A stretch of DNA of 64,000 nucleotides from Octopus vulgaris (taxonomy: Eukaryota). Position 1 is the first letter of the stretch, and every line of letters starts with the position of its first letter. Positions 1-64,000 of this stretch are shown piece after piece. Where the stretch lies: the NCBI GenBank assembly GCA_951406725.2, contig OX597823.1:23746001-23810000 (forward strand), in the 5' to 3' direction. The notes below the pieces were generated by a model. The model worked only from the letters and a program-made list of their open reading frames with translations, had not been told where the DNA came from and did no database searches. The position numbers were made by a program, and so were the translations under genes.

Positions 1-1997
1 CGGTTACAATATAATTAAGTTGACTAAATATGTTTGGGTGTGTGATATGTATATGTCTTCCAATTAAACGAAGTCCTTTTTGCATCCTGCTGTTGGTAGA
101 ATGAAAAGAAAAGTCAAATTCATTTTTGTGGAGAAATGTAAAAAAGATCAGATACAAAGACAGTTTCAACGAATTCTCTTTTTATTTCAAGGATATATGC
201 TATTACATGTAAATACATCAGGAGTAATCTCCCTTCGTCAGCGAAAGTAACTGGAAGAGTATCGTATTGTAGAATGTTATTTCTAGGTTTTCGTCTAAAG
301 GTTTGTCCATAAAGAAGTGAAAGGAATCATATTGCTTATCAAGTCCATTGAAACTACACTTGAGAAAGAGTTTAGCTTTATGACTTATGGTCATTATTGA
401 GAAGGATAACGTCTTATGTCATTAGTAGAAGAATGTCAAAATTCAACAAGGAGTGTATGTGAGTTTCAGTGACATAGCTTCCCAAAGGCAAACTATCCAC
501 TTATTAAAATCAGAAAAAATATCATGGTTTTTATAACTTCCCATGGAAATTTCTAGAAGCGTTCTGAAATATGATTTAAAATAATTTAGGCTAAAATGGA
601 GAATGATTTTGGATGAAATCTATAGCGGCTGTCGTTGGCTGTTCAAGAGCTTGTTATTAAATGGAAAAACAGTATGAATCACCATAAGACACTTTTGTGT
701 GTAAATATATTGATTATTCTGTGTTCACCTTTTGTGGTGGAAGCCTGTAGTATGATACAAAAACATGTCTGTTTACATAGAAAGAAAGTTTTGATTTTTG
801 CTTTTGCACTGAAAGAAGTAACATATAACATTTGTATTATATTATGTTTGCATGTGTAGAATGAGAACAGTCATTTTGAGAATGTGTTTGTGATAAAGTA
901 TCTTCATTTACGAACCGCATATCTTGTGTCGAGGTGAATACACATGTGAGTCGCACGTGGAATATTGTGTGCAGAGCAACAGAGAAGACATTTGTCTTTG
1001 ACCAAAACCTGGCAGGAACTTAGATCTTCTACTGTGTAGCTCAGAACGAGGCTGGTGTCTCAGAACAAGGCTAGTGTATCAAAGCAAGGGTAGTTGTCTC
1101 ATCGATATATTCGTCTGCTGTGTAGGTCAACTTACATATTACCACGTAATATGTAGATTTGCTACAAATATTTTTAGCCAATGAGAGAACTCGTAGATTT
1201 TGTTAAGTTGTAGATTTTGTAAGCCACCAAATAAAAAGCCTTTACTACAAATCGATGCCATTTAGTGAGTATCATCAACTCCAGTTCTTCACTAATATTT
1301 TATGCTTTTGACCTCTGCAAGAATGAAAGGCAAAATTGATACTGGCTGGATTTAAACTGAATACATGAAATGCTTGAATACAAATCTTAAAGCATTTCTT
1401 TCAATTCTGACACCAACTTGTGTAGTTTTCCACTCAAAATGAAAGTGAATTTGTATTTGGTTTGCAGGGCAAAATGTTACATAATCAGTAAAGTAATGTC
1501 TTGCAGTGACTAGCCATATATAGTTACCTTCTTTTATATTCTGGATTCAAAGACCATCCGGATATATTCACCTTTCATTATTCAAAGGTTGATAAAATTA
1601 GGCCTAACCAAGTACTGAGTTTCATTTATTCATATTCATTCTGAATGCAAAATGTGTGGCTTTGCATTTGTATTAGAAACCATTTTCATAAATACTGTTT
1701 TTATCCACAATAATTATAATTATTCCTGTTGCTAAAGGTGATGCATTTGCAGAATCCGAGAACATCAGATAAAATGTGTGGTGGTATTTGTTTTGGCACT
1801 TCAGCTGCTAATTCCAATTCCTACTGATGTTAATTTTGCTATTGCTGGGCCAATAAATTAAAATAGCAGTCAAGCATAGAGGCCATATTTTGTTGATTAA
1901 CTCATACCTCAAAATTTTGTCCTTTCTAAGTTAGAGATTATTATTATTGTTATTCTTTTTGTCTTTTACATTCATCTAAACCTTACTTGAATTCCAG

Positions 1998-2234
1998 TTG
2001 CTGAGAGGCATTTTGTGAAAGTCGTAGGTGGAATTCTGGATGTATCTGGGAAAACATTGGTCAAGAAAAATGCAACAGTTGATGTTTGTGGAGAAAAATG
2101 TTTGTCTGAGCCAAATTGTTTAGCATTTGAAATAACTAAAAGAGGTGGAAACTGTTACTTAACAAATGAAACTGCAGCTTCCACCAAGAAAATGAAGTCA
2201 GACAAAAGCAGAGATTATTACCAACGAATAAACC
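1998..2234 (+). CDS. Internal exon A1 of a PAN/Apple-Sushi tandem-module protein: PAN/Apple domain type A
   Basis: Acceptor ttccag at 1992-1997, donor gtaatt at 2235; phase 1-1, 237 nt. Encodes AERHFVKVVGGILDVSGKTLVKKNATVDVCGEKCLSEPNCLAFEITKRGGNCYLTNETAASTKKMKSDKSRDYYQRIN, with the C-x3-C-x5-C-x2-F...C-x-L...DYY PAN/Apple pattern. Paralogous to exons at 31225 and 57081. Confidence 0.88.
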
Positions 2235-2474
2235 GTAATTATTCTTTGAATTTTATTATTGGACTTTCTTTTCCTCTTTCTCTGAAATTTGTGAATGCAT
2301 TTGTACTTTATATTATATATATAAACAACCATTTCTGTAAACACACTGACAGATTTACCTAGAAGGACAGGTATAGAAGTGTTTCTCAGAAAAACATGCA
2401 AAATTATGCACTCTAAATACCCTGAGGGCATTGTCATATGGACTTTATCCACCTTGAACAATTTTATGTTCACT

Positions 2475-2863
2475 CTTTTACTTGTTTCAGTCATTTAACT
2501 GTGGCCATGCTGGAGCACCACCTTTAGTCGAGCAAATGGACCCTAGGACTTATTCTTTGTAAGCCAAGTACTTATTCTATCAGTCTCTTTTCCTGAACTG
2601 CTAAGTTACGGGGACGTAAACACACCAGCATCAGTTGTCAAGCGAAGTTGGGGGGACAAACACAAATGCACAAACATATACACACAGACAGAAAATGAAA
2701 GAAGCCCGTTGTATATATGTATATATATATATATATGTATGTGTGTGTATATGTTTGTGCATTTGTGTTTGTCCCCCCAACTTCACTTGACAACTGATGC
2801 TAGTGTGTTTACATCCCCGTAACTTAGCAGTTCAGCAAAAGAGACTGATAGAATAAGTACTTG
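2475..2863. mobile_element. SINE fragment plus a local inverted duplicate of part of it
   Basis: 2565-~2688 and ~2740-2863 are near-perfect reverse complements around an (AT)n spacer. The same motif (gacaac...ggtgtgtttac...taacttagcagttc..caaaagagac..atagaataagtac) recurs at ~26240, ~37495 and ~62995. Confidence 0.7.
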
Positions 2864-2874
2864 TTATATATAAC

Positions 2875-3784
2875 ACCAAGAAAGTTAGAGGTTATGGATC
2901 CAACCCACTAAGGGATAATATTTATCCAATATACTGTTGGTATAATACCCACATTCTTTATACACAAATGTTTTTAATCGCAATGCAATTAACTTATTTA
3001 TTGTATTAAACGGGTGAAGGTAAAGAAATATTTTACCATTAATTTATAATACAAATAAGAAAATGGTGAAACAATTCAGTTGGCTCATCAGCTTTCGGAT
3101 ATTAGAATATTGAATTATTTATTCATTTAACAAAAATGAGAACCTTAACAGCATACATACATACATTAAAATTCAATGCATGTAAGATAAGAATACAATT
3201 ATAAAAATCATAATATAAATTACTGAAATCATTAAAATCACTCCTTACAGCTGTTTCAGCCTATGGATAAAAGTAGTTTTTTTTTCTAGTGCTTATATTT
3301 GTCAATTATATTGAGGTTGTAGATATTTAAAAATAGGGTACTGATACATAACCATAGGCCTCGTCAGAGATTATAAAGAACTTTAAAAATATTAATACAT
3401 GAAACAGAATACACGAATAATTTATTATATAAAAAATATGAACAAATATCCAAATACACTTACACATATACATGTATACATACATAAGCAGAGTATATAT
3501 ACTTTTACATGTGTATAATTACATAAATAAGCACAATTAAACAATAGGTCCAAGTAAATAGACCATTCGTCATATACATATATATATATATACATATATA
3601 CTGGAACATATACATACGTCTATGTTCATGACTACTTAAACAATAATCACTTATTACTATTATTATTATTATTATATTTATCAACAGTAACAATATTATT
3701 AGATTTATTGACAATACATATAATAGATTCCAATATATCAAATATTACGATACAAGATAAACAATCCACAATCCATACAAACAA

Positions 3785-3840
<56 letters not shown>

Positions 3841-3987
3841 CATACAGTTACACCATGGCTTTTAGATATAGTTCTTCTTCATACATACTAGTCCATGCAT
3901 ATGGGTAACAAATAGAAGCAACAACATACTAATATCCGAAAGCTGATGAACCAACTAAATTGTTTCTCCATTTCCTTATTTGTATTA
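2875..3987 (-). mobile_element. Non-coding Penelope-like (PLE-derived) repeat carrying a hammerhead ribozyme and a short inverted terminal copy
   Basis: Homologous by eye to ~34400-34970 (opposite strand) and ~39595-39900. 3050-3105 and 3929-3987 are inverted copies. Flanked by TA-rich tracts and contains the HHR motif at 3242-3372. Confidence 0.6.
3242..3372 (-). ncRNA. Type I hammerhead ribozyme, intact catalytic core, long stem-loop II
   Basis: Minus strand reads aatct-CTGACGA-GGCCTATGG...(~85 nt)...CCATAGGCT-GAAA-CAGCTG-TA-AGG. This gives the CUGANGA and GAAA boxes, a 9-bp stem II, a palindromic mini stem III, a GUA cleavage triplet and a short stem I. Confidence 0.72.
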
Positions 3988-3995
3988 TATATATA

Positions 3996-4390
3996 CTAGC
4001 AGAGATACCCGGCATTGCCTGTGTTACATGCAATTGAAGAATTAGACTTTTCTGTAATGAACTGGAATACCTATGTTTCGAATTTCATCAAAATTGCAGA
4101 TGAGGGTGACTTCCCTCTTCACACACCCGAAAAAAATTGTAATTGTGCCACATGTATCCCATAGTATTGATTTTTATGCGTATATTCCAAAATTCCTGTC
4201 TTATTGAACCTGTTAAAATGATTTTGCTCATGAGAAATGAAGGTCATGGAGCTCTAAAATGTGAGAAATTCTTCAAACTCAGATTATATACTGAAACATC
4301 TATTCCAGTATGTCCTCCCGGTTTTCAAAGAGGAAAACAGATCCCTTGCAGTCAACTATCACCCAGTCTCACTCACCTCCTATATCATTA
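3996..4390 (-). mobile_element. Non-autonomous Helitron-like element, 3' portion (family 2)
   Basis: Minus strand ends ...caggcaatgccgggtatctctgCTAG, a GC hairpin followed by CTAG. It matches the reverse complement of ~38100-38495. Confidence 0.6.
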
Positions 4391-4404
4391 AAATGTTTGA
4401 AAGA

Positions 4405-5837
4405 GTGGTAAGATGAAGGATCACTGCTCAATCTGTAGTAGAGGTGTAGGTAAAAACTCTATAAGATGTACCCAGTGTAAGCTATGGACTCATAAGAGGT
4501 GCAGCAATATCAAAGGAAGGATAACTGGGAGGGTAGCTTTTGTATGTGGCAGATGCTCGGGAGCTATAAATAACACTGAAAATGTGCAGAGAACAACTTC
4601 CGCCACATTCCAGGGAGAAAAACTAGAAGTAGTTGATAGCTTCCATTACCCAGGTGACCAAGTCAATAGCGGGGGAGGGTGCACTGAAAGTGTAGCTGCT
4701 AGAATAAGAATAGCCTGGGCTAAGTTTAGAGAGCTCTTACCTCTGCTGGTGACAAAGGTCCTCTCACTCAGAGTAAAAGGTAGACTGTACGACACATGTG
4801 TATGAACAGCCATGCTATATGGCAGTAAAACATGGGCCATGACTGCCGAGGACATGCATAAGTTTGCAAGGAATGAAGCCAGCATGTTCCGATGGCTGTG
4901 TAATGTCAGTGTGCATACTTGACAGAGTGTTAGTGCCTTGAGAGAAAAGTTGGACCTAAGAAGCATCAGATGTAGTGTTCAAGAGAGGCAACTGCACTGG
5001 TATGGTCATGTGCCGAGAATGGATGTGGATAGCTGTGTGAAAAAGTGCCACACCCTATCGGTTGAGGGAACCTGTGGGAGAGGTAGACCTAGGATGAGGT
5101 GGTGAAGCATTACCTTCAAATATTGGGCCTCACCGAGGCAATGACTAGTGACCGAGACCTCTGGATATATGCTGTGCTTGAAAAGACTCGGCAAATGCAT
5201 GTGTGTGACCATAACCTTGTGGCCTATGCCAGGGGTGTAACCAGTCCACTTATGCATGCCTTTCCTTCATTGGACACTAAACTCTGCTTGCGAAGACCAG
5301 TTGAGGCAAGTGAAATCGAAATCTAAGTCGGAATCAAACTCTATTGTGAAGACCTGTTGAGGCATGTGAAATCAAAATCAAACTTGGTGACTGGCATCCG
5401 TTGCTAATGGAGCACTAAGAGTACCATACGAGTGAGATCATTGCCAGAGCAACAAGCTGGCCTTCGTGCTGATGGCACGTTAAACACACCATTTGAGTGT
5501 GATCATTACCTGCGTTGCCTTACTAGCACTTGTGATGGTGGCACGTGAAAAAAAACATTTGAGCGAGGTTGTTGCCAGTGCTGCTGGACTGGCTCCTGTG
5601 CAGGTGGCACATAAAAAGCACCATTTGAGCATGGCCATTGCCAGTGCCACCAAACTGGCCCTCATGCCGGTGGCACGTAAAAGCACCCACTACACTCTTG
5701 GAGTGGTTGGCATTAGGAAGGGTATCCAGCTGTAGAAACCCTGCTAAATCAGATTGGAGTCTTGTTCACCAGACTTCAGTCAAATTATCAACCCATGCAA
5801 GCATGGAAAGCGGACGTTAAACATTGATGATGATGAT
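4405..5837 (+). mobile_element. 5'-truncated, decayed RTE-clade LINE
   Basis: ORF fragment 4413-4805 (CSICSRGVGKNSIRCTQCKLWTHKRC...LEVVDSFHYPG...RIRIAWAKFRELLPLL), then RTE C-terminal remnants (WYGHV.RM, GRGRPR), a 3' UTR with ggcacgtaaaagcacc repeats and a (GAT)n tail. Same family as 26451-30045. Confidence 0.9.
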
Positions 5838-6216
5838 ATATATGTGTGTGTATGTCTATATCTGTATATATATATATATATATATATCTAAAAATATTAA
5901 TATTTCTAATTCTCTCTAAAGGAGACTATGGCAGCGGTACTGGATATTAATAGTTATCACCAAGAATTATCTTGAGAGAACAGAACCTTATTTTCTACGA
6001 AATTCTGTATGCTTATTATCATGTCTCTAATATGCCCTTAAAGCTGATGTTTTTTCATCTTCTCTCTTTCAATATATATTCACCACGTGTATTTCCCCAC
6101 TAAAATATTTTCTACCGTATATATAAACTTCTTTATCTATCTATCTATGTATATGTATATATATATATATATATGTATACATGTATGTATGTATATGTAA
6201 ATATATGTATATATAT

Positions 6217-6590
6217 TCATCATCATCATTAAACATCCACGTTCCATGCTAGCATGGGTGGGACGGTACCACAAAAGCCGGCCAGTTCAAAACCTGCACC
6301 AGACTTCTCTGACTGTCTTGGCAAGATTTTTACAGCTGGATGCCCTTCCTAACACCAACCACTCAACAAAGTGGACTTTTTATGTGGCACAAGCACAGGC
6401 GAGGTCAGTTTTGACAAGGTTTTTACAGCTGGATGCCCTTCCAAACATCAACCACTTTACAGTGTGGCTTGGGTGCTTTTAAGTGGCCCATGAACTGATA
6501 GGGTCACCAACTACTTGCAAGGCAAAAACTTTTAAGAGGGGAGGAAGAATTGGAGGAGGTGATGATGAAAAGGTTATAGTGAGACAGATA
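6217..6590 (-). mobile_element. RTE-tail short element (truncated LINE or RTE-dependent SINE)
   Basis: Starts catcatcatcattaaacatccacgttccatgctagcatggg...gctggatgcccttcctaac, the shared RTE 3' terminus. A related copy lies at ~56205-56555. Confidence 0.7.
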
Positions 6591-7791
6591 GAATATGCAA
6601 ATTAACCTAAACCATAAATATTGTCTCCTCTTTTTTTGTTTTTGTACATGTCTTAGATAAAATTGGAAAGATTTTACAACTGTGTGCCTTAAACATGCAC
6701 ATGCTGCTATCCTCTTGAATCTAGAAATATCAAACTGATTTTTTCGTTAATACATCTCAAATCCCAAGAATTGTTGGTGCTAGTGATTATGTCCCCTTTT
6801 CATTCTGAGTCGACTGTAAATGGCACTAGATGTTTCAACAAATTAAGAATTTATCATATATTTAGTATACCATTATTTATTCTGTTGTGAAAATTCATGC
6901 AATTGGCCAATCTGAGTTATTTCTCTTACCTCACTTTTGTCTTAAAATATATATCGTTGTTGTTGGCGTCATTGTCGTCGTCTTCTTCTTCTTCTTCATA
7001 TTTAGTGTTACAGTCATCAAGGTGTTGTGTTGTCCTGTATTTCACTTGTTATACTTAGTTTTACTTACTGTCTCCTCCCAACATACAGCGCTTAATCATC
7101 GTGTATGTAAGAGAGCACTTTTTAATGCAAGGCTGATGAAGTGCTACTATAATGTAAAAGAAAAATATCCCAAAGATTACGTAACTTTTCACGTGAAATT
7201 TTTATGTATAGTGGCGTTGAAAACGAATAATTACCAGAAACAATTGTAACTGGTAATTAGAGATGTGCTAAATTCTTTCTTCATCTTATTTAAATCACAC
7301 ACACACGCACGCTCACCTTTTTTCTGCCTTTCGTTGCTTAGACACCGCCTAATCCTCACTTTTCCCTGTGATCAAAACCACAACCACTTCCTTCAATTGG
7401 ATGTCCAATCCTATACAGTTGCAAGCAGTAACCCTGGTTCTTCATGGAGATCCCTTCTGAGGTGGTCTGCCACAAGACCTGGAAGTTGGGAAATATTAGT
7501 ATGATGCCACTCTATGCAGTTATTTGGTGGTTTTCTTACTATTTCAGTTTTTTTTCTTCTTACCTGGAATAGACACTGAAATGTAGGGAAGGATTAAAGG
7601 GAGATGGAGAGCAGAAGATAGAATACGTAATAAAGTTTAAAAAAAAGGAGAAATGGAGAAAAGAAATATAGAGCTGGATATTTGTATACTAGAGAAGTGG
7701 AAATAAAGAGGCAACGGGATAAAATAACAGAATTATTGAGAATGAGGAAATGATAGAAAGAATGTAAATGATAGAAAGTGAGAAGGAATTT

Positions 7792-8201
7792 GGATCTTTT
7801 CAGTTTGAACGGCAGTTTGTAACATAATTTCTAGGTAACTAAAAAATTTTAAACTTTGTATACTGGTAGAATGTGTTTATAAAACAGCTTTTTCTCTTGG
7901 CTTTATTGAGAAAATTCTATAGTTTGTAAGATATTTGTTGTTTTTTCTTCAATTTCTGCTATTTCAACCAATCACTGACGTCTATTGAGTTAAAAAGCAT
8001 TTTGTGCCGTATGAATATGTTCCTCGTTTAAGAAACAGATTGGGTTTATTTACATTTGTGAAGAAAAAAAAGATACCCTTCCCCCTACCCCTAACCCTAA
8101 AACAGATTGAAATGCAATAGATCGATACTAGGGTCATAATTATGGGAGACAATTTCATATGACACCACTAGAAAAAACTGCCGTTCAAACTGAAAAGATC
8201 C
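7792..8201. mobile_element. MITE with ~27-bp TIRs and an internal CCCTAA telomere-like motif
   Basis: Left end ggatcttttcagtttgaacggcagttt, right end aaactgccgttcaaactgaaaagatcc; internal ccctaccccctaaccctaa. Confidence 0.75.
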
Positions 8202-8344
8202 ATGACTTCTTCCAATAATAATCTTCATTTTAGTTTTGAATTCGAAGTCAGTCAGTTTCTTTATTATTAAGAACTTCATCGTCTGCTTCACTTGGAAATT
8301 ACCTTTTCTATATTTGAAAAATTGGCGCTTTTGCTTCCTTACTC

Positions 8345-9166
8345 GGATCTTTTTGGTTTGAACGGCAGTTTTTAACATAATTTCTAGGTAACTAAAAAAT
8401 TTTAAACTTCGTATACTGGTGGAATGTGTTTATAAAACATCTTCTTCTCTGGGCTTTATTGAGAAAATTCTATATGTTGTAACATATTTCCTCTTTAATT
8501 TCGAGCATTTCGGCAATTTTAACCAATCACTGACGTCCATTTAGGTAAATAACATTCTGTGCATAATAAATATGTCCCTCGTTTAAGAAACAGATTGGGT
8601 TTATTTACATTTGTGAAGAAAAAAGATACCCTTCCCCAACCCCTAACCCTAACTCTAACCCTAAATCTAAAATAGATTGAAATGCAATAGATTGATACTA
8701 GGGCCATAATTATGGGTGATATTTTCATTTGACACTGCTAGAAAAAAATCCCATTTTCTGTAGCGGTGTCGTATGAAATTGTCACCCATAATTATAACCC
8801 TAGTATCGATCTATTGCATTTCAATCTATTTTAGATTTAGGGTTAGAGTTAGGGTGGGTTAGGGTTAGGGGTGGGGGAAGGGTATCTTTTTTCTTCACAA
8901 ATGTAAATAGACCCAATCTGTTTCTTAAACGAGGGACATATTCATTATGCACAGAATGTTATTTACCTAAATGGACGTCAGCGATTGGTTAAAATTGCCA
9001 AAATGCTCGAAATTAAAGACGAAATATGTTACAACATATAGAATTTTCTCAATAAAGCCAAGAAAAAATGATGTTTTGTAAACACATTCTACCAGAATAC
9101 GAAGTTTAAAACTTTTTAGTTACCTAGAAATTATGTTACAAAGTGCCGTTCAAAAGGAAACGATCC
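8345..9166. mobile_element. Foldback element: two copies of the 7792-8201 MITE joined tail-to-tail (~400-bp inverted arms)
   Basis: 8345-~8750 and ~8755-9166 are reverse complements; both start with ggatc..tttgaacggca and carry CCCTAA/TTAGGG tracts (8640-8665, 8836-8870). Confidence 0.8.
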
Positions 9167-9340
9167 GAAATACAAGCAAGTCTGGAGGTAGAAAAAAATA
9201 GAATAACAGTAAAATGATAAAATGAAACGCAAAAACTTATGGAGCAAAACTTGAATTAGAAATTAAATTAAGAATTACTAAAATGTGAAAGAAATATACA
9301 TTGTCACTTTTTTATGTATACTATACACGTTTATATATAA

Positions 9341-11533
9341 CTAGCAGTATCGCCCGGCGTTGCTCGGGTTTGTAAGGGAAATAAGTATATAAGCATTTTT
9401 AGAGAGTTATAGCCAAAAAATAGAAAAAAAATGAGGGTAAATTTTTTTTAAAATCGTTGACTCATCGTAGGCATTTTTAGAGAGTTACTTCCTTTATATA
9501 ATAGAGAAAAAATGCATTAAAATGGAAAAAAATGATGGTAAATTCTTTTTTAAATTGTAGACTCATCGTAGACGCGCGCTAATACCCAGAAGGACTCGAT
9601 ATGAATCACGACTATAAGATACCTGGTTTTGGTTAAACTGCACCGCAAAATGTGGGAGTAGTTAGGAATCTAAATCGTAGGAGACAGTCACACAACCTTA
9701 CTTTTATATATAACTAGCAGTATTGCCCGGCGTTGCTCGGGTTTGTAAGGGAAATAACTATATAAGCATTTTTAGAGAGTTACTTCCCTTATAGATGCCA
9801 ATTCGGGCTTTCTTAGCCATTTCTGTTTTGGTGTCTTCAAGCCATGAAGTCGTTGTTCTAAAAGAACGCTGGTCTCCTTGACAACGGTTTACGACATTGA
9901 TTTCCTTACACTCCCTTCCCCACAGCTTCACGAGGGAGGGAAGAAGGGGGAGAAGCAAACAGGTGCAGGTGTGACCATGGACGCCAACTCCGCCGCCATC
10001 GACACACGAAAAATTATGCAGTAAAATGGAATAAAAAATGATGTTAAATTATTTTTAAAATCGTAGACTCATCATAGACGCGCGCTAATACTCAGACGGG
10101 CTCGACTATCTAAATCGAAGGGGACAGACACTCACACAACTACAGTTTTATATATATAGACTAGCAGTATCGTCCGGCGTTGCTCGGGTTTGTAAGGGAA
10201 ATAACTATATAAGCATTTTTAGTGAGTTATAGCAAAAAAATAGCAAAAAATGCATTAAAAATGGAATAAAAAATGATGGTAATTTTTTTTTAAATCGTTG
10301 ACTCATCGTAGACATTTTTAGAGAGTTACTTCCCTTATATAATAGCGAAAAATGCATTAAAATGAAATAAAAAATGATGGTAATTTTTTTTTTTAATCGT
10401 AGACATTTTTAGAGAGTTACTTCCCTTATATGATAACGAAAAACGCATTAAAATGGAATAAAAAATGATGGTAAATTTTTTTTTAAATCGTAGACTCACG
10501 CTAATACCCAGAAGGGCTCGATATGAATCACGACTATAAGATACCCGCTTTTGGTTACACTGCACCGCAAAATGTGGGAGTAGTTAGGAATCTAAATCGT
10601 AGGAGACAGACACACAACCTTACTTTTATATATAAAGATTTGTGCAACAACTAAAACATTCGGTTGTGCAAATTGTTTGCACAGGAAACCTGCCCTGTGT
10701 GGCGGTAATTGCCGATTTTGTGGATCTGTTTCAGCTTTTTTAGCGACTTCAAGCCATGAAGTCGTTGTTCTAAAAGAACGCTGGTCTCCTTGACAACGCA
10801 TTACGACGTTGATTGCCTTACACTCCCTCCCCTACAGCTTCACGAGGGAGGGAAGAAGGGGGAGAAGCAACACAGGTGCAGGCGTGAGCGTGGACGCCAA
10901 CTCCGCCGCCATCGACACACGAAAAAATATGCATTAAAATGGAATAAAAAATGATGCTAAATTATTTTTTAAATCGTAGACTCATCGTAGACGCGCGCTA
11001 ATACCCAGACGGGCTCGATATGAATCACGACTATAAGATACCCGAATTTGGTTAAACTGCACCGCAAAATGTGGGAGTAGTTAGGAATCTAAATCGAAGG
11101 GGACAGACACTCACACATCTACAGTTTTATATATATATAGACTAGCAGTATCGCCCGGCGTTGCTCGGGTTTGTAAGGGAAATAACTATAAAGCATTTTT
11201 AGAGAGTTATAGCCAAAAAGCAGCAAAAAATGCATTAAAAATGGAAAAAAAATTATGGTAATTTTTTTTAAAATCGTTGACTCATCGTAGACATTTTTAA
11301 AGAGTTACTTCCCTTTATTAAAAAAATATGCTTTAAAATGGAAAAAAATTAAGGTAAATTATTTTTAAATTGTAGACTCATCGTAGACGCGCGCTAATAC
11401 CCAGAAGGGCTCGATATGAATCACGACTATAAGATACCCGGTTTTGGTTAAACTGCACCGTAAAATGTGGGAGTAATTAGAAATCTAAATCGTAGGAGAC
11501 AGACACTCACAACTTCACTTTTATATATATAGA
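9341..11533 (-). mobile_element. Head-to-tail tandem array of four non-autonomous Helitrons (family 1)
   Basis: Each unit ends on the minus strand in cccgagcaacgccggg (hairpin) + cgatactgCTAG, at + positions 9341, 9714, 10161 and 11142. Units 2-4 begin TCTATATATATAAAA; the junctions at 10160/10161 and 11141/11142 are direct CTAG|TC fusions. Confidence 0.85.
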
Positions 11534-12595
11534 TATATATATAAAGATAAACAATCAAATGGCACAAGCATTTTCCCCAACTCAATATTGTTTTACCGTT
11601 TCGTTTGGCTTCATGTAGCTTGTATTTGTCCAACTTCCATGACAGCCCTTTCCTTATAAATTTCACGATAGCAAATCTGTAATTTATGTAGATCTGAATC
11701 ACCTTTTCAAATTCGTTTGAAATTCTAAATCTAAGGGCGCGAAAATCTTAAATGATTTTTGCACCCTTAGAAGAATATAAGAATAAAGTTTCGATTGTTA
11801 GATTTTCTTTAGCTTCCATATGTCTTTTCATTTCTTTGAAGTCTTCATTTGTGACACATTGGCTTCGTGGCTGAAACAGACACTTTATGTTATTCGTAGA
11901 AATATTAATGTACAATTGGGTATTAATGACATCAACGATCAGTTCTGTTTAGAACAATCTCTAATGTTTCTTCAAATCCTCTAAAATTGTTAATAAATTA
12001 AAGAGGACAGAGTTTATTCTCAAATTCTCCAATATATATTTTTTCTGACATTTGTTCCATGCTCTTTTGAAGGATTCCCGAAATCTTTTCAGTATCGTAA
12101 CCGCCCATCACTTTATCAATAGCATTTATGTATAGATCAAATGTGTGCCAAAGATAATATTCTTTAAATGTTACCAAGAACTATGGTCTATTAGTCGTCA
12201 AAGTAACGTATATCTGATAGCACAAACATTAATCTAACATTTAGATGGTAATGATGTACAGATTGCTGGTGGTAATCTACATTCTACACGATGAATAACA
12301 TGAACAATATTTTTTAAAAAATCCAAGTTCAAAATAATGTGAAACCAATGTTCAATCATTTTCCTTTATTTTCTACATATCTTGAAGTATATACAAGGCC
12401 TTTAAGTGCCCTTGGATTTATTTCTTTGAATAAAATAAATTTTATTGCTTTAACATCAATGGTTTGTTTCAGCTGTAGTTTTACATTTTGCCACCAACGA
12501 ACTTGCAGTAAATGTTACCTCATAGCCGTGCTTTCTTTTTTGTCTTTAAGCTTTTTAATAATAGATAAGGCTTTAGTACAGGCGACAACTTACAT

Positions 12596-12806
12596 CAGTG
12601 GTTTTCAACCAGGGTTCCGCGGAACCTTATTGTTCCGCCAGTACAGTCCAGGGGTTCCGCAAGAAGTTACAAAACTGCTAAAATCGGCAATAATTTTTAA
12701 TTCTCCTGTGCAGAAAGAAGACTATTAAATTATTGCACAGGGGTTCCCCGAGCCAGTGGAATGTTTCCTTGGGGTTCCGCTCCAGCAAAAAGATTGAAAA
12801 GCACTG
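12596..12806. mobile_element. hAT (Charlie-like) MITE
   Basis: TIRs cagtggttttcaacc / gattgaaaagcactg; perfect 8-bp TSD acttacat at 12588-12595 and 12807-12814. Confidence 0.9.
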
Positions 12807-13224
12807 ACTTACATAATTAGCATATTTAATCGTTTCATTTGCTAAGTTATCCGTGTAGACAAATACTTTTCAATGCGAGGAATAATACTGAAAGCCTGAT
12901 ACATTCACAAATATATTTCGTTGTCCTTTAAAATCTTAGATGCAGTTGATACTCACAAAGAAAATCTTTGACAGTTTTTTCCAGGTATGGGTTTATTTAT
13001 GATCTCGTATAGGGTTTGTAAAGTTATTTTTCATTTCTATATATTGTCAATAGCATTTACTGCCGTAAATTTCTTTTCGGTATGACATATTGAAATGGTG
13101 ATTGAATCCATAAGTTGGAAGGTAAACGAGTAAAGGAGAGAGTGTAAGTACAATATGCATGTACATCAACTTTATTTAGAAACTTTGACACTGCGTCGAA
13201 CGATCAGAATAAGTCCTTTTCTGC

Positions 13225-13378
13225 TACATACATACATACATACATACATACACACATACACACACACACACACACACATACATACATACATACATACATA
13301 CATACATACATACATACACACACACATACATAGATACATACACACACACATACATGCAGATATACATATACACATACA
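13225..13378. repeat. (TACA)n/(CA)n microsatellite
   Basis: Directly visible simple repeat; it explains the spurious HTYI/MYVC ORFs. Confidence 0.95.
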
Positions 13379-13424
13379 CCGAGTAAAAAATTTCTGTTAT
13401 CTCTCTTTCACACATTACTCTCTC

Positions 13425-13906
13425 GGCAATCTTTCGTCTCTAGTAGACCTTTCCGTCGATTTCCGTAAAAATTTTTCTTTTTTTACATATGGGCTTGCGG
13501 GAACAGTAGACCTTTCCGTCGATTTCCGTAAAAATTTTTTTTTTTTACATATGGGCTTGCGGGAACTTTTGAAGTAATGAGAGCGAAAGAGACTAAGAGA
13601 AAGCGATTGTATGACGAGGGAAATTCTTTAGAAGTTACCGTGCATGGGAAGCATTGATGTACATGTGTGTGTGTGTTTGATGGGGTGTGGGAGACAGACA
13701 GTATGTTGTGTAAGTGAAGTGCTTCTGTTAGTGTGTGTGTGAAGAGACAGAGTAATGTGTGAAAGAAAGAGATAACTGAAATTTTTTACTCGGTGTATGT
13801 GTATATGTATGTATATTACTTCAAAAGTTCCCGCAAGCCCATATGTAAAAAAAAAAATTTTTTTACGGAATTCGACGGAAAGGTCTACTAGAGACGAAAG
13901 ATCGCC
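13425..13906. mobile_element. MITE-like element with ~90-bp TIRs
   Basis: ggcaatctttcgtctctagtagacctttccgtcga...cttgcgggaac at the left end, partly duplicated in tandem; reverse complement at 13818-13906. Confidence 0.7.
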
Positions 13907-14589
13907 AAAACTAACCCTGATTGATGTCCAAATTCATATGAAAGAAACGATACTCCATTGTGACAAATTCGAAAAATAAACAAGCAAATCTCTCTCTGCT
14001 CTCTTTCTTTCTTTGCTCTCTCTCTCTTTCTTGACTCTTCTCTCTCTCTCTTTCTTTGCTCTCTCTCTCTCTGCTCTCTTTCTTTGCTCTCTCTCTCTCT
14101 GATAGGTCGTGTTATTCTTTGCTCCGCTGTGAAAGATTGTTTTTGTGCTGAAAATTGTGAAAATTTGCTGTTTTGGTTGTCGAGACCACTTCTTTTCTGC
14201 TGTTGTTGCAGAGTTTTGCTGTTGTTTCCCCCTTGTTTCAAGGGGGAAGCGGCGAAAAACATGAATTTGCCACCAATTTCTTCCGTGTCCGAGGAAAACT
14301 TTGAAAATTTGTTTGAAGGCATAAAGACGAATATGTGGGAGGAGAAAGGTAAAAGTATAGAGGCGTCTCACGCGCGCGTTACAAAAGCAGACGACAAGAT
14401 TTCTAGCGAGGCTAAATAAGAGGAAAAGTCAAAAATTAATTTTGCGAGTGTGAAAATATAGTCATAAACAAGGAAGATTTAAAGAAATATCAAGGACTAC
14501 TAAAAAAAGAAGGGATCTTTTCATTTTGAAGGCCAGATTTTTCTAGTTAACTAGATAATTTGAAACTTCGTATACTGGATAAGGTGATA

Positions 14590-17500
14590 ATGTGAAGTTG
14601 CTCCCTCCCAGTGAATTAATTTACGCGACGGAGAGAAAAACTGATATATAAAACATCATGTAAAAAATTAAAAAATTGACTTCGTACCGAGGGAAGCGAT
14701 AGAAAAATGCTTGAGGCCGATATGGCAAACAAACAAGCTATATGACGAGGGGTAGTCGCTTCGGCACTGTAGAGGTGCGTTTCCCTAGGGAAGAAAAAGC
14801 TAGGGAACATTCAACAATGACATTGAAGTCGGAAGAAGTAGTTCTCCTGCCGTCTTAACTTAGGAAAGAGAACTTCAAAAATCACAGTCACTGATATACA
14901 ACCCAAAATAGATGTGGCCTGGGTGATAGCTGCTATTCTCATAGGCAAAGAAGAAGAAATTTCAATTCTTCAATCTACATGAACTGGGTTGGACAAGATT
15001 TAGAGCTTGTCATCCAAGCAAACCCCTCAGACTTAGAAAAAATGCCCAGTTCCCTGACAATTGGAGAAAATACCAGCCTGATGGTGGTAGTCGAGGGGAG
15101 AAAGCCCAGATGTTACAAATGTGGCGAGAAAGGCCATATAAGGTCGTGCTGTAAGAAGACAGCCAAAGAAAATGCAGCAGAAGAAGCAAGCACGACGCCG
15201 AAGACAACGACCACACCGCTAGAAATAGCAGCCACGTCGCGCACACCAATTGCCGAAGTACAGCCGACAGCGGGAGAAAACAACAACCAGGAGTGGGTCA
15301 CTGTGGAACCTTCAAAAAGAAGACGGAAACGGAAAAACCCACCCTCTTTGGATACACAGGACTATGCTCCGAGACAGACAAGCACACCCACACTCACAAA
15401 TATAGTTACAAACACACACGTAGCCAAAAAAAACACACACACTGGAAAAAGCAAACACAAACACGCACACACCTACCACAAGCACATACACACCTACAAA
15501 CACCCACGCTTCTACAAGCACACACACACCCACAAGCACCCCCCGCTGCACAATCGCCTAATATAAAAAAAAAGAGAAACACCTTCACGGCGATAAACAA
15601 AAATAATAAACTATTAAGAGACCAAATTGTTTTAATGAAATCGGCGAAAAAATATATCACAACAGATGTAAATAGTATTATTCTTGAAAATGTCGAATTT
15701 TATACCATAGACAACACTGACTATTTCGAACTAAAAAAATCTTACCTCGCAAATGACCTCGCAAACCACAACACTCACCGACAGAAAAGAGGAGGGTAAA
15801 ACTACACCCTCTCTCCCATTAAAACAGTAAGTTTTAAACATTCGACTAATTTTTCACATTCTTGTTTAAACTCGGTTGTTTAAATATTCGCGGCCTGGGG
15901 TTGTATTGGAAGCAAGGCTACCTCCTTAATGACTTTGGGTCGCATCGTTTGGATGTAGTTGTAATTACTGAATCCAGACTGAGTGGGCTGCAGGCTTTTT
16001 CACCCCTTCTAAATGGCTACGAGAAATACATTTCTCCCTGTTGATCGGGAGGGGGCAGGGGAGTGGCAGTGCTGGTCTGAAAAAACCTGGATTTAGAGAT
16101 TAGAACTGTCTTTATAGATCCGGAAGGCAGGTTGGTCGTTTTGGATGTGACGCACAGCAATGGTAAAGTGTTCAGGCTGGTTGCTGTCTATGCTCCCTGC
16201 GAAGGAAAAGCCGGGCAGAAAGATTACTTCAAAAGCCTAGAGAATTTTCTCGGCACGTCGAACACGTTAGTATTGCTAGGTAACTTCAAATTAATTTGCG
16301 ATGCACACGTAGATTATGTTGGCTTGAGAAAGAATAGGAGGGGATTACCTCACCTCAACGATCTGCTAAGTCGTTTCGAGTTGGCAGATCGATTCAGACT
16401 GGACCACCCAGACGTTCCAGCATGGACCTGGGCAAGAAACAATGGGTCGTCCAGATCTTACATAGATAGAATCATAACTAGAAGGAAAGATAAGAAAATA
16501 CTTAGCTGTCCACAACACCATATCGTCAGCTACAGCGATCACAAATTGGTGACCTGTACACTCGACATAGATAGCATGTGGAAGCTAAACAAGTCACTAT
16601 TGGACTGTGAAGCCTACAGGAAGCAGATTAAACAATTAGTAATGAGGTTGTTAACCGGATCCATTATCAACAACAAATGGTGGCACGCACTAAAAAGAGC
16701 CATCAAATTTGAGTCAATTAGGTTTAGCAAAGAATTAGCTAGTGCTAGAAACAAAGTTGAAAAGGAACTAGTTAAGGCAATAGATGAAGCAATGAGGTCA
16801 GGCAATGCATTGAAAGTGTTAGCGGCGAGGTTGGCACTCAACCAACATCTCAAAGCTAAATATCAAGGGTGCATTGTCAGGGCTAAGATCTGTGCAATGA
16901 GACAGGAAGGGATCAACGCAGCCGGATGGGCCTGGGTGGTAGAGTGCCAGCGTGGCAACAACTCAACCATTCGATCTTTGACAGACCCAAATGTTTGATC
17001 AGTAAACGAACCTGTGGAGATGTGCAAGGTGTTTCACGATCATTTCGCCCAGCTATTTGAGAGGAGCGGCGGACTGGAGTGCGGGGAGAAGCTCGCAGAC
17101 TTCCTAGCTGGTTCGCCGTGTCTATCGAGGCCGGATGCGGAATCTTGTGAGGCGTCGATCACAGCCAAGGAAGTTGAGGATGTGTTGGCAGACTGCGGCT
17201 GGGACTCAATGGTCTGCCTTACGAACTCTATAGTAGCACGCCAGACTTGTTTGGGCGCCTACTTGCATGCATGTACACCAACTGGCAGCAGAACGGGAGA
17301 ATTCCTAAGTCTGTGAGCCGAGGGGTGGTAGCGCTGTTAAGAAAGGAACCAAACAAGGGGGATTTAATTGATAATTTTTGGCCCATCACTCTGCTTAATG
17401 CAGAGTTGAAGATCTTGGCCAAGGTCTTAGCAAAAAGGTTGGCGTGGGTCGTGGGTGAACTTGTTGGCGAGGCGCAAACTTGCGCCATCCCTGGAACTAC

Positions 17501-18945
17501 CATCCATGATCTCAACTTTTTACGCTATACCTTAGAAAGGGTAAATAGGATTCCTGGCAAGGGTGGGGCTATGGTCGACTTGGACCAATCGAGAGCGTTC
17601 GATAGGGTGGACCATCAGTATCTGGTGGTGGTCCTTGTGGCAGCTGGCTTCGGCCCGACCTTCCGTGGATGGATCAACGCTTTATACAGCAACATCGAAT
17701 TGGTAGTTCAGGTGAACGGTTCCTTTTCGGAGCTGTTCCACATTGAACGTTCAGTACGTCATGAGTGCCCTCTCTCCCCGCTTCTCTACGTTTTGGCCCT
17801 TGAGCCATTGCTGAGGAGGTTGGAAACTATGAGGGGCACTCCACAAGATCTAGGGTGCGGAAAGTCAGCTTCAGCGTATGCAGATGACATCACCGTCATT
17901 GTATCCCGAGTCGAGCACCTACAGTGGGTGGGTGAGGCCTTAAGGGATTATGAAGCAGTGGCAGGAGTGAGAGTCAACCGGGATAAATTGGTTGGCTTGC
18001 AACTCGGCACCTGGAGGGGCAAGTCGATGTCTTCCGACAGTGTTATAGGACGTTGGACAGAAGGGCCGGTGAAAATGCTTGGAATCTGGTTAGGTCCAGA
18101 TCTCCAGATAAAGAAGAACTTGAGCGAGGTGGCGAGAAATGTGGCTCTCCTAACACAGACCTGGTCTGAGTGGAAGCTGTCCTTGAAAGGGAGGGCGGAG
18201 GTTGCAGAGGTGTTTATCGCCTCTGTAATCACTTACCGCCTGACTGTCGTGCCTTGCCCCGATTCATGGCTGAACAAGCTGGAATACATGCTCTTTCGCT
18301 TTTTGTGGAGGGGCAGCAGACCTCTTGTAAGGCACTCTATTTGCTGCCAAAAGCTGCTTAAGGGTGAGTTAGGGATGCTGTAGCTAAAAATGCGCAGACA
18401 TGCACTCAGGCTTAGGCACCTCTGGCTTTACCTGGACAGTGAGCAGGTATGGTCTCCATTCGTCAAGCTGTTATTTCCACAGTTCACATCGTTTAGCAAA
18501 CTGAACCCATGGATCAAATGTAGACTGAGGTTGGGCGTGTGGCATGTAGAGTGCCGTCAGACACTTGTGCTTCTCTCCCAGTCGGGCAATGCTGGTGGCG
18601 GAGGTACTACCTCATTCTTCTATAGAGGGTTAGTAGAGTTTAAGTGTGACGACATCCTGGGAGAAACCCTAGGCTTCAACGAAGATCAACTGGCCAGCCT
18701 GTTCAAAAGAACATTCAGTCCGGGACCTATGGATAATTACCAAAAGTCCCTGGCCTGGTAATGTTACAGAGGAGCTTTACCGGTTCGAGATAAGTTCTTT
18801 AGACATGGGTGTGCACCTTCGCCGGTTTGTGCAAGATGTGAGAGGGACAGTGAAACTGTTCTGCATGCGATTGTGCAATGCCCCAAGGTGACTGAACTCT
18901 GGGCTTATGTCGAACACCTGCTGTTGCATTTGAGAAGAGTACAGG
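14590..18945 (+). mobile_element. Decayed Tx1/L1-like LINE (ORF1 zinc knuckle; ORF2 APE endonuclease + RT + C-terminal zinc finger)
   Basis: ORF1 remnant VVVEGRKPRCYKCGEKGHIRSCC (CCHC). ORF2 pieces: LNIRGL/VITESR, VAVYAP, SRSYIDRI, SDHKLV (APE); WPITLLNAELKILAK, DQSRAFDRVDH, CPLSPLLYVLALEPL, AYADDITV (RT); C..C....ETVLHAIVQCP. Multiple stops and frameshifts; the 3' end appears truncated. Confidence 0.9.
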
Positions 18946-19151
18946 AGTGTGACGAAAGAACTCTGGGCGAAATAAGATTAAGATTAATGAAAAAAAAAAA
19001 ATAACGCTGAAGCAAAGTAACACCAAATATATAGTGCATGTGTTTTTATTGGCTAAAATGGCAAAATGACCATTCCTAAGTACAACAATATCTGTTTCAA
19101 CACATGATTTCACATCGAAAATCTTGCAAAACAAATACATAAACGAATATA

Positions 19152-19197
<46 letters not shown>

Positions 19198-19203
<6 letters not shown>

Positions 19204-19379
19204 ATGTTACATTACTCGGTAGTCAAGATAAAACTCTGGGTTTCAGATGCCGAAGTGGAAATCCACAACACCATCTCTTCGGTTAGCCAGATAACCGAAG
19301 AGATAGTGTTGTGGATTTCCACTTCGGCATCTGAAACTCAGAGTTTTATCTTGACTACCGAGTAATGTAACATATTGTA
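19198..19379. repeat. Near-perfect 180-bp palindrome made of two hammerhead-like units
   Basis: tacaatatgttacattactcggtag...tcttcggtta / taaccgaaga...ctaccgagtaatgtaacatattgta, with about 2 mismatches; adjacent to (TA)n. Confidence 0.85.
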
Positions 19380-19447
19380 TAGATAAATTTCCTCTATTTA
19401 CATAATATTGAGGTATCTTTCTTTCTTTTGTTATCTTACCGTTTTAT

Positions 19448-19472
<25 letters not shown>

Positions 19473-19480
<8 letters not shown>

Positions 19481-19589
19481 CAGTGTACATTTAAACACAT
19501 AAGAGGTATCGGTCATAGGGTTCCTTCTAGCATGCCAGGAATCCTATAGTGGTTACCTCTTATGTGTTTAAATGTACACTGTATTTATA
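19473..19589. repeat. Inverted repeat (36-bp arms)
   Basis: tataaatacagtgtacatttaaacacataagaggta ... tacctcttatgtgtttaaatgtacactgtatttata. Confidence 0.85.
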
Positions 19590-19675
19590 TGAATAATATA
19601 TAGTCTATTGTATAATTTTTCTAAACGCTAGCCCCTAGTATTAAAATTTCTCAAATTTTTATTACCCTGGTTTTA

Positions 19676-19736
<61 letters not shown>

Positions 19737-20050
19737 TATCCATATATATACATATATATATATATTTAACAAAGTAAATTTTTAAGGTTTGAAAATGCAA
19801 TTTTAAAGATGTTTATTCGCTTGAGTGCTTTCACTTTTTTTGAAAAAGATTGTCAAAAGTAAAATGTTAAGCTCTGTATGATCTTTGTTGTATTAAGTAC
19901 TGGTTATCACAAAAGTATTAAAATACAGAAATACATTCTTTGACAATAATAAGAAAATGTTAAAAACAGTTTACAAGAAAGTTTTTGAAAAAGTAATCAG
20001 AACGGGACTCCAAAAAGTAGAGTTCAATAAAAATCATATTTCTTTGGTAG

Positions 20051-20094
<44 letters not shown>

Positions 20095-20221
20095 GAAGGA
20101 GATATATTTAAAAATTTAAATATATATATATATGTATGTGTGTGTGTGTGTGTAAATATATGCATATATATATTTACATTTTTAAAAATATCTCCTTCTG
20201 TGTATATATATATATATACAT

Positions 20222-20900
20222 AGCTGGAGACTTTCTTGCTCTTCATATCCTTCATACCTTTATCTACCCTGCTACTGTCTATTGAGATTGTTGGTCCCTC
20301 TGTCAGATCCACTTCAGGCAGGCACACCTTCTCCCATTCATTCTCTACATCTAGTAGTGTTTCATAGTGACATTTCCTAGCCTCTTCCTTTCCAGAGTTA
20401 CTAACTACAAGTGATGCATCATCCATATGAAAACACTTCTCTCCCTTGATATCACAATGTTCCCTGGGACACTGTCTTGCAAGCCAAAACACTTCAAGCC
20501 TCTGGTCCTCATGCTGTAAGACATTGGCAAACTTCTCCCTTTCTGCTTCACTCCTAGCTAAGTATACCTGCTTCCTAGCTTCCCTTCTAGCTGCCTGATG
20601 TAACTCCTTTCCAGTTCTTCCAGTCCTGTTTCTTTGTTGTAATGGCTTTGAAACCATCTTGTTTCAGTACCGTGTCACCTTAGGCCTGGCTGGGGTTTGC
20701 ACCAACCACAAATTTGGTCTGCAGCACTTGGCAAGTTGTCTTGTGGGAAATTCTATGTTACAAGTCTTTAACTCCTTGTCGTTGTCGTCGTCCTCCTCCT
20801 CCTCCCAACATATACTTCATATAGGATGTCTCTAAATCTCTAACTAATCAAAGAATCCTTAAGTTCCCAAGGATCCTTAAGCTTCCAGGATCCTTATACT
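20222..20900 (-). mobile_element. Internal RTE LINE fragment
   Basis: Translation ELHQAARREARKQVYLARSEAEREKFANVL...DQRLEVF matches the linker region of ORF 28063-29370. Confidence 0.85.
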
Positions 20901-21589
20901 CTTTTCAGTAACACCACATTGAATCTTACTATACCATCTTCAACTTTTTTTTGAAATCTTAATGCTAAATAAGGAAACACTACTACTACTACTAATACTA
21001 CTTTCTATACTAAAAGTATTAGATGAATACATTGAAGTATAGTGTATCTGAAATTTTAAATAAAATATTAGAAAGCTTTCCGGGCCAATATTTTTCCTGT
21101 GAACAGTTTATTATAAAATCAAACCCATCCAGAAAACAGTTTTTAGCATAAGCCATCCTTCTCAAAATCCATGTAAATTCTGGTATAATATGAGTCATAT
21201 TTTGAACTTCACGTTTATGATTCAGTTACAGATAATACATTTGTACATCCCTCTTCTGACAGTGTGCTTTTGTTTATGATTTAATGGCCATAACAACACT
21301 TATTCATCAACGGTCTACCGAATATCACTTTGACCCTATGAAAATACATCATTCGAAGTGAGGTTATATAAATGTGTTATTTGAAACTTAAATTTTGAAA
21401 TGCATTTACAAATGATCTCAAGATGTGCTACAGTTCACATGAATCTTTTCAAGTTGTCCTTTTGTGGACCAATTATTTGTTTATAATAAATTGTGTATTC
21501 AAAACAAATTTTTCACCAGATGTTTTATAATATTGAACATGTGGGTTTAAGAATGTATTTCTTGTCTTTTTTCTTTTATATTTCTCCAG

Positions 21590-21823
21590 CAAATGATGAA
21601 ATTATTAAATTTAAAAATACTATGATACCAGGAGAGGATACTTTTGAACGGGTGAATAATGTGAGCTTAAAGAAGTGTGCTCAAGCTTGTAATCAAAATC
21701 CAAAATGTAATTCCTATGAGTACCATGAAAAACACAAGTTCTGTGATCAAAGTAATGTGACTCACTTGTCTCATGAACTTCAACCCAGCAAATGGGGTTG
21801 GGATGTTTACATCATTAACCCAG
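21590..21823 (+). CDS. Internal exon B1: PAN/Apple domain type B
   Basis: Polypyrimidine tract plus ctccag acceptor (ag 21588-21589), donor gtcagt at 21824; phase 1-1, 234 nt. Encodes NDEIIKFKNTMIPGEDTFERVNNVSLKKCAQACNQNPKCNSYEYHEKHKFCDQSNVTHLSHELQPSKWGWDVYIINP. Paralogous to 39116 and 58773. Confidence 0.88.
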
Positions 21824-22580
21824 GTCAGTGGTGTTTGCATTTCATTTTTTGTGTGTGCTTGCATGTCAGTGTGTTTGCATTTATTGTCATATGTGTATGT
21901 ATATATGTATCTGTCTGAATGTCAGTCTTTCTGTCTATCTATCTATCTATCTATCTATCGCTGTCTGTCTGTACCTCTGAATTTACTGATTCTACTTTCA
22001 TGGATTTCTCTGGATTTTTTTTTATGTTAATCACTCCAATTTACTACAACTTTTGAACTTTTATACTCCATACATTAATACTTTGCCATACTCACTCCTC
22101 TTAATTTTAATTTTTTTCTTCTCTTCTCCCTTGTTTCTCTTTTTCATTTTTTCTTTTTAACTGTTTCCTTCTTTTTCTCTCCTTTTTTCCTCATTTTTCC
22201 ACCATGCCTAATTACAAATCCTTCCGCTTACACCTTCATCACCGCAGAAAGAAACACCTTTCCATGCTTCCTTTCCACTGCTTTCTACCTTCTATTAATC
22301 TTTCCCTAGTGGTTTTCAAGAAAAAACACTCTTCTGTAGTCATGCTTCCTTTCTCAGATGCTGCCAAAGGTTTCCGCCTCCATTTCCTCCTGACTTATCA
22401 TTCTGCCTCTGCCATCCTACGCTTACACTGCATCACTTCCTACTGCCTTATGTGTGCCACCACAAATTGATGATTTCAATGTGCAGTGAGGTTACGGAAT
22501 TTGAGCAATGGCACATTTGCGCTCAATTGAAGATTTTGTTGGGTCAATCATGATTAATAGATGACCTATATGTATATGTA

Positions 22581-22629
<49 letters not shown>

Positions 22630-22633
<4 letters not shown>

Positions 22634-23340
22634 AAAGATGCATACAAAGACGTCTTCAGCATAAACACATACTCACACTCGCATCATCCTCATCAATACA
22701 ATCATGAAGAAGCCCTTAGAAGTTTACACAAGCATGGTTGGACCTTTAAGAGATATAATGATTCTAGACACCCAACATTCCAGCAACACTTGAGTTTCAT
22801 ATAACATATAGAACAGCATAACCTAAGCATAAGAACAATTAATAACCATCATAAATAAAACAGAAATACCTTACACAGTGTACAATACAAATAATGAGCA
22901 GACCAATGAAAAAGATGAGTATAAACAAAGAAGAACCCTTCAATACAAGCACTACACTCTAAATCAAAAATAATACACAACCATTAAAATGAAGAAAAAG
23001 ACTTACAAAAACAACAGTCTTGAGCTTAAGATCAAGCCCTATCTTTCAAGTGACTGGGGTAAAATTGAAATCAACAGCATATACCTATAAATACCAACAC
23101 TAGCATATTCCACAGAAGATGAACTAAGAAAAATATATTTCAGTAATTTCAATTCTAGATTGACCAAATGATTGGACCCTAATGAAGCTGCACTGACTAT
23201 ATTGCATGGTTGCATTCACAACAGTGAGCAGTCATTGCAGTGGAAACACATGTAGATCATTATAGTAGTCGCTGCAGCAAAAACAAGTTTAAGTCATTAT
23301 ATATGCCATATATCACTATAAATCTTCTAGCTGTAGAAGT
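22630..23340 (+). mobile_element. Decayed Penelope-like 3' region with a degenerate hammerhead
   Basis: A-rich coding-like remnant between two (TA)n tracts, ending with an HHR-like motif at 23175-23258. Confidence 0.4.
23175..23258 (+). ncRNA. Degenerate type I hammerhead ribozyme
   Basis: gacc-CTAATGA-aGCTGCAcTGACT...AGTCAtTGCAGTg-GAAA-CACATG-TA-gatc. Core G5 is mutated; stem III is plausibly CACGTG after CpG decay. Confidence 0.5.
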
Positions 23341-23792
23341 CTCCAAACTCTTTATTACTATTAAAATATATATATATATATATTATTTCAACAATTGAGG
23401 GTAAAATTAATTAATTATTAATCAATTTCACCAAGTGTTCAGTATGCAAAGGGACCATTTAAGGCGAATTCAAATTATTACATTATATAAAAGGGCTTAG
23501 TAAAATAAATTACTTTGCCGCATACTGAACTCATTAGAAATAGCAGCTAAAAAACTTTTTAAAACTATTTCTAATACTTAAAGAAAACCTCTCTGATAAA
23601 GTGTTTGCTCAACTCAACTCACGAAAGTTTGGGGGTAAAGACATAAAAAATCAAATGCAAAGGTTATTTGAGAACGTACGTTTCAAGATTAGTCAACACG
23701 ACACTTCTATCATCAGCTCAGAAACTCCTTGGTTTGGATTTGAAAACACTGAAAGTGAGAGCATACCCTTTCGGCTTCTCATCGCTTTGCAT

Positions 23793-24197
23793 TAATTATC
23801 TTCTTTCTCATTGATATCCAAAGAGATATTCACATCAACAGGACAGCTAACCTCTCTGATAGTACATGCTTTTTCTCATCTGTCCCAAACAATATCCAGC
23901 CTGTTATACTTATACTTGACAGATGTTTTCATGAGAATATTCCACTAGTATTCCTTGTGCTGATACTTGTGAACTGTACATATATATATATATATTTATA
24001 TATATATATATATATATATATGTACAGTTCACAAGTATCAGCACAAGGAATACTAGTGGAATATTCTCATGAAAACATAAGTATAACAGGCTGGATATTG
24101 TTTGGGACAGATGAGAAAAAGCATGTACCATCAGAGAGGTTAGCTGTCCTGTTGATGTGAATATCTCTTTGGATATCAATGAGAAAGAAGATAATTA
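23793..24197. repeat. ~400-bp near-perfect palindrome centred on (TA)n
   Basis: By eye the arms differ by one substitution and an 11-nt indel (acttgacagat); the spacer is a TA microsatellite at ~23980-24020. Confidence 0.9.
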
Positions 24198-24779
24198 TGG
24201 ACAACTGCTTCAAAACCTCCAGCCTCTATATCCAGATCAGAAATTTACATTTATACCAATAAGAATTGGATTAACTGAGTTTGTAAGTAAATGCCTGTCA
24301 GCCGGGAAAGCTTAGATTTTCAGAAAAAGAAATTAACCAACACACTCACACATTATAAATTCAGTCTGTTACTAGAACAGGAAAACTATGCAAGACTTTA
24401 GGGATATTGTTTACAGTATCTACATTTCAATACTGGATCTTTGTATCTTTATCTGAAAACAACTCCTATTGCAGAAGAAGAATTTAAAGGATTAAAAATG
24501 GAAGAGAAACAAACACATGCATGCATACATCTATTGATCGATCCATCCACGTACGCATGCAAGCACATACACACATACATACATACATACATACATACAA
24601 ACAAAAAGAAAATACCTATTTGCCTGCTTGCATGCTGTTATGTATATTTTTATATTCCAGTGCAGAATTCTCAGTTTGATTCACTTGTTATCTTTACTGT
24701 AATGTTATTTAATTCCTTATTCTCATTTACCTCTGAACATACAAGCAGCATTAATGTAAATTTCTCTTTCCAATTCCAG

Positions 24780-24950
24780 ATTATTCACAAATTGAGTGTG
24801 GACCTCCAAAAGAAATTGTTGGTTCAGTGAAGTCCTATAATTCCACCATGTATAAATCTGAAGTCACCTATACTTGCCCAAAAGGAGAAAAAATGAAGTC
24901 AATGTGTGAAAAGAACAATGAGTGGACTCCAGTCGTATCTTCTTGTTATG
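24780..24950 (+). CDS. Internal exon C1: short Sushi/CCP/SCR domain
   Basis: Acceptor ttccag (ag 24778-24779), donor gtaata at 24951; phase 1-1, 171 nt. Encodes YSQIECGPPKEIVGSVKSYNSTMYKSEVTYTCPKGEKMKSMCEKNNEWTPVVSSCY, with the CCP pattern CGPP...YTC...C....W......C. Paralogous to 54094. Confidence 0.85.
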
Positions 24951-26039
24951 GTAATATAAAATGCTTGTTGCTTTCCAAAAGACATAGCTGTGAAGTAATT
25001 TTCAACTACACAGCCAAAATCACCATGCAAAACCACATTGTTGTTTATCAAACTTGTTATCTCCACAGTTATACTGCACCTCATCTTGGTTGTGTTGCTC
25101 TTAATTTCTCACTTGAACTTTTTCATCCATACTTTAAGTTATCAATCAAGATCCTCCACAATACCCTGTGCCCAACTTTACCAAAACTTGACAATCCTCT
25201 GAAAAACAGAATAAGATGAGGATGATTCTGCAATATTCATTAATATCAAAATTCACCCTGATAACCATGGATAAGTGAGCTCTGCCATTATTGTTCTCTA
25301 CTCTAAACCTACATGTTTATGCCATATAGTTTTCATTCACTCAAGCCTGTTTTGCTTCTTCTACCTATCTTTTAATTATCACTCATGAGGACAGTATCTT
25401 CCTTTCCATTCTCACTTTCTTTGCAACTGAAACTTCAAAAATACTAATAAGAGATTGGCTAAGCAAGAAAGTCACTGTTATCTGATCTATCAACCATATC
25501 CACCTTGCAACCTCATTTGCTATCGCCACCAAGCAAGAAAACTGACTTCTTTGATTGGTTGAAGGAATGTGTGAAGCAATCAGCTTCATAGGCTTGTCTC
25601 ATATCCAGATCTATCCCATGCAGAAGACCATCTGTTTGACATAAATCTGCAAGTTAGCAGTATATAGAAAATGAAAGAGTGCATGCAATATTATTTCATT
25701 TTACCACAAGTATCTGGAACATTTTTTGTGATGCACTTTTATGACTAGATTTTATCTTGGGCCAGCAGAGCATTTTTGTAGCACTGCTGAGCCAAGCACT
25801 TCAGAATATTGTCCAAAGAATTCCCTGAGAAAAAGCATTGAAAAAAGAATTGCCCTTTTATTTTCATTGCTGCTCAAAGCAACCCTGAGAGTATCAATAT
25901 ATTGTTAGAATGGAACACCTACAAATCTCATTGCTCAGGTCACTTTTGATGTAGCATTAAACGAGATGTGTGTCCTAGTCTTTTTAAGGCTTTTGAGTGT
26001 GATTGAAGGAAATTTTGCTTATAAGTTTAACATATTGTG

Positions 26040-26345
26040 AGCAGGTGAGGCTGTATGATAAGAAGCATGCTTCCCAGCCACATAATCCCAGGTTCAGTCC
26101 CGCTGTGTGGTGCCTTGGACGAATGTCTTGTTCTATAGCCTCTGGCCAACCAAAGGTCTCTGGATGGATTTGGTAGACAAAACTGAAGGAGCCTATCATA
26201 CATGTGTGTGTGTCTTTGTGTTTGTCTTCCACCATTACTTGACAACTGGTGTTTGGTGGAAAGAGACCAATAGAATAAGTACCACGATTTAAAAAAATAT
26301 AAGTAGTGGGGTATATTCTTTTAACTAAAAATTCTTAATATTGGA
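26040..26345 (+). mobile_element. tRNA-derived SINE (decayed)
   Basis: Head with a B-box-like ccaggttcagtccc, followed by the gacaactggt...agagaccaatagaataagtacc tail seen in other SINE copies here. Confidence 0.6.
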
Positions 26346-26617
26346 GCCTAACAGATCTAAGTTATACCCCAGGAAGTGCGCTTATGTCATTCAACACAAC
26401 CATCTGATCCTTCAGATGATCATGGCAAACATGATGGACAACAGTTGGTTCATCATCATCATCATCATCATTTAGCGTCCGCTTTCCATGCTAGCATGGG
26501 TTGGACGGGTCAACTGGGGTCTGTGAAGCTGGAAGGCTTCGTCAGGCCCAGTCAGATCTGGCAGTGTTTCTACGGCTGGATGCCCTTCCTAACGCCAACC
26601 ACTCCGCGAGTGTAGTG

Positions 26618-27110
26618 GGTGTTTTTAACGTGCCACCTGCACAGGTGCCAGACAGAGCTGGCGAACGGCCACGAACGGATGGTGCTTTTACGTGTCACCG
26701 GCACGGGGCCAGGCGATGCTGGCAACGGACACTAACGGATGGTGCTTTTACGTGCCACCGACACGGGGCCAGACAGAGCTGGCAAACGGCCACGAACGGA
26801 TGGTGCTTTTACGTGTCACCGGCACGTGGGCCAGCCGAGGCTGACAACGGACACGAACGGATGGTGCTTTTACGTGCCACCGACATGGGGTCAGACAGAG
26901 CTGGCAAACGGCCACGAACGGACGGTGCTTTTACGTGTCACCGGCACGGGGCCAGGCGAGGCTGGCAACGAACACGAACGGATGGTGCTTTTACGTGCCA
27001 CCGACACGGGGGCCAGGCAGAGCTGGCAAACGGCCATGAGCGAATGGTGCTTTTACGTATCACCGGCACGGGTGCCAGACGAGGCTGACAGCGGACATGA
27101 ACGGATGGGT
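26618..27110. repeat. ~60-bp tandem repeat (about 8 units, alternating A/B types) in the RTE 3' UTR
   Basis: ggtgcttttacgt recurs at ~26681, 26741, 26802, 26864, 26925, 26985 and 27046, alternating gtcaccggcac and gccaccgacac. Confidence 0.9.
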
Positions 27111-29983
27111 CACTTAACCCCTGCTTTCTGATATATGATTTCATTTTGATTGTTCTCACTGGTCTTGCCAGGTCTTCTGACGCACAGCATACTTCCATAG
27201 GTCTCGGTCTCTGGTCATTTCCTTGGTGAGACCTAGAGTTCGAAGGTTGTGCTTCACCACCTCGACCCAGGTTTTCCTGGGTCTACCTCTTCCACAGGTC
27301 CCCTCAACTGCTAGGGTGTGGCACTTTTTCACACACCTATCTTCATCCATTCTCGCCACATGACCATACCAGCGCAATCGTCTCTCTTGCACACAACATC
27401 TGATGCCCCTTAGGTCCAACTTTTCTCTCAAGGTACTTACACTCTGTCGACTACATCCAACGGAGCATACTAGCTTCATTTCTCGCGAGCTTACGCATGT
27501 CCTCAGCAGTCACGGCCCATGTTTCACTGCCATGTAGCATGGCTGTTCGTACACATGCATCATACAGTCTGCCTTTTACTCTGAGCGAGAGGCCTTTAGT
27601 CACCAACAGAGGTAAGAGCTCCCTAAACTTTGCCCAGGCTATTCTTACTGTAGCTGTTACACTTTCAGCACACCCACCCCCACTACTGACTTGGTCACCA
27701 AGATAACGGAAGCTATCAACTACTTCTAGTTTTTCCCCCTGGAAAGTGACGGAAGTTGTTTTCTGCAGATTTTCAGAGGTTAATGCTCCCGAGCATCTGC
27801 CACATACAAAAACCATCTTCCTAGTTAGCCTTCCTATGACATTGCTGCACCTCTTATGTGTCCATAGCTTACACTTGGTGCATCTTATAGAGTTTCTACC
27901 TACACCTTTTCTACAGATCGAGCAGGGCCATCTACCTGAAGGCGTTTGTGATTTGTCTACCTACCTACTTATTACGACTTTGGTTTTAGCTAGGTTGACT
28001 CTAAGGCCCTTCGATTCTAAACCATGCTTCCACACCTGAAACTTCTTCTCCAGTTCTGATAATTACTCAGCAATTAGAGCAAGGTCATCAGCATAGAGGA
28101 GCTCCCAGGGGCATCCTGTCTTGAATTCCTCCGTTATTGCCTGGAGGACTATGATAAATAGAAGGGGGCTGAGGACTGAGCCTTGGTGGACCCCTACCTC
28201 TACCCGGAATTCTTCACTGTACTCATTGCCAACCCTCACCTTACTAGCAGCGTCCCTGTACATGGCTTGCATAGCTCTCACTAACCATTCATCTATTCCT
28301 AGTTTCCTCATTGACCACCATATGAGGGATCGGGGGACCCTGTCAAAGGCTTTCTCCATGTCAACAAAAGCCGGGTACAGGGGCTTATCTTTGGCTAGGT
28401 ATTTCTCCTGCAGGTGCCTTACCAGGAATATAGCATCAGTGGTACTTTTCCCTGGCACGAACCCAAACTGCATCTCATCTAAACTAACTCTCTCTCTAAT
28501 TAGTTGGCTTATGACCCTCTCTGTAACCTTCATCACCTGATCCAACAGCTTGATACCTCTGTAATTATTTGTATCTAGGGCATCACCTTTACCTTTGTAG
28601 CAGTTGACTATTATGCTGCTACACCAGTCATTGGGTATGACTCCTTCATGTATCACCTGATTAACTATACAGGTGACTAGGCTATAGCCGACACTACCAG
28701 ATATTTTGAGCATCTCTGCAGTGATACCTGATGGGCTTGGGGCTTTCCCTGTCTTCATGCTTCTAATTGCCTTAGCTACCAAGGAACTATCAACCCTGAT
28801 AGCTGGTCCCTCTGTTGGGTCAACGTTCGGCAGACTCTCTTTATCCCATTCATTTTCTTTATTCAGCAACCTTTCATAGTGGCGTCTCCAAGCCTCTCTC
28901 TTTGCATCCTCGTTTAGCGCAAGTGTATCATCTTCCATGCGAACACACTTCTCTCCCACCACATCACAATTTTCTCTCACACACTGTCTTGCAACGCGAA
29001 ACACCTCCAGTCTTTGGTCCTCACGGCGCAGAACATTGGCAAATTTTTTCTTATCTGCTTCCCCTCTGGCTAGATAGACCTGTCTCCTAGCTTCCCTTTT
29101 AGCAGTCTGATACAATTCCCTGCTACCACCATTCTTCCAGTGCTTCCAAGTCTGTCTCTTTTCTCTAATAGCCCTGTCTACGACACTGTTCCACCACCAC
29201 GTTACCTTGGGACGAGAGGGGACTTTGCACCAGCCACAGATCTGGTCAGTGGCTCTCAGCAGGTTGTCCCTTAGAAACGTCCAGTTGCCCTCTACCCCAT
29301 GTGATACTCTATCCCCTTCTACTTCGTCAAAGGCTTCAAGTAACATGTCTCTAAATCTCTGTCCATTCACAGGATCCTTAAGCTTCCAGATCCTTCTTCT
29401 CCATGTTAGTCGTCTTCTGGTTGTCCTCCTACTCCTGATCCTAAAGTCACTAACTACCAGTCTATGTTGTGGGGTACATTCTTCGCCTGGGAAGGTTTTG
29501 GCATTTATAAGTAGCCATCTCTCCCTTTGCCTGGCAAGGATGTAGTCAATTTGGCTGGTATGTTGGCCGATCGGTAGGTGACTAGGTGGCTGGTAGGTTT
29601 CCTGAAGTTAGTGTTGCAAATCATAAGATTATTTGCATCGCAGAACTCCAGCAGCCTGGTTCCCTCCTCGTTGCGGGAACCAGAGCCATAGCCTCCATGT
29701 ACGCCATGGAAGCCCCCAGCATGTCGTCCAACGTGACCATTGAAGTCACCAGCCTCAAAGAGAAGGTCTCTGTCGTTCGTCAACGAGGTAGTCTGCAGTA
29801 GAGTGTCATAGAATAGGTCTTTCTGTCCATCAGGTAGCCCCGACTGAGGAGCATAGGCTGATATAATGGTTGCTAAACTATGATGAAGCGCTAATCTAAT
29901 CTATAGTATTCTGTCGCATACTCTGATTACCTCAATTACTTTATCTACCCATTTCTCAGCGAGAAGTATACCCACGCCTCCAA

Positions 29984-30045
29984 CCCCGTCAGTGTTCCAC
30001 CCCGTCAGTGTTCCACCCCGTCAGTGTTCCACCCCATCAGTGTTC
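29984..30045. repeat. 16-bp tandem repeat x4 at the RTE 5' truncation point
   Basis: (ccccgtcagtgttcca)x4 visible directly. Confidence 0.9.
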
Positions 30046-31224
30046 AATGTTAATTTATTTATTACAGTAATAAACACTTACATACTCAGGCTGGGCATGG
30101 TCTATGTTAATGTCACAGTTTGACAAGGGAGGGTGGCCCCAGAATCCCATGACACAGCTTTATTTTTTTCTATCATAATTAGTTTACTGAAAAATAAAGC
30201 TACCACTTTGTAATGTATTATATATTCATTATTTAGAATATATAATTCTAGAAATCAATGGAATTGTGTGATATTCATGTCTTTCTTAAGAGCTCCATCT
30301 CCCTATATAAAGTGAACTGAATTAACTTGAAAACCAAACTTAATTAATCGGCTCAATCTACTCTATCTGTGTTTTTACTAAATGAACAGCTAGAGGAAAA
30401 TACATATGTCAACTTGCTGCAGGGTAAAAATGTATATTAAAAATTAGCTGTTGACTGAACAGCAATATTATATTTGATTCAAATTTCACCCTTGGTGGGT
30501 GCTAAAATCATTATGTTAATGACTTATTTTGGTCATGGGATTCATAAGCGACAACCTTTTTTCTTCATCTCACTAAAAGTACAATTTTGATTTAGAATTT
30601 TTTGCTTGCTATATTAAGTTGTGAGTGTCTATATTTACTACATATTTTTATTTCTTTACTAGTTAATGAAAGTGAATATACATCACGAAAGTGAAGTTAT
30701 TTTTGTTCTATAAGGCTAAACATTGCAAGATCAGTTAATTGATGTGTTACAGTCCTTGTCATGACTAAGTATAGTTAGTGTCATCCATTTACATACTGGC
30801 TTGAAATCACAACAGAATATATTTCACCTTTCATACTTCTGTGGTTGATGAAATAAGCATTAGTCATATACTGAGGTTGATATATTGTCATGTGCAGAGT
30901 GTGTATCTTTAATATTGGTTACTTCAACAATCATTATATTTTTGTATTCTTGTTGTGATGAAGGGTGATAGATCAATAAAGTCATTTGAGCATCAGTCAA
31001 AATGTGTTGTGGAATGTGTTCTGGCTATTTGACTTTTGAACATAAATCCTGCTGATGCTGACTTTGCTCTTCTTGGGTCAATAAAATGTAATGCTTGTCT
31101 GGTGCAGAGGTCAACCTAATAAACTTATTCCTTCCTCTAAATCTTGGCCTTGTTTCTTTATTGCAATGTATTGTTGTTGTTATTGGTATATTTCATTACC
31201 TTAAATTTTATTTTTTAACTCTAG

Positions 31225-31461
31225 ATGCTGCGATCTATTTTGTGAAAGTAAATGATGCATCTCTGGATGTGACGGGGAAAATATTGAGTAAGAATGCAGT
31301 AACAGCAGACGCTTGTGCAGAAAGATGTCTTTCTGATAAAAATTGTTTATCATTTGAAATGTCTAAAGGAAATGGTAAATGTTACTTATTGAAGCAAACT
31401 GCAGCTTCCTCCAAGAAAATAAAAACAGACAAAAGCAGAGATTACTACCAACGAGTAAAAT
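31225..31461 (+). CDS. Internal exon A2: PAN/Apple domain type A
   Basis: Acceptor ctctag (ag 31223-31224), donor gtaatt at 31462; phase 1-1, 237 nt. Encodes AAIYFVKVNDASLDVTGKILSKNAVTADACAERCLSDKNCLSFEMSKGNGKCYLLKQTAASSKKIKTDKSRDYYQRVK. Confidence 0.88.
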
Positions 31462-33114
31462 GTAATTATATTTTGTATTTTATTATTGGATATTTTTTCC
31501 CTCTTTTTCTGAACTCATGATTCCATTTGTACTTCAGAATATATAGACAATTATTTGTGTAAAGACACAAATGACAGACATAAACATATTCTAGAAATAT
31601 GCAGTATTAAGAACTGTGAATACAGGCAGCACATTCTAACACAATTTTTGTTGACTTTGAACACATAAATGCATGATTTTGATTAATATTCTTTATGGAG
31701 GCAAGAAGCTTTTGTTTTCTGAAACCTGGACAGTAGTAATGGCAGCAGCAGTAGTGATAGTACAGGTCATAATAGCATTAGCAGTAATGTTATCAACTGC
31801 TTTCTCTTCATTTCCATATGTAGGTGTGGTTTAGTGCTATTACTGCATAGTTCCTCAAGATTAGAAGCTGTTGTACTTAATCTGATATACATAAATTACA
31901 CTAAGGGAAATGCCAAACTATGTGGTTGTGTATCTCTTATATTTTGGCATGGTTATGGCAGGATTCTTTTCTATCACCTTCCATTATACACATGGAGAGT
32001 ACATTTTGTCATGCTACTAGAAGTAGAGAAATTATTTGCTGTGAGAGAAGAAGCTTCTCAATATAAGATAAGTTCCCATTTACTAATTGTGAGAACAAAA
32101 TAGCCAAGAAATGAACTCAGTTTTATTTCAAGGATGTTGTTGTTTGCTGCTAAAATATTTCCTTCTTGAAACTTAGAACACCAACAGAAATTCACTAGGT
32201 TTAATGATCACAAAGTTAGAAGTCTCATGAATACTAGGATTTCAATACTGTAACGGAGAATTTTTCTCAGTCAAAATGAAGGCAAGCCATTTCAATATGT
32301 ATATCTATGAGGGTCTTCAACTGGGCTGAAGTTGTAGACCTCATAGCAATCTTTATTCTGGTCACCCACAAGAGGTTCAATTGCATTGACAGATCAGGTT
32401 TATACAGGGACAATTGCCTCGCAATTCCAAGTAATATTAATGGCCATGCCATGAATATATAAAGAAAACCTCAAATGGAATCTTAAAGAACTAACATTTT
32501 AACTTAATGAACATTACTTGAGACTTGAAACCAGGTATAAGAGAAATAATACTCCTATAGGAAGCCTAATAAGAAAAACAAACATTTTCAGAGGAATTGC
32601 CAGTATTTCCAGAGTGCTTTATGAAACATTGAATCTGGTGTTCCTAAAAGAATCTCCAATTTATTCTCAAATAGAGATACTTTTGACAATATTTTGTACA
32701 ATACAAGGTGTTAGTTAAAATTGTATTTAGACAGCAGTTAGTTTAAACAGATTATGCTCCACTTCCAAACCTGAAGAAAACTAAGAAATAAAATAACTTC
32801 TCTTCAGTTTAAATGTCTCCATGAGTACAGCTAGAAAGGTTTAATCCTGCATTAGACACTGTTTCTCATGTGCACATAAGCACCATAATTTTATGAATGT
32901 GCATGGTATTATGAATTGTTACTTCTGTCCAGAGATTTCAGCATTGTATGTTGCAATAGAAAAAATATACTCATATCCAGCTCTTATCTGTGACACCTAC
33001 ATTTAGTTGCCAAAGCCAATCCCCATCTCTCTGCTGTGAGAATTCAGCCTTCAAGAATAGTGGTTTTTAGAGCAAGCATCACTTAACCTGATTGTTTCCT
33101 AATGATATTTCCTT

Positions 33115-34966
33115 GGTGTGCCCGGCCATGAACTCGCGTGTCCGTGCAGGGGCATGCATGCACATGTATATGCATGTGGGTGCATTCCGGCATATCCACT
33201 TATATTTACTATATTAGGTTTATCTTTGTGCCCTCCTTAATTTGTATTCCATTTTATTTATCTATATATCTATACATGGATATATATATATATATATATA
33301 TATATTCATATTTATTTATTTAATTATTTATTTTTGTTTATTTGGCACTTACTAATCTATAATTAATTTAATTTATAATTAATAAACTTATTCTAAATTA
33401 ATAGTAACTTCTGTAGGTGTGTGAAAATGTGTATGTGTACGTATGTATGTTTTTGTATATATAGGTATGATCGTGGGTGGATGTACAGATGTATGTTTTT
33501 ATTACACATATGAGCATGCAGGTGCGTACTTGGATATGTATATATGTATATGCGAATATTTATTCATGGGTGGCTATAAATATAGGTTTTATTTGTACGT
33601 ATGAGTGCGCAGATATATATTTAAATATATATATATGTGTGTGCGAAAGTTCCCTGACACAGTATAGGAAAGTGTATTAATATTTATGCGTATATGCGGA
33701 TGTGTGTGTGAGTGTGTGTGTTAGTGTTAGACACTGCTGCCTGTACTGATTTGTCTATAAGCCATGCGATGATAGACATGCACTCTGCAATTTAGTGAAT
33801 GTGTAGAGATGTGTCGGGGTGTATTCATGTGTGTGTGAGTTTCTGTGTAGATGTGTGGGTTTAGGGTTAGATGTGGATGTGTATGTTTTGCTTGTGCGGT
33901 GTGGTGGAGGTCGGGCGGCTCTCAATTGACCAACCGTGAGGAAGATAATGATAATTTTAAATTCAAATCCAATAGTGTATTTATGTCATAAGGAAAATTA
34001 CTAACTGGAACCCGGACATACATATATACCTTTCTGGATCCTAATGTAAGCGTTATTAATAATATTATGAATGATAATAATGGTAACATTAATGGTATTG
34101 ACAACGATAATGATGCTAACTTTAATGACACTTTAGAAATTAGCATGAAGTAATATAATGTACTATTGACTATGTATATTTGCATCTAGGTACTAATTTG
34201 TGTATGTTTATTATCACAATATTAAGTCGAAAAACTGAGACGTTGAATGTGGAACACATATATATGTTTACTAATTTATATTGTTTATTTATATCATTAT
34301 GTATATGTATATTTTTATATGTATAAGAGTGTGAGTATATGCACTCATATGTATATGTATATGTTGTATTATGGGTATGCACCCACACCCATGTGGGTAT
34401 ATATGTAGACTGATTTATATTACATAATCTCCGAAGAGGCCTTATGATATTTTTGTAAATGTCTCATTTATATCTATATATTGACCTACCATAAAAGGCT
34501 AATATCGGTAAAATGAGACTTACTTATCTACATGGCCGAAACAGCTGTAAGATGTTATCTATACTTATATTATATTTACTTATATTTATATTCTCTTTTA
34601 TATATATTCTACTTATTATATAACATTACTCTTTTATGTACACTTTTTTATGTACATTCCTTTATGTACACTGATTTGTTCTGCTTTTTATATTTAACCC
34701 TACAGTCTTTTATGTGGTGGTTTAATAAAGTATGTGATTGAGTATTATCTGGTAATTGATATTTGATTTAGATGTATTTCTCCATTTTCTTATCTTGTAT
34801 TAGTAATTTGTGGTAAATCATTTTACCTTTCCCCATATAATACAGTAAATGAATTGATTGTATCGCAATCATTAACATTTATGTATTAACCTTGTTGGGT
34901 ACTTCACTAGCAGTATATTGGATATATGTTATCTCATGGAGGGTTGCATTTACAACCCCTATCTCA

Positions 34967-34970
<4 letters not shown>
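33115..34970 (+). mobile_element. Non-coding PLE-derived repeat with a hammerhead motif
   Basis: 34740-34970 is the diverged reverse complement of 2875-3110; the region contains the HHR at 34427-34553 and ends at a (TA)n tract. The 5' limit is uncertain. Confidence 0.5.
34427..34553 (+). ncRNA. Type I hammerhead ribozyme, U4C core variant
   Basis: ATCT-CCGAAGA-GGCC...gtctcattt...aaatgagac...GGCC-GAAA-CAGCTG-TA-AGAT: perfect 4-bp stem I, extended stem II and palindromic stem III. Confidence 0.68.
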
Positions 34971-35025
<55 letters not shown>

Positions 35026-35035
35026 TATATGTATA

Positions 35036-36407
<1,372 letters not shown>

Positions 36408-36536
36408 ATTTCATAGACAAGAACTGAAACAAATCAATTGTATATATATATATGTATGTATATATGTAAGTGTATGTGTGTGTCTTTATCTCTGTGTTTC
36501 GCCCTCATCACTGCTTCACAACTGCTGTTCATTTAT

Positions 36537-36850
36537 TGGTGAACACTTCTCACCCCCACCACCAATACCGGTGAACACTTCTCACCACCAATACCGGTGA
36601 ACACTTCTCACTACCCCCACCACCAATACCGGTGTATACTTCTCACCACCAATACCGGTGAACACTTCTCACCACCAATACCGGTGAACACTTCTCACCC
36701 CCACCACCAATACCGGTGAACACTTCTCACCACCAATACCGGTAAACACTTCTCACCACCAATACCGGTGAACACTTCTCACCACCCCTACCACCAATAC
36801 TGGTGAACACATCTCACCACCAATACCGGTGAACACTTCTCACCATCTAC
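36537..36850. repeat. ~26-bp minisatellite (about 11 units)
   Basis: Unit ggtgaacacttctcaccaccaatacc with a variable C/CAC insert. Confidence 0.92.
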
Positions 36851-37259
36851 ACCGGATATGCCCTCCTCCCTCCTCCTCCCCCACCACCATTGCGTGTGTC
36901 TCTCCCCTCCTTCACATATGCTTTCACTGTGTACTACCCCTTCCCCCCACCAAGTCAAGCTGCTAGCACCGCAGCTCATTAACTGCCCCACTGATCTTAC
37001 GTTACCTCCTGTTTAGAATCTGGCACTGCCTCAATCCGACCATCTCCTTCCAGTCCCCCTCCCCGTCTCGTGATATCCTACGTTTTTTATTTCTTCTGCA
37101 CCAACCCTTGCCTTGTCATCGTTCCTCCTTACCCAACCTTCCCCACTGGTGCTTCTCTTTATTACCTGCACCCCCCCCCCCACTATCTCTCCCTCTCTTT
37201 CCACTGGTGGAACCTTTTTCAGCTAGACCCCCCCCCAACTCAACTCTAGAAAAAGCTTG

Positions 37260-37491
37260 AACCGATCGTGACCGATGCCGGACCCCCGGCCCCTGTGCAG
37301 GTGGCACGTAAAAAGCACCCAATCCACTCGCGGAGTGGTTGGCGTTAGGAAGGGCATCCAGCCGTAGAAACTCTGCCAGATCAGACTGGAACCTGGAGAG
37401 GCCTCTGGCTTCCCAGACCCCGGTCAAACCGTCCAACCCGTGCTAGTGTGGAAAACGGACGTTAAACGATGATGATGATGATGATGATGAT
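37260..37491 (+). mobile_element. RTE 3'-end fragment
   Basis: ggcacgtaaaaagcaccc...ggcgttaggaagggcatccagccgtagaaa...ggacgttaaacgatgatgatgat. Confidence 0.85.
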
Positions 37492-37662
37492 AACTTACTG
37501 GTTTCACAAGAACAAACTAATAGAATAAGTACCAGGCTTATCAATGTAAAAAAAGCACTAGGCTGTGTGTCATAATTTTGTTTGCCCACTTAGTTGTATC
37601 TATTAATTTATCTTTGTGTGTGTGTGTATGTATCTATATCTATACCTATATATATATATATA

Positions 37663-38495
37663 CTAGCAGAGATACCTGGCAATGCCCGTGTTACATACAA
37701 TTGAAGAATTAGTCTTTTCTGTTATACCAAAAGACAAATGATCACAATATCAAATGATCACTGGGTTTGTAAAAGAGAGCAAAGCTACAGGAAACCAAAA
37801 GATGAATGATCACAATAAGCAGTCAGCTACCCTACTCTAGTCATTACCACTCCCAATGTAGGATTCCTCACCATCCAGGTGACAGGCACAGACGTAAGAT
37901 GCATTATGAAGCTATAGCAATTGGAACGGCGTGACCGAAATGAAATAAACATTAACAACTGTGTGGCGTGAGTGCTAAGGAGAAATGAAAGTTTCTCCTC
38001 TGGAGTTTGCAAATGACCACTATACTGATACGTAACTGGACAGAAGAATATGGTTTCCAGTAGCTTTGCTCCCTTTTACAAACCCAGTGAACATATATTT
38101 CCTATTTCAAAGAAATTCAAACAATATATATAAGACCCAAGTTAAAAAGATTCTCAGCAATTCAACTTCTTTGGTTGACATTAAGATGCCAACTCCCAAC
38201 AGGGGCCTTAACTCTCACATTTTAGAGCTCCATGACCTCCATTTTCCAGGAGCAAAATCCTTTGAACAGGTTCAATAAGACTGGAATTTTGGAATATGCT
38301 CATAAAAATCAGTAGTATGGGATACATGTGGCACAATTACAATTTTGTTTGGGTGTGTAAAGAGGGAAATAACCCTCATCTGCAATTTTGATGATATTTG
38401 AAACATAGATATTCCAGTTCATTACAGAAAATATAACAGAAAAGTTTAATTCTTCAATTGTATGTAACACAGGCAATGCCGGGTATCTCTGCTAG
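37663..38495. mobile_element. Helitron-like element (family 2) with 3'-type CTAG/hairpin termini at both ends, inverted
   Basis: ctagcagagatacctggcaatgcccgtgttacatacaattgaagaatta at the left end, reverse complement at ~38435-38495; a second inner inverted pair at ~37755-37797 and ~38051-38093. Confidence 0.65.
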
Positions 38496-38585
38496 TACTC
38501 ACATACATACATGCATACATACATATAAATATAAACATATATATGTATATATACACATGCATACATATCTAAATACATACATACA

Positions 38586-38616
<31 letters not shown>

Positions 38617-39115
38617 GTATATATGTATATATATATACACACATACACACACACATATATCTATATATGTATATTAAGAGAAATAGAGAAATACCATTCA
38701 CATACTAAAAATTTATGTGCATCATAATATAATATACTATAAAAAGATATAACGTGATATAACAAACAATTAAAAGAAATATAAATCCAACAATTTTTTT
38801 CGACTCATATCGAGTAGTTTATTTATAAAAATTCACATTTGTAGATACAAGTCTCTCCAGGAAGATATTTGTTAAAAAAATAGACAAAAATTCCATGCTG
38901 GGACTGCAAAATTATAAAGTAGATTGATCAAAAATATGTGTATGTTTTCAAGCATGAGCGATAGTAATTCAAAAATATAATCAGTACAATAAAAACAGCG
39001 AATTTCAAATGGACAAAATAATTTAGTAGAGAAAATTTACAAAAGTCATAAAAAGGTGAGATCACAGCTGTGGTCTATACTTTATATATTTCTTATTTTC
39101 TTTTTCTTTTTTCAG

Positions 39116-39346
39116 CTGACAAGCCTTTGCAGATTAAAAAAGTTAGCATACAAGAGAAGGATAATATTGGAAGGCTTAGAAATGTGAACTTAAAGACGTG
39201 TAATGAAGCTTGCCATCAGTATCCGGGGTGTAATTCTTATCAGTATAATGAGAAAGCTAAATTCTGTGATCTGAGCAATGCAACTCATTTGACTGGTAAC
39301 TTTAAACCCAACAATGGAAGTTGGGATGTGCACATAATTAACCCAG
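39116..39346 (+). CDS. Internal exon B2: PAN/Apple domain type B
   Basis: Long T/C tract plus ttcag acceptor (ag 39114-39115), donor gtctgt at 39347; phase 1-1, 231 nt. Encodes DKPLQIKKVSIQEKDNIGRLRNVNLKTCNEACHQYPGCNSYQYNEKAKFCDLSNATHLTGNFKPNNGSWDVHIINP. Confidence 0.87.
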
Positions 39347-39529
39347 GTCTGTAGAATTTTTTCCATTTAACTTATTGTGTGTGTCAGTGTATACTTATAT
39401 GTAATGTGTGTGTATGTAGATATATCATCATCTTTTAACATCTGTCTACCATGCTTGAATAGGTAGGAAGATAGACATGAGCTGGCCAAGTCAAAGACTA
39501 GCCCCGATTACTGTGTCAGTTTTGGCAGA

Positions 39530-39589
<60 letters not shown>

Positions 39590-39742
39590 GTAGCAAATAA
39601 GAAAATGGAGGAGAATAATAGGTGGTTCATCAACTTTTAGACATTAAATTATGTTAACTTATTTATTTACTAAACTGATAATTAGTAATATATAAGGATA
39701 CCAGTAATTATTATAATAAACATGAATATAAATTGGTAAAAA

Positions 39743-39865
39743 CTTACAACTGTTTCAGCCAGTAGATAAAAATACCTCACTCTAAATTTATTACTCATGT
39801 GAATTGAGGTAATAGGTAGATGAACATGAGGTACTTGTATATATCTCTAGGCTTTGTCAGAGATT
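39743..39865 (-). ncRNA. Type I hammerhead ribozyme, degenerate (G8A)
   Basis: Minus strand aatct-CTGACAA-AGCC...tacctca...tgaggta...GGCT-GAAA-CAGTTG-TA-AG; same family as 3242-3372. Confidence 0.6.
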
Positions 39866-40559
39866 ATAAAGTACAAATGTTAAGTTATAATACATATAAA
39901 TATAAAATAAACAAAATACACACACATTTGAATATATATAGATAGAGATACAAATATACATACATATATAGATATACATAACTACTTATATATATATACT
40001 GAAATATACATACACATCTACATCCATAAGCATATATAATATTCAGTTATTACTAATATTATTAATATTAGATGTATTCTGTTATAGATAGTATATATAA
40101 AATAATATAATATATAAACAGATATTTATGAAAGTTAAAAGGATAGCAATTTTACATTCAGTATATCATTATATAATACAGTTATTACAGTTATGTCAAA
40201 ACTATTTTGCATACACATGAGGAATGTATATATGCATATGCACACATACATATACACACAAACATATATATGTGCATATAATTTTGTTTTCCATTTAAAA
40301 GTACTATGTACATACGTATTATATGTTTTTGAATGTGGGATAATTTGCAGACTAATTTATATTTATATATAGAGAGAGAAACATAGTAAACTTTCTTCTC
40401 CATTGTTTATTATTATTTCAGTAGTTTAAATCTTGCGGGGAGTGGGGAGGGATTATTTTTAATCATTTACTTAATCTAATTGGTTAACAATTTGTATATA
40501 TATATATAGATAATAATATTAGGGAGTATAACTCCAAACTTAAATATATATATATCAGG

Positions 40560-41035
40560 TATTGAAGCCATCCTCATCATCAAAATACAGGTTAGTCAGG
40601 TCTCTGTCACATATGAGTGATATCAGAATTCTGAAGCAACATCGCTTTGGCCAATTCTCAACAGGAAGGTCAGTTGGGAGGCTACTGTTGTGCTTCAAAG
40701 ACAAACAAAAAGACTATATGAAGCAATGCGACATTCCCTTTTCTCCCTGGGAAAACAAAGCATCAGAAAGCAGGGCCTGGCACCAGTTCTGCTTTTCCTC
40801 AGTTAAAAGATTTGAACAAAGTGAACTCTAACACCAGGACCAGCTTCCTCTAAATGGAAACCTTGCCTGTCAGTGTGGTTTTGTGGAATGAAATAAAGCA
40901 GGCCTTGCCACCCACTCAAGAAAACATAATGAATGAGCACAAGCACTCATGTAAACTAAGTCATCAATCTGTATCATTTGCCAAAAGATTTGCAAGGTAC
41001 CATCTGACCTCAAAAGACACATTCGCATCCCTATA
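40560..41035 (+). mobile_element. Decayed 3' part of a BovB-type RTE LINE
   Basis: SHMSDIRILKQ..FGQ....RSVGR....FKD..K..MKQCDI....WE..A..SRAW resembles the RTE/BovB C-terminus. Confidence 0.6.
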
Positions 41036-41088
41036 ACATGATTAACACTTTACTAAAACTTCATTTGTCATTGACAGCACACAAATCT

Positions 41089-41122
<34 letters not shown>

Positions 41123-41129
41123 TAGATAG

Positions 41130-41217
<88 letters not shown>

Positions 41218-41438
41218 CTTTAGTTAGATTGTTTGATAATTTTATAGATTAATACTTGAATGTTTGTGAGTGATTGATTGATTGAGTTAGTGAGTGTGAT
41301 ATTTATAAAATACAGAAAACTTAATTAATATTTTCCCTGATCAAAACTGAAGTCTTTGTAAGTTGCTCACACACACATGTATACACTCAAATATTTACTC
41401 ATTTGTACACATACAAACATATTTACTTGTGCATACAA

Positions 41439-41522
41439 GTAACTACATATAAGTTAATGATATACATGTAACTACATATAAGTTAATGATACACATGTAA
41501 CTACATATAAGTTAATGATATA
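41439..41522. repeat. 29-bp tandem repeat x3
   Basis: gtaactacatataagttaatgatatacat repeated. Confidence 0.85.
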
Positions 41523-42340
41523 TTCACAAATATAGCAATTTGTGAATATGTACAAGTGCATCTGTGTATAAATATCCAAATTGCCCCCAAGTGAAAGAAA
41601 TCGTCAACTACTGATGAAGCATCTATGTTTAATTATAATTTTGTCTCTCTATGTTTATTCATTGTTGTTTTATGATAGAGTTTGAGCATTCGTAAAAAAG
41701 AAATATTTAATGCAACAGTTCCAGTCTGGGATATGTTGTCACATGTCCACTTAACAAAAGTTTTCTGTTTATTTCTTTCCTTATTTTCTGTTGCATGTGT
41801 ACCCTCAATCTTTTGCAAAGCAATGATCCCATCTGTCTGAGAAAGTTTTGCAAGCATCCATAGCATATTATAGCATAAATTAAATTTGGCGAGTTGCAGT
41901 ATATTTTCTTTTATCTTGAAAACTTGTCTATCCTTAAATTTGAGTTCCAAACCTTCAGTTAAGTATAGACATATGCTATAATTGATACTAGTAATGAAAA
42001 GTCTAACTCTGAGTATATCTAAATATCACCTTCAGAAGATTTAAAACTCAGACCATTTACTGCAGGCACTGCAATGGAAAGACAAAGCTAAGCGATTTTT
42101 AGGACATATTACTATGACCATCTTTAAAGCAAATACAGTGTTTTATACAAGATGATTTGAATTCATTTAATCACCAAATATAGCGAACCAAAGAACATTT
42201 ATTGTTTCATTTCATGTTATTAATCTGTACACCAATATTTTCCATACTTATGGAATTAATGCAATAAAATATTGGTTAGATGCATCTGAAGCTGCATTTC
42301 TAAGCTGCATTGGAAACATGCTTTATCATTGAAAGTTTAA

Positions 42341-42553
42341 CCATTTAATATTTAAACCAGCCATATCTGGTCATTATTTTTTTAATGTTCAAACTGGCCA
42401 GATGCAGCATCTCACACCTACCCTACAATGTCATTCTAACAATAAACAATCACATCATTGAAATCTCAAAGCTCTGAGATAATGCACGATTAATTCAAAA
42501 CATTGTGAATAAATAAGGATTATATTTGAGAGAGTAATCTGAATACTAAAGGA
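42341..42553. mobile_element. piggyBac-type MITE
   Basis: Flanked by TTAA on both sides (42337-42340, 42554-42557) with degenerate TIRs ccatttaatatttaaa / tctgaatactaaagga. Confidence 0.55.
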
Positions 42554-42599
42554 TTAAGATTCATGCTATAAAATTATTACTATTTATATGATAATTTAA

Positions 42600-43120
42600 T
42601 GTACCATCAAATATCTGTGACTGTCATGGGGACCAGAGTTGCCCCCTGCCTATGCCAACCTAGTAATTAGTTACCGTGAGATGAAAATTTAAAAAGAATC
42701 TATTCATATATTTAGAAACTCATTCTACATGTATCTAAAAGAAAACTGGAAAAGATACCAAGATGACTGTTCAATTCTATGGCAGAAGGATCTGAATAAA
42801 CTAATGAAATTTAGGATTTTAATAAATAATATAAACAGCAATATTAAGTTTACAAAAGAATTCAGTTTCTAGATATTTTAATCATGAATAAATATGGAAA
42901 AACAAAAATGGCTATCCTCTACAAACCCATGAGTCCCAAACAGTACTTCTTTGCATCCTCATATCCTAAACATACAAAGGCAAGCATACCCTTTAATTTA
43001 GCAAAAGGGAGTTGCACAGTTGTGTCCAACATTACATGATTAAAAAGATAGGAAGAACTAAAACAACAAATACTAATTCAAGCACATTCTACATGGAATA
43101 GAAAAGGCAAAATGATTAGA
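42600..43120 (+). mobile_element. Decayed Penelope-like reverse transcriptase fragment
   Basis: Across frameshifts: MGTRVAP.YANLV, WKRYQDDC, FLDILI, LYKP..PKQY...SSYPKHTKASIPFNLA, which are typical PLE RT and thumb motifs. Confidence 0.7.
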
Positions 43121-43149
43121 ACCCCATCATCTTATGATCATGACCATGG

Positions 43150-44960
43150 CCATCATTATCGTCATCAACATCATCAACGTTGAAGGTCTGTTTTCCATGC
43201 TGGCATGGGTTGGATGGTTTGACATGAGCTGGCAAGCCCAGTGGCCAATTATGTTCCATTGTCTGTTTTGTCCTGGTTTCTACAGTTGGATGCCCTTCCT
43301 TATACCAACCACTTTACAGAGTGTACCGGGTGCTTTTTATGTGGTACCAGCACCAGTACTTTTTACTTGACTCCAGCACCAATGCTTTTTATGTGGCACC
43401 AGCACCACCAATAATACTTTTTACATGGCACCTTGGCTTTAGGATCTCAATTCTATTTTGGCATGCTGGTCTTCCTGACTACAGCAATGTGCCATATATC
43501 TCTCTCCTCTGTCATCTTTTTCGTAATGCTCAACATTTTGAGATTGGCCTCCTATATACTTCATTGTATATCTTCTTGAGTTTCCCTCTTCCACAATTTC
43601 CCTCTATTTCAACTGGTCAACAATTCTTTACACAACTGTCCTCACCCATTCACATCACATACACAAACAAGTGCTGTCTTCTTTCTTTTACACTGCATAT
43701 AATTCATCTTATGCCCAGCTTTTCTCTCAATTCACCACTGCTCTGTCCAACATATACACTGACATCACACACCCAACAGAGCTTACAAGCTTCATTTCTT
43801 TCCAGCTTTTGCATGTCCCCTGTATTCAGGTCCCATGTCTCACTGCCATATAACTTTGCAGTTCATACACATGCATCATACAATCTTCCCTTCACTTGGA
43901 GATAGGGATATTTGGTTGGCAACTGCAATGAAAGAACTCTGAATTTTCTCCATCCTATGTTCTTGCAATAACATGTTCTGTACAACAACTTCTACAGCTA
44001 ATTAGGTCAACTAGGTAGCAAAAGTTATATATAACTCCCAGTGTTCCACTGGGACATTTTACAAGGGTCAGTTTCCTGTGTATCTGTTGTCTTTATGCCT
44101 CCTGTACATCTTCCACATTTAAATTCTACTTTCTCTATTAATCTACCTAGTATTCCACTACACCTCCTATGTGTCCATAGCTTGCACAGGGTGCACTGAA
44201 TGCAGTTTTTCCAACACCCTTCATACATATCTAAAGGGTGATGGATCTTGTGTGATTTTTTGCATACTAGGACCTTGGTCTTTGGTCTGTAAAGTTTGAG
44301 ACCCTTTGATTCCAGGTTCTCTTTCCACGCCTGGAATGTCTTTTCTAATTCTGTTACATATTCTGCCATGAGGGCAAGATCATCAGCATATATTACTTCC
44401 CATGGGCTTCCAGTCTTAAATTCCTCTTTTATGGCTGGAGGACAATGATGGATTGCAGAGGACTGAGAACCATGTCTCGGTGAACACATATATGTACACT
44501 AATTTCGTCACTGTATGCATAGTGTAAATGTCAAACAATGGGAGTGAGTGCTTAACACCACATTGGTGAATCTGTAGAAGGACCTCATAAAATTGTTTGT
44601 CCTGGTCATCAACCAGCTTAGACAGTGTATCATAGACAGATATAAATGTAACTGTTAATTTATCTATGATTATCTCAGCTCAACTTCACTTCTCACAAGT
44701 ACTGTCTACCACAGTTACCTTGTCTACCTTATATTTCCATAAAAAATATGCCTATACCACACCTACCCACCCTATCACTTCTGCCTACTCTGAACGATTT
44801 GAATCACTGTTTCTTACCTTTGCGGAATCTAGACAAAGATACCCTCTGACTTAATTCTTGCACACCATACATGTCTAAATGCCATTGCACCAGCATTTCA
44901 ATAATCTCACCACTTCTACCTTTCATTGTGTTAACATTGGTGGTGGTAGCCCTGAAATTG
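43150..44960 (-). mobile_element. Decayed RTE LINE fragments
   Basis: EEFKTGSPWEVIYADDLAL, CIQCTLCKLWTHRRC, APE start TTNVNTMKGRSGEIIEML..VQE; RTE 3' terminus at ~43160-43330. Confidence 0.85.
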
Positions 44961-45049
44961 TAAACTTGGGAGGTACATTGGGATAACAGTTGTGGAACTT
45001 TTTCCAACACTTGATTAAAAGATATGCACATATGTATATCACCAAATAT

Positions 45050-45500
45050 TTCTACCATCTTTGGGATTGCAACCAATTTGGTGTTGAGAATAGCAACACA
45101 GAGTGAGTTGCTACTCTCAGCTTCTCTGCTGTGGTCAGTTTTGCTACACATATAACATCTGGTGTTCCTTCCCTCCACAAGCATCTGCTCACATTTGTGC
45201 AAAACAGAAAACATCTGGGATACTATGAACTTTTCCTGAAGCAGTCAAATCTTGAACCTCATTGATGTTCCTGTTCTGTTTTGTTAGGGATTTGTTTTCA
45301 TACTTATTATCTCCCCATGCTCCTCTAGCATTGCCATTACTTTGACCTGGTCCCTATGAAGAAGTATGTTTGATTCTGACTTTGGTCACATGATGTTCAA
45401 TGTGCAAGGGAAGCATCATAACTTCAGAAAAGCTGGTCTCTGTAGCTTCCTCTTCATTGCTGTAGATAGCTATCACAAACCCATATTGCCTTCCTATCAG
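45050..45500 (-). mobile_element. Tx1/L1-like ORF1 remnant
   Basis: MLVEGRNTRCYMCSKTDH matches the zinc knuckle of the 14.6-18.9 kb element. Confidence 0.55.
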
Positions 45501-46342
45501 ATATACACTATGGAGGGTCACACTTCAAGACATTTTTTATTTCAGTTTGGGGTGGCTATTCTGGCTTTGTTTCTGTGTGGTTGATGCACTAATGAATTAT
45601 TGTTCTTGGTGCAAATCATTTCCTCTGCTGGAGTGGTATGATGCCAGATTGGATAATGAAATTATGATATATTTTATGACTTCCACTTTCTCTTGTTGTA
45701 AATGGGTGATCCACTTGTTTGTAATACTTGTGAAGGATCTGTTTTCCTTTGAGAGTGTTTTATCGTTACTGTTGTGGTTGCTGATGCTGCCCATGTAAAA
45801 ACCATTACTGTTGTTTTCCTTGTTGATAGTGCTTTATCAATCAGTGCCATTGTTGATGCTGTTACAACTGCTGATGATACTACTGTTATTGAGGGAGTTG
45901 TTATGGGTCATGCTGGTATGAATGGTCTTGCTATTTCTAATGGCAGTGATGGTATTATTGTTTGTAGATCTTTTGTTAATGTGAATGGGAGTGGTGACTG
46001 TTTTCTTTGGTCAACTACTAGGACTGGGGTCATTCTAGAATGAGAATGCTCATACATTTTTTCCTATGACCTCTCCTCTATTTAAACCTGTGCTTTGAAA
46101 ATATATATCTGGGAAAGTTTTCAGAATGAGCAGAACACTTGTTTTGTGATTGAAAGAGGGTGAAACATTTGCAAAAGACACTTGGATGCATTCTGAAAAA
46201 TAATAACTACAATTTCAGTAGGCAAAAGCATCAAAAGGAAGGCAAATTTAGAGAAAACTCACCAGTGATGTTTCAAGCATGGATTCTATGTATGATGTAA
46301 ATAATAATAAAAAAAAAATGATAATAATAATAATAATAATAT

Positions 46343-46826
46343 AAAAGATGGGCTACAGCAAATATTCTGCTCAATACCACAGATTTGCTTGTCAGTTGTT
46401 TGACGTTAACCAGTTGAGCATGTCCCTTAGTGGCTGACGATATGTGCATCTCTGATCACGAGCAGAAGTAGTGGAGGAGCATCATAGCCGTGTGTTGAAA
46501 GGAATTCTTGGAGGTTTGGATAAGTCACCTCTGGAAACATGGGTGGTTCATTCAACTTCCTTAAGCAATCCTTATTCAGGGACCTTTTGAGTGGGATGGG
46601 CTACTCGAACAGAAGAAAATTCTAACTGGGCCCCACCTGCAAGGTCATGCGCCGTTTATCTTGATATGAAATCACCATGTCGCGCACATATGGTTGTGAT
46701 GTATGTGCCTGGTGTATCCTTATCAAACGGGTAGTCATGATGGGTATACTGGGCTTCGTATATTTTACCCCAGTGTCACTTTGATGGCATGCTCTGCTCT
46801 CTCACTCAATAATAATAATAATAATA
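46343..46826 (+). mobile_element. Non-coding retroelement-like repeat bounded by (TAA)n
   Basis: GC-richer ~470-bp block between two (TAA)n tracts, with no ORF; the family assignment is inference. Confidence 0.45.
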
Positions 46827-46929
46827 CAAATGTAAAGACAGACCACTTACAAAAATCAGCATTGCTTAGAACTGCAAGATTTCTTCGTAAGGTTCTTGAA
46901 GCCTGACCAGTCGGAAATATTGTGAGTGC

Positions 46930-47395
46930 TGGTTAATCTGAAGTGACTGCAACACTTGTTCTTAATTACAACATAGTCCAGCATGTGCCAGTGACCAGAT
47001 TGGGGATTATTCCAGGTTTTTTTTGTATTTATCTGCATATTGAAACACTGTATTTGTGATTGTTAGACCTAACTGTTGAAAAAAGGACAGTAGTCATTAA
47101 CCGCTTTCATTCATCATTCCTGTTTTCCTATTACTCTTGATCGCACTGTATGTTTGTTGCCTATTCTGGCATTAAAATCACCCATCAATATGATTTGTTA
47201 TGCTATGGAATTTTACTGACAGCTGTCTACAGTTTGGAGTAGAAGATGTCTTCCTCTTTACATTGATAATAGGCATAGATGAGGATTTACTTATTGGGAT
47301 ATGAAATATCATGAGTCACTCATCAACAGATTGAGAGATGGATGGCAATTTGCAAAGCAGAGTTGATTTAATAACTTTGTTTTAACTGATAAGGG
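46930..47395 (-). mobile_element. Decayed APE endonuclease fragment of an RTE-type LINE
   Basis: TWNNPQSGHWHMLDYVV, ILMGDFNARI and FYSKL motifs on the minus strand. Confidence 0.65.
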
Positions 47396-47429
47396 CTTCT
47401 GTCACCCATCACATTCTATCGTCCAAATA

Positions 47430-48499
47430 GACTAGACTCTGGTGCATATTGATTCCACTGCAGATGCTGATTGCCTGCATGTGAAGAGAGCAAATGAAGG
47501 AAGAGGACTGATATGTGTGGAAGCCTGCATGCGTATCGAATTTGAGAGCTTAATGAGATACCTAGCCCAAAGTAAGGAAACCTTGCTAGTGACAGTTAGG
47601 AATGACAGAGTATTGAAAGCAGAAAGAAAAAGGAAAAACAAAAGAGGTGCAAAAAGGATCTGAAGAAGAATTATGCAAGAAGGAACTATATAATCAATTC
47701 CATATAACTACAACAGAGGTAGTTGGAAAAAAGGTGGAATTGGCTGATGAAAGGAACACTAAAAAAGAGACCAAGAGCACTATGCTGGCAGTGCAAGACC
47801 AAGCTTTGACCATGAACTGGTGGGTCAAAGTTAAGAATGAGCAAGCATCTCTGCTGTATCTGCAGTAGAGTGGATGATACCATTGCCCATATCATGAGTG
47901 AATGCCTTACACTTGCCCAAAACCACTACAATTTGTGGCAACATGATCAGGTAGTGAAAGTTCTACATTGGAAACTGTGCAAAAGGTGGGGGTCTAGATA
48001 GAGGTAAGGCATGAACTGCAGAGAGTGGCAGAGTCAGAGTCTAGCAATATACTCTGGGATTTCATAATCGAAACAGATCAGGCGCTAGAGCATAACAGAC
48101 CAGATATAGTGGTGGTGCACAAGATGCACCACATATGGTATATAGTTGATATTGCATGCCCCTTTGACCCATGAATAGTCAAGAAGGAAGATTAAAAAAT
48201 AAATAGATAGATAGAACCCTCTTAAGTATGAAATAGACTGTCTATGGAAAATGAAGGTGAAGTTTGTGCTAATTATTGTTGGGTCCTTGGGAACAATATT
48301 AGAAGGCATCAAGGAGAATATAAAGGAAATTGGAGTAGAGTGCCTAGTAGAATTAATACAAAAGGTCTGCCTCCTTGGCATAGCCAGAATAATAAATAGC
48401 CAAAAAGAACAGATAGCATGGTTCTGTAGGCTGCAGGTAGCAAGCCCTTTATGCATGAAAGACTCCAGGAGCTCCAGCAAAACCTGTGATAAAGAGAAA
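47430..48499 (+). mobile_element. Decayed R4/Dong-like RLE non-LTR retrotransposon, 3' half
   Basis: LHVKR..EGRGLICVE, ETKSTMLAVQDQAL, HIMSEC..LAQ..Y...HDQV, ILWDF.IETD..LEHNRPDIVV, IVDIACPFD, LIQKVCLLGIARII (zinc knuckle + PD-(D/E)xK endonuclease). Confidence 0.8.
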
Positions 48500-48501
48500 T
48501 A

Positions 48502-49768
48502 TTGGGTTTTCCGGAAATTTCATGCCGACTTATAGTTGCTTACCTTTCGACTTATTTTAGAAGATCGTTGAGTTCTTAAAATAGGATTTGACTACACAGT
48601 TTAAGCTATCTTTTTGTGGAAGAAGGTTTATGTTCCTATAACCTGTGTTAATTCTATAACCCTTTAAAATGGAAGATAAGAAAGTTCATTTTCGGCACTT
48701 GATGCTTTTCTTTTTCTGTAAAGGAAAAAATGCCTCACCAGCAACCAAAGAAATGTGCACAGTTTACGGTGATGCTTCTTTATCCAAAAGAACTCTGCGG
48801 AAGTGGTTCGCAAGGTTCCAAACTGGATATTGTAGCCTTATTGATAAAGAGCAATCAGGCAGACCATCCACTACAGATGATGACCAAATCAAGTCATTAA
48901 TTGAGAATAACCCACATTGCAAAACCCGAGAATTGGCAGAAAACCTCAACCTATCAAAATCCATCGTTCATGAGTGCCTGGTAAAGATTGGGTACACAAA
49001 TCACTATGATGCTTCGGTACCATATGAGTTGAGGGAGAAGAACTTTTTGGATCGCATTTCCATCTGTGATTCCCTTTATAAATGGAATGAAAACATGCCT
49101 TTTCTAAAGCAAATTATGACTGGTGATGAGAAATAGATTATCTACCGAAATGTTCAGAGAATACGATCCTGGAGTAAGTGACATGAGCCACCCTTAGCCA
49201 CCCCAAAAGCAGGTCTTTACCCTAAAAATGTCTTGCTGTGTGCCTGGTGGGATTGGAAAGAAATTCTGTACTATGAGCTTCTCCCAAGTAACCAGTCAAT
49301 TAATTCTGAGAAATACTGCTCACAACTAGATGAGTTAAAAGCAGCAATTCAAGAAATGTCCAGAATTGGCCAACAGGAAGGGTGTTGTTTTCCAACATGA
49401 TAATGCAAGACCGTACATTTCTTTGGGAACCAGACAAAAATTGCTGCAGCTCGGCTGGGATGTGTTATCCTACCTTCCTTATTCACCAGATATTGCTCCT
49501 TCAGATTTTCACTTATTTAGGTCTCTACAGCATAGTCTTAATGGTAAAAATTTCAATTCTGTGGCTGACATAAAACGATACCTTGATAAATTCTGTACCA
49601 TGAAACCACCTCAATTCTGGGAAGAGGGTATTTTGAAATTAAAGGAAAGATGGAGATGCATTGTGCAACAAAATGGTTCATATTTGGTTGATTAAAAATG
49701 TAATGGTAAGTATTTATTGACCGTTTTCTTTCCTTTGAAAATCAGCACAAACTTTCCAGACAACCCAA
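48502..49768 (+). mobile_element. Full-length decayed mariner (DD34D) transposon
   Basis: TA at 48500-48501 and 49769-49770; imperfect TIRs ttgggttttccggaaatttcatgccgactt / aaatcagcacaaactttccagacaacccaa. Transposase 48669-49695 has TGDEK, HDNARP and YSPDIAPSDF, broken by stops and a frameshift. Confidence 0.95.
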
Positions 49769-49799
49769 TAATAATAATAATGATAATGACAATAATAAT

Positions 49800-50880
49800 A
49801 TGGAGTTGGAATTGTAGACTGGACTGGAAATGATAGCTCACCATCCAAATCTGATGTCAACCAACTAGACTTGAGGAGAGACCAATTTGGAAGAGGTTTA
49901 TCAGCAATAGAAGAATGTGTACAGGCAGAAAGAAAAAGAGTAGTAGAGTATTTACAGAGCAGCACAGAAAAACTACCAAAGACATAAAGTACAGGTGATC
50001 AAATACATAACAGGAGAAAAGGACAAGAATGAAATACAAAGAAAGCAACTCAGACAGATTGAAGAAAAACTTCTGCATGGCCAGTTTTGGAGAGCCACTG
50101 AAAATGTGTGTGGAATAAAATCCTGAGCTTGCTTAAAAAATTAGCAATTAAAAAAAGAAACAGAGAGCCTAATTTTAGCAGCCAAGATCAATCGATGAAA
50201 ACAAACAACTTGAGCAAAAATGTATATGGAGAGAATGTGCCAGAAAAATGTAGAGGCTGCAGAGCTTGGAATGAGACATTGTGGCCCAGGAAGAATATAA
50301 GGAATGAAGGCACAACCAGATTGTAAAAGTTATAAACTGGAAACTGTGTCAGAAGTGGAGATTTGAAGCTGGAAGCACATGATACATTCTTCAAGTCGAA
50401 AGAGAACTGGAGTCAGAGAAATGTAAGATTTTGTGAGACTTTGCTATTCAGACAGACAAGAAATTAGAAAATAATAGACCAGACAAAATGATTGTAGATA
50501 AGGAAAAATGAAGTTACATACTTAGCGACACATTATACCCATTTCATTTCAGGATCATAAAAAAAGAGTAAGAAAAGCATTTTGAAATAGGAAGAATTTG
50601 GGTCATGTGAACAGTAAAGGCCATGTCTATAAGGACTTGTGCATTGGGGATAGGAAGCCATGGTATAGACAAATGGCTGAAGGAGATTGAATCAGAATGC
50701 CTGGTAGAGCTCCTACAGAAAGTTTGTCTCTTAGGGGACAGCAAAGAATATGAAGAGGGTTTTAAGCACATGAAAGACTGCTGAAAACTTTTGGATACCT
50801 AAGGTTAAATGTAGTAACCTGCTATCCACATAATTCCAACCAGGAATAAGACTGACCCAGAGCTAGAAGAGGAGAAATAA
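49800..50880 (+). mobile_element. Second decayed R4/Dong-like RLE element ending in (TAA)n
   Basis: GRGLSAIEECV, ETESLILAAQDQ, C..C, DFAIQTDKKLENNRPD, LLQKVCLLGTAK; (TAA)n tail at ~50877-50937. Confidence 0.75.
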
Positions 50881-50884
50881 TAAA

Positions 50885-50936
<52 letters not shown>

Positions 50937-50939
50937 TTG

Positions 50940-52365
50940 ATGATGATGATGATTTCATTTGTTTGCCACAAGGGCGAAGGATGAAGGAGACAATACAAAG
51001 ACAGACACAAAGTGTTGGGGGTTACAGATAACGAAATGATAAAAAAAATGGAAGTAAGTATACATGGTGTACACTTAAAAACAAGGGTCATATGCATAGC
51101 ATACAAAGGTTAAAAAAGAATGTGGCAGGAAAAGTGATGCAGATGTGGCCCTCCTGATACAGGAAGACCTCTAGGGATAGTTGAGGAACCCCATTCTCCA
51201 AGAGTTCCTTGAAACCTCATGAGCAATGCCCTCTCAAATTCCTTCTCTCTGACTTACTGATCTACACTGAAAGAGGTACCATCCACTCTCAACATTTTCA
51301 CAACTTTCACCCACCTTTCTGGTAACTCAGTTGAGGACAGCACTTCCCCCTCCATTCTCAATTTCATTTTCAAATGAAACTTGAAGAAGTCAATGAGAGT
51401 TCTACCAAAGAGTAATGTATCCATCCTCATGCCTTTCAGCCTTGTCCACCAACTAACCTCTTTTCCACAGCCTCCAGGCAAAAGAAAACTGCCTTGCTTG
51501 TCCAATTGAAGGTGGGTGATAGGGCAATCATCACTGCAGACTCAGCCAACAGACGGATCTGTTCGACATGTGAAAGCAGCTGTTCGACATGTGAAAGTAG
51601 CTGTTTGACATAACCCCCACAAGTTAGCAATGCCTGGACACTGAACGAGTGCATGCAGAATGGTTTTGTCACTTTTGGTGCACCTCAGACAAGCCCATCT
51701 GACAGCACATCCATATCTGTAGAGTTTCTCTTGAACCAGTAGTGCCCCCTGGTAGCACTGCCAGGCCAAGGACGACTGGAAATTATCCATGACAGTTCCT
51801 AACTACAAAGTCCTCCAGAACAGACTACACATTCATTTACGTTGGCACCTAGAGTCTCCCTAAGGACGACATCACACTTCCCTGTTTCTAATCCTCTATA
51901 AATTTCTAAAGTGAATCCCATTGCCCATGTGGTAAAGGGCTGTGAGTGCCTGGCGATATTCCATATAAGAGACTCTCCAACCTGGTCAAGCAGTTACTGG
52001 GACATGGCACAACAGTCAGGTGATAAATGATAAATGGACGTGATGTAGGCATTTGCCACATCTGCCTGACCTTTTAGGGACAGGTACCTCTCAACCAATT
52101 TCTGGGTAAGACTGGCCATTCTGTTTGCCACCTCATCCCAGTTCTTTTCAACCTGCAGATTGGGATCAAACTAGACCCCAGGCAGTTTAACTTTTTCATT
52201 GGTCCAGCATATGATGGTATTGTCCTGCTTCTCTAGGATCCCAACCACAAACCTACCAATTTGTCAGCGCTGATTTTAACCCCCACAACTGACTGATATT
52301 CTTTTAGGATGGAGTCAGCCATTTCTGCTTCGGAATATTCCGATACCATGTTGGTGATATCGTAC
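50940..52365 (-). mobile_element. Decayed Tx1/L1-like LINE 3' fragment
   Basis: MDNFQSSLAWQCYQGALLV...CLRC..SDKTILHALVQCP is homologous to 18730-18900; WDEVANRMASLTQKL...YLSLKGQA matches the 18.1-kb region. Confidence 0.8.
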
Positions 52366-53284
52366 ACCTTTCCTTTATAGGCATCAGGCTAGCAATTTTG
52401 ATGGGTAGAATTTAATCGATTATGTTATTCCCTGTACTTTACTGGTAATTACTTTAAGGGCCCAAAAGGAAGAAAGATAAATTTGACGTATGTGGCCAGA
52501 ATATAATATTAGGTGCTTGTGTGCACCAAGTTTGGGCAAATCCAAGGCAGGTTCACTTAGATTGCCTGAATTAGATGTAGTCATAGTATCCAACTTTAGG
52601 TAGGGACACCACTGCAATCTGTGCACTATTTGTGCCTTGAAACCCAGATGTCCAACCCTGGAGTTTCAGCCCATTAAATGTGTTGATAACAGACCCAAGG
52701 TATGTGGGGTGGAGTATGACAGTTTCATCACATTCTTATTGAAAATCTACTGGAATCTCTGCTTGCCTGGGAAGTTTTTCTTAAAGATCTCAAACTCCCT
52801 GGCCAGCGAATTTTTCATTGATTTGCTGAAGTGGAGGAAAAGACATTAAAGAGGAATCAATCACTTACCATAGTTTTGGGTTGGTCTTTTTTGGGGGAAA
52901 ACAGACTGGAGGGTAGGATTTACATTTCTAGAGGGGAATACAAACAATGTCTGAACCTAGGAGCAACATACTAGAGTTTGCCTAACTTATGCATCCACCA
53001 GCTCCTTGAACATTCCTGGCACTATCAGCAAAGGCAAGGCAGTGGCCTGTCCCACTAGTGGCTTTACCAGCTACACCATTTTTATCGCCCTCTCCATCTG
53101 GTATGTGCCTCCAGTGTGTATCAACTTAGTTGTTGCTTGTCTCTAACTTGTACTGTTTTACCAATTGCCTGATGATGTGTTTGCTGTATAAGCTTCATCT
53201 ACTGGTTACATATGTAGAGAGGCATCATGGATTACCAAATATTGAAACAGATATAACAATTGGAATGAAAGATTACCAAGTTAT

Positions 53285-53700
53285 GTTCATCATTATCATC
53301 ATAATCCTTTAACATTAATATTCAATGTTGGCATGGATTAGACAGTTTGATATGTAGGTAAGCGAGAGTTGGTTACGTTTCTAAAGCTAGATGCCTTTCC
53401 TAATGCCAACTACTTTACAATGTGTGCTAGGTGCTTTTAATGTGCCCACCAGCATGGGTGCTTTTACGCAGCACTAGCACAAGTGCTTATGTGGGACTGA
53501 CACAAGGCTCTTGCAGGCCAGTCCTCTTCACTAAGGGGAGTGGCCTTAACAGTCCTGTTGTGGAGGATGGGTCTTTTTGAGTACAGCAAGGTATCGGGTA
53601 TCCCATGCCTTTATCCCATGTCTTCCTGGATCTCTCTCTTCCACATGTTCCATCCACTTTGAAAGATTGGCACTTTGTTATGGAGCTGTCAGCACCCATT
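53285..53700 (-). mobile_element. RTE 3' fragment
   Basis: KCQSFKVDGTCGRERSRKTW plus the decayed RTE 3' terminus. Confidence 0.7.
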
Positions 53701-54093
53701 GGCATTAGCCACTCTATCAGATGTTACTCATCACTGGTCACTTTGCATCAGTTTAGCCATCACATGATGCCACCACCCTCTCTTGATTAAAAGGGGACTG
53801 GAGTGACATGAAACAAAGTGTTTTGCTCAAGAACACAACATGCTGCCTGGTCTGAGAATCAGAGCCATGATCTAATGATCATGAGTGCAGCAGCCTAACC
53901 ACTAGGCCACATGCCTTCACACACAGACTTACTCACACACACACACACACACGTAAACATTCATTTATGTATCTATTTATATCTGTTTGTCTCAGTCAAT
54001 ATATTCTATTTCAAATTTGTCATTATCTTCTCATGTTCACCCTCATTCTCACATATATTAACCATTGATCTCAATTTCTCTGATCACTTCCAG

Positions 54094-54264
54094 TTTTGAC
54101 AATAATTGACTGTGGACCTCCAAAAGACATTTTTGGTGCATCAAAATCTTACAGTACCACCACCTATAAATCTGAAGTGATCTATACATGTCAAAGAGGA
54201 GAAAAATTAAAATCAGAATGTAAGAAGGACAGTGAATGGGCTCCATTGTCATCTGGTTGTAAAG
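54094..54264 (+). CDS. Internal exon C2: short Sushi/CCP/SCR domain
   Basis: Acceptor ttccag (ag 54092-54093), donor gtaatg at 54265; phase 1-1, 171 nt, same length as C1. Encodes LTIIDCGPPKDIFGASKSYSTTTYKSEVIYTCQRGEKLKSECKKDSEWAPLSSGCK. Confidence 0.85.
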
Positions 54265-54844
54265 GTAATGTAAATAGGTTCTATATTGTTGCTCCTGCTG
54301 ATGAAATTTTGTTTTTATTTTTGTGTTGAGTTTTTTTTCAAGGGAATCATTGCTGTGTCCATGACAATTCCTGTTATGTTTATGGCTAATGGAGGAGACT
54401 ATCGTCGTACCTGAGACATTGACAAATGCTGGTAAAAGAGTGGAGTTCATTAAAGCTACTCAAGGGACAGGTATTCTGGGCAATGGATTAAGCCGGCTTC
54501 ACAAAAACAGGAAGTCTGGAAAGGTCCAGAAGACTTCCACATAATTTCCAGTCACTACCTTTCATATTCAGGGCTTGCTTGTGAAGCAAATTTTTAACCA
54601 TATAGCCCAATCTCCACCCGATACCACATGATAGTTAAGTAAATTTTTTACTTCCATAATTATACCTCAGCTTATCTTACTCATTTTTCTTGTAATTTAT
54701 AACTTGACTTTTTAAATTTGTACAATGTGTCCTTATCCAAAATTGTGCACAATGCCTTGAACTTAGTGCTTCTACACTAGAATTTGGCAATCACTTGAAT
54801 CAGACTTCTGATGTTCTTGTCATATACCAATTCACCATCCTTAA

Positions 54845-55265
54845 ATATTCTTTTCTACTCTAGACACAAGGCCTGAAATTCTTGTGGAGGGGGCCATTCA
54901 ATTAGATCGACCCCAGTACACAACTGTTACTTAATTTATTGACCCCAAAAGGATGAAAGGCAAAGTTGACCTTGGTGGAATTTGAACTTAGAATGTAAAC
55001 ACAGATGAAATACTGTTAAGCATTTCACCTGCCATGGTAATATTCCTGCCAGCTTGCCACTTTCCACTTGAATATTATATTAATAATAATAACAGTCCCA
55101 GATTTGGGCAAAGAAAGGCAGAAATTTTTGATTTGCAGTCTTTAGTCGACATCACTAATTCCAGTTCCTGACTGGTATTTTATGTTATTGACCCATGCAA
55201 GAATGAAAGGTGAAGTTGACATTGGCTGGATTTGAACTGAACACATAATGAGTCTGAATAGCTTT
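54845..55265 (-). mobile_element. Two decayed tRNA-derived SINEs
   Basis: gaccccaaaaggatgaaaggcaaagttgacc..ggaatttgaact motif (B-box-like on the minus strand) occurs twice; a similar decayed copy lies at ~1290-1420. Confidence 0.65.
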
Positions 55266-57080
55266 GCTTCCAATTCTTTAATTACTATACATGTATACAA
55301 TTAAATGAATATAAGAATGACAATGCACTTCTCTTGAATAATGCAGGACCTCTGTCTAGGTGCAACTGGAGAATCCTATAATTGAAAATCATCTTCAACT
55401 CTAAGAATAAGTGCCCTCTCCAGTTATTGTTTCTTGATCTATTGTTTTATACTGTGGACCCCATCCATTCTTCCCCTTGTTGTCACTTTAACCTGACGTT
55501 AAAAAAATTCAAATTGTTGTAAGGGAGATAACCCAATCCCACCTGAAGCACTACCTCTAGGGTCCATCTGGATGCATCGATTTTTGTTTATAAACTGACC
55601 ATGATGTTTTCCTCCCTCCAACCATAGAGACATTATATGCCTCAGGCCATTTGGGTCTAATGGGTTGCCTATAATGCTAAGCACTTTAGATGTGAAAAAC
55701 CAATGGTCACTCTCTGACCAGTCATAGCAATCAGCCAGCAACCAAATCCACTCAGAAGGCTCTCGTTTACCCTGGGCTATAGTAGGAGACTTGTTTAAGG
55801 TTTTACGCATTGAAATTGAATAGAGAAACATATGTTTGGAAAGCAAACTTATTTCCGTACAGCCATGCCTGCTTCACTCAATGCATATTTGTTCAAAATG
55901 AACAGCTGTGAAAAAAATACTCAGGGTCACTTCATGAATGGAAAATATATAGTTAAGTGGCTACTTATTGAACAATGATATTATGATTAACTGAAACTTA
56001 TTAATATATATTCATTTTACTGTTCAGTGAGTGATGAAATATTTATGTTAATGACTTCTCCTGGTTATATGATTGTAAAAATCACTTTTTTTATTCTCAT
56101 TTCACTAAAGATCTAATTTTGTTGAATATAATTTCTTAGGTTGATAAATTAAGTTGTAAATGTTCACATTGACTACATACTTATATCAATCATCTTGGTG
56201 AAGATCATCCTTTAATGTCTGCTGTCCATGCTAGCATGGGTGGAATAGTTTCACAGGAGCCAGCTAAGCAGAAGCCTGTATCAATCTTCTGTGACTGTTT
56301 TGTTAAGATTGTTACAGCTGGATGCCTTTCCTAACACCAACTACCCAGCAGAGTGGACTTCGTGCTTCTTACTTGGCACAAGTGCATGTGAGGCCAATTT
56401 TGGCAAGGTTTTTACAGCTAGATCATCTTGTAAATGCCAACCACTTTACAGTGTGGACTGGGTGCTTTTAAAGTGGCACTGGCACTGACAGGGTCACCAA
56501 GTAACTTGCAAGGCAAAAATCTTTTGAGAAGAAAGAGTCATTGGAGGAGGTGATCAAAGTAAAAGTATTTTTGTTTTCCTAAGGAAAAAATTACACAATC
56601 AGTAGAGTGATGTTTCTTGTCATGAATAGACTAGCCATATTCGGTTACATTCTTTTACATTCTGGATTCAAATCCACCAGGGGGTATTTCACATTTCATA
56701 CTCCTGAGATTGATAAAACAGTCTTACTTAAGAACTAAATTTCATTCATTTTCATGTATCCTCACACTGCAATATGTATGACTTTGTTACCATCGATGAT
56801 AATTATAATTATTCTTGCTGTTGAAGGTGAAGTATTGACAAAATCATTTGAGCATCAGATAAAATGTTTTGTGATATTTATTTTGGCTCTTGAACTTCTG
56901 GGTTCAAATCTGGCTTTTGACAACTTCATCTTTCCGAGGCTAGTAAGTAAAAATGCTGCCAGTCAAGTGTTGAGGCCTATTGTAGTTAGCCATTTCTTAC
57001 ATCAAAGCTTTGGCATTCTTCTATGTTAGAAAATATTACTGTTATTAGTTACATTGATCTAAATTTTATTTTAATTTCAG

Positions 57081-57320
57081 CTGTTGAGAGCCTTTTTTTG
57101 AAAGTAAACAATGCAATTCTGGATGTATCTGGGAAAATATTGTGGCCTAAGAAAAATGTAACAGCAGAAGCCTGTAAAAAAAAATGTCTATCTGACAAAA
57201 ATTGTTTATCATTTGAAATAAACAAAGAAAAGGGACAATGTTACTTATCGAAGGAAAGTGCAGCTTATTCCAAGGAATTTAAGTCAGCCAAAGACAGGGA
57301 TTACTACCAGCGAGTGAAAC
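57081..57320 (+). CDS. Internal exon A3: PAN/Apple domain type A
   Basis: Acceptor tttcag (ag 57079-57080), donor gtaatt at 57321; phase 1-1, 240 nt. Encodes VESLFLKVNNAILDVSGKILWPKKNVTAEACKKKCLSDKNCLSFEINKEKGQCYLSKESAAYSKEFKSAKDRDYYQRVK. Confidence 0.88.
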
Positions 57321-58772
57321 GTAATTATTATTTGTATTTTATTATTGGGCTCCTCTTTTTCTTTTCTTCTGAATTTTGTGATTCCATTTTCACTTAATAA
57401 TATATAGATAACTATTTCTGTAAGAACATTGGGAGGTTTATTAATGAGGAGGAGACATAAAGATGTTCTTGAGAAAAAGAATGAAGAGAAGAACTGTGTA
57501 CGCTGTTAAAACATTCTGATACAGCATTTCTTCAACTGGAATTCTTTTCTATATATTTCCAGTTGTTTGTTTCTTATTTTACATCAGAAACGAAACTGCT
57601 GTTCTTTTACTTAAACTTGAAGTGTAGTAGCAGTAGCAATTGTTGCAGTAATGAGTTTCTATTTATTTGCCCACTTTGACATGACTTATTGCTGGTACAG
57701 CACAGTATTTCACAAGGGATGTTATGTTCTACATAACACGAAATATAAAATAACAGAGAAAGAAATGCTATTCTACAGATTCATGTATTTTGTACATTTT
57801 GACATGGTTGTTATGGCTAGATGTTTTTCCTATCATCAACCATTATACCACATAAAGAACTTTACTGAGACTCAAAATTATTTCACCTTATACAGGTTCT
57901 TATTCAGAGTAGTTCCATGGCATTAAAAGCATAAGTGCCAGCAAATTCACCCAGTTTGCTTTTAAAGATCTTGTGTATTTCTTTTCAAATCCTTCAACCT
58001 TGAAATCCTAGACATAAGGGAAAATTCACTAGATTTATGGATCTCAATATTAAGTATGTCATTACTATCTTGATAAACCTTTTGGGCCAAAAAGAAAGTT
58101 GAGCTATTTCTCTGCATAACTATGAGGAACTGCAACTTGGCTGGAATGAGAGATATTACTGCAATATTTACCCTGGGTCCCCTCAAGAACTTCAGACTTG
58201 TTCACAGATAAGTTTTGTAGAGAGACAGTTTCAACTGATTTGAACAGCCATCCCATAATGAGATTTAAGAAATTATCAGTTATCTTCAAAAAATTTGATT
58301 TAAACATTAAGATTACAACTAATCTATATTCAACTAAGTGGATATTATTTTAGAATTGATGTGTCCAGCAAATAATACCCTATATAAAACTTAACAAGGA
58401 GAACAGACATCTTCATAAGAATTCTGGCAATTTTCCTTGGTAGCAGAATCAGATTGCATCAAGAGTGATACTCAAACCTTTGCCTGAATGTTTTCATTTT
58501 GGATAATCAATTTAGACATACTTTTTCTGATGGTGTGCTCTTGTTTAAGATTGCATGGCTGTAACAACAGACATCTTAGTTGATCACATGTTAAAGGAAG
58601 TTTTTACCCTACAAAAGCACACTTTAAGGTTAGTAATGTACAAACTCAGGTGAATTGTTTTGTAACTTGTGGACTATTTTGTGAATTAGTTGTCAGTGTA
58701 TAATGCACATGTGTGGGTGTGTGAATGTGCATGTCAGCATTTAAAATGTATTTCTTTCTTTTTTTCTTCCAG

Positions 58773-59006
58773 CCAATAATGAACATTTCAAGCTTAAAAA
58801 AGTTAGCATACCAGTAGTGGGTATTTTAGGACAGTATAAGAATAAGACCTTAAAGGAATGTAATGAAGAATGCTACAGATATGATGGATGTAATTCTTAC
58901 CAGTATGAAGAGGAAAATAAATTATGTGTTCTGAGTAATGTGACTCAGTCGACTGATAAACTTAAACCCAGCAAAAAAAAAGTAGATGTGTACATAACTA
59001 ACCCTG
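58773..59006 (+). CDS. Internal exon B3: PAN/Apple domain type B
   Basis: Polypyrimidine tract plus ttccag acceptor (ag 58771-58772), donor gtcagt at 59007; phase 1-1, 234 nt. Encodes NNEHFKLKKVSIPVVGILGQYKNKTLKECNEECYRYDGCNSYQYEEENKLCVLSNVTQSTDKLKPSKKKVDVYITNP. Confidence 0.87.
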
Positions 59007-59984
59007 GTCAGTAGACTATTTTCATTTTATTTATTATATGCATGTATTTTTGTATTTGCATCTGTGTGTGTGGCAATACTGCATGGTTAGGAGACATGGG
59101 CTTTGATCTCAAAAGACATGAGAAGACTTGAAAGAAATGAATCGAGCATGCTCTATTCACTATGCAAATGTGTGCATATATGACGTAGTATAAATGTGCT
59201 GAATGCAAAACTGGTTTTAAAGAGAAATCAGATGTAGTGTGCAAGAAAGAAGACTATGCTTGTATGGACATGCTATGCATATGGATAACTAAAGATGGGT
59301 AGAGCTTATGTATGATGGAGATGCAGGAAGACATGGGATGGAGTACTGATGGCTGACCTCAGGACACTGAATGTCATAGAAGTGATCACAGAGCACTGCA
59401 ATGTTTAGCAATATGTAATTTTTAAGAAGACTTGCTTTTTGCTTTACAACTGATTTCTGGCAGAACTTGGTTTGTATTGTGTGTGTGTGTGTGTGTTTAG
59501 GTATGGTGTGTGTGAGTACAAATGGGCATCTCACTCATATTACGTTTTCCTTATATCTTTCTCAACAGACCTTTATTCCTCCTTAAACCTTGCTACCTGA
59601 GGACATTTCAGTTGTTTCTTCCTTGCTACCTGAGAACTTTTCACTTGTTAGTCATTTTCTATTCAGTAATATTGCTCTCTACATCTACACATTTCACTAG
59701 TTATCCTCTCTGTCACCATATTATCCTTCCTCTTGCAAACCCATCCACCCTCTTGCATACAACAAGAGTAACTTAGTTTCATGCTGCTTGCCTCATCCTC
59801 AGTCATGAGCACCCAGTCCCTAGTGTAATAGCTAGTGTTCACTCAAGCCAACAATATATTGTAAACAAAGCGACCATCAGTAACTGATTTGCAACAAGTA
59901 AACCAGCTGGTTGTAAAATCTCAAGGAGATCAGAGTAGTAACTATACTAACAAGTCAATCACCACATGAAAGTGAGTGTTCCAT

Positions 59985-60060
<76 letters not shown>

Positions 60061-60812
60061 GTCTGGCGAGAGTCATTTTCTTTTAGTGCCTTATAATGTA
60101 ACACACTCACCGGTAAAATTTCCACTTATTTCTTATTTTTATTTTCTAAAATTTTTGTTGCGTCTTGCAACCTTTTCAATAGTCTTGACTCTGTCTGTTA
60201 TTTACACTGCGTTCCCTTTTGTTTGTTTTTGCGCATGTGTGTGGGTCAGTGTGTGTGTGCCTATACATGCATACATGTACGTATGTATGTATGTGTGTTT
60301 GCATGTGTATGTATGTATATATGTGTGTGTATGTATATGTATGTATGTGTTTGCATCTGTATGTATGTATCCTGCATATTTATGTGTTTGCTTGTCTGTG
60401 TTTGTGTATTTTCTATGTATGTGTGTGTGAGCATGTGTTTGTATATGTATGCACCTCTGTCTCCTGGTGTGTGCATATCTGTGTGTGTGTGTGTTATGTA
60501 ACTATGTACCATGTTTGTATGTATGGATGTGCATCCTTATATGTGTGGATCCGTGTCTCCATATGTGTCTGTTCATATAGTCTATATACCTATCCTTCTG
60601 TATATTGATCTGTTTATTTACATATCTAAATGCTTACATACAGAAATAATAAATAAAAAAATATAAAAAACATAAAATAAAAAAATATTAAATAATAACA
60701 AACACAAAAAAAAAAAAAAAATAATGATTTTAAAAAAAGGCATACACACACTCTCACACCCACATACATACATACATACATACATACATTTATCTACCTA
60801 ACAGTCCACTAA

Positions 60813-61355
60813 CTATTCTACTCTACCTGTGTAAACTGTGGGTATGGAGGTATGGTATTTATTGTGTATATTTCCTATTAATATTGGGGAGGTTTCATTT
60901 GTAAGGACATATTCTCGTATTTGACTGAGTGTTGGGTCTTTTGGGTGCTTGGATAAGATGCGGATGTCAAGTTGACCCAAGTTACCTCCATTGTGGTCTT
61001 TGGCATGTTGGTAGAGTATGGAGGACTGTTTTCTGTCATCATATTGTCTTAGATGTTCATTTATCCGTTCCGCAATGTTCCTAGACGTCTCCCTTATGTA
61101 CATCATGTTCATGTCCATACAAGCACCTTCTATGCATCTTATGCTGTAAACTACATTTCGAGTTCTACAGTTAATACTAGGGCTAATTCTACACACCATG
61201 CAGTTATCATTGGTGCATATGGTATTCTTAAACGGGTACATCCTACATAGTTGTGATCTGATGGAGTTCCCTGGCTTTTCAACAATTTTAATGTTGAGTT
61301 TGCTCTCCTTCAGAGCTTTTCTAAATCTATGGGCTAGTTCTCCATGGGCTGTGGA
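60813..61355 (-). mobile_element. Penelope-like element GIY-YIG endonuclease fragment
   Basis: C...NC.VC.....NCRTRNVVYSIRC..C...MYIRETSRNIAERINEH...SSILYQH, a PLE-type GIY-YIG domain with an upstream Cys motif. Confidence 0.8.
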
Positions 61356-61699
61356 GAACTAGCTAGAATAATGAACTAGTTAGAATAATGAACAATGTGT
61401 CCCCACTATGCGAACCCTGTGAAATGAAGAAACATATACAGAACTTCATACACTGCATGCAGTTCTCTGGATATGATCAGAAAGATAGGGTTCGTGTATA
61501 CAGGGGGGCTAGAAAGAAATTAGATAACATTATACGTAATGATACCAGTGGTACCTGCCCTAGATAGAGAAACAAAGAATGGAATAGAATACAAAGAACT
61601 TGTGACAAAGCAAACAGGGCGAACCTGTGGCATTAAACCGACAAATATCAAGGAGTGATGTTTGTAGAGGCCACAGTTTAGTCCCACTGCATGGCATCT

Positions 61700-62191
61700 T
61701 GTTACCACCTAATGCAACAATCAATGCTCAAGTCTACAGTCAGTAATTAGAGCATTTGAACCAAGCTTTGAAAAAAAAAGACCCGATTTAGTGAGTTGAA
61801 AAGGAGTAATGTTTCATCAGGACAATGTGCAACCCCACACTGCAAAGATCACATCACAGAAGATTGAAGATCTGGGTTGGAAAAACATTCCTCATCCACC
61901 TTATTCTCCCAACTTGCTTCTTCAGACTACCATTTATTTCGTTGTTTACAGAATGATTTGGGGGGACATAACTTTTGCAAACCAGGAGGTGGTCGAAACT
62001 ACATTTCAGAGTTCTTCACTTTGAAACCAAAAGAGTTTTACTTTGATGGGATTAAAAAGCTTGTAAATAGATGGAAGGAAGTCATAGATAATCAGAGAAA
62101 GCACATTGTTGATTAAATTTCAATTAAATATAACATTTGATCACTTGTTTTCTTTATTCAAAATTCAGACAGAACTTATGAGATGACCTGA
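61700..62191 (+). mobile_element. Mariner 3' fragment with right TIR
   Basis: FHQDNVQPHTA, HPPYSP, SDYHLFR, GIKKLVNRWKEVIDN; ends acagaacttatgagatgacctga-TA. Confidence 0.85.
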
Positions 62192-62197
62192 TATATA

Positions 62198-62925
62198 TCA
62201 TCATCATCATCATCGTTTAACGTCTGTTTTCTATGCTAGCATGTGTTGGATGGTTCGAACAGGGCCTGGAAAGCTAGGAGGCTGCACCAGGCTCCAATCT
62301 GATCTGGCAGTGTTTCTATAGCTGGATGCCCTTCCTAATGCCAACCACTCCGTGAGTGTAATGGGTGCTTTTTATGGGCCACTGGCACAGGGGCCAGAGG
62401 AGGCTGGCAAACAGCCACAATCGATTGGTGCTTTTACGTGTCACCGACACGGACACTAGTCAGGCGGCACTGCCATCTCCCACATTCGGACGGTGCTTTT
62501 TACGTGTCACTGGCATGGGTATCTTAACTATAATTTTCATTTGATTTTCATTTTGATGTTGATGTCTTGACACAATAGGTCTCCTCAAGAACAGCGGATC
62601 ACTCTATGATCCAAGGTTAACACAGCAGGCCATCCTGCAAACCATGAACTCACTTCATTTGTTGGGTCTTCATAGTCACAGCATATCTCAGAGGTCTCGG
62701 TCTTCGTCATTTCCTTTGTGAGGCCCTACGTGCCACTGGCACGGGTATCACAACTACAATATCCATACGATTTTTATTTTGATGTTGATGAACTTGACAC
62801 AATAGGTCTCCTCAAGCACAGCAAGCCGTCCTGCAAGCCATGAACTCACTTCATTTGTCAGGTCTTCGAAGTTACAGCATATCTCCAGAGGTCTCAGTCT
62901 TTCATCATAGCCTCTGTGAGGCTCA
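62198..62925 (-). mobile_element. RTE 3'-end element with an internal duplication
   Basis: catcatcatcgtttaacgtc..ctatgctagcatg..gctggatgcccttcctaa terminus; ~62510-62725 is repeated at ~62730-62925. Confidence 0.75.
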
Positions 62926-63449
62926 TATATATATATATATATATATATATAAATTTATATGTGTGTGTCTGTGTTTGTCAACCCCACCGTCACTTGACAG
63001 CCAATGTTGGTGTGTTTATGTCGGCATAACTTAGTAGTTCAGCAAAAGAAACCAATAGAATAAGTACCAAGCTTACAAAGAATAAGTCCTGGGTTGATTT
63101 CTTCGACTAAAAGGCAGTGTTCTGGCATTTGCAGTTGTCAAATGACTGAAGCAAGTAATAAAATAACCAAAAGAGAATTGTATATAATCCTTCTACTGCC
63201 TATTTTCCTTTCTTGCTTAGCTCAGACAGTACTACTGATTCTCCTTCTGTATGGTTGGATAAACTACATGTCACTAAAACCCAACTGATTCTAAGTTTAG
63301 TAAAGTTTTTCCAGTCAGATATGTTTTCCAAGGAGGAAGAGAAATGGAGAAAATGATTGTATTCAATGATGTCAAAAGCAGCTTACTCATGCACAAACAC
63401 ACAGACATGCACAGACATGCAGACAGACAGACAGACAGGATGTTCTGCA

Positions 63450-64000
63450 AATCATGGTAGACCAAAATCTCATCATAACTGTTGAGGAACTAGCAGAGAA
63501 GCTTGAATTTGGTCAATCAACCATACATCAACACCTGTGTGCTGTCGGAAAAGTCTGCAAAGTGAGTGAACGAAATCCTTACAAACTGTCCATGTCTAAT
63601 CACACACACAGAGCATATTTGTGCTCTTCTTTGCTGTCACATGTCACAAATGAACCTCCTTTGGACTGAATAGTGATTGGTGATTAGAAATAGGTTCTCT
63701 ATAAAAATGTCAAGTGCCAAAGACAGTGGTTCGGGAAGGGAGAAACACTGGTACTCCAGGCTAAAGGTCTTCATCCACATAAAGTGCTGTTATCTGTTTG
63801 TTGGGATATGAAAGGTTTAGTCCACTTTGAAGTTTTAAATCCAAAGCAAATGATAACAAAGGAGATCTACTGTGAGCAGCTTAAGTCTAGAAAAGGAAAA
63901 AATGACCATCTTTGGTTTCAGGACAAAAGGTGTTCTTCCATCAGGGTCATGCTCAGCCACATACAGTAAGGATGACCTGCCAAAGGCAGAAGCGCTTTGA
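63450..64000 (+). mobile_element. Decayed mariner transposase fragment (runs off the window)
   Basis: TVEELAEKL....STIHQHL...GKV, IGD, GLHPHKVLLSVCWDMKGLVHFEVL, FFHQ. Confidence 0.8.

Follow-up and report, generated by a model that had tools for sequence, protein, structure and literature searches.

The window, a stretch of 64,000 nucleotides on contig C10 (1..64000 = 23,746,001-23,810,000, plus strand), is an internal segment of a giant gene model that spans 23,362,495-25,003,050. Eight exons were re-found in it, with the same lengths as in the first-pass annotation:

1998-2234 (237 nt), plus strand: exon A1, PAN type A, PAN_1 profile, array exon 78 of 343
21590-21823 (234 nt), plus strand: exon B1, PAN type B, PAN_1 profile
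24780-24950 (171 nt), plus strand: exon C1, Sushi/CCP, Sushi profile
31225-31461 (237 nt), plus strand: exon A2, PAN type A, PAN_1 profile
39116-39346 (231 nt), plus strand: exon B2, PAN type B, PAN_1 profile
54094-54264 (171 nt), plus strand: exon C2, Sushi/CCP, Sushi profile, spliced to A3 in the run X1 contig
57081-57320 (240 nt), plus strand: exon A3, PAN type A, PAN_1 profile, spliced to C2 in the run X1 contig
58773-59006 (234 nt), plus strand: exon B3, PAN type B, PAN_1 profile; the X1 contig diverges from the genome exactly at its donor

All eight exons have AG/GT ends, and they sum to 1,755 nt, a frame of 585 codons with 0 stops as had been described. The earlier PAN and Sushi calls also hold. 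In Pfam, the PAN_1 cut-off was passed by 6/6 A and B exons, and the Sushi cut-off (20.7 bits) was narrowly passed by 2/2 C exons (21.2 and 24.4 bits). The intron before B1 (19,355 nt) is the longest in the array. The eight exons are array exons 78-85 of 343, about 2% of the whole feature. The features of the wider locus are:

23,269,851-23,294,199: small paralogue, signal-PAN-PAN-Sushi-GON, adjacent to the giant gene
23,362,495-549, plus strand: signal exon of the giant gene, by homology, outside the window
23,363,457-486, plus strand: 30-nt micro-exon of the giant gene, outside the window
23,364,742 to about 24,983,170, plus strand: PAN/Sushi array, from the exon scan
24,990,060-25,003,050, plus strand: four GON exons of the giant gene, outside the window

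The array consists of 343 intact phase-1 exons on one strand (105 PAN-A, 105 PAN-B, and 133 Sushi), a recurrence well above what chance would give. They form 73 ABC, 27 ABCC, 2 ABCCC, and 3 AB units, with a super-repeat of four modules. The strict A-B-C order claimed before is true of the window, but the ABCC, ABCCC, and AB units depart from it elsewhere in the array. All 343 array exons are multiples of 3, and no stop arises at any consecutive junction. Read straight through, the model has 349 exons over 1.64 Mb and encodes 24,352 aa (about 2.7 MDa); the four GON exons end in TGA, with polyadenylation-type hexamers nearby. The first-pass annotation had described a "large gene" of A-B-C modules. 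It was right in the type of module but not in scale, as three modules were seen out of 105, and the GON domain at the end of the gene and the small neighbouring paralogue were missed. The extension into the flanks that it had proposed yielded a signal-type exon upstream, no transmembrane segment, and the count of 105 modules.

In the 1.92 Mb examined, which contains no N bases, there are two sets of GON exons, one per gene. The signal exon, the 5' leader, and the micro-exon flanks also occur in two copies each, one set per gene (42/42 and 36/42, 30/30 and 27/30, 30/30 and 27/30), while the next best matches are 28-29/42 and 22/30. Homology scans of the 1.92 Mb found no signal-exon or GON copy inside the array. 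Since one signal exon set and one GON set flank the array and none lies inside it, the 343 exons, the one signal-type exon, and the one GON domain are likely to be one gene. The array is likely to encode, by mostly in-order splicing, a chain of about 24,350 residues that is predicted to be secreted. The first exon is hydrophobic, has an ATG and a phase-1 donor, and is homologous to the signal exon of the small paralogue, its assignment being based on homology and hydropathy only. A genome-wide DNA search with this exon recovered only itself and missed the known paralogue, and the search was thus insensitive. Another GON locus, separate from these two, is present on contig C1.

It is quite unlikely that the locus holds several separate genes, transcribed in pieces as annotated, or that it encodes a polyprotein cleaved to single modules as small venom-like proteins. 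In three Octopus species the locus is divided among several NCBI models, with fragments labelled ADAMTS20-like, SVEP1-like, or uncharacterised, and the small paralogue shows that one module with a GON domain is viable. Non-homologous internal promoters or terminal exons would also evade homology scans, which are blind to them. However, the array has no internal signal exon or GON copy and no internal gap above 19.4 kb, a C exon has been found spliced to the next A exon (see below), and the split models examined start mid-domain without a signal peptide. Convertase motifs are nearly absent from the exon junctions (KR/RR at 2/342), and with a furin motif at 0/342 junctions cleavage of a polyprotein was unsupported. 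The fragment names also say little about the domains. Instead of the vWA, EGF, and pentraxin domains that define SVEP1/polydom, the 4,470 aa of CAI9728790.1 are filled by 68 A/B/C domains; this protein matches 65 array exons.

Of 345 array copies detected, 343 are intact, whereas about 259/343 exons would be expected to carry a stop under neutrality at dS 0.11, which rules out a pseudogene array. No two of the 343 exons are identical, the median identity to the best paralogue is 69-79%, and the longest self-match (3.7 kb at 97.8%) is dispersed like a retroelement. In Octopus sinensis, model P0015 matches 35/36 consecutive exons. The models of Octopus bimaculoides follow the array order at 71-93% identity (P0001, 23/26 domains; P0017, 11/11; P0003, 11/12; P0002, 14/17). 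The gene models of these two species agree with the array module by module, which excludes an assembly artefact; the lack of N bases and identical exons and the dispersed self-match also rule this out.

Two of the seven window junctions lie wholly inside the stretch that was compared with the sequencing runs. One of them, C2-A3, is spliced in one of the three runs guessed to be RNA: contig 1 of X1 (depth 2) joins C2 to A3, a Sushi-to-PAN junction. Splicing from a C exon to the next A exon had been set beforehand as a test of the large gene, and this join is the outcome it called for. The A3-B3 junction was not seen spliced in the runs guessed to be RNA, an X2 contig reads unspliced across the B3 donor, and run X7 gave no exon pieces. 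The signal exon, the micro-exon, and the first A exon were outside the coverage of all four runs (X6, X1, X9, and X19), which counts neither for nor against their use. The full-length mRNA, which would measure about 73 kb, is probably made.

The locus might alternatively be an exon bank, in which subsets of modules are alternatively spliced into many shorter signal-(modules)n-GON isoforms and provide a repertoire of secreted binders comparable to Dscam or dumpy. All of the exons are symmetric and phase 1, and therefore almost any exon skipping would be tolerated; only 220/117,649 donor-acceptor combinations make a stop. The modules are diversified, with sites at dN/dS above 1, and public models omit exons, including 65/80, 12/14, and 57/62 of the array exons. 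The comparable repeat gene dumpy is alternatively spliced, according to PMC2930355. Nevertheless, the sole junction seen links neighbours, the exons are ordered as A-B-C cassettes instead of being grouped as alternatives for a single position, and P0015 is a consecutive 36-exon model, though a model and not an mRNA. We consider this arrangement unlikely.

Each exon class has four near-invariant cysteines. The A and B exons belong to the PAN domain family (PF00024) by profile, by the four core cysteines, and by the PAN fold. The Apple subclass (factor XI type) has six cysteines, with a third disulfide joining the domain ends, and it does not accommodate these exons, since 340/343 have exactly four. 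The C exons belong to Sushi/CCP (PF00084) with the profile cut-off narrowly passed; four cysteines and a tryptophan are present in at least 95% of the 133 copies, and CCP folds match weakly (Z about 4). By fold, the predicted structure comes closest to the HGF N domain (Z 12.6, rmsd 2.1, 82 aligned), and the galactose-binding SML-2 and MIC4 also match. A shared fold by itself is no proof of function. The folded model has a pTM of 0.39, and its GON part (residues 244-372) has pLDDT mostly <50. GON (PF08685) lies at the extreme C-terminus of P0012 (E 1.5e-32) and P0003. About 45 residues of GON resemble the collagen I C-propeptide (E 2e-5), a likeness of sequence only, with COLFI below its cut-off.

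No exon contains a hydrophobic transmembrane segment (maximum 19-residue hydropathy 1.38). The predicted chain is 14.1% lysine, 99/105 modules are net positive, and the mean net charge of PAN-A is +7.4. There are 265 N-glycan sequons. The first-pass annotation had proposed an extracellular multivalent binder. The extracellular part agrees with the signal-type exon and the lack of a transmembrane segment; multivalent binding is what we infer. It is most improbable that the protein is instead kept by its GON domain inside the ER of gland cells, where it would help secretion or scaffold cargo. According to PMC3338439, GON-1/ADAMTS9 does have a GON domain that works within the ER, in ER-to-Golgi transport, but the predicted chain has no ER-retention tail, and such a role would leave 343 diversified binding domains unexplained.

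Overall dN/dS is 0.71-0.79 across the array. Site model M2a beats M1a (2dlnL 129-235), and the sites chosen in one half of the array have dN/dS of 1.3-1.8 in tree-free pairs of the other half in 5/6 tests, with 1/6 null. A minority of sites thus have dN/dS above 1, while conservation of frames and cysteines is strict. The values above 1 could have been inflated by gene conversion or by the constraint that splice enhancers place on synonymous sites. The overall dN/dS also fits a spacer-like structural chain. Such a full-length chain would have a mechanical role comparable to that of Drosophila Dumpy, within the matrix of a cuticle, egg, spermatophore, or sucker, and its surface residues would drift almost freely. 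The giant three-domain repeat with its super-repeat is in keeping with this, as are a strict frame and conserved cysteines beside a high dN/dS, and the COLFI-like C-terminus might seed assembly. On the other hand, the chain has no transmembrane anchor, and ligand binding accounts more readily for its strong net positive charge and for the sites above neutrality. A matrix fibre appears unlikely.

The reading that we favour, to which we give a little less than even weight, is that of a secreted filament, cationic, glycosylated, and polyvalent, whose ligands would be polyanionic glycans in a gland secretion, for instance saliva or mucus. Unequal crossing-over may have multiplied the three-exon cassette, with a super-repeat of four modules as the unit at a later stage. 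Each exon would fold as an independent disulfide-bonded bead in a chain about 1 micrometre long, a length estimated from general domain sizes. The basic PAN-A domains, whose fold is nearest to the HGF N domain, might bind with avidity to sulfated glycans, to mucins, or to cell surfaces. The Sushi domains would be spacers, the fast-changing sites would vary the binding surfaces, and the collagen-propeptide-like GON domain might nucleate oligomers or help ER export. Tentatively, a one-module salivary-gland GON gene may have grown into a 349-exon, 1.64-Mb gene whose product, one soluble chain of about 24,350 residues (2.7 MDa and about 1 micrometre in length), would be ten times the size of the largest surveyed GON protein and might exceed every other unanchored secreted protein known. 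The surfaces of its 210 PAN domains, diversified under positive selection, may form a binding repertoire by which the glycans of a secretion are netted or cross-linked.

If made full length, the protein would be on the scale of titin or Dumpy, by the sizes generally given for these two, and would traverse the secretory pathway with about 690 disulfides. The one-module gene beside its 105-module copy is a natural series for how giant proteins arise. The locus also bears on the role played by the GON domain without a protease, and on avidity versus repertoire as the driver of repeat growth. If the exon bank were true, a mollusc would possess a splicing system on the scale of Dscam. With the exon map, existing octopus data sets on saliva, mucus, ink, and eggs can be mined again for peptides and reads.

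The giant gene and the small signal-PAN-PAN-Sushi-GON gene are tandem paralogues, the giant one having descended by tandem duplication from a small gene of that layout; the small gene is the orthologue of Abdopus GON-Abd-1. Both have a signal exon, a 30-nt micro-exon, PAN-A, PAN-B, Sushi, and four GON exons, with a homologous 5' leader and splice flanks. GON-Abd-1 and GON-Abd-2 of Abdopus aculeatus (UniRef R4G2C1 and R4G7D0) and the Octopus orthologues (XP_014778328.1, XP_029640861.2, and CAI9728787.1) have the same parts, order, and exon layout as the giant gene. However, the GON-Abd-1 type has 465 aa and one module, compared with 24,352 aa and 105 modules. The Abdopus sequences reportedly come from the posterior salivary gland transcriptomes of Ruder et al. 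in 2013; the salivary link of the giant gene comes through the name of the paralogue and this reported source. The small paralogue also links the giant gene to the wider molluscan PAN/Sushi/GON family. Lottia LOTGIDRAFT_153264 and Sepia pharaonis CAE1175485.1 have PAN, often with Sushi, before a C-terminal GON and, like the giant gene, no protease domain, and an Atlas cluster of 97 mostly molluscan proteins has GON in 95% and PAN in 27%. Unlike the giant gene, these molluscan proteins have 300-400 aa and no tandem amplification. GON proteins span 219-2,289 aa in a 2012 Pfam survey (PMC3338439), and the largest is about one tenth of the giant model.

The first-pass annotation recognised no named gene with this architecture. 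The multi-module form is indeed named only in Octopus, and no prior description was found in the literature searched, with bioRxiv supplements and subscription papers outside its scope. None of four accessions, nor the terms "GON domain" and "apple", occurred in the proteome supplements for skin mucus and ink of O. vulgaris, whose text may be incomplete and may use other identifiers. ADAMTS9, ADAMTS20, and C. elegans GON-1 share the C-terminal GON domain, which is likely the source of the "ADAMTS20-like" label on CAI9728796.1. A Pfam scan of P0012 found no metalloprotease or thrombospondin domain, and the exon chain is made up solely of A, B, C, and GON.

Drosophila Dumpy is near 23,000 aa and has a membrane anchor. 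It is likewise a giant extracellular protein of repeated cysteine-bonded triads with frame-preserving exons, but PMC2930355 describes EGF-DPY-EGF triads, a ZP domain, and 78 coding exons, compared with PAN-PAN-Sushi, GON, 349 exons, and no transmembrane segment here. Pfam gave no ZP match in P0012 or P0003, and no exon has a membrane-anchor segment. The likeness is best regarded as analogy and not homology. Toxoplasma MIC4, Sarcocystis SML-2, factor XI, and the HGF N domain share the PAN fold with the array exons, at 12-24% identity to the solved structures. The annelid protein CAD5122242.1 (3,398 aa) has at least 17 PAN matches in tandem, like the array, together with SUEL lectin domains. Compared with the giant gene, such multi-PAN adhesins and lectins have far fewer domains, no Sushi spacer, and no GON. 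Apolipoprotein(a) and complement receptor 1 are secreted or surface proteins that were also enlarged by tandem duplication of multi-exon cassettes, but their repeats are near-identical and made of other domains, and the proteins are much smaller.

The window lies at G000:C10:23,746,001-23,810,000 (contig C10 of genome G000, 2.8 Gb), and its exons were matched at 100% by proteins named Octopus vulgaris. The eight exons described in the first-pass annotation were all recovered with canonical ends and the same lengths (237/234/171/237/231/171/240/234), and they join into one frame of 585 codons with no stops. Their assignment to PAN and Sushi domains was also upheld, since the Pfam PAN_1 cut-off was passed by six out of the six PAN-A (A) and PAN-B (B) exons and the Sushi cut-off by both Sushi (C) exons. 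Genome searches with one query exon per type gave 109, 113, and 134 matches for A, B, and C, respectively, all but a few of them at 23.27-24.98 Mb on the C10 plus strand, where all 134 Sushi matches were found. Exons were mapped with profiles and splice sites over 23.18-25.10 Mb of C10, a region without N, and beyond 23.3 Mb the intact exons numbered 343 (A, 105; B, 105; C, 133), alongside two decayed fragments. The window holds exons 78-85 of this array, about 5,400 residues after the protein start. All array exons are in phase 1 with lengths that are multiples of three, and no stops occur at neighbour junctions. They form 73 ABC, 27 ABCC, 2 ABCCC, and 3 AB units, and there is a four-module super-repeat, with identity higher at offset 4 than at offset 1 (A, 0.66 vs 0.58; B, 0.57 vs 0.43). 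Donor sequences are class-specific array-wide (A, GTAATT in 96/105; B, GTCAGT in 84/105; C, GTAATG or GTAACA in 91/133), possibly indicating a splicing signal per class or merely common ancestry. Short and decayed copies are as follows.

G000:C10:24,093,506-24,093,706, short PAN-B variant (L106) of 201 nt, with frame, splice sites, and four cysteines kept
G000:C10 about 24,195,900 and about 24,207,900, decayed intronic fragments (L116, L117), one A and one B, the sole broken copies detected in the array

A falsely duplicated haplotype was rejected as the source of the array, because all exons differ from one another and identity to the best paralogue has a median of 69-79%. One O. sinensis model has matches to 35 out of a run of 36 neighbouring array exons, and four O. 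bimaculoides models lie in order on the array between exons 46 and 343 at 71-93%. Three further models (protein records P0005, P0016, P0019 in part) mapped ambiguously, in recently reshuffled stretches. Open copies account for 343 of the 345 detected, while about 259 of 343 would be expected to carry a stop if neutral, as computed at half of the nearest-pair dS. In the public O. vulgaris annotation the locus is broken up into CAI9728790.1 (labelled SVEP1-like), which has 65 of the 80 exons it spans and includes the array portion found in the window, CAI9728792.1 (12 of 14 spanned exons), and CAI9728796.1 (labelled ADAMTS20-like; 57 of 62).

The last modules run into a GON domain in the models XP_014770611.2 (O. 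bimaculoides) and CAI9728796.1 (O. vulgaris). In the giant gene GON is encoded by four exons, with a TGA end at 25,003,048. A second GON exon set upstream, at 23.28-23.29 Mb, is part of a small signal-A-B-C-GON gene, whose best match is GON-Abd-1 of Abdopus aculeatus.

G000:C10:23,269,851-23,294,199, small gene, intact, signal-PAN-PAN-Sushi-GON (L009-L012), GON-Abd-1 orthologue

The public O. vulgaris model of this gene, CAI9728787.1 (385 aa), is without the signal exon and the PAN-A exon. With the small gene as probe, a single set of 5' leader, signal exon, and micro-exon with homology to its own was found 2.2 kb upstream of the first array exon, and no further ones inside the array. Since there is one 5' set before the array, none inside, and one GON end, the locus was modelled as a single gene with 349 coding exons over 1,640,556 bases (73,056 coding bases, 24,352 residues). 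The modules alone have a mass of 2.68 MDa, and the product could rank among the largest secreted proteins. We looked in the giant-chain model for a TM segment, an ER-retention tail, and furin sites at the junctions, and none was found; separate genes or a polyprotein are improbable, and a role in the ER is very improbable.

The map of the gene is established, and we infer that it is spliced over its full length. The C-to-A splicing proposed by the first-pass annotation was seen at one junction, C2 to A3, in sequencing run X1 (guessed to be RNA), and this outcome applies to that junction alone. There, a 351-nt contig carries C2 and then A3 with the 2.8-kb intron absent, and its first 36 letters place elsewhere. 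The B3 donor is the exact point where another X1 contig departs from the genome; the depth is 2 for both contigs. No C2-A3-type join was seen in runs X2 and X7, and an X2 contig continues unspliced across the B3 donor. That the array serves as an exon bank is unlikely. The window also contains the following elements.

Window 14895-18380, plus strand, intronic LINE-type retroelement, reverse transcriptase match
Window 26618-27108, tandem repeat, 61-bp unit x8
Window 26941-29607, minus strand, intronic LINE-type retroelement, reverse transcriptase match; its family is present in the region as several dispersed copies, each about 3 kb long, with 86-98% identity
Window 35920-36405, TA run of 486 bp
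Window 36538-36855, tandem repeat, 26-bp-based unit
Window 48660-49397, plus strand, Mariner-type transposase remnant, Mos1 HTH match
Window 60816-61358, minus strand, 181-codon open frame, by eye resembling a Penelope-type element end, no Pfam match at 1e-4
Window 63370-63966, plus strand, Mariner-type transposase remnant, no Pfam match at 1e-4

Related exons were noticed at other loci.

C13 (L187, L188, L189), C18 (L190, L191), and C17 (L192), A-like and B-like PAN exons, often paired
G000:C6:48,618,707, isolated partial PAN-A exon copy with a stop, outside the array (L193)
G000:C1:49,326,822-49,334,254, third GON-domain locus (L194, L195), possibly the true ADAMTS9/GON-1 orthologue

The PAN pair is a building block of older origin in octopus. 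On C18 two near-identical PAN pairs are separated by 74 kb, on C17 two PAN exons that are nearly identical lie 2.4 kb from each other, and one named relative is the PAN-PAN-WSC protein P0052.

Among the best 150 of 308 matches in a representative library, eight proteins have the repeated A-B-C architecture, and the seven with species names are all from Octopus. Sepia pharaonis has a PAN-Sushi-GON model (359 aa), Lottia has a PAN-GON protein (402 aa), and an Atlas cluster of 97 proteins, mostly molluscan, contains GON with some PAN. There were also 38 short matches to array exons at 48-85%; since the eight looked up are Logan records without a species name, other species may carry arrays too. 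Gene models are fragmented, and therefore absence of the array in squid or cuttlefish cannot be inferred. No account of this gene turned up in the literature that was available. In the available parts of the sources, GON and PAN are missing from the main text of bioRxiv 10.64898/2026.04.09.716377, and there are no matching terms in PMC12607849 or the supplements of PMC10138644 and PMC10142993. The domains and the small relative are already known; the hundred-fold amplification is undescribed.

Overall dN/dS is 0.76 for A, 0.79 for B, and 0.71 for C, and a few scaffold sites are invariant in the exon classes. The fit improves greatly under a site model that includes a class above 1 (2dlnL 235, 129, and 129 for A, B, and C), with 16-23% of sites in this class at dN/dS 2.1-2.6. 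As a safeguard against gene conversion, which can distort tree-based tests, sites were chosen in one array half and measured in disjoint pairs of the other half, with three codons removed at each exon end and with two frequency models. Under both models dN/dS was 1.3-1.8 in five out of the six tests and 0.9-1.0 in the sixth. There is moderate evidence that some sites in array exons have dN/dS above 1.

Lysine makes up 14% of the chain, which has a net charge of +1,063 and 265 sequons, and most of the charge is carried by PAN-A. We tentatively prefer a cationic, glycosylated, secreted chain, which would be about a micrometre long by usual domain dimensions and would bind polyanionic glycans by the avidity of its many modules in the secretion of a gland; GON would then act in assembly or export. 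A long secreted chain might also be a Dumpy-like matrix fibre, which we consider doubtful. For the preferred glycan-binding chain, we infer the tissue, the ligand, and the function of GON in the giant protein. In the predicted structure of the small paralogue, both PAN domains are confident and GON is poor. The best fold match of its PAN-A is the HGF N domain (Z 12.6), and heparin complexes of this domain are present in the Foldseek list. Atlas neighbours mix GON and COLFI, and residues 1-45 of GON resemble the C-propeptide of collagen I.
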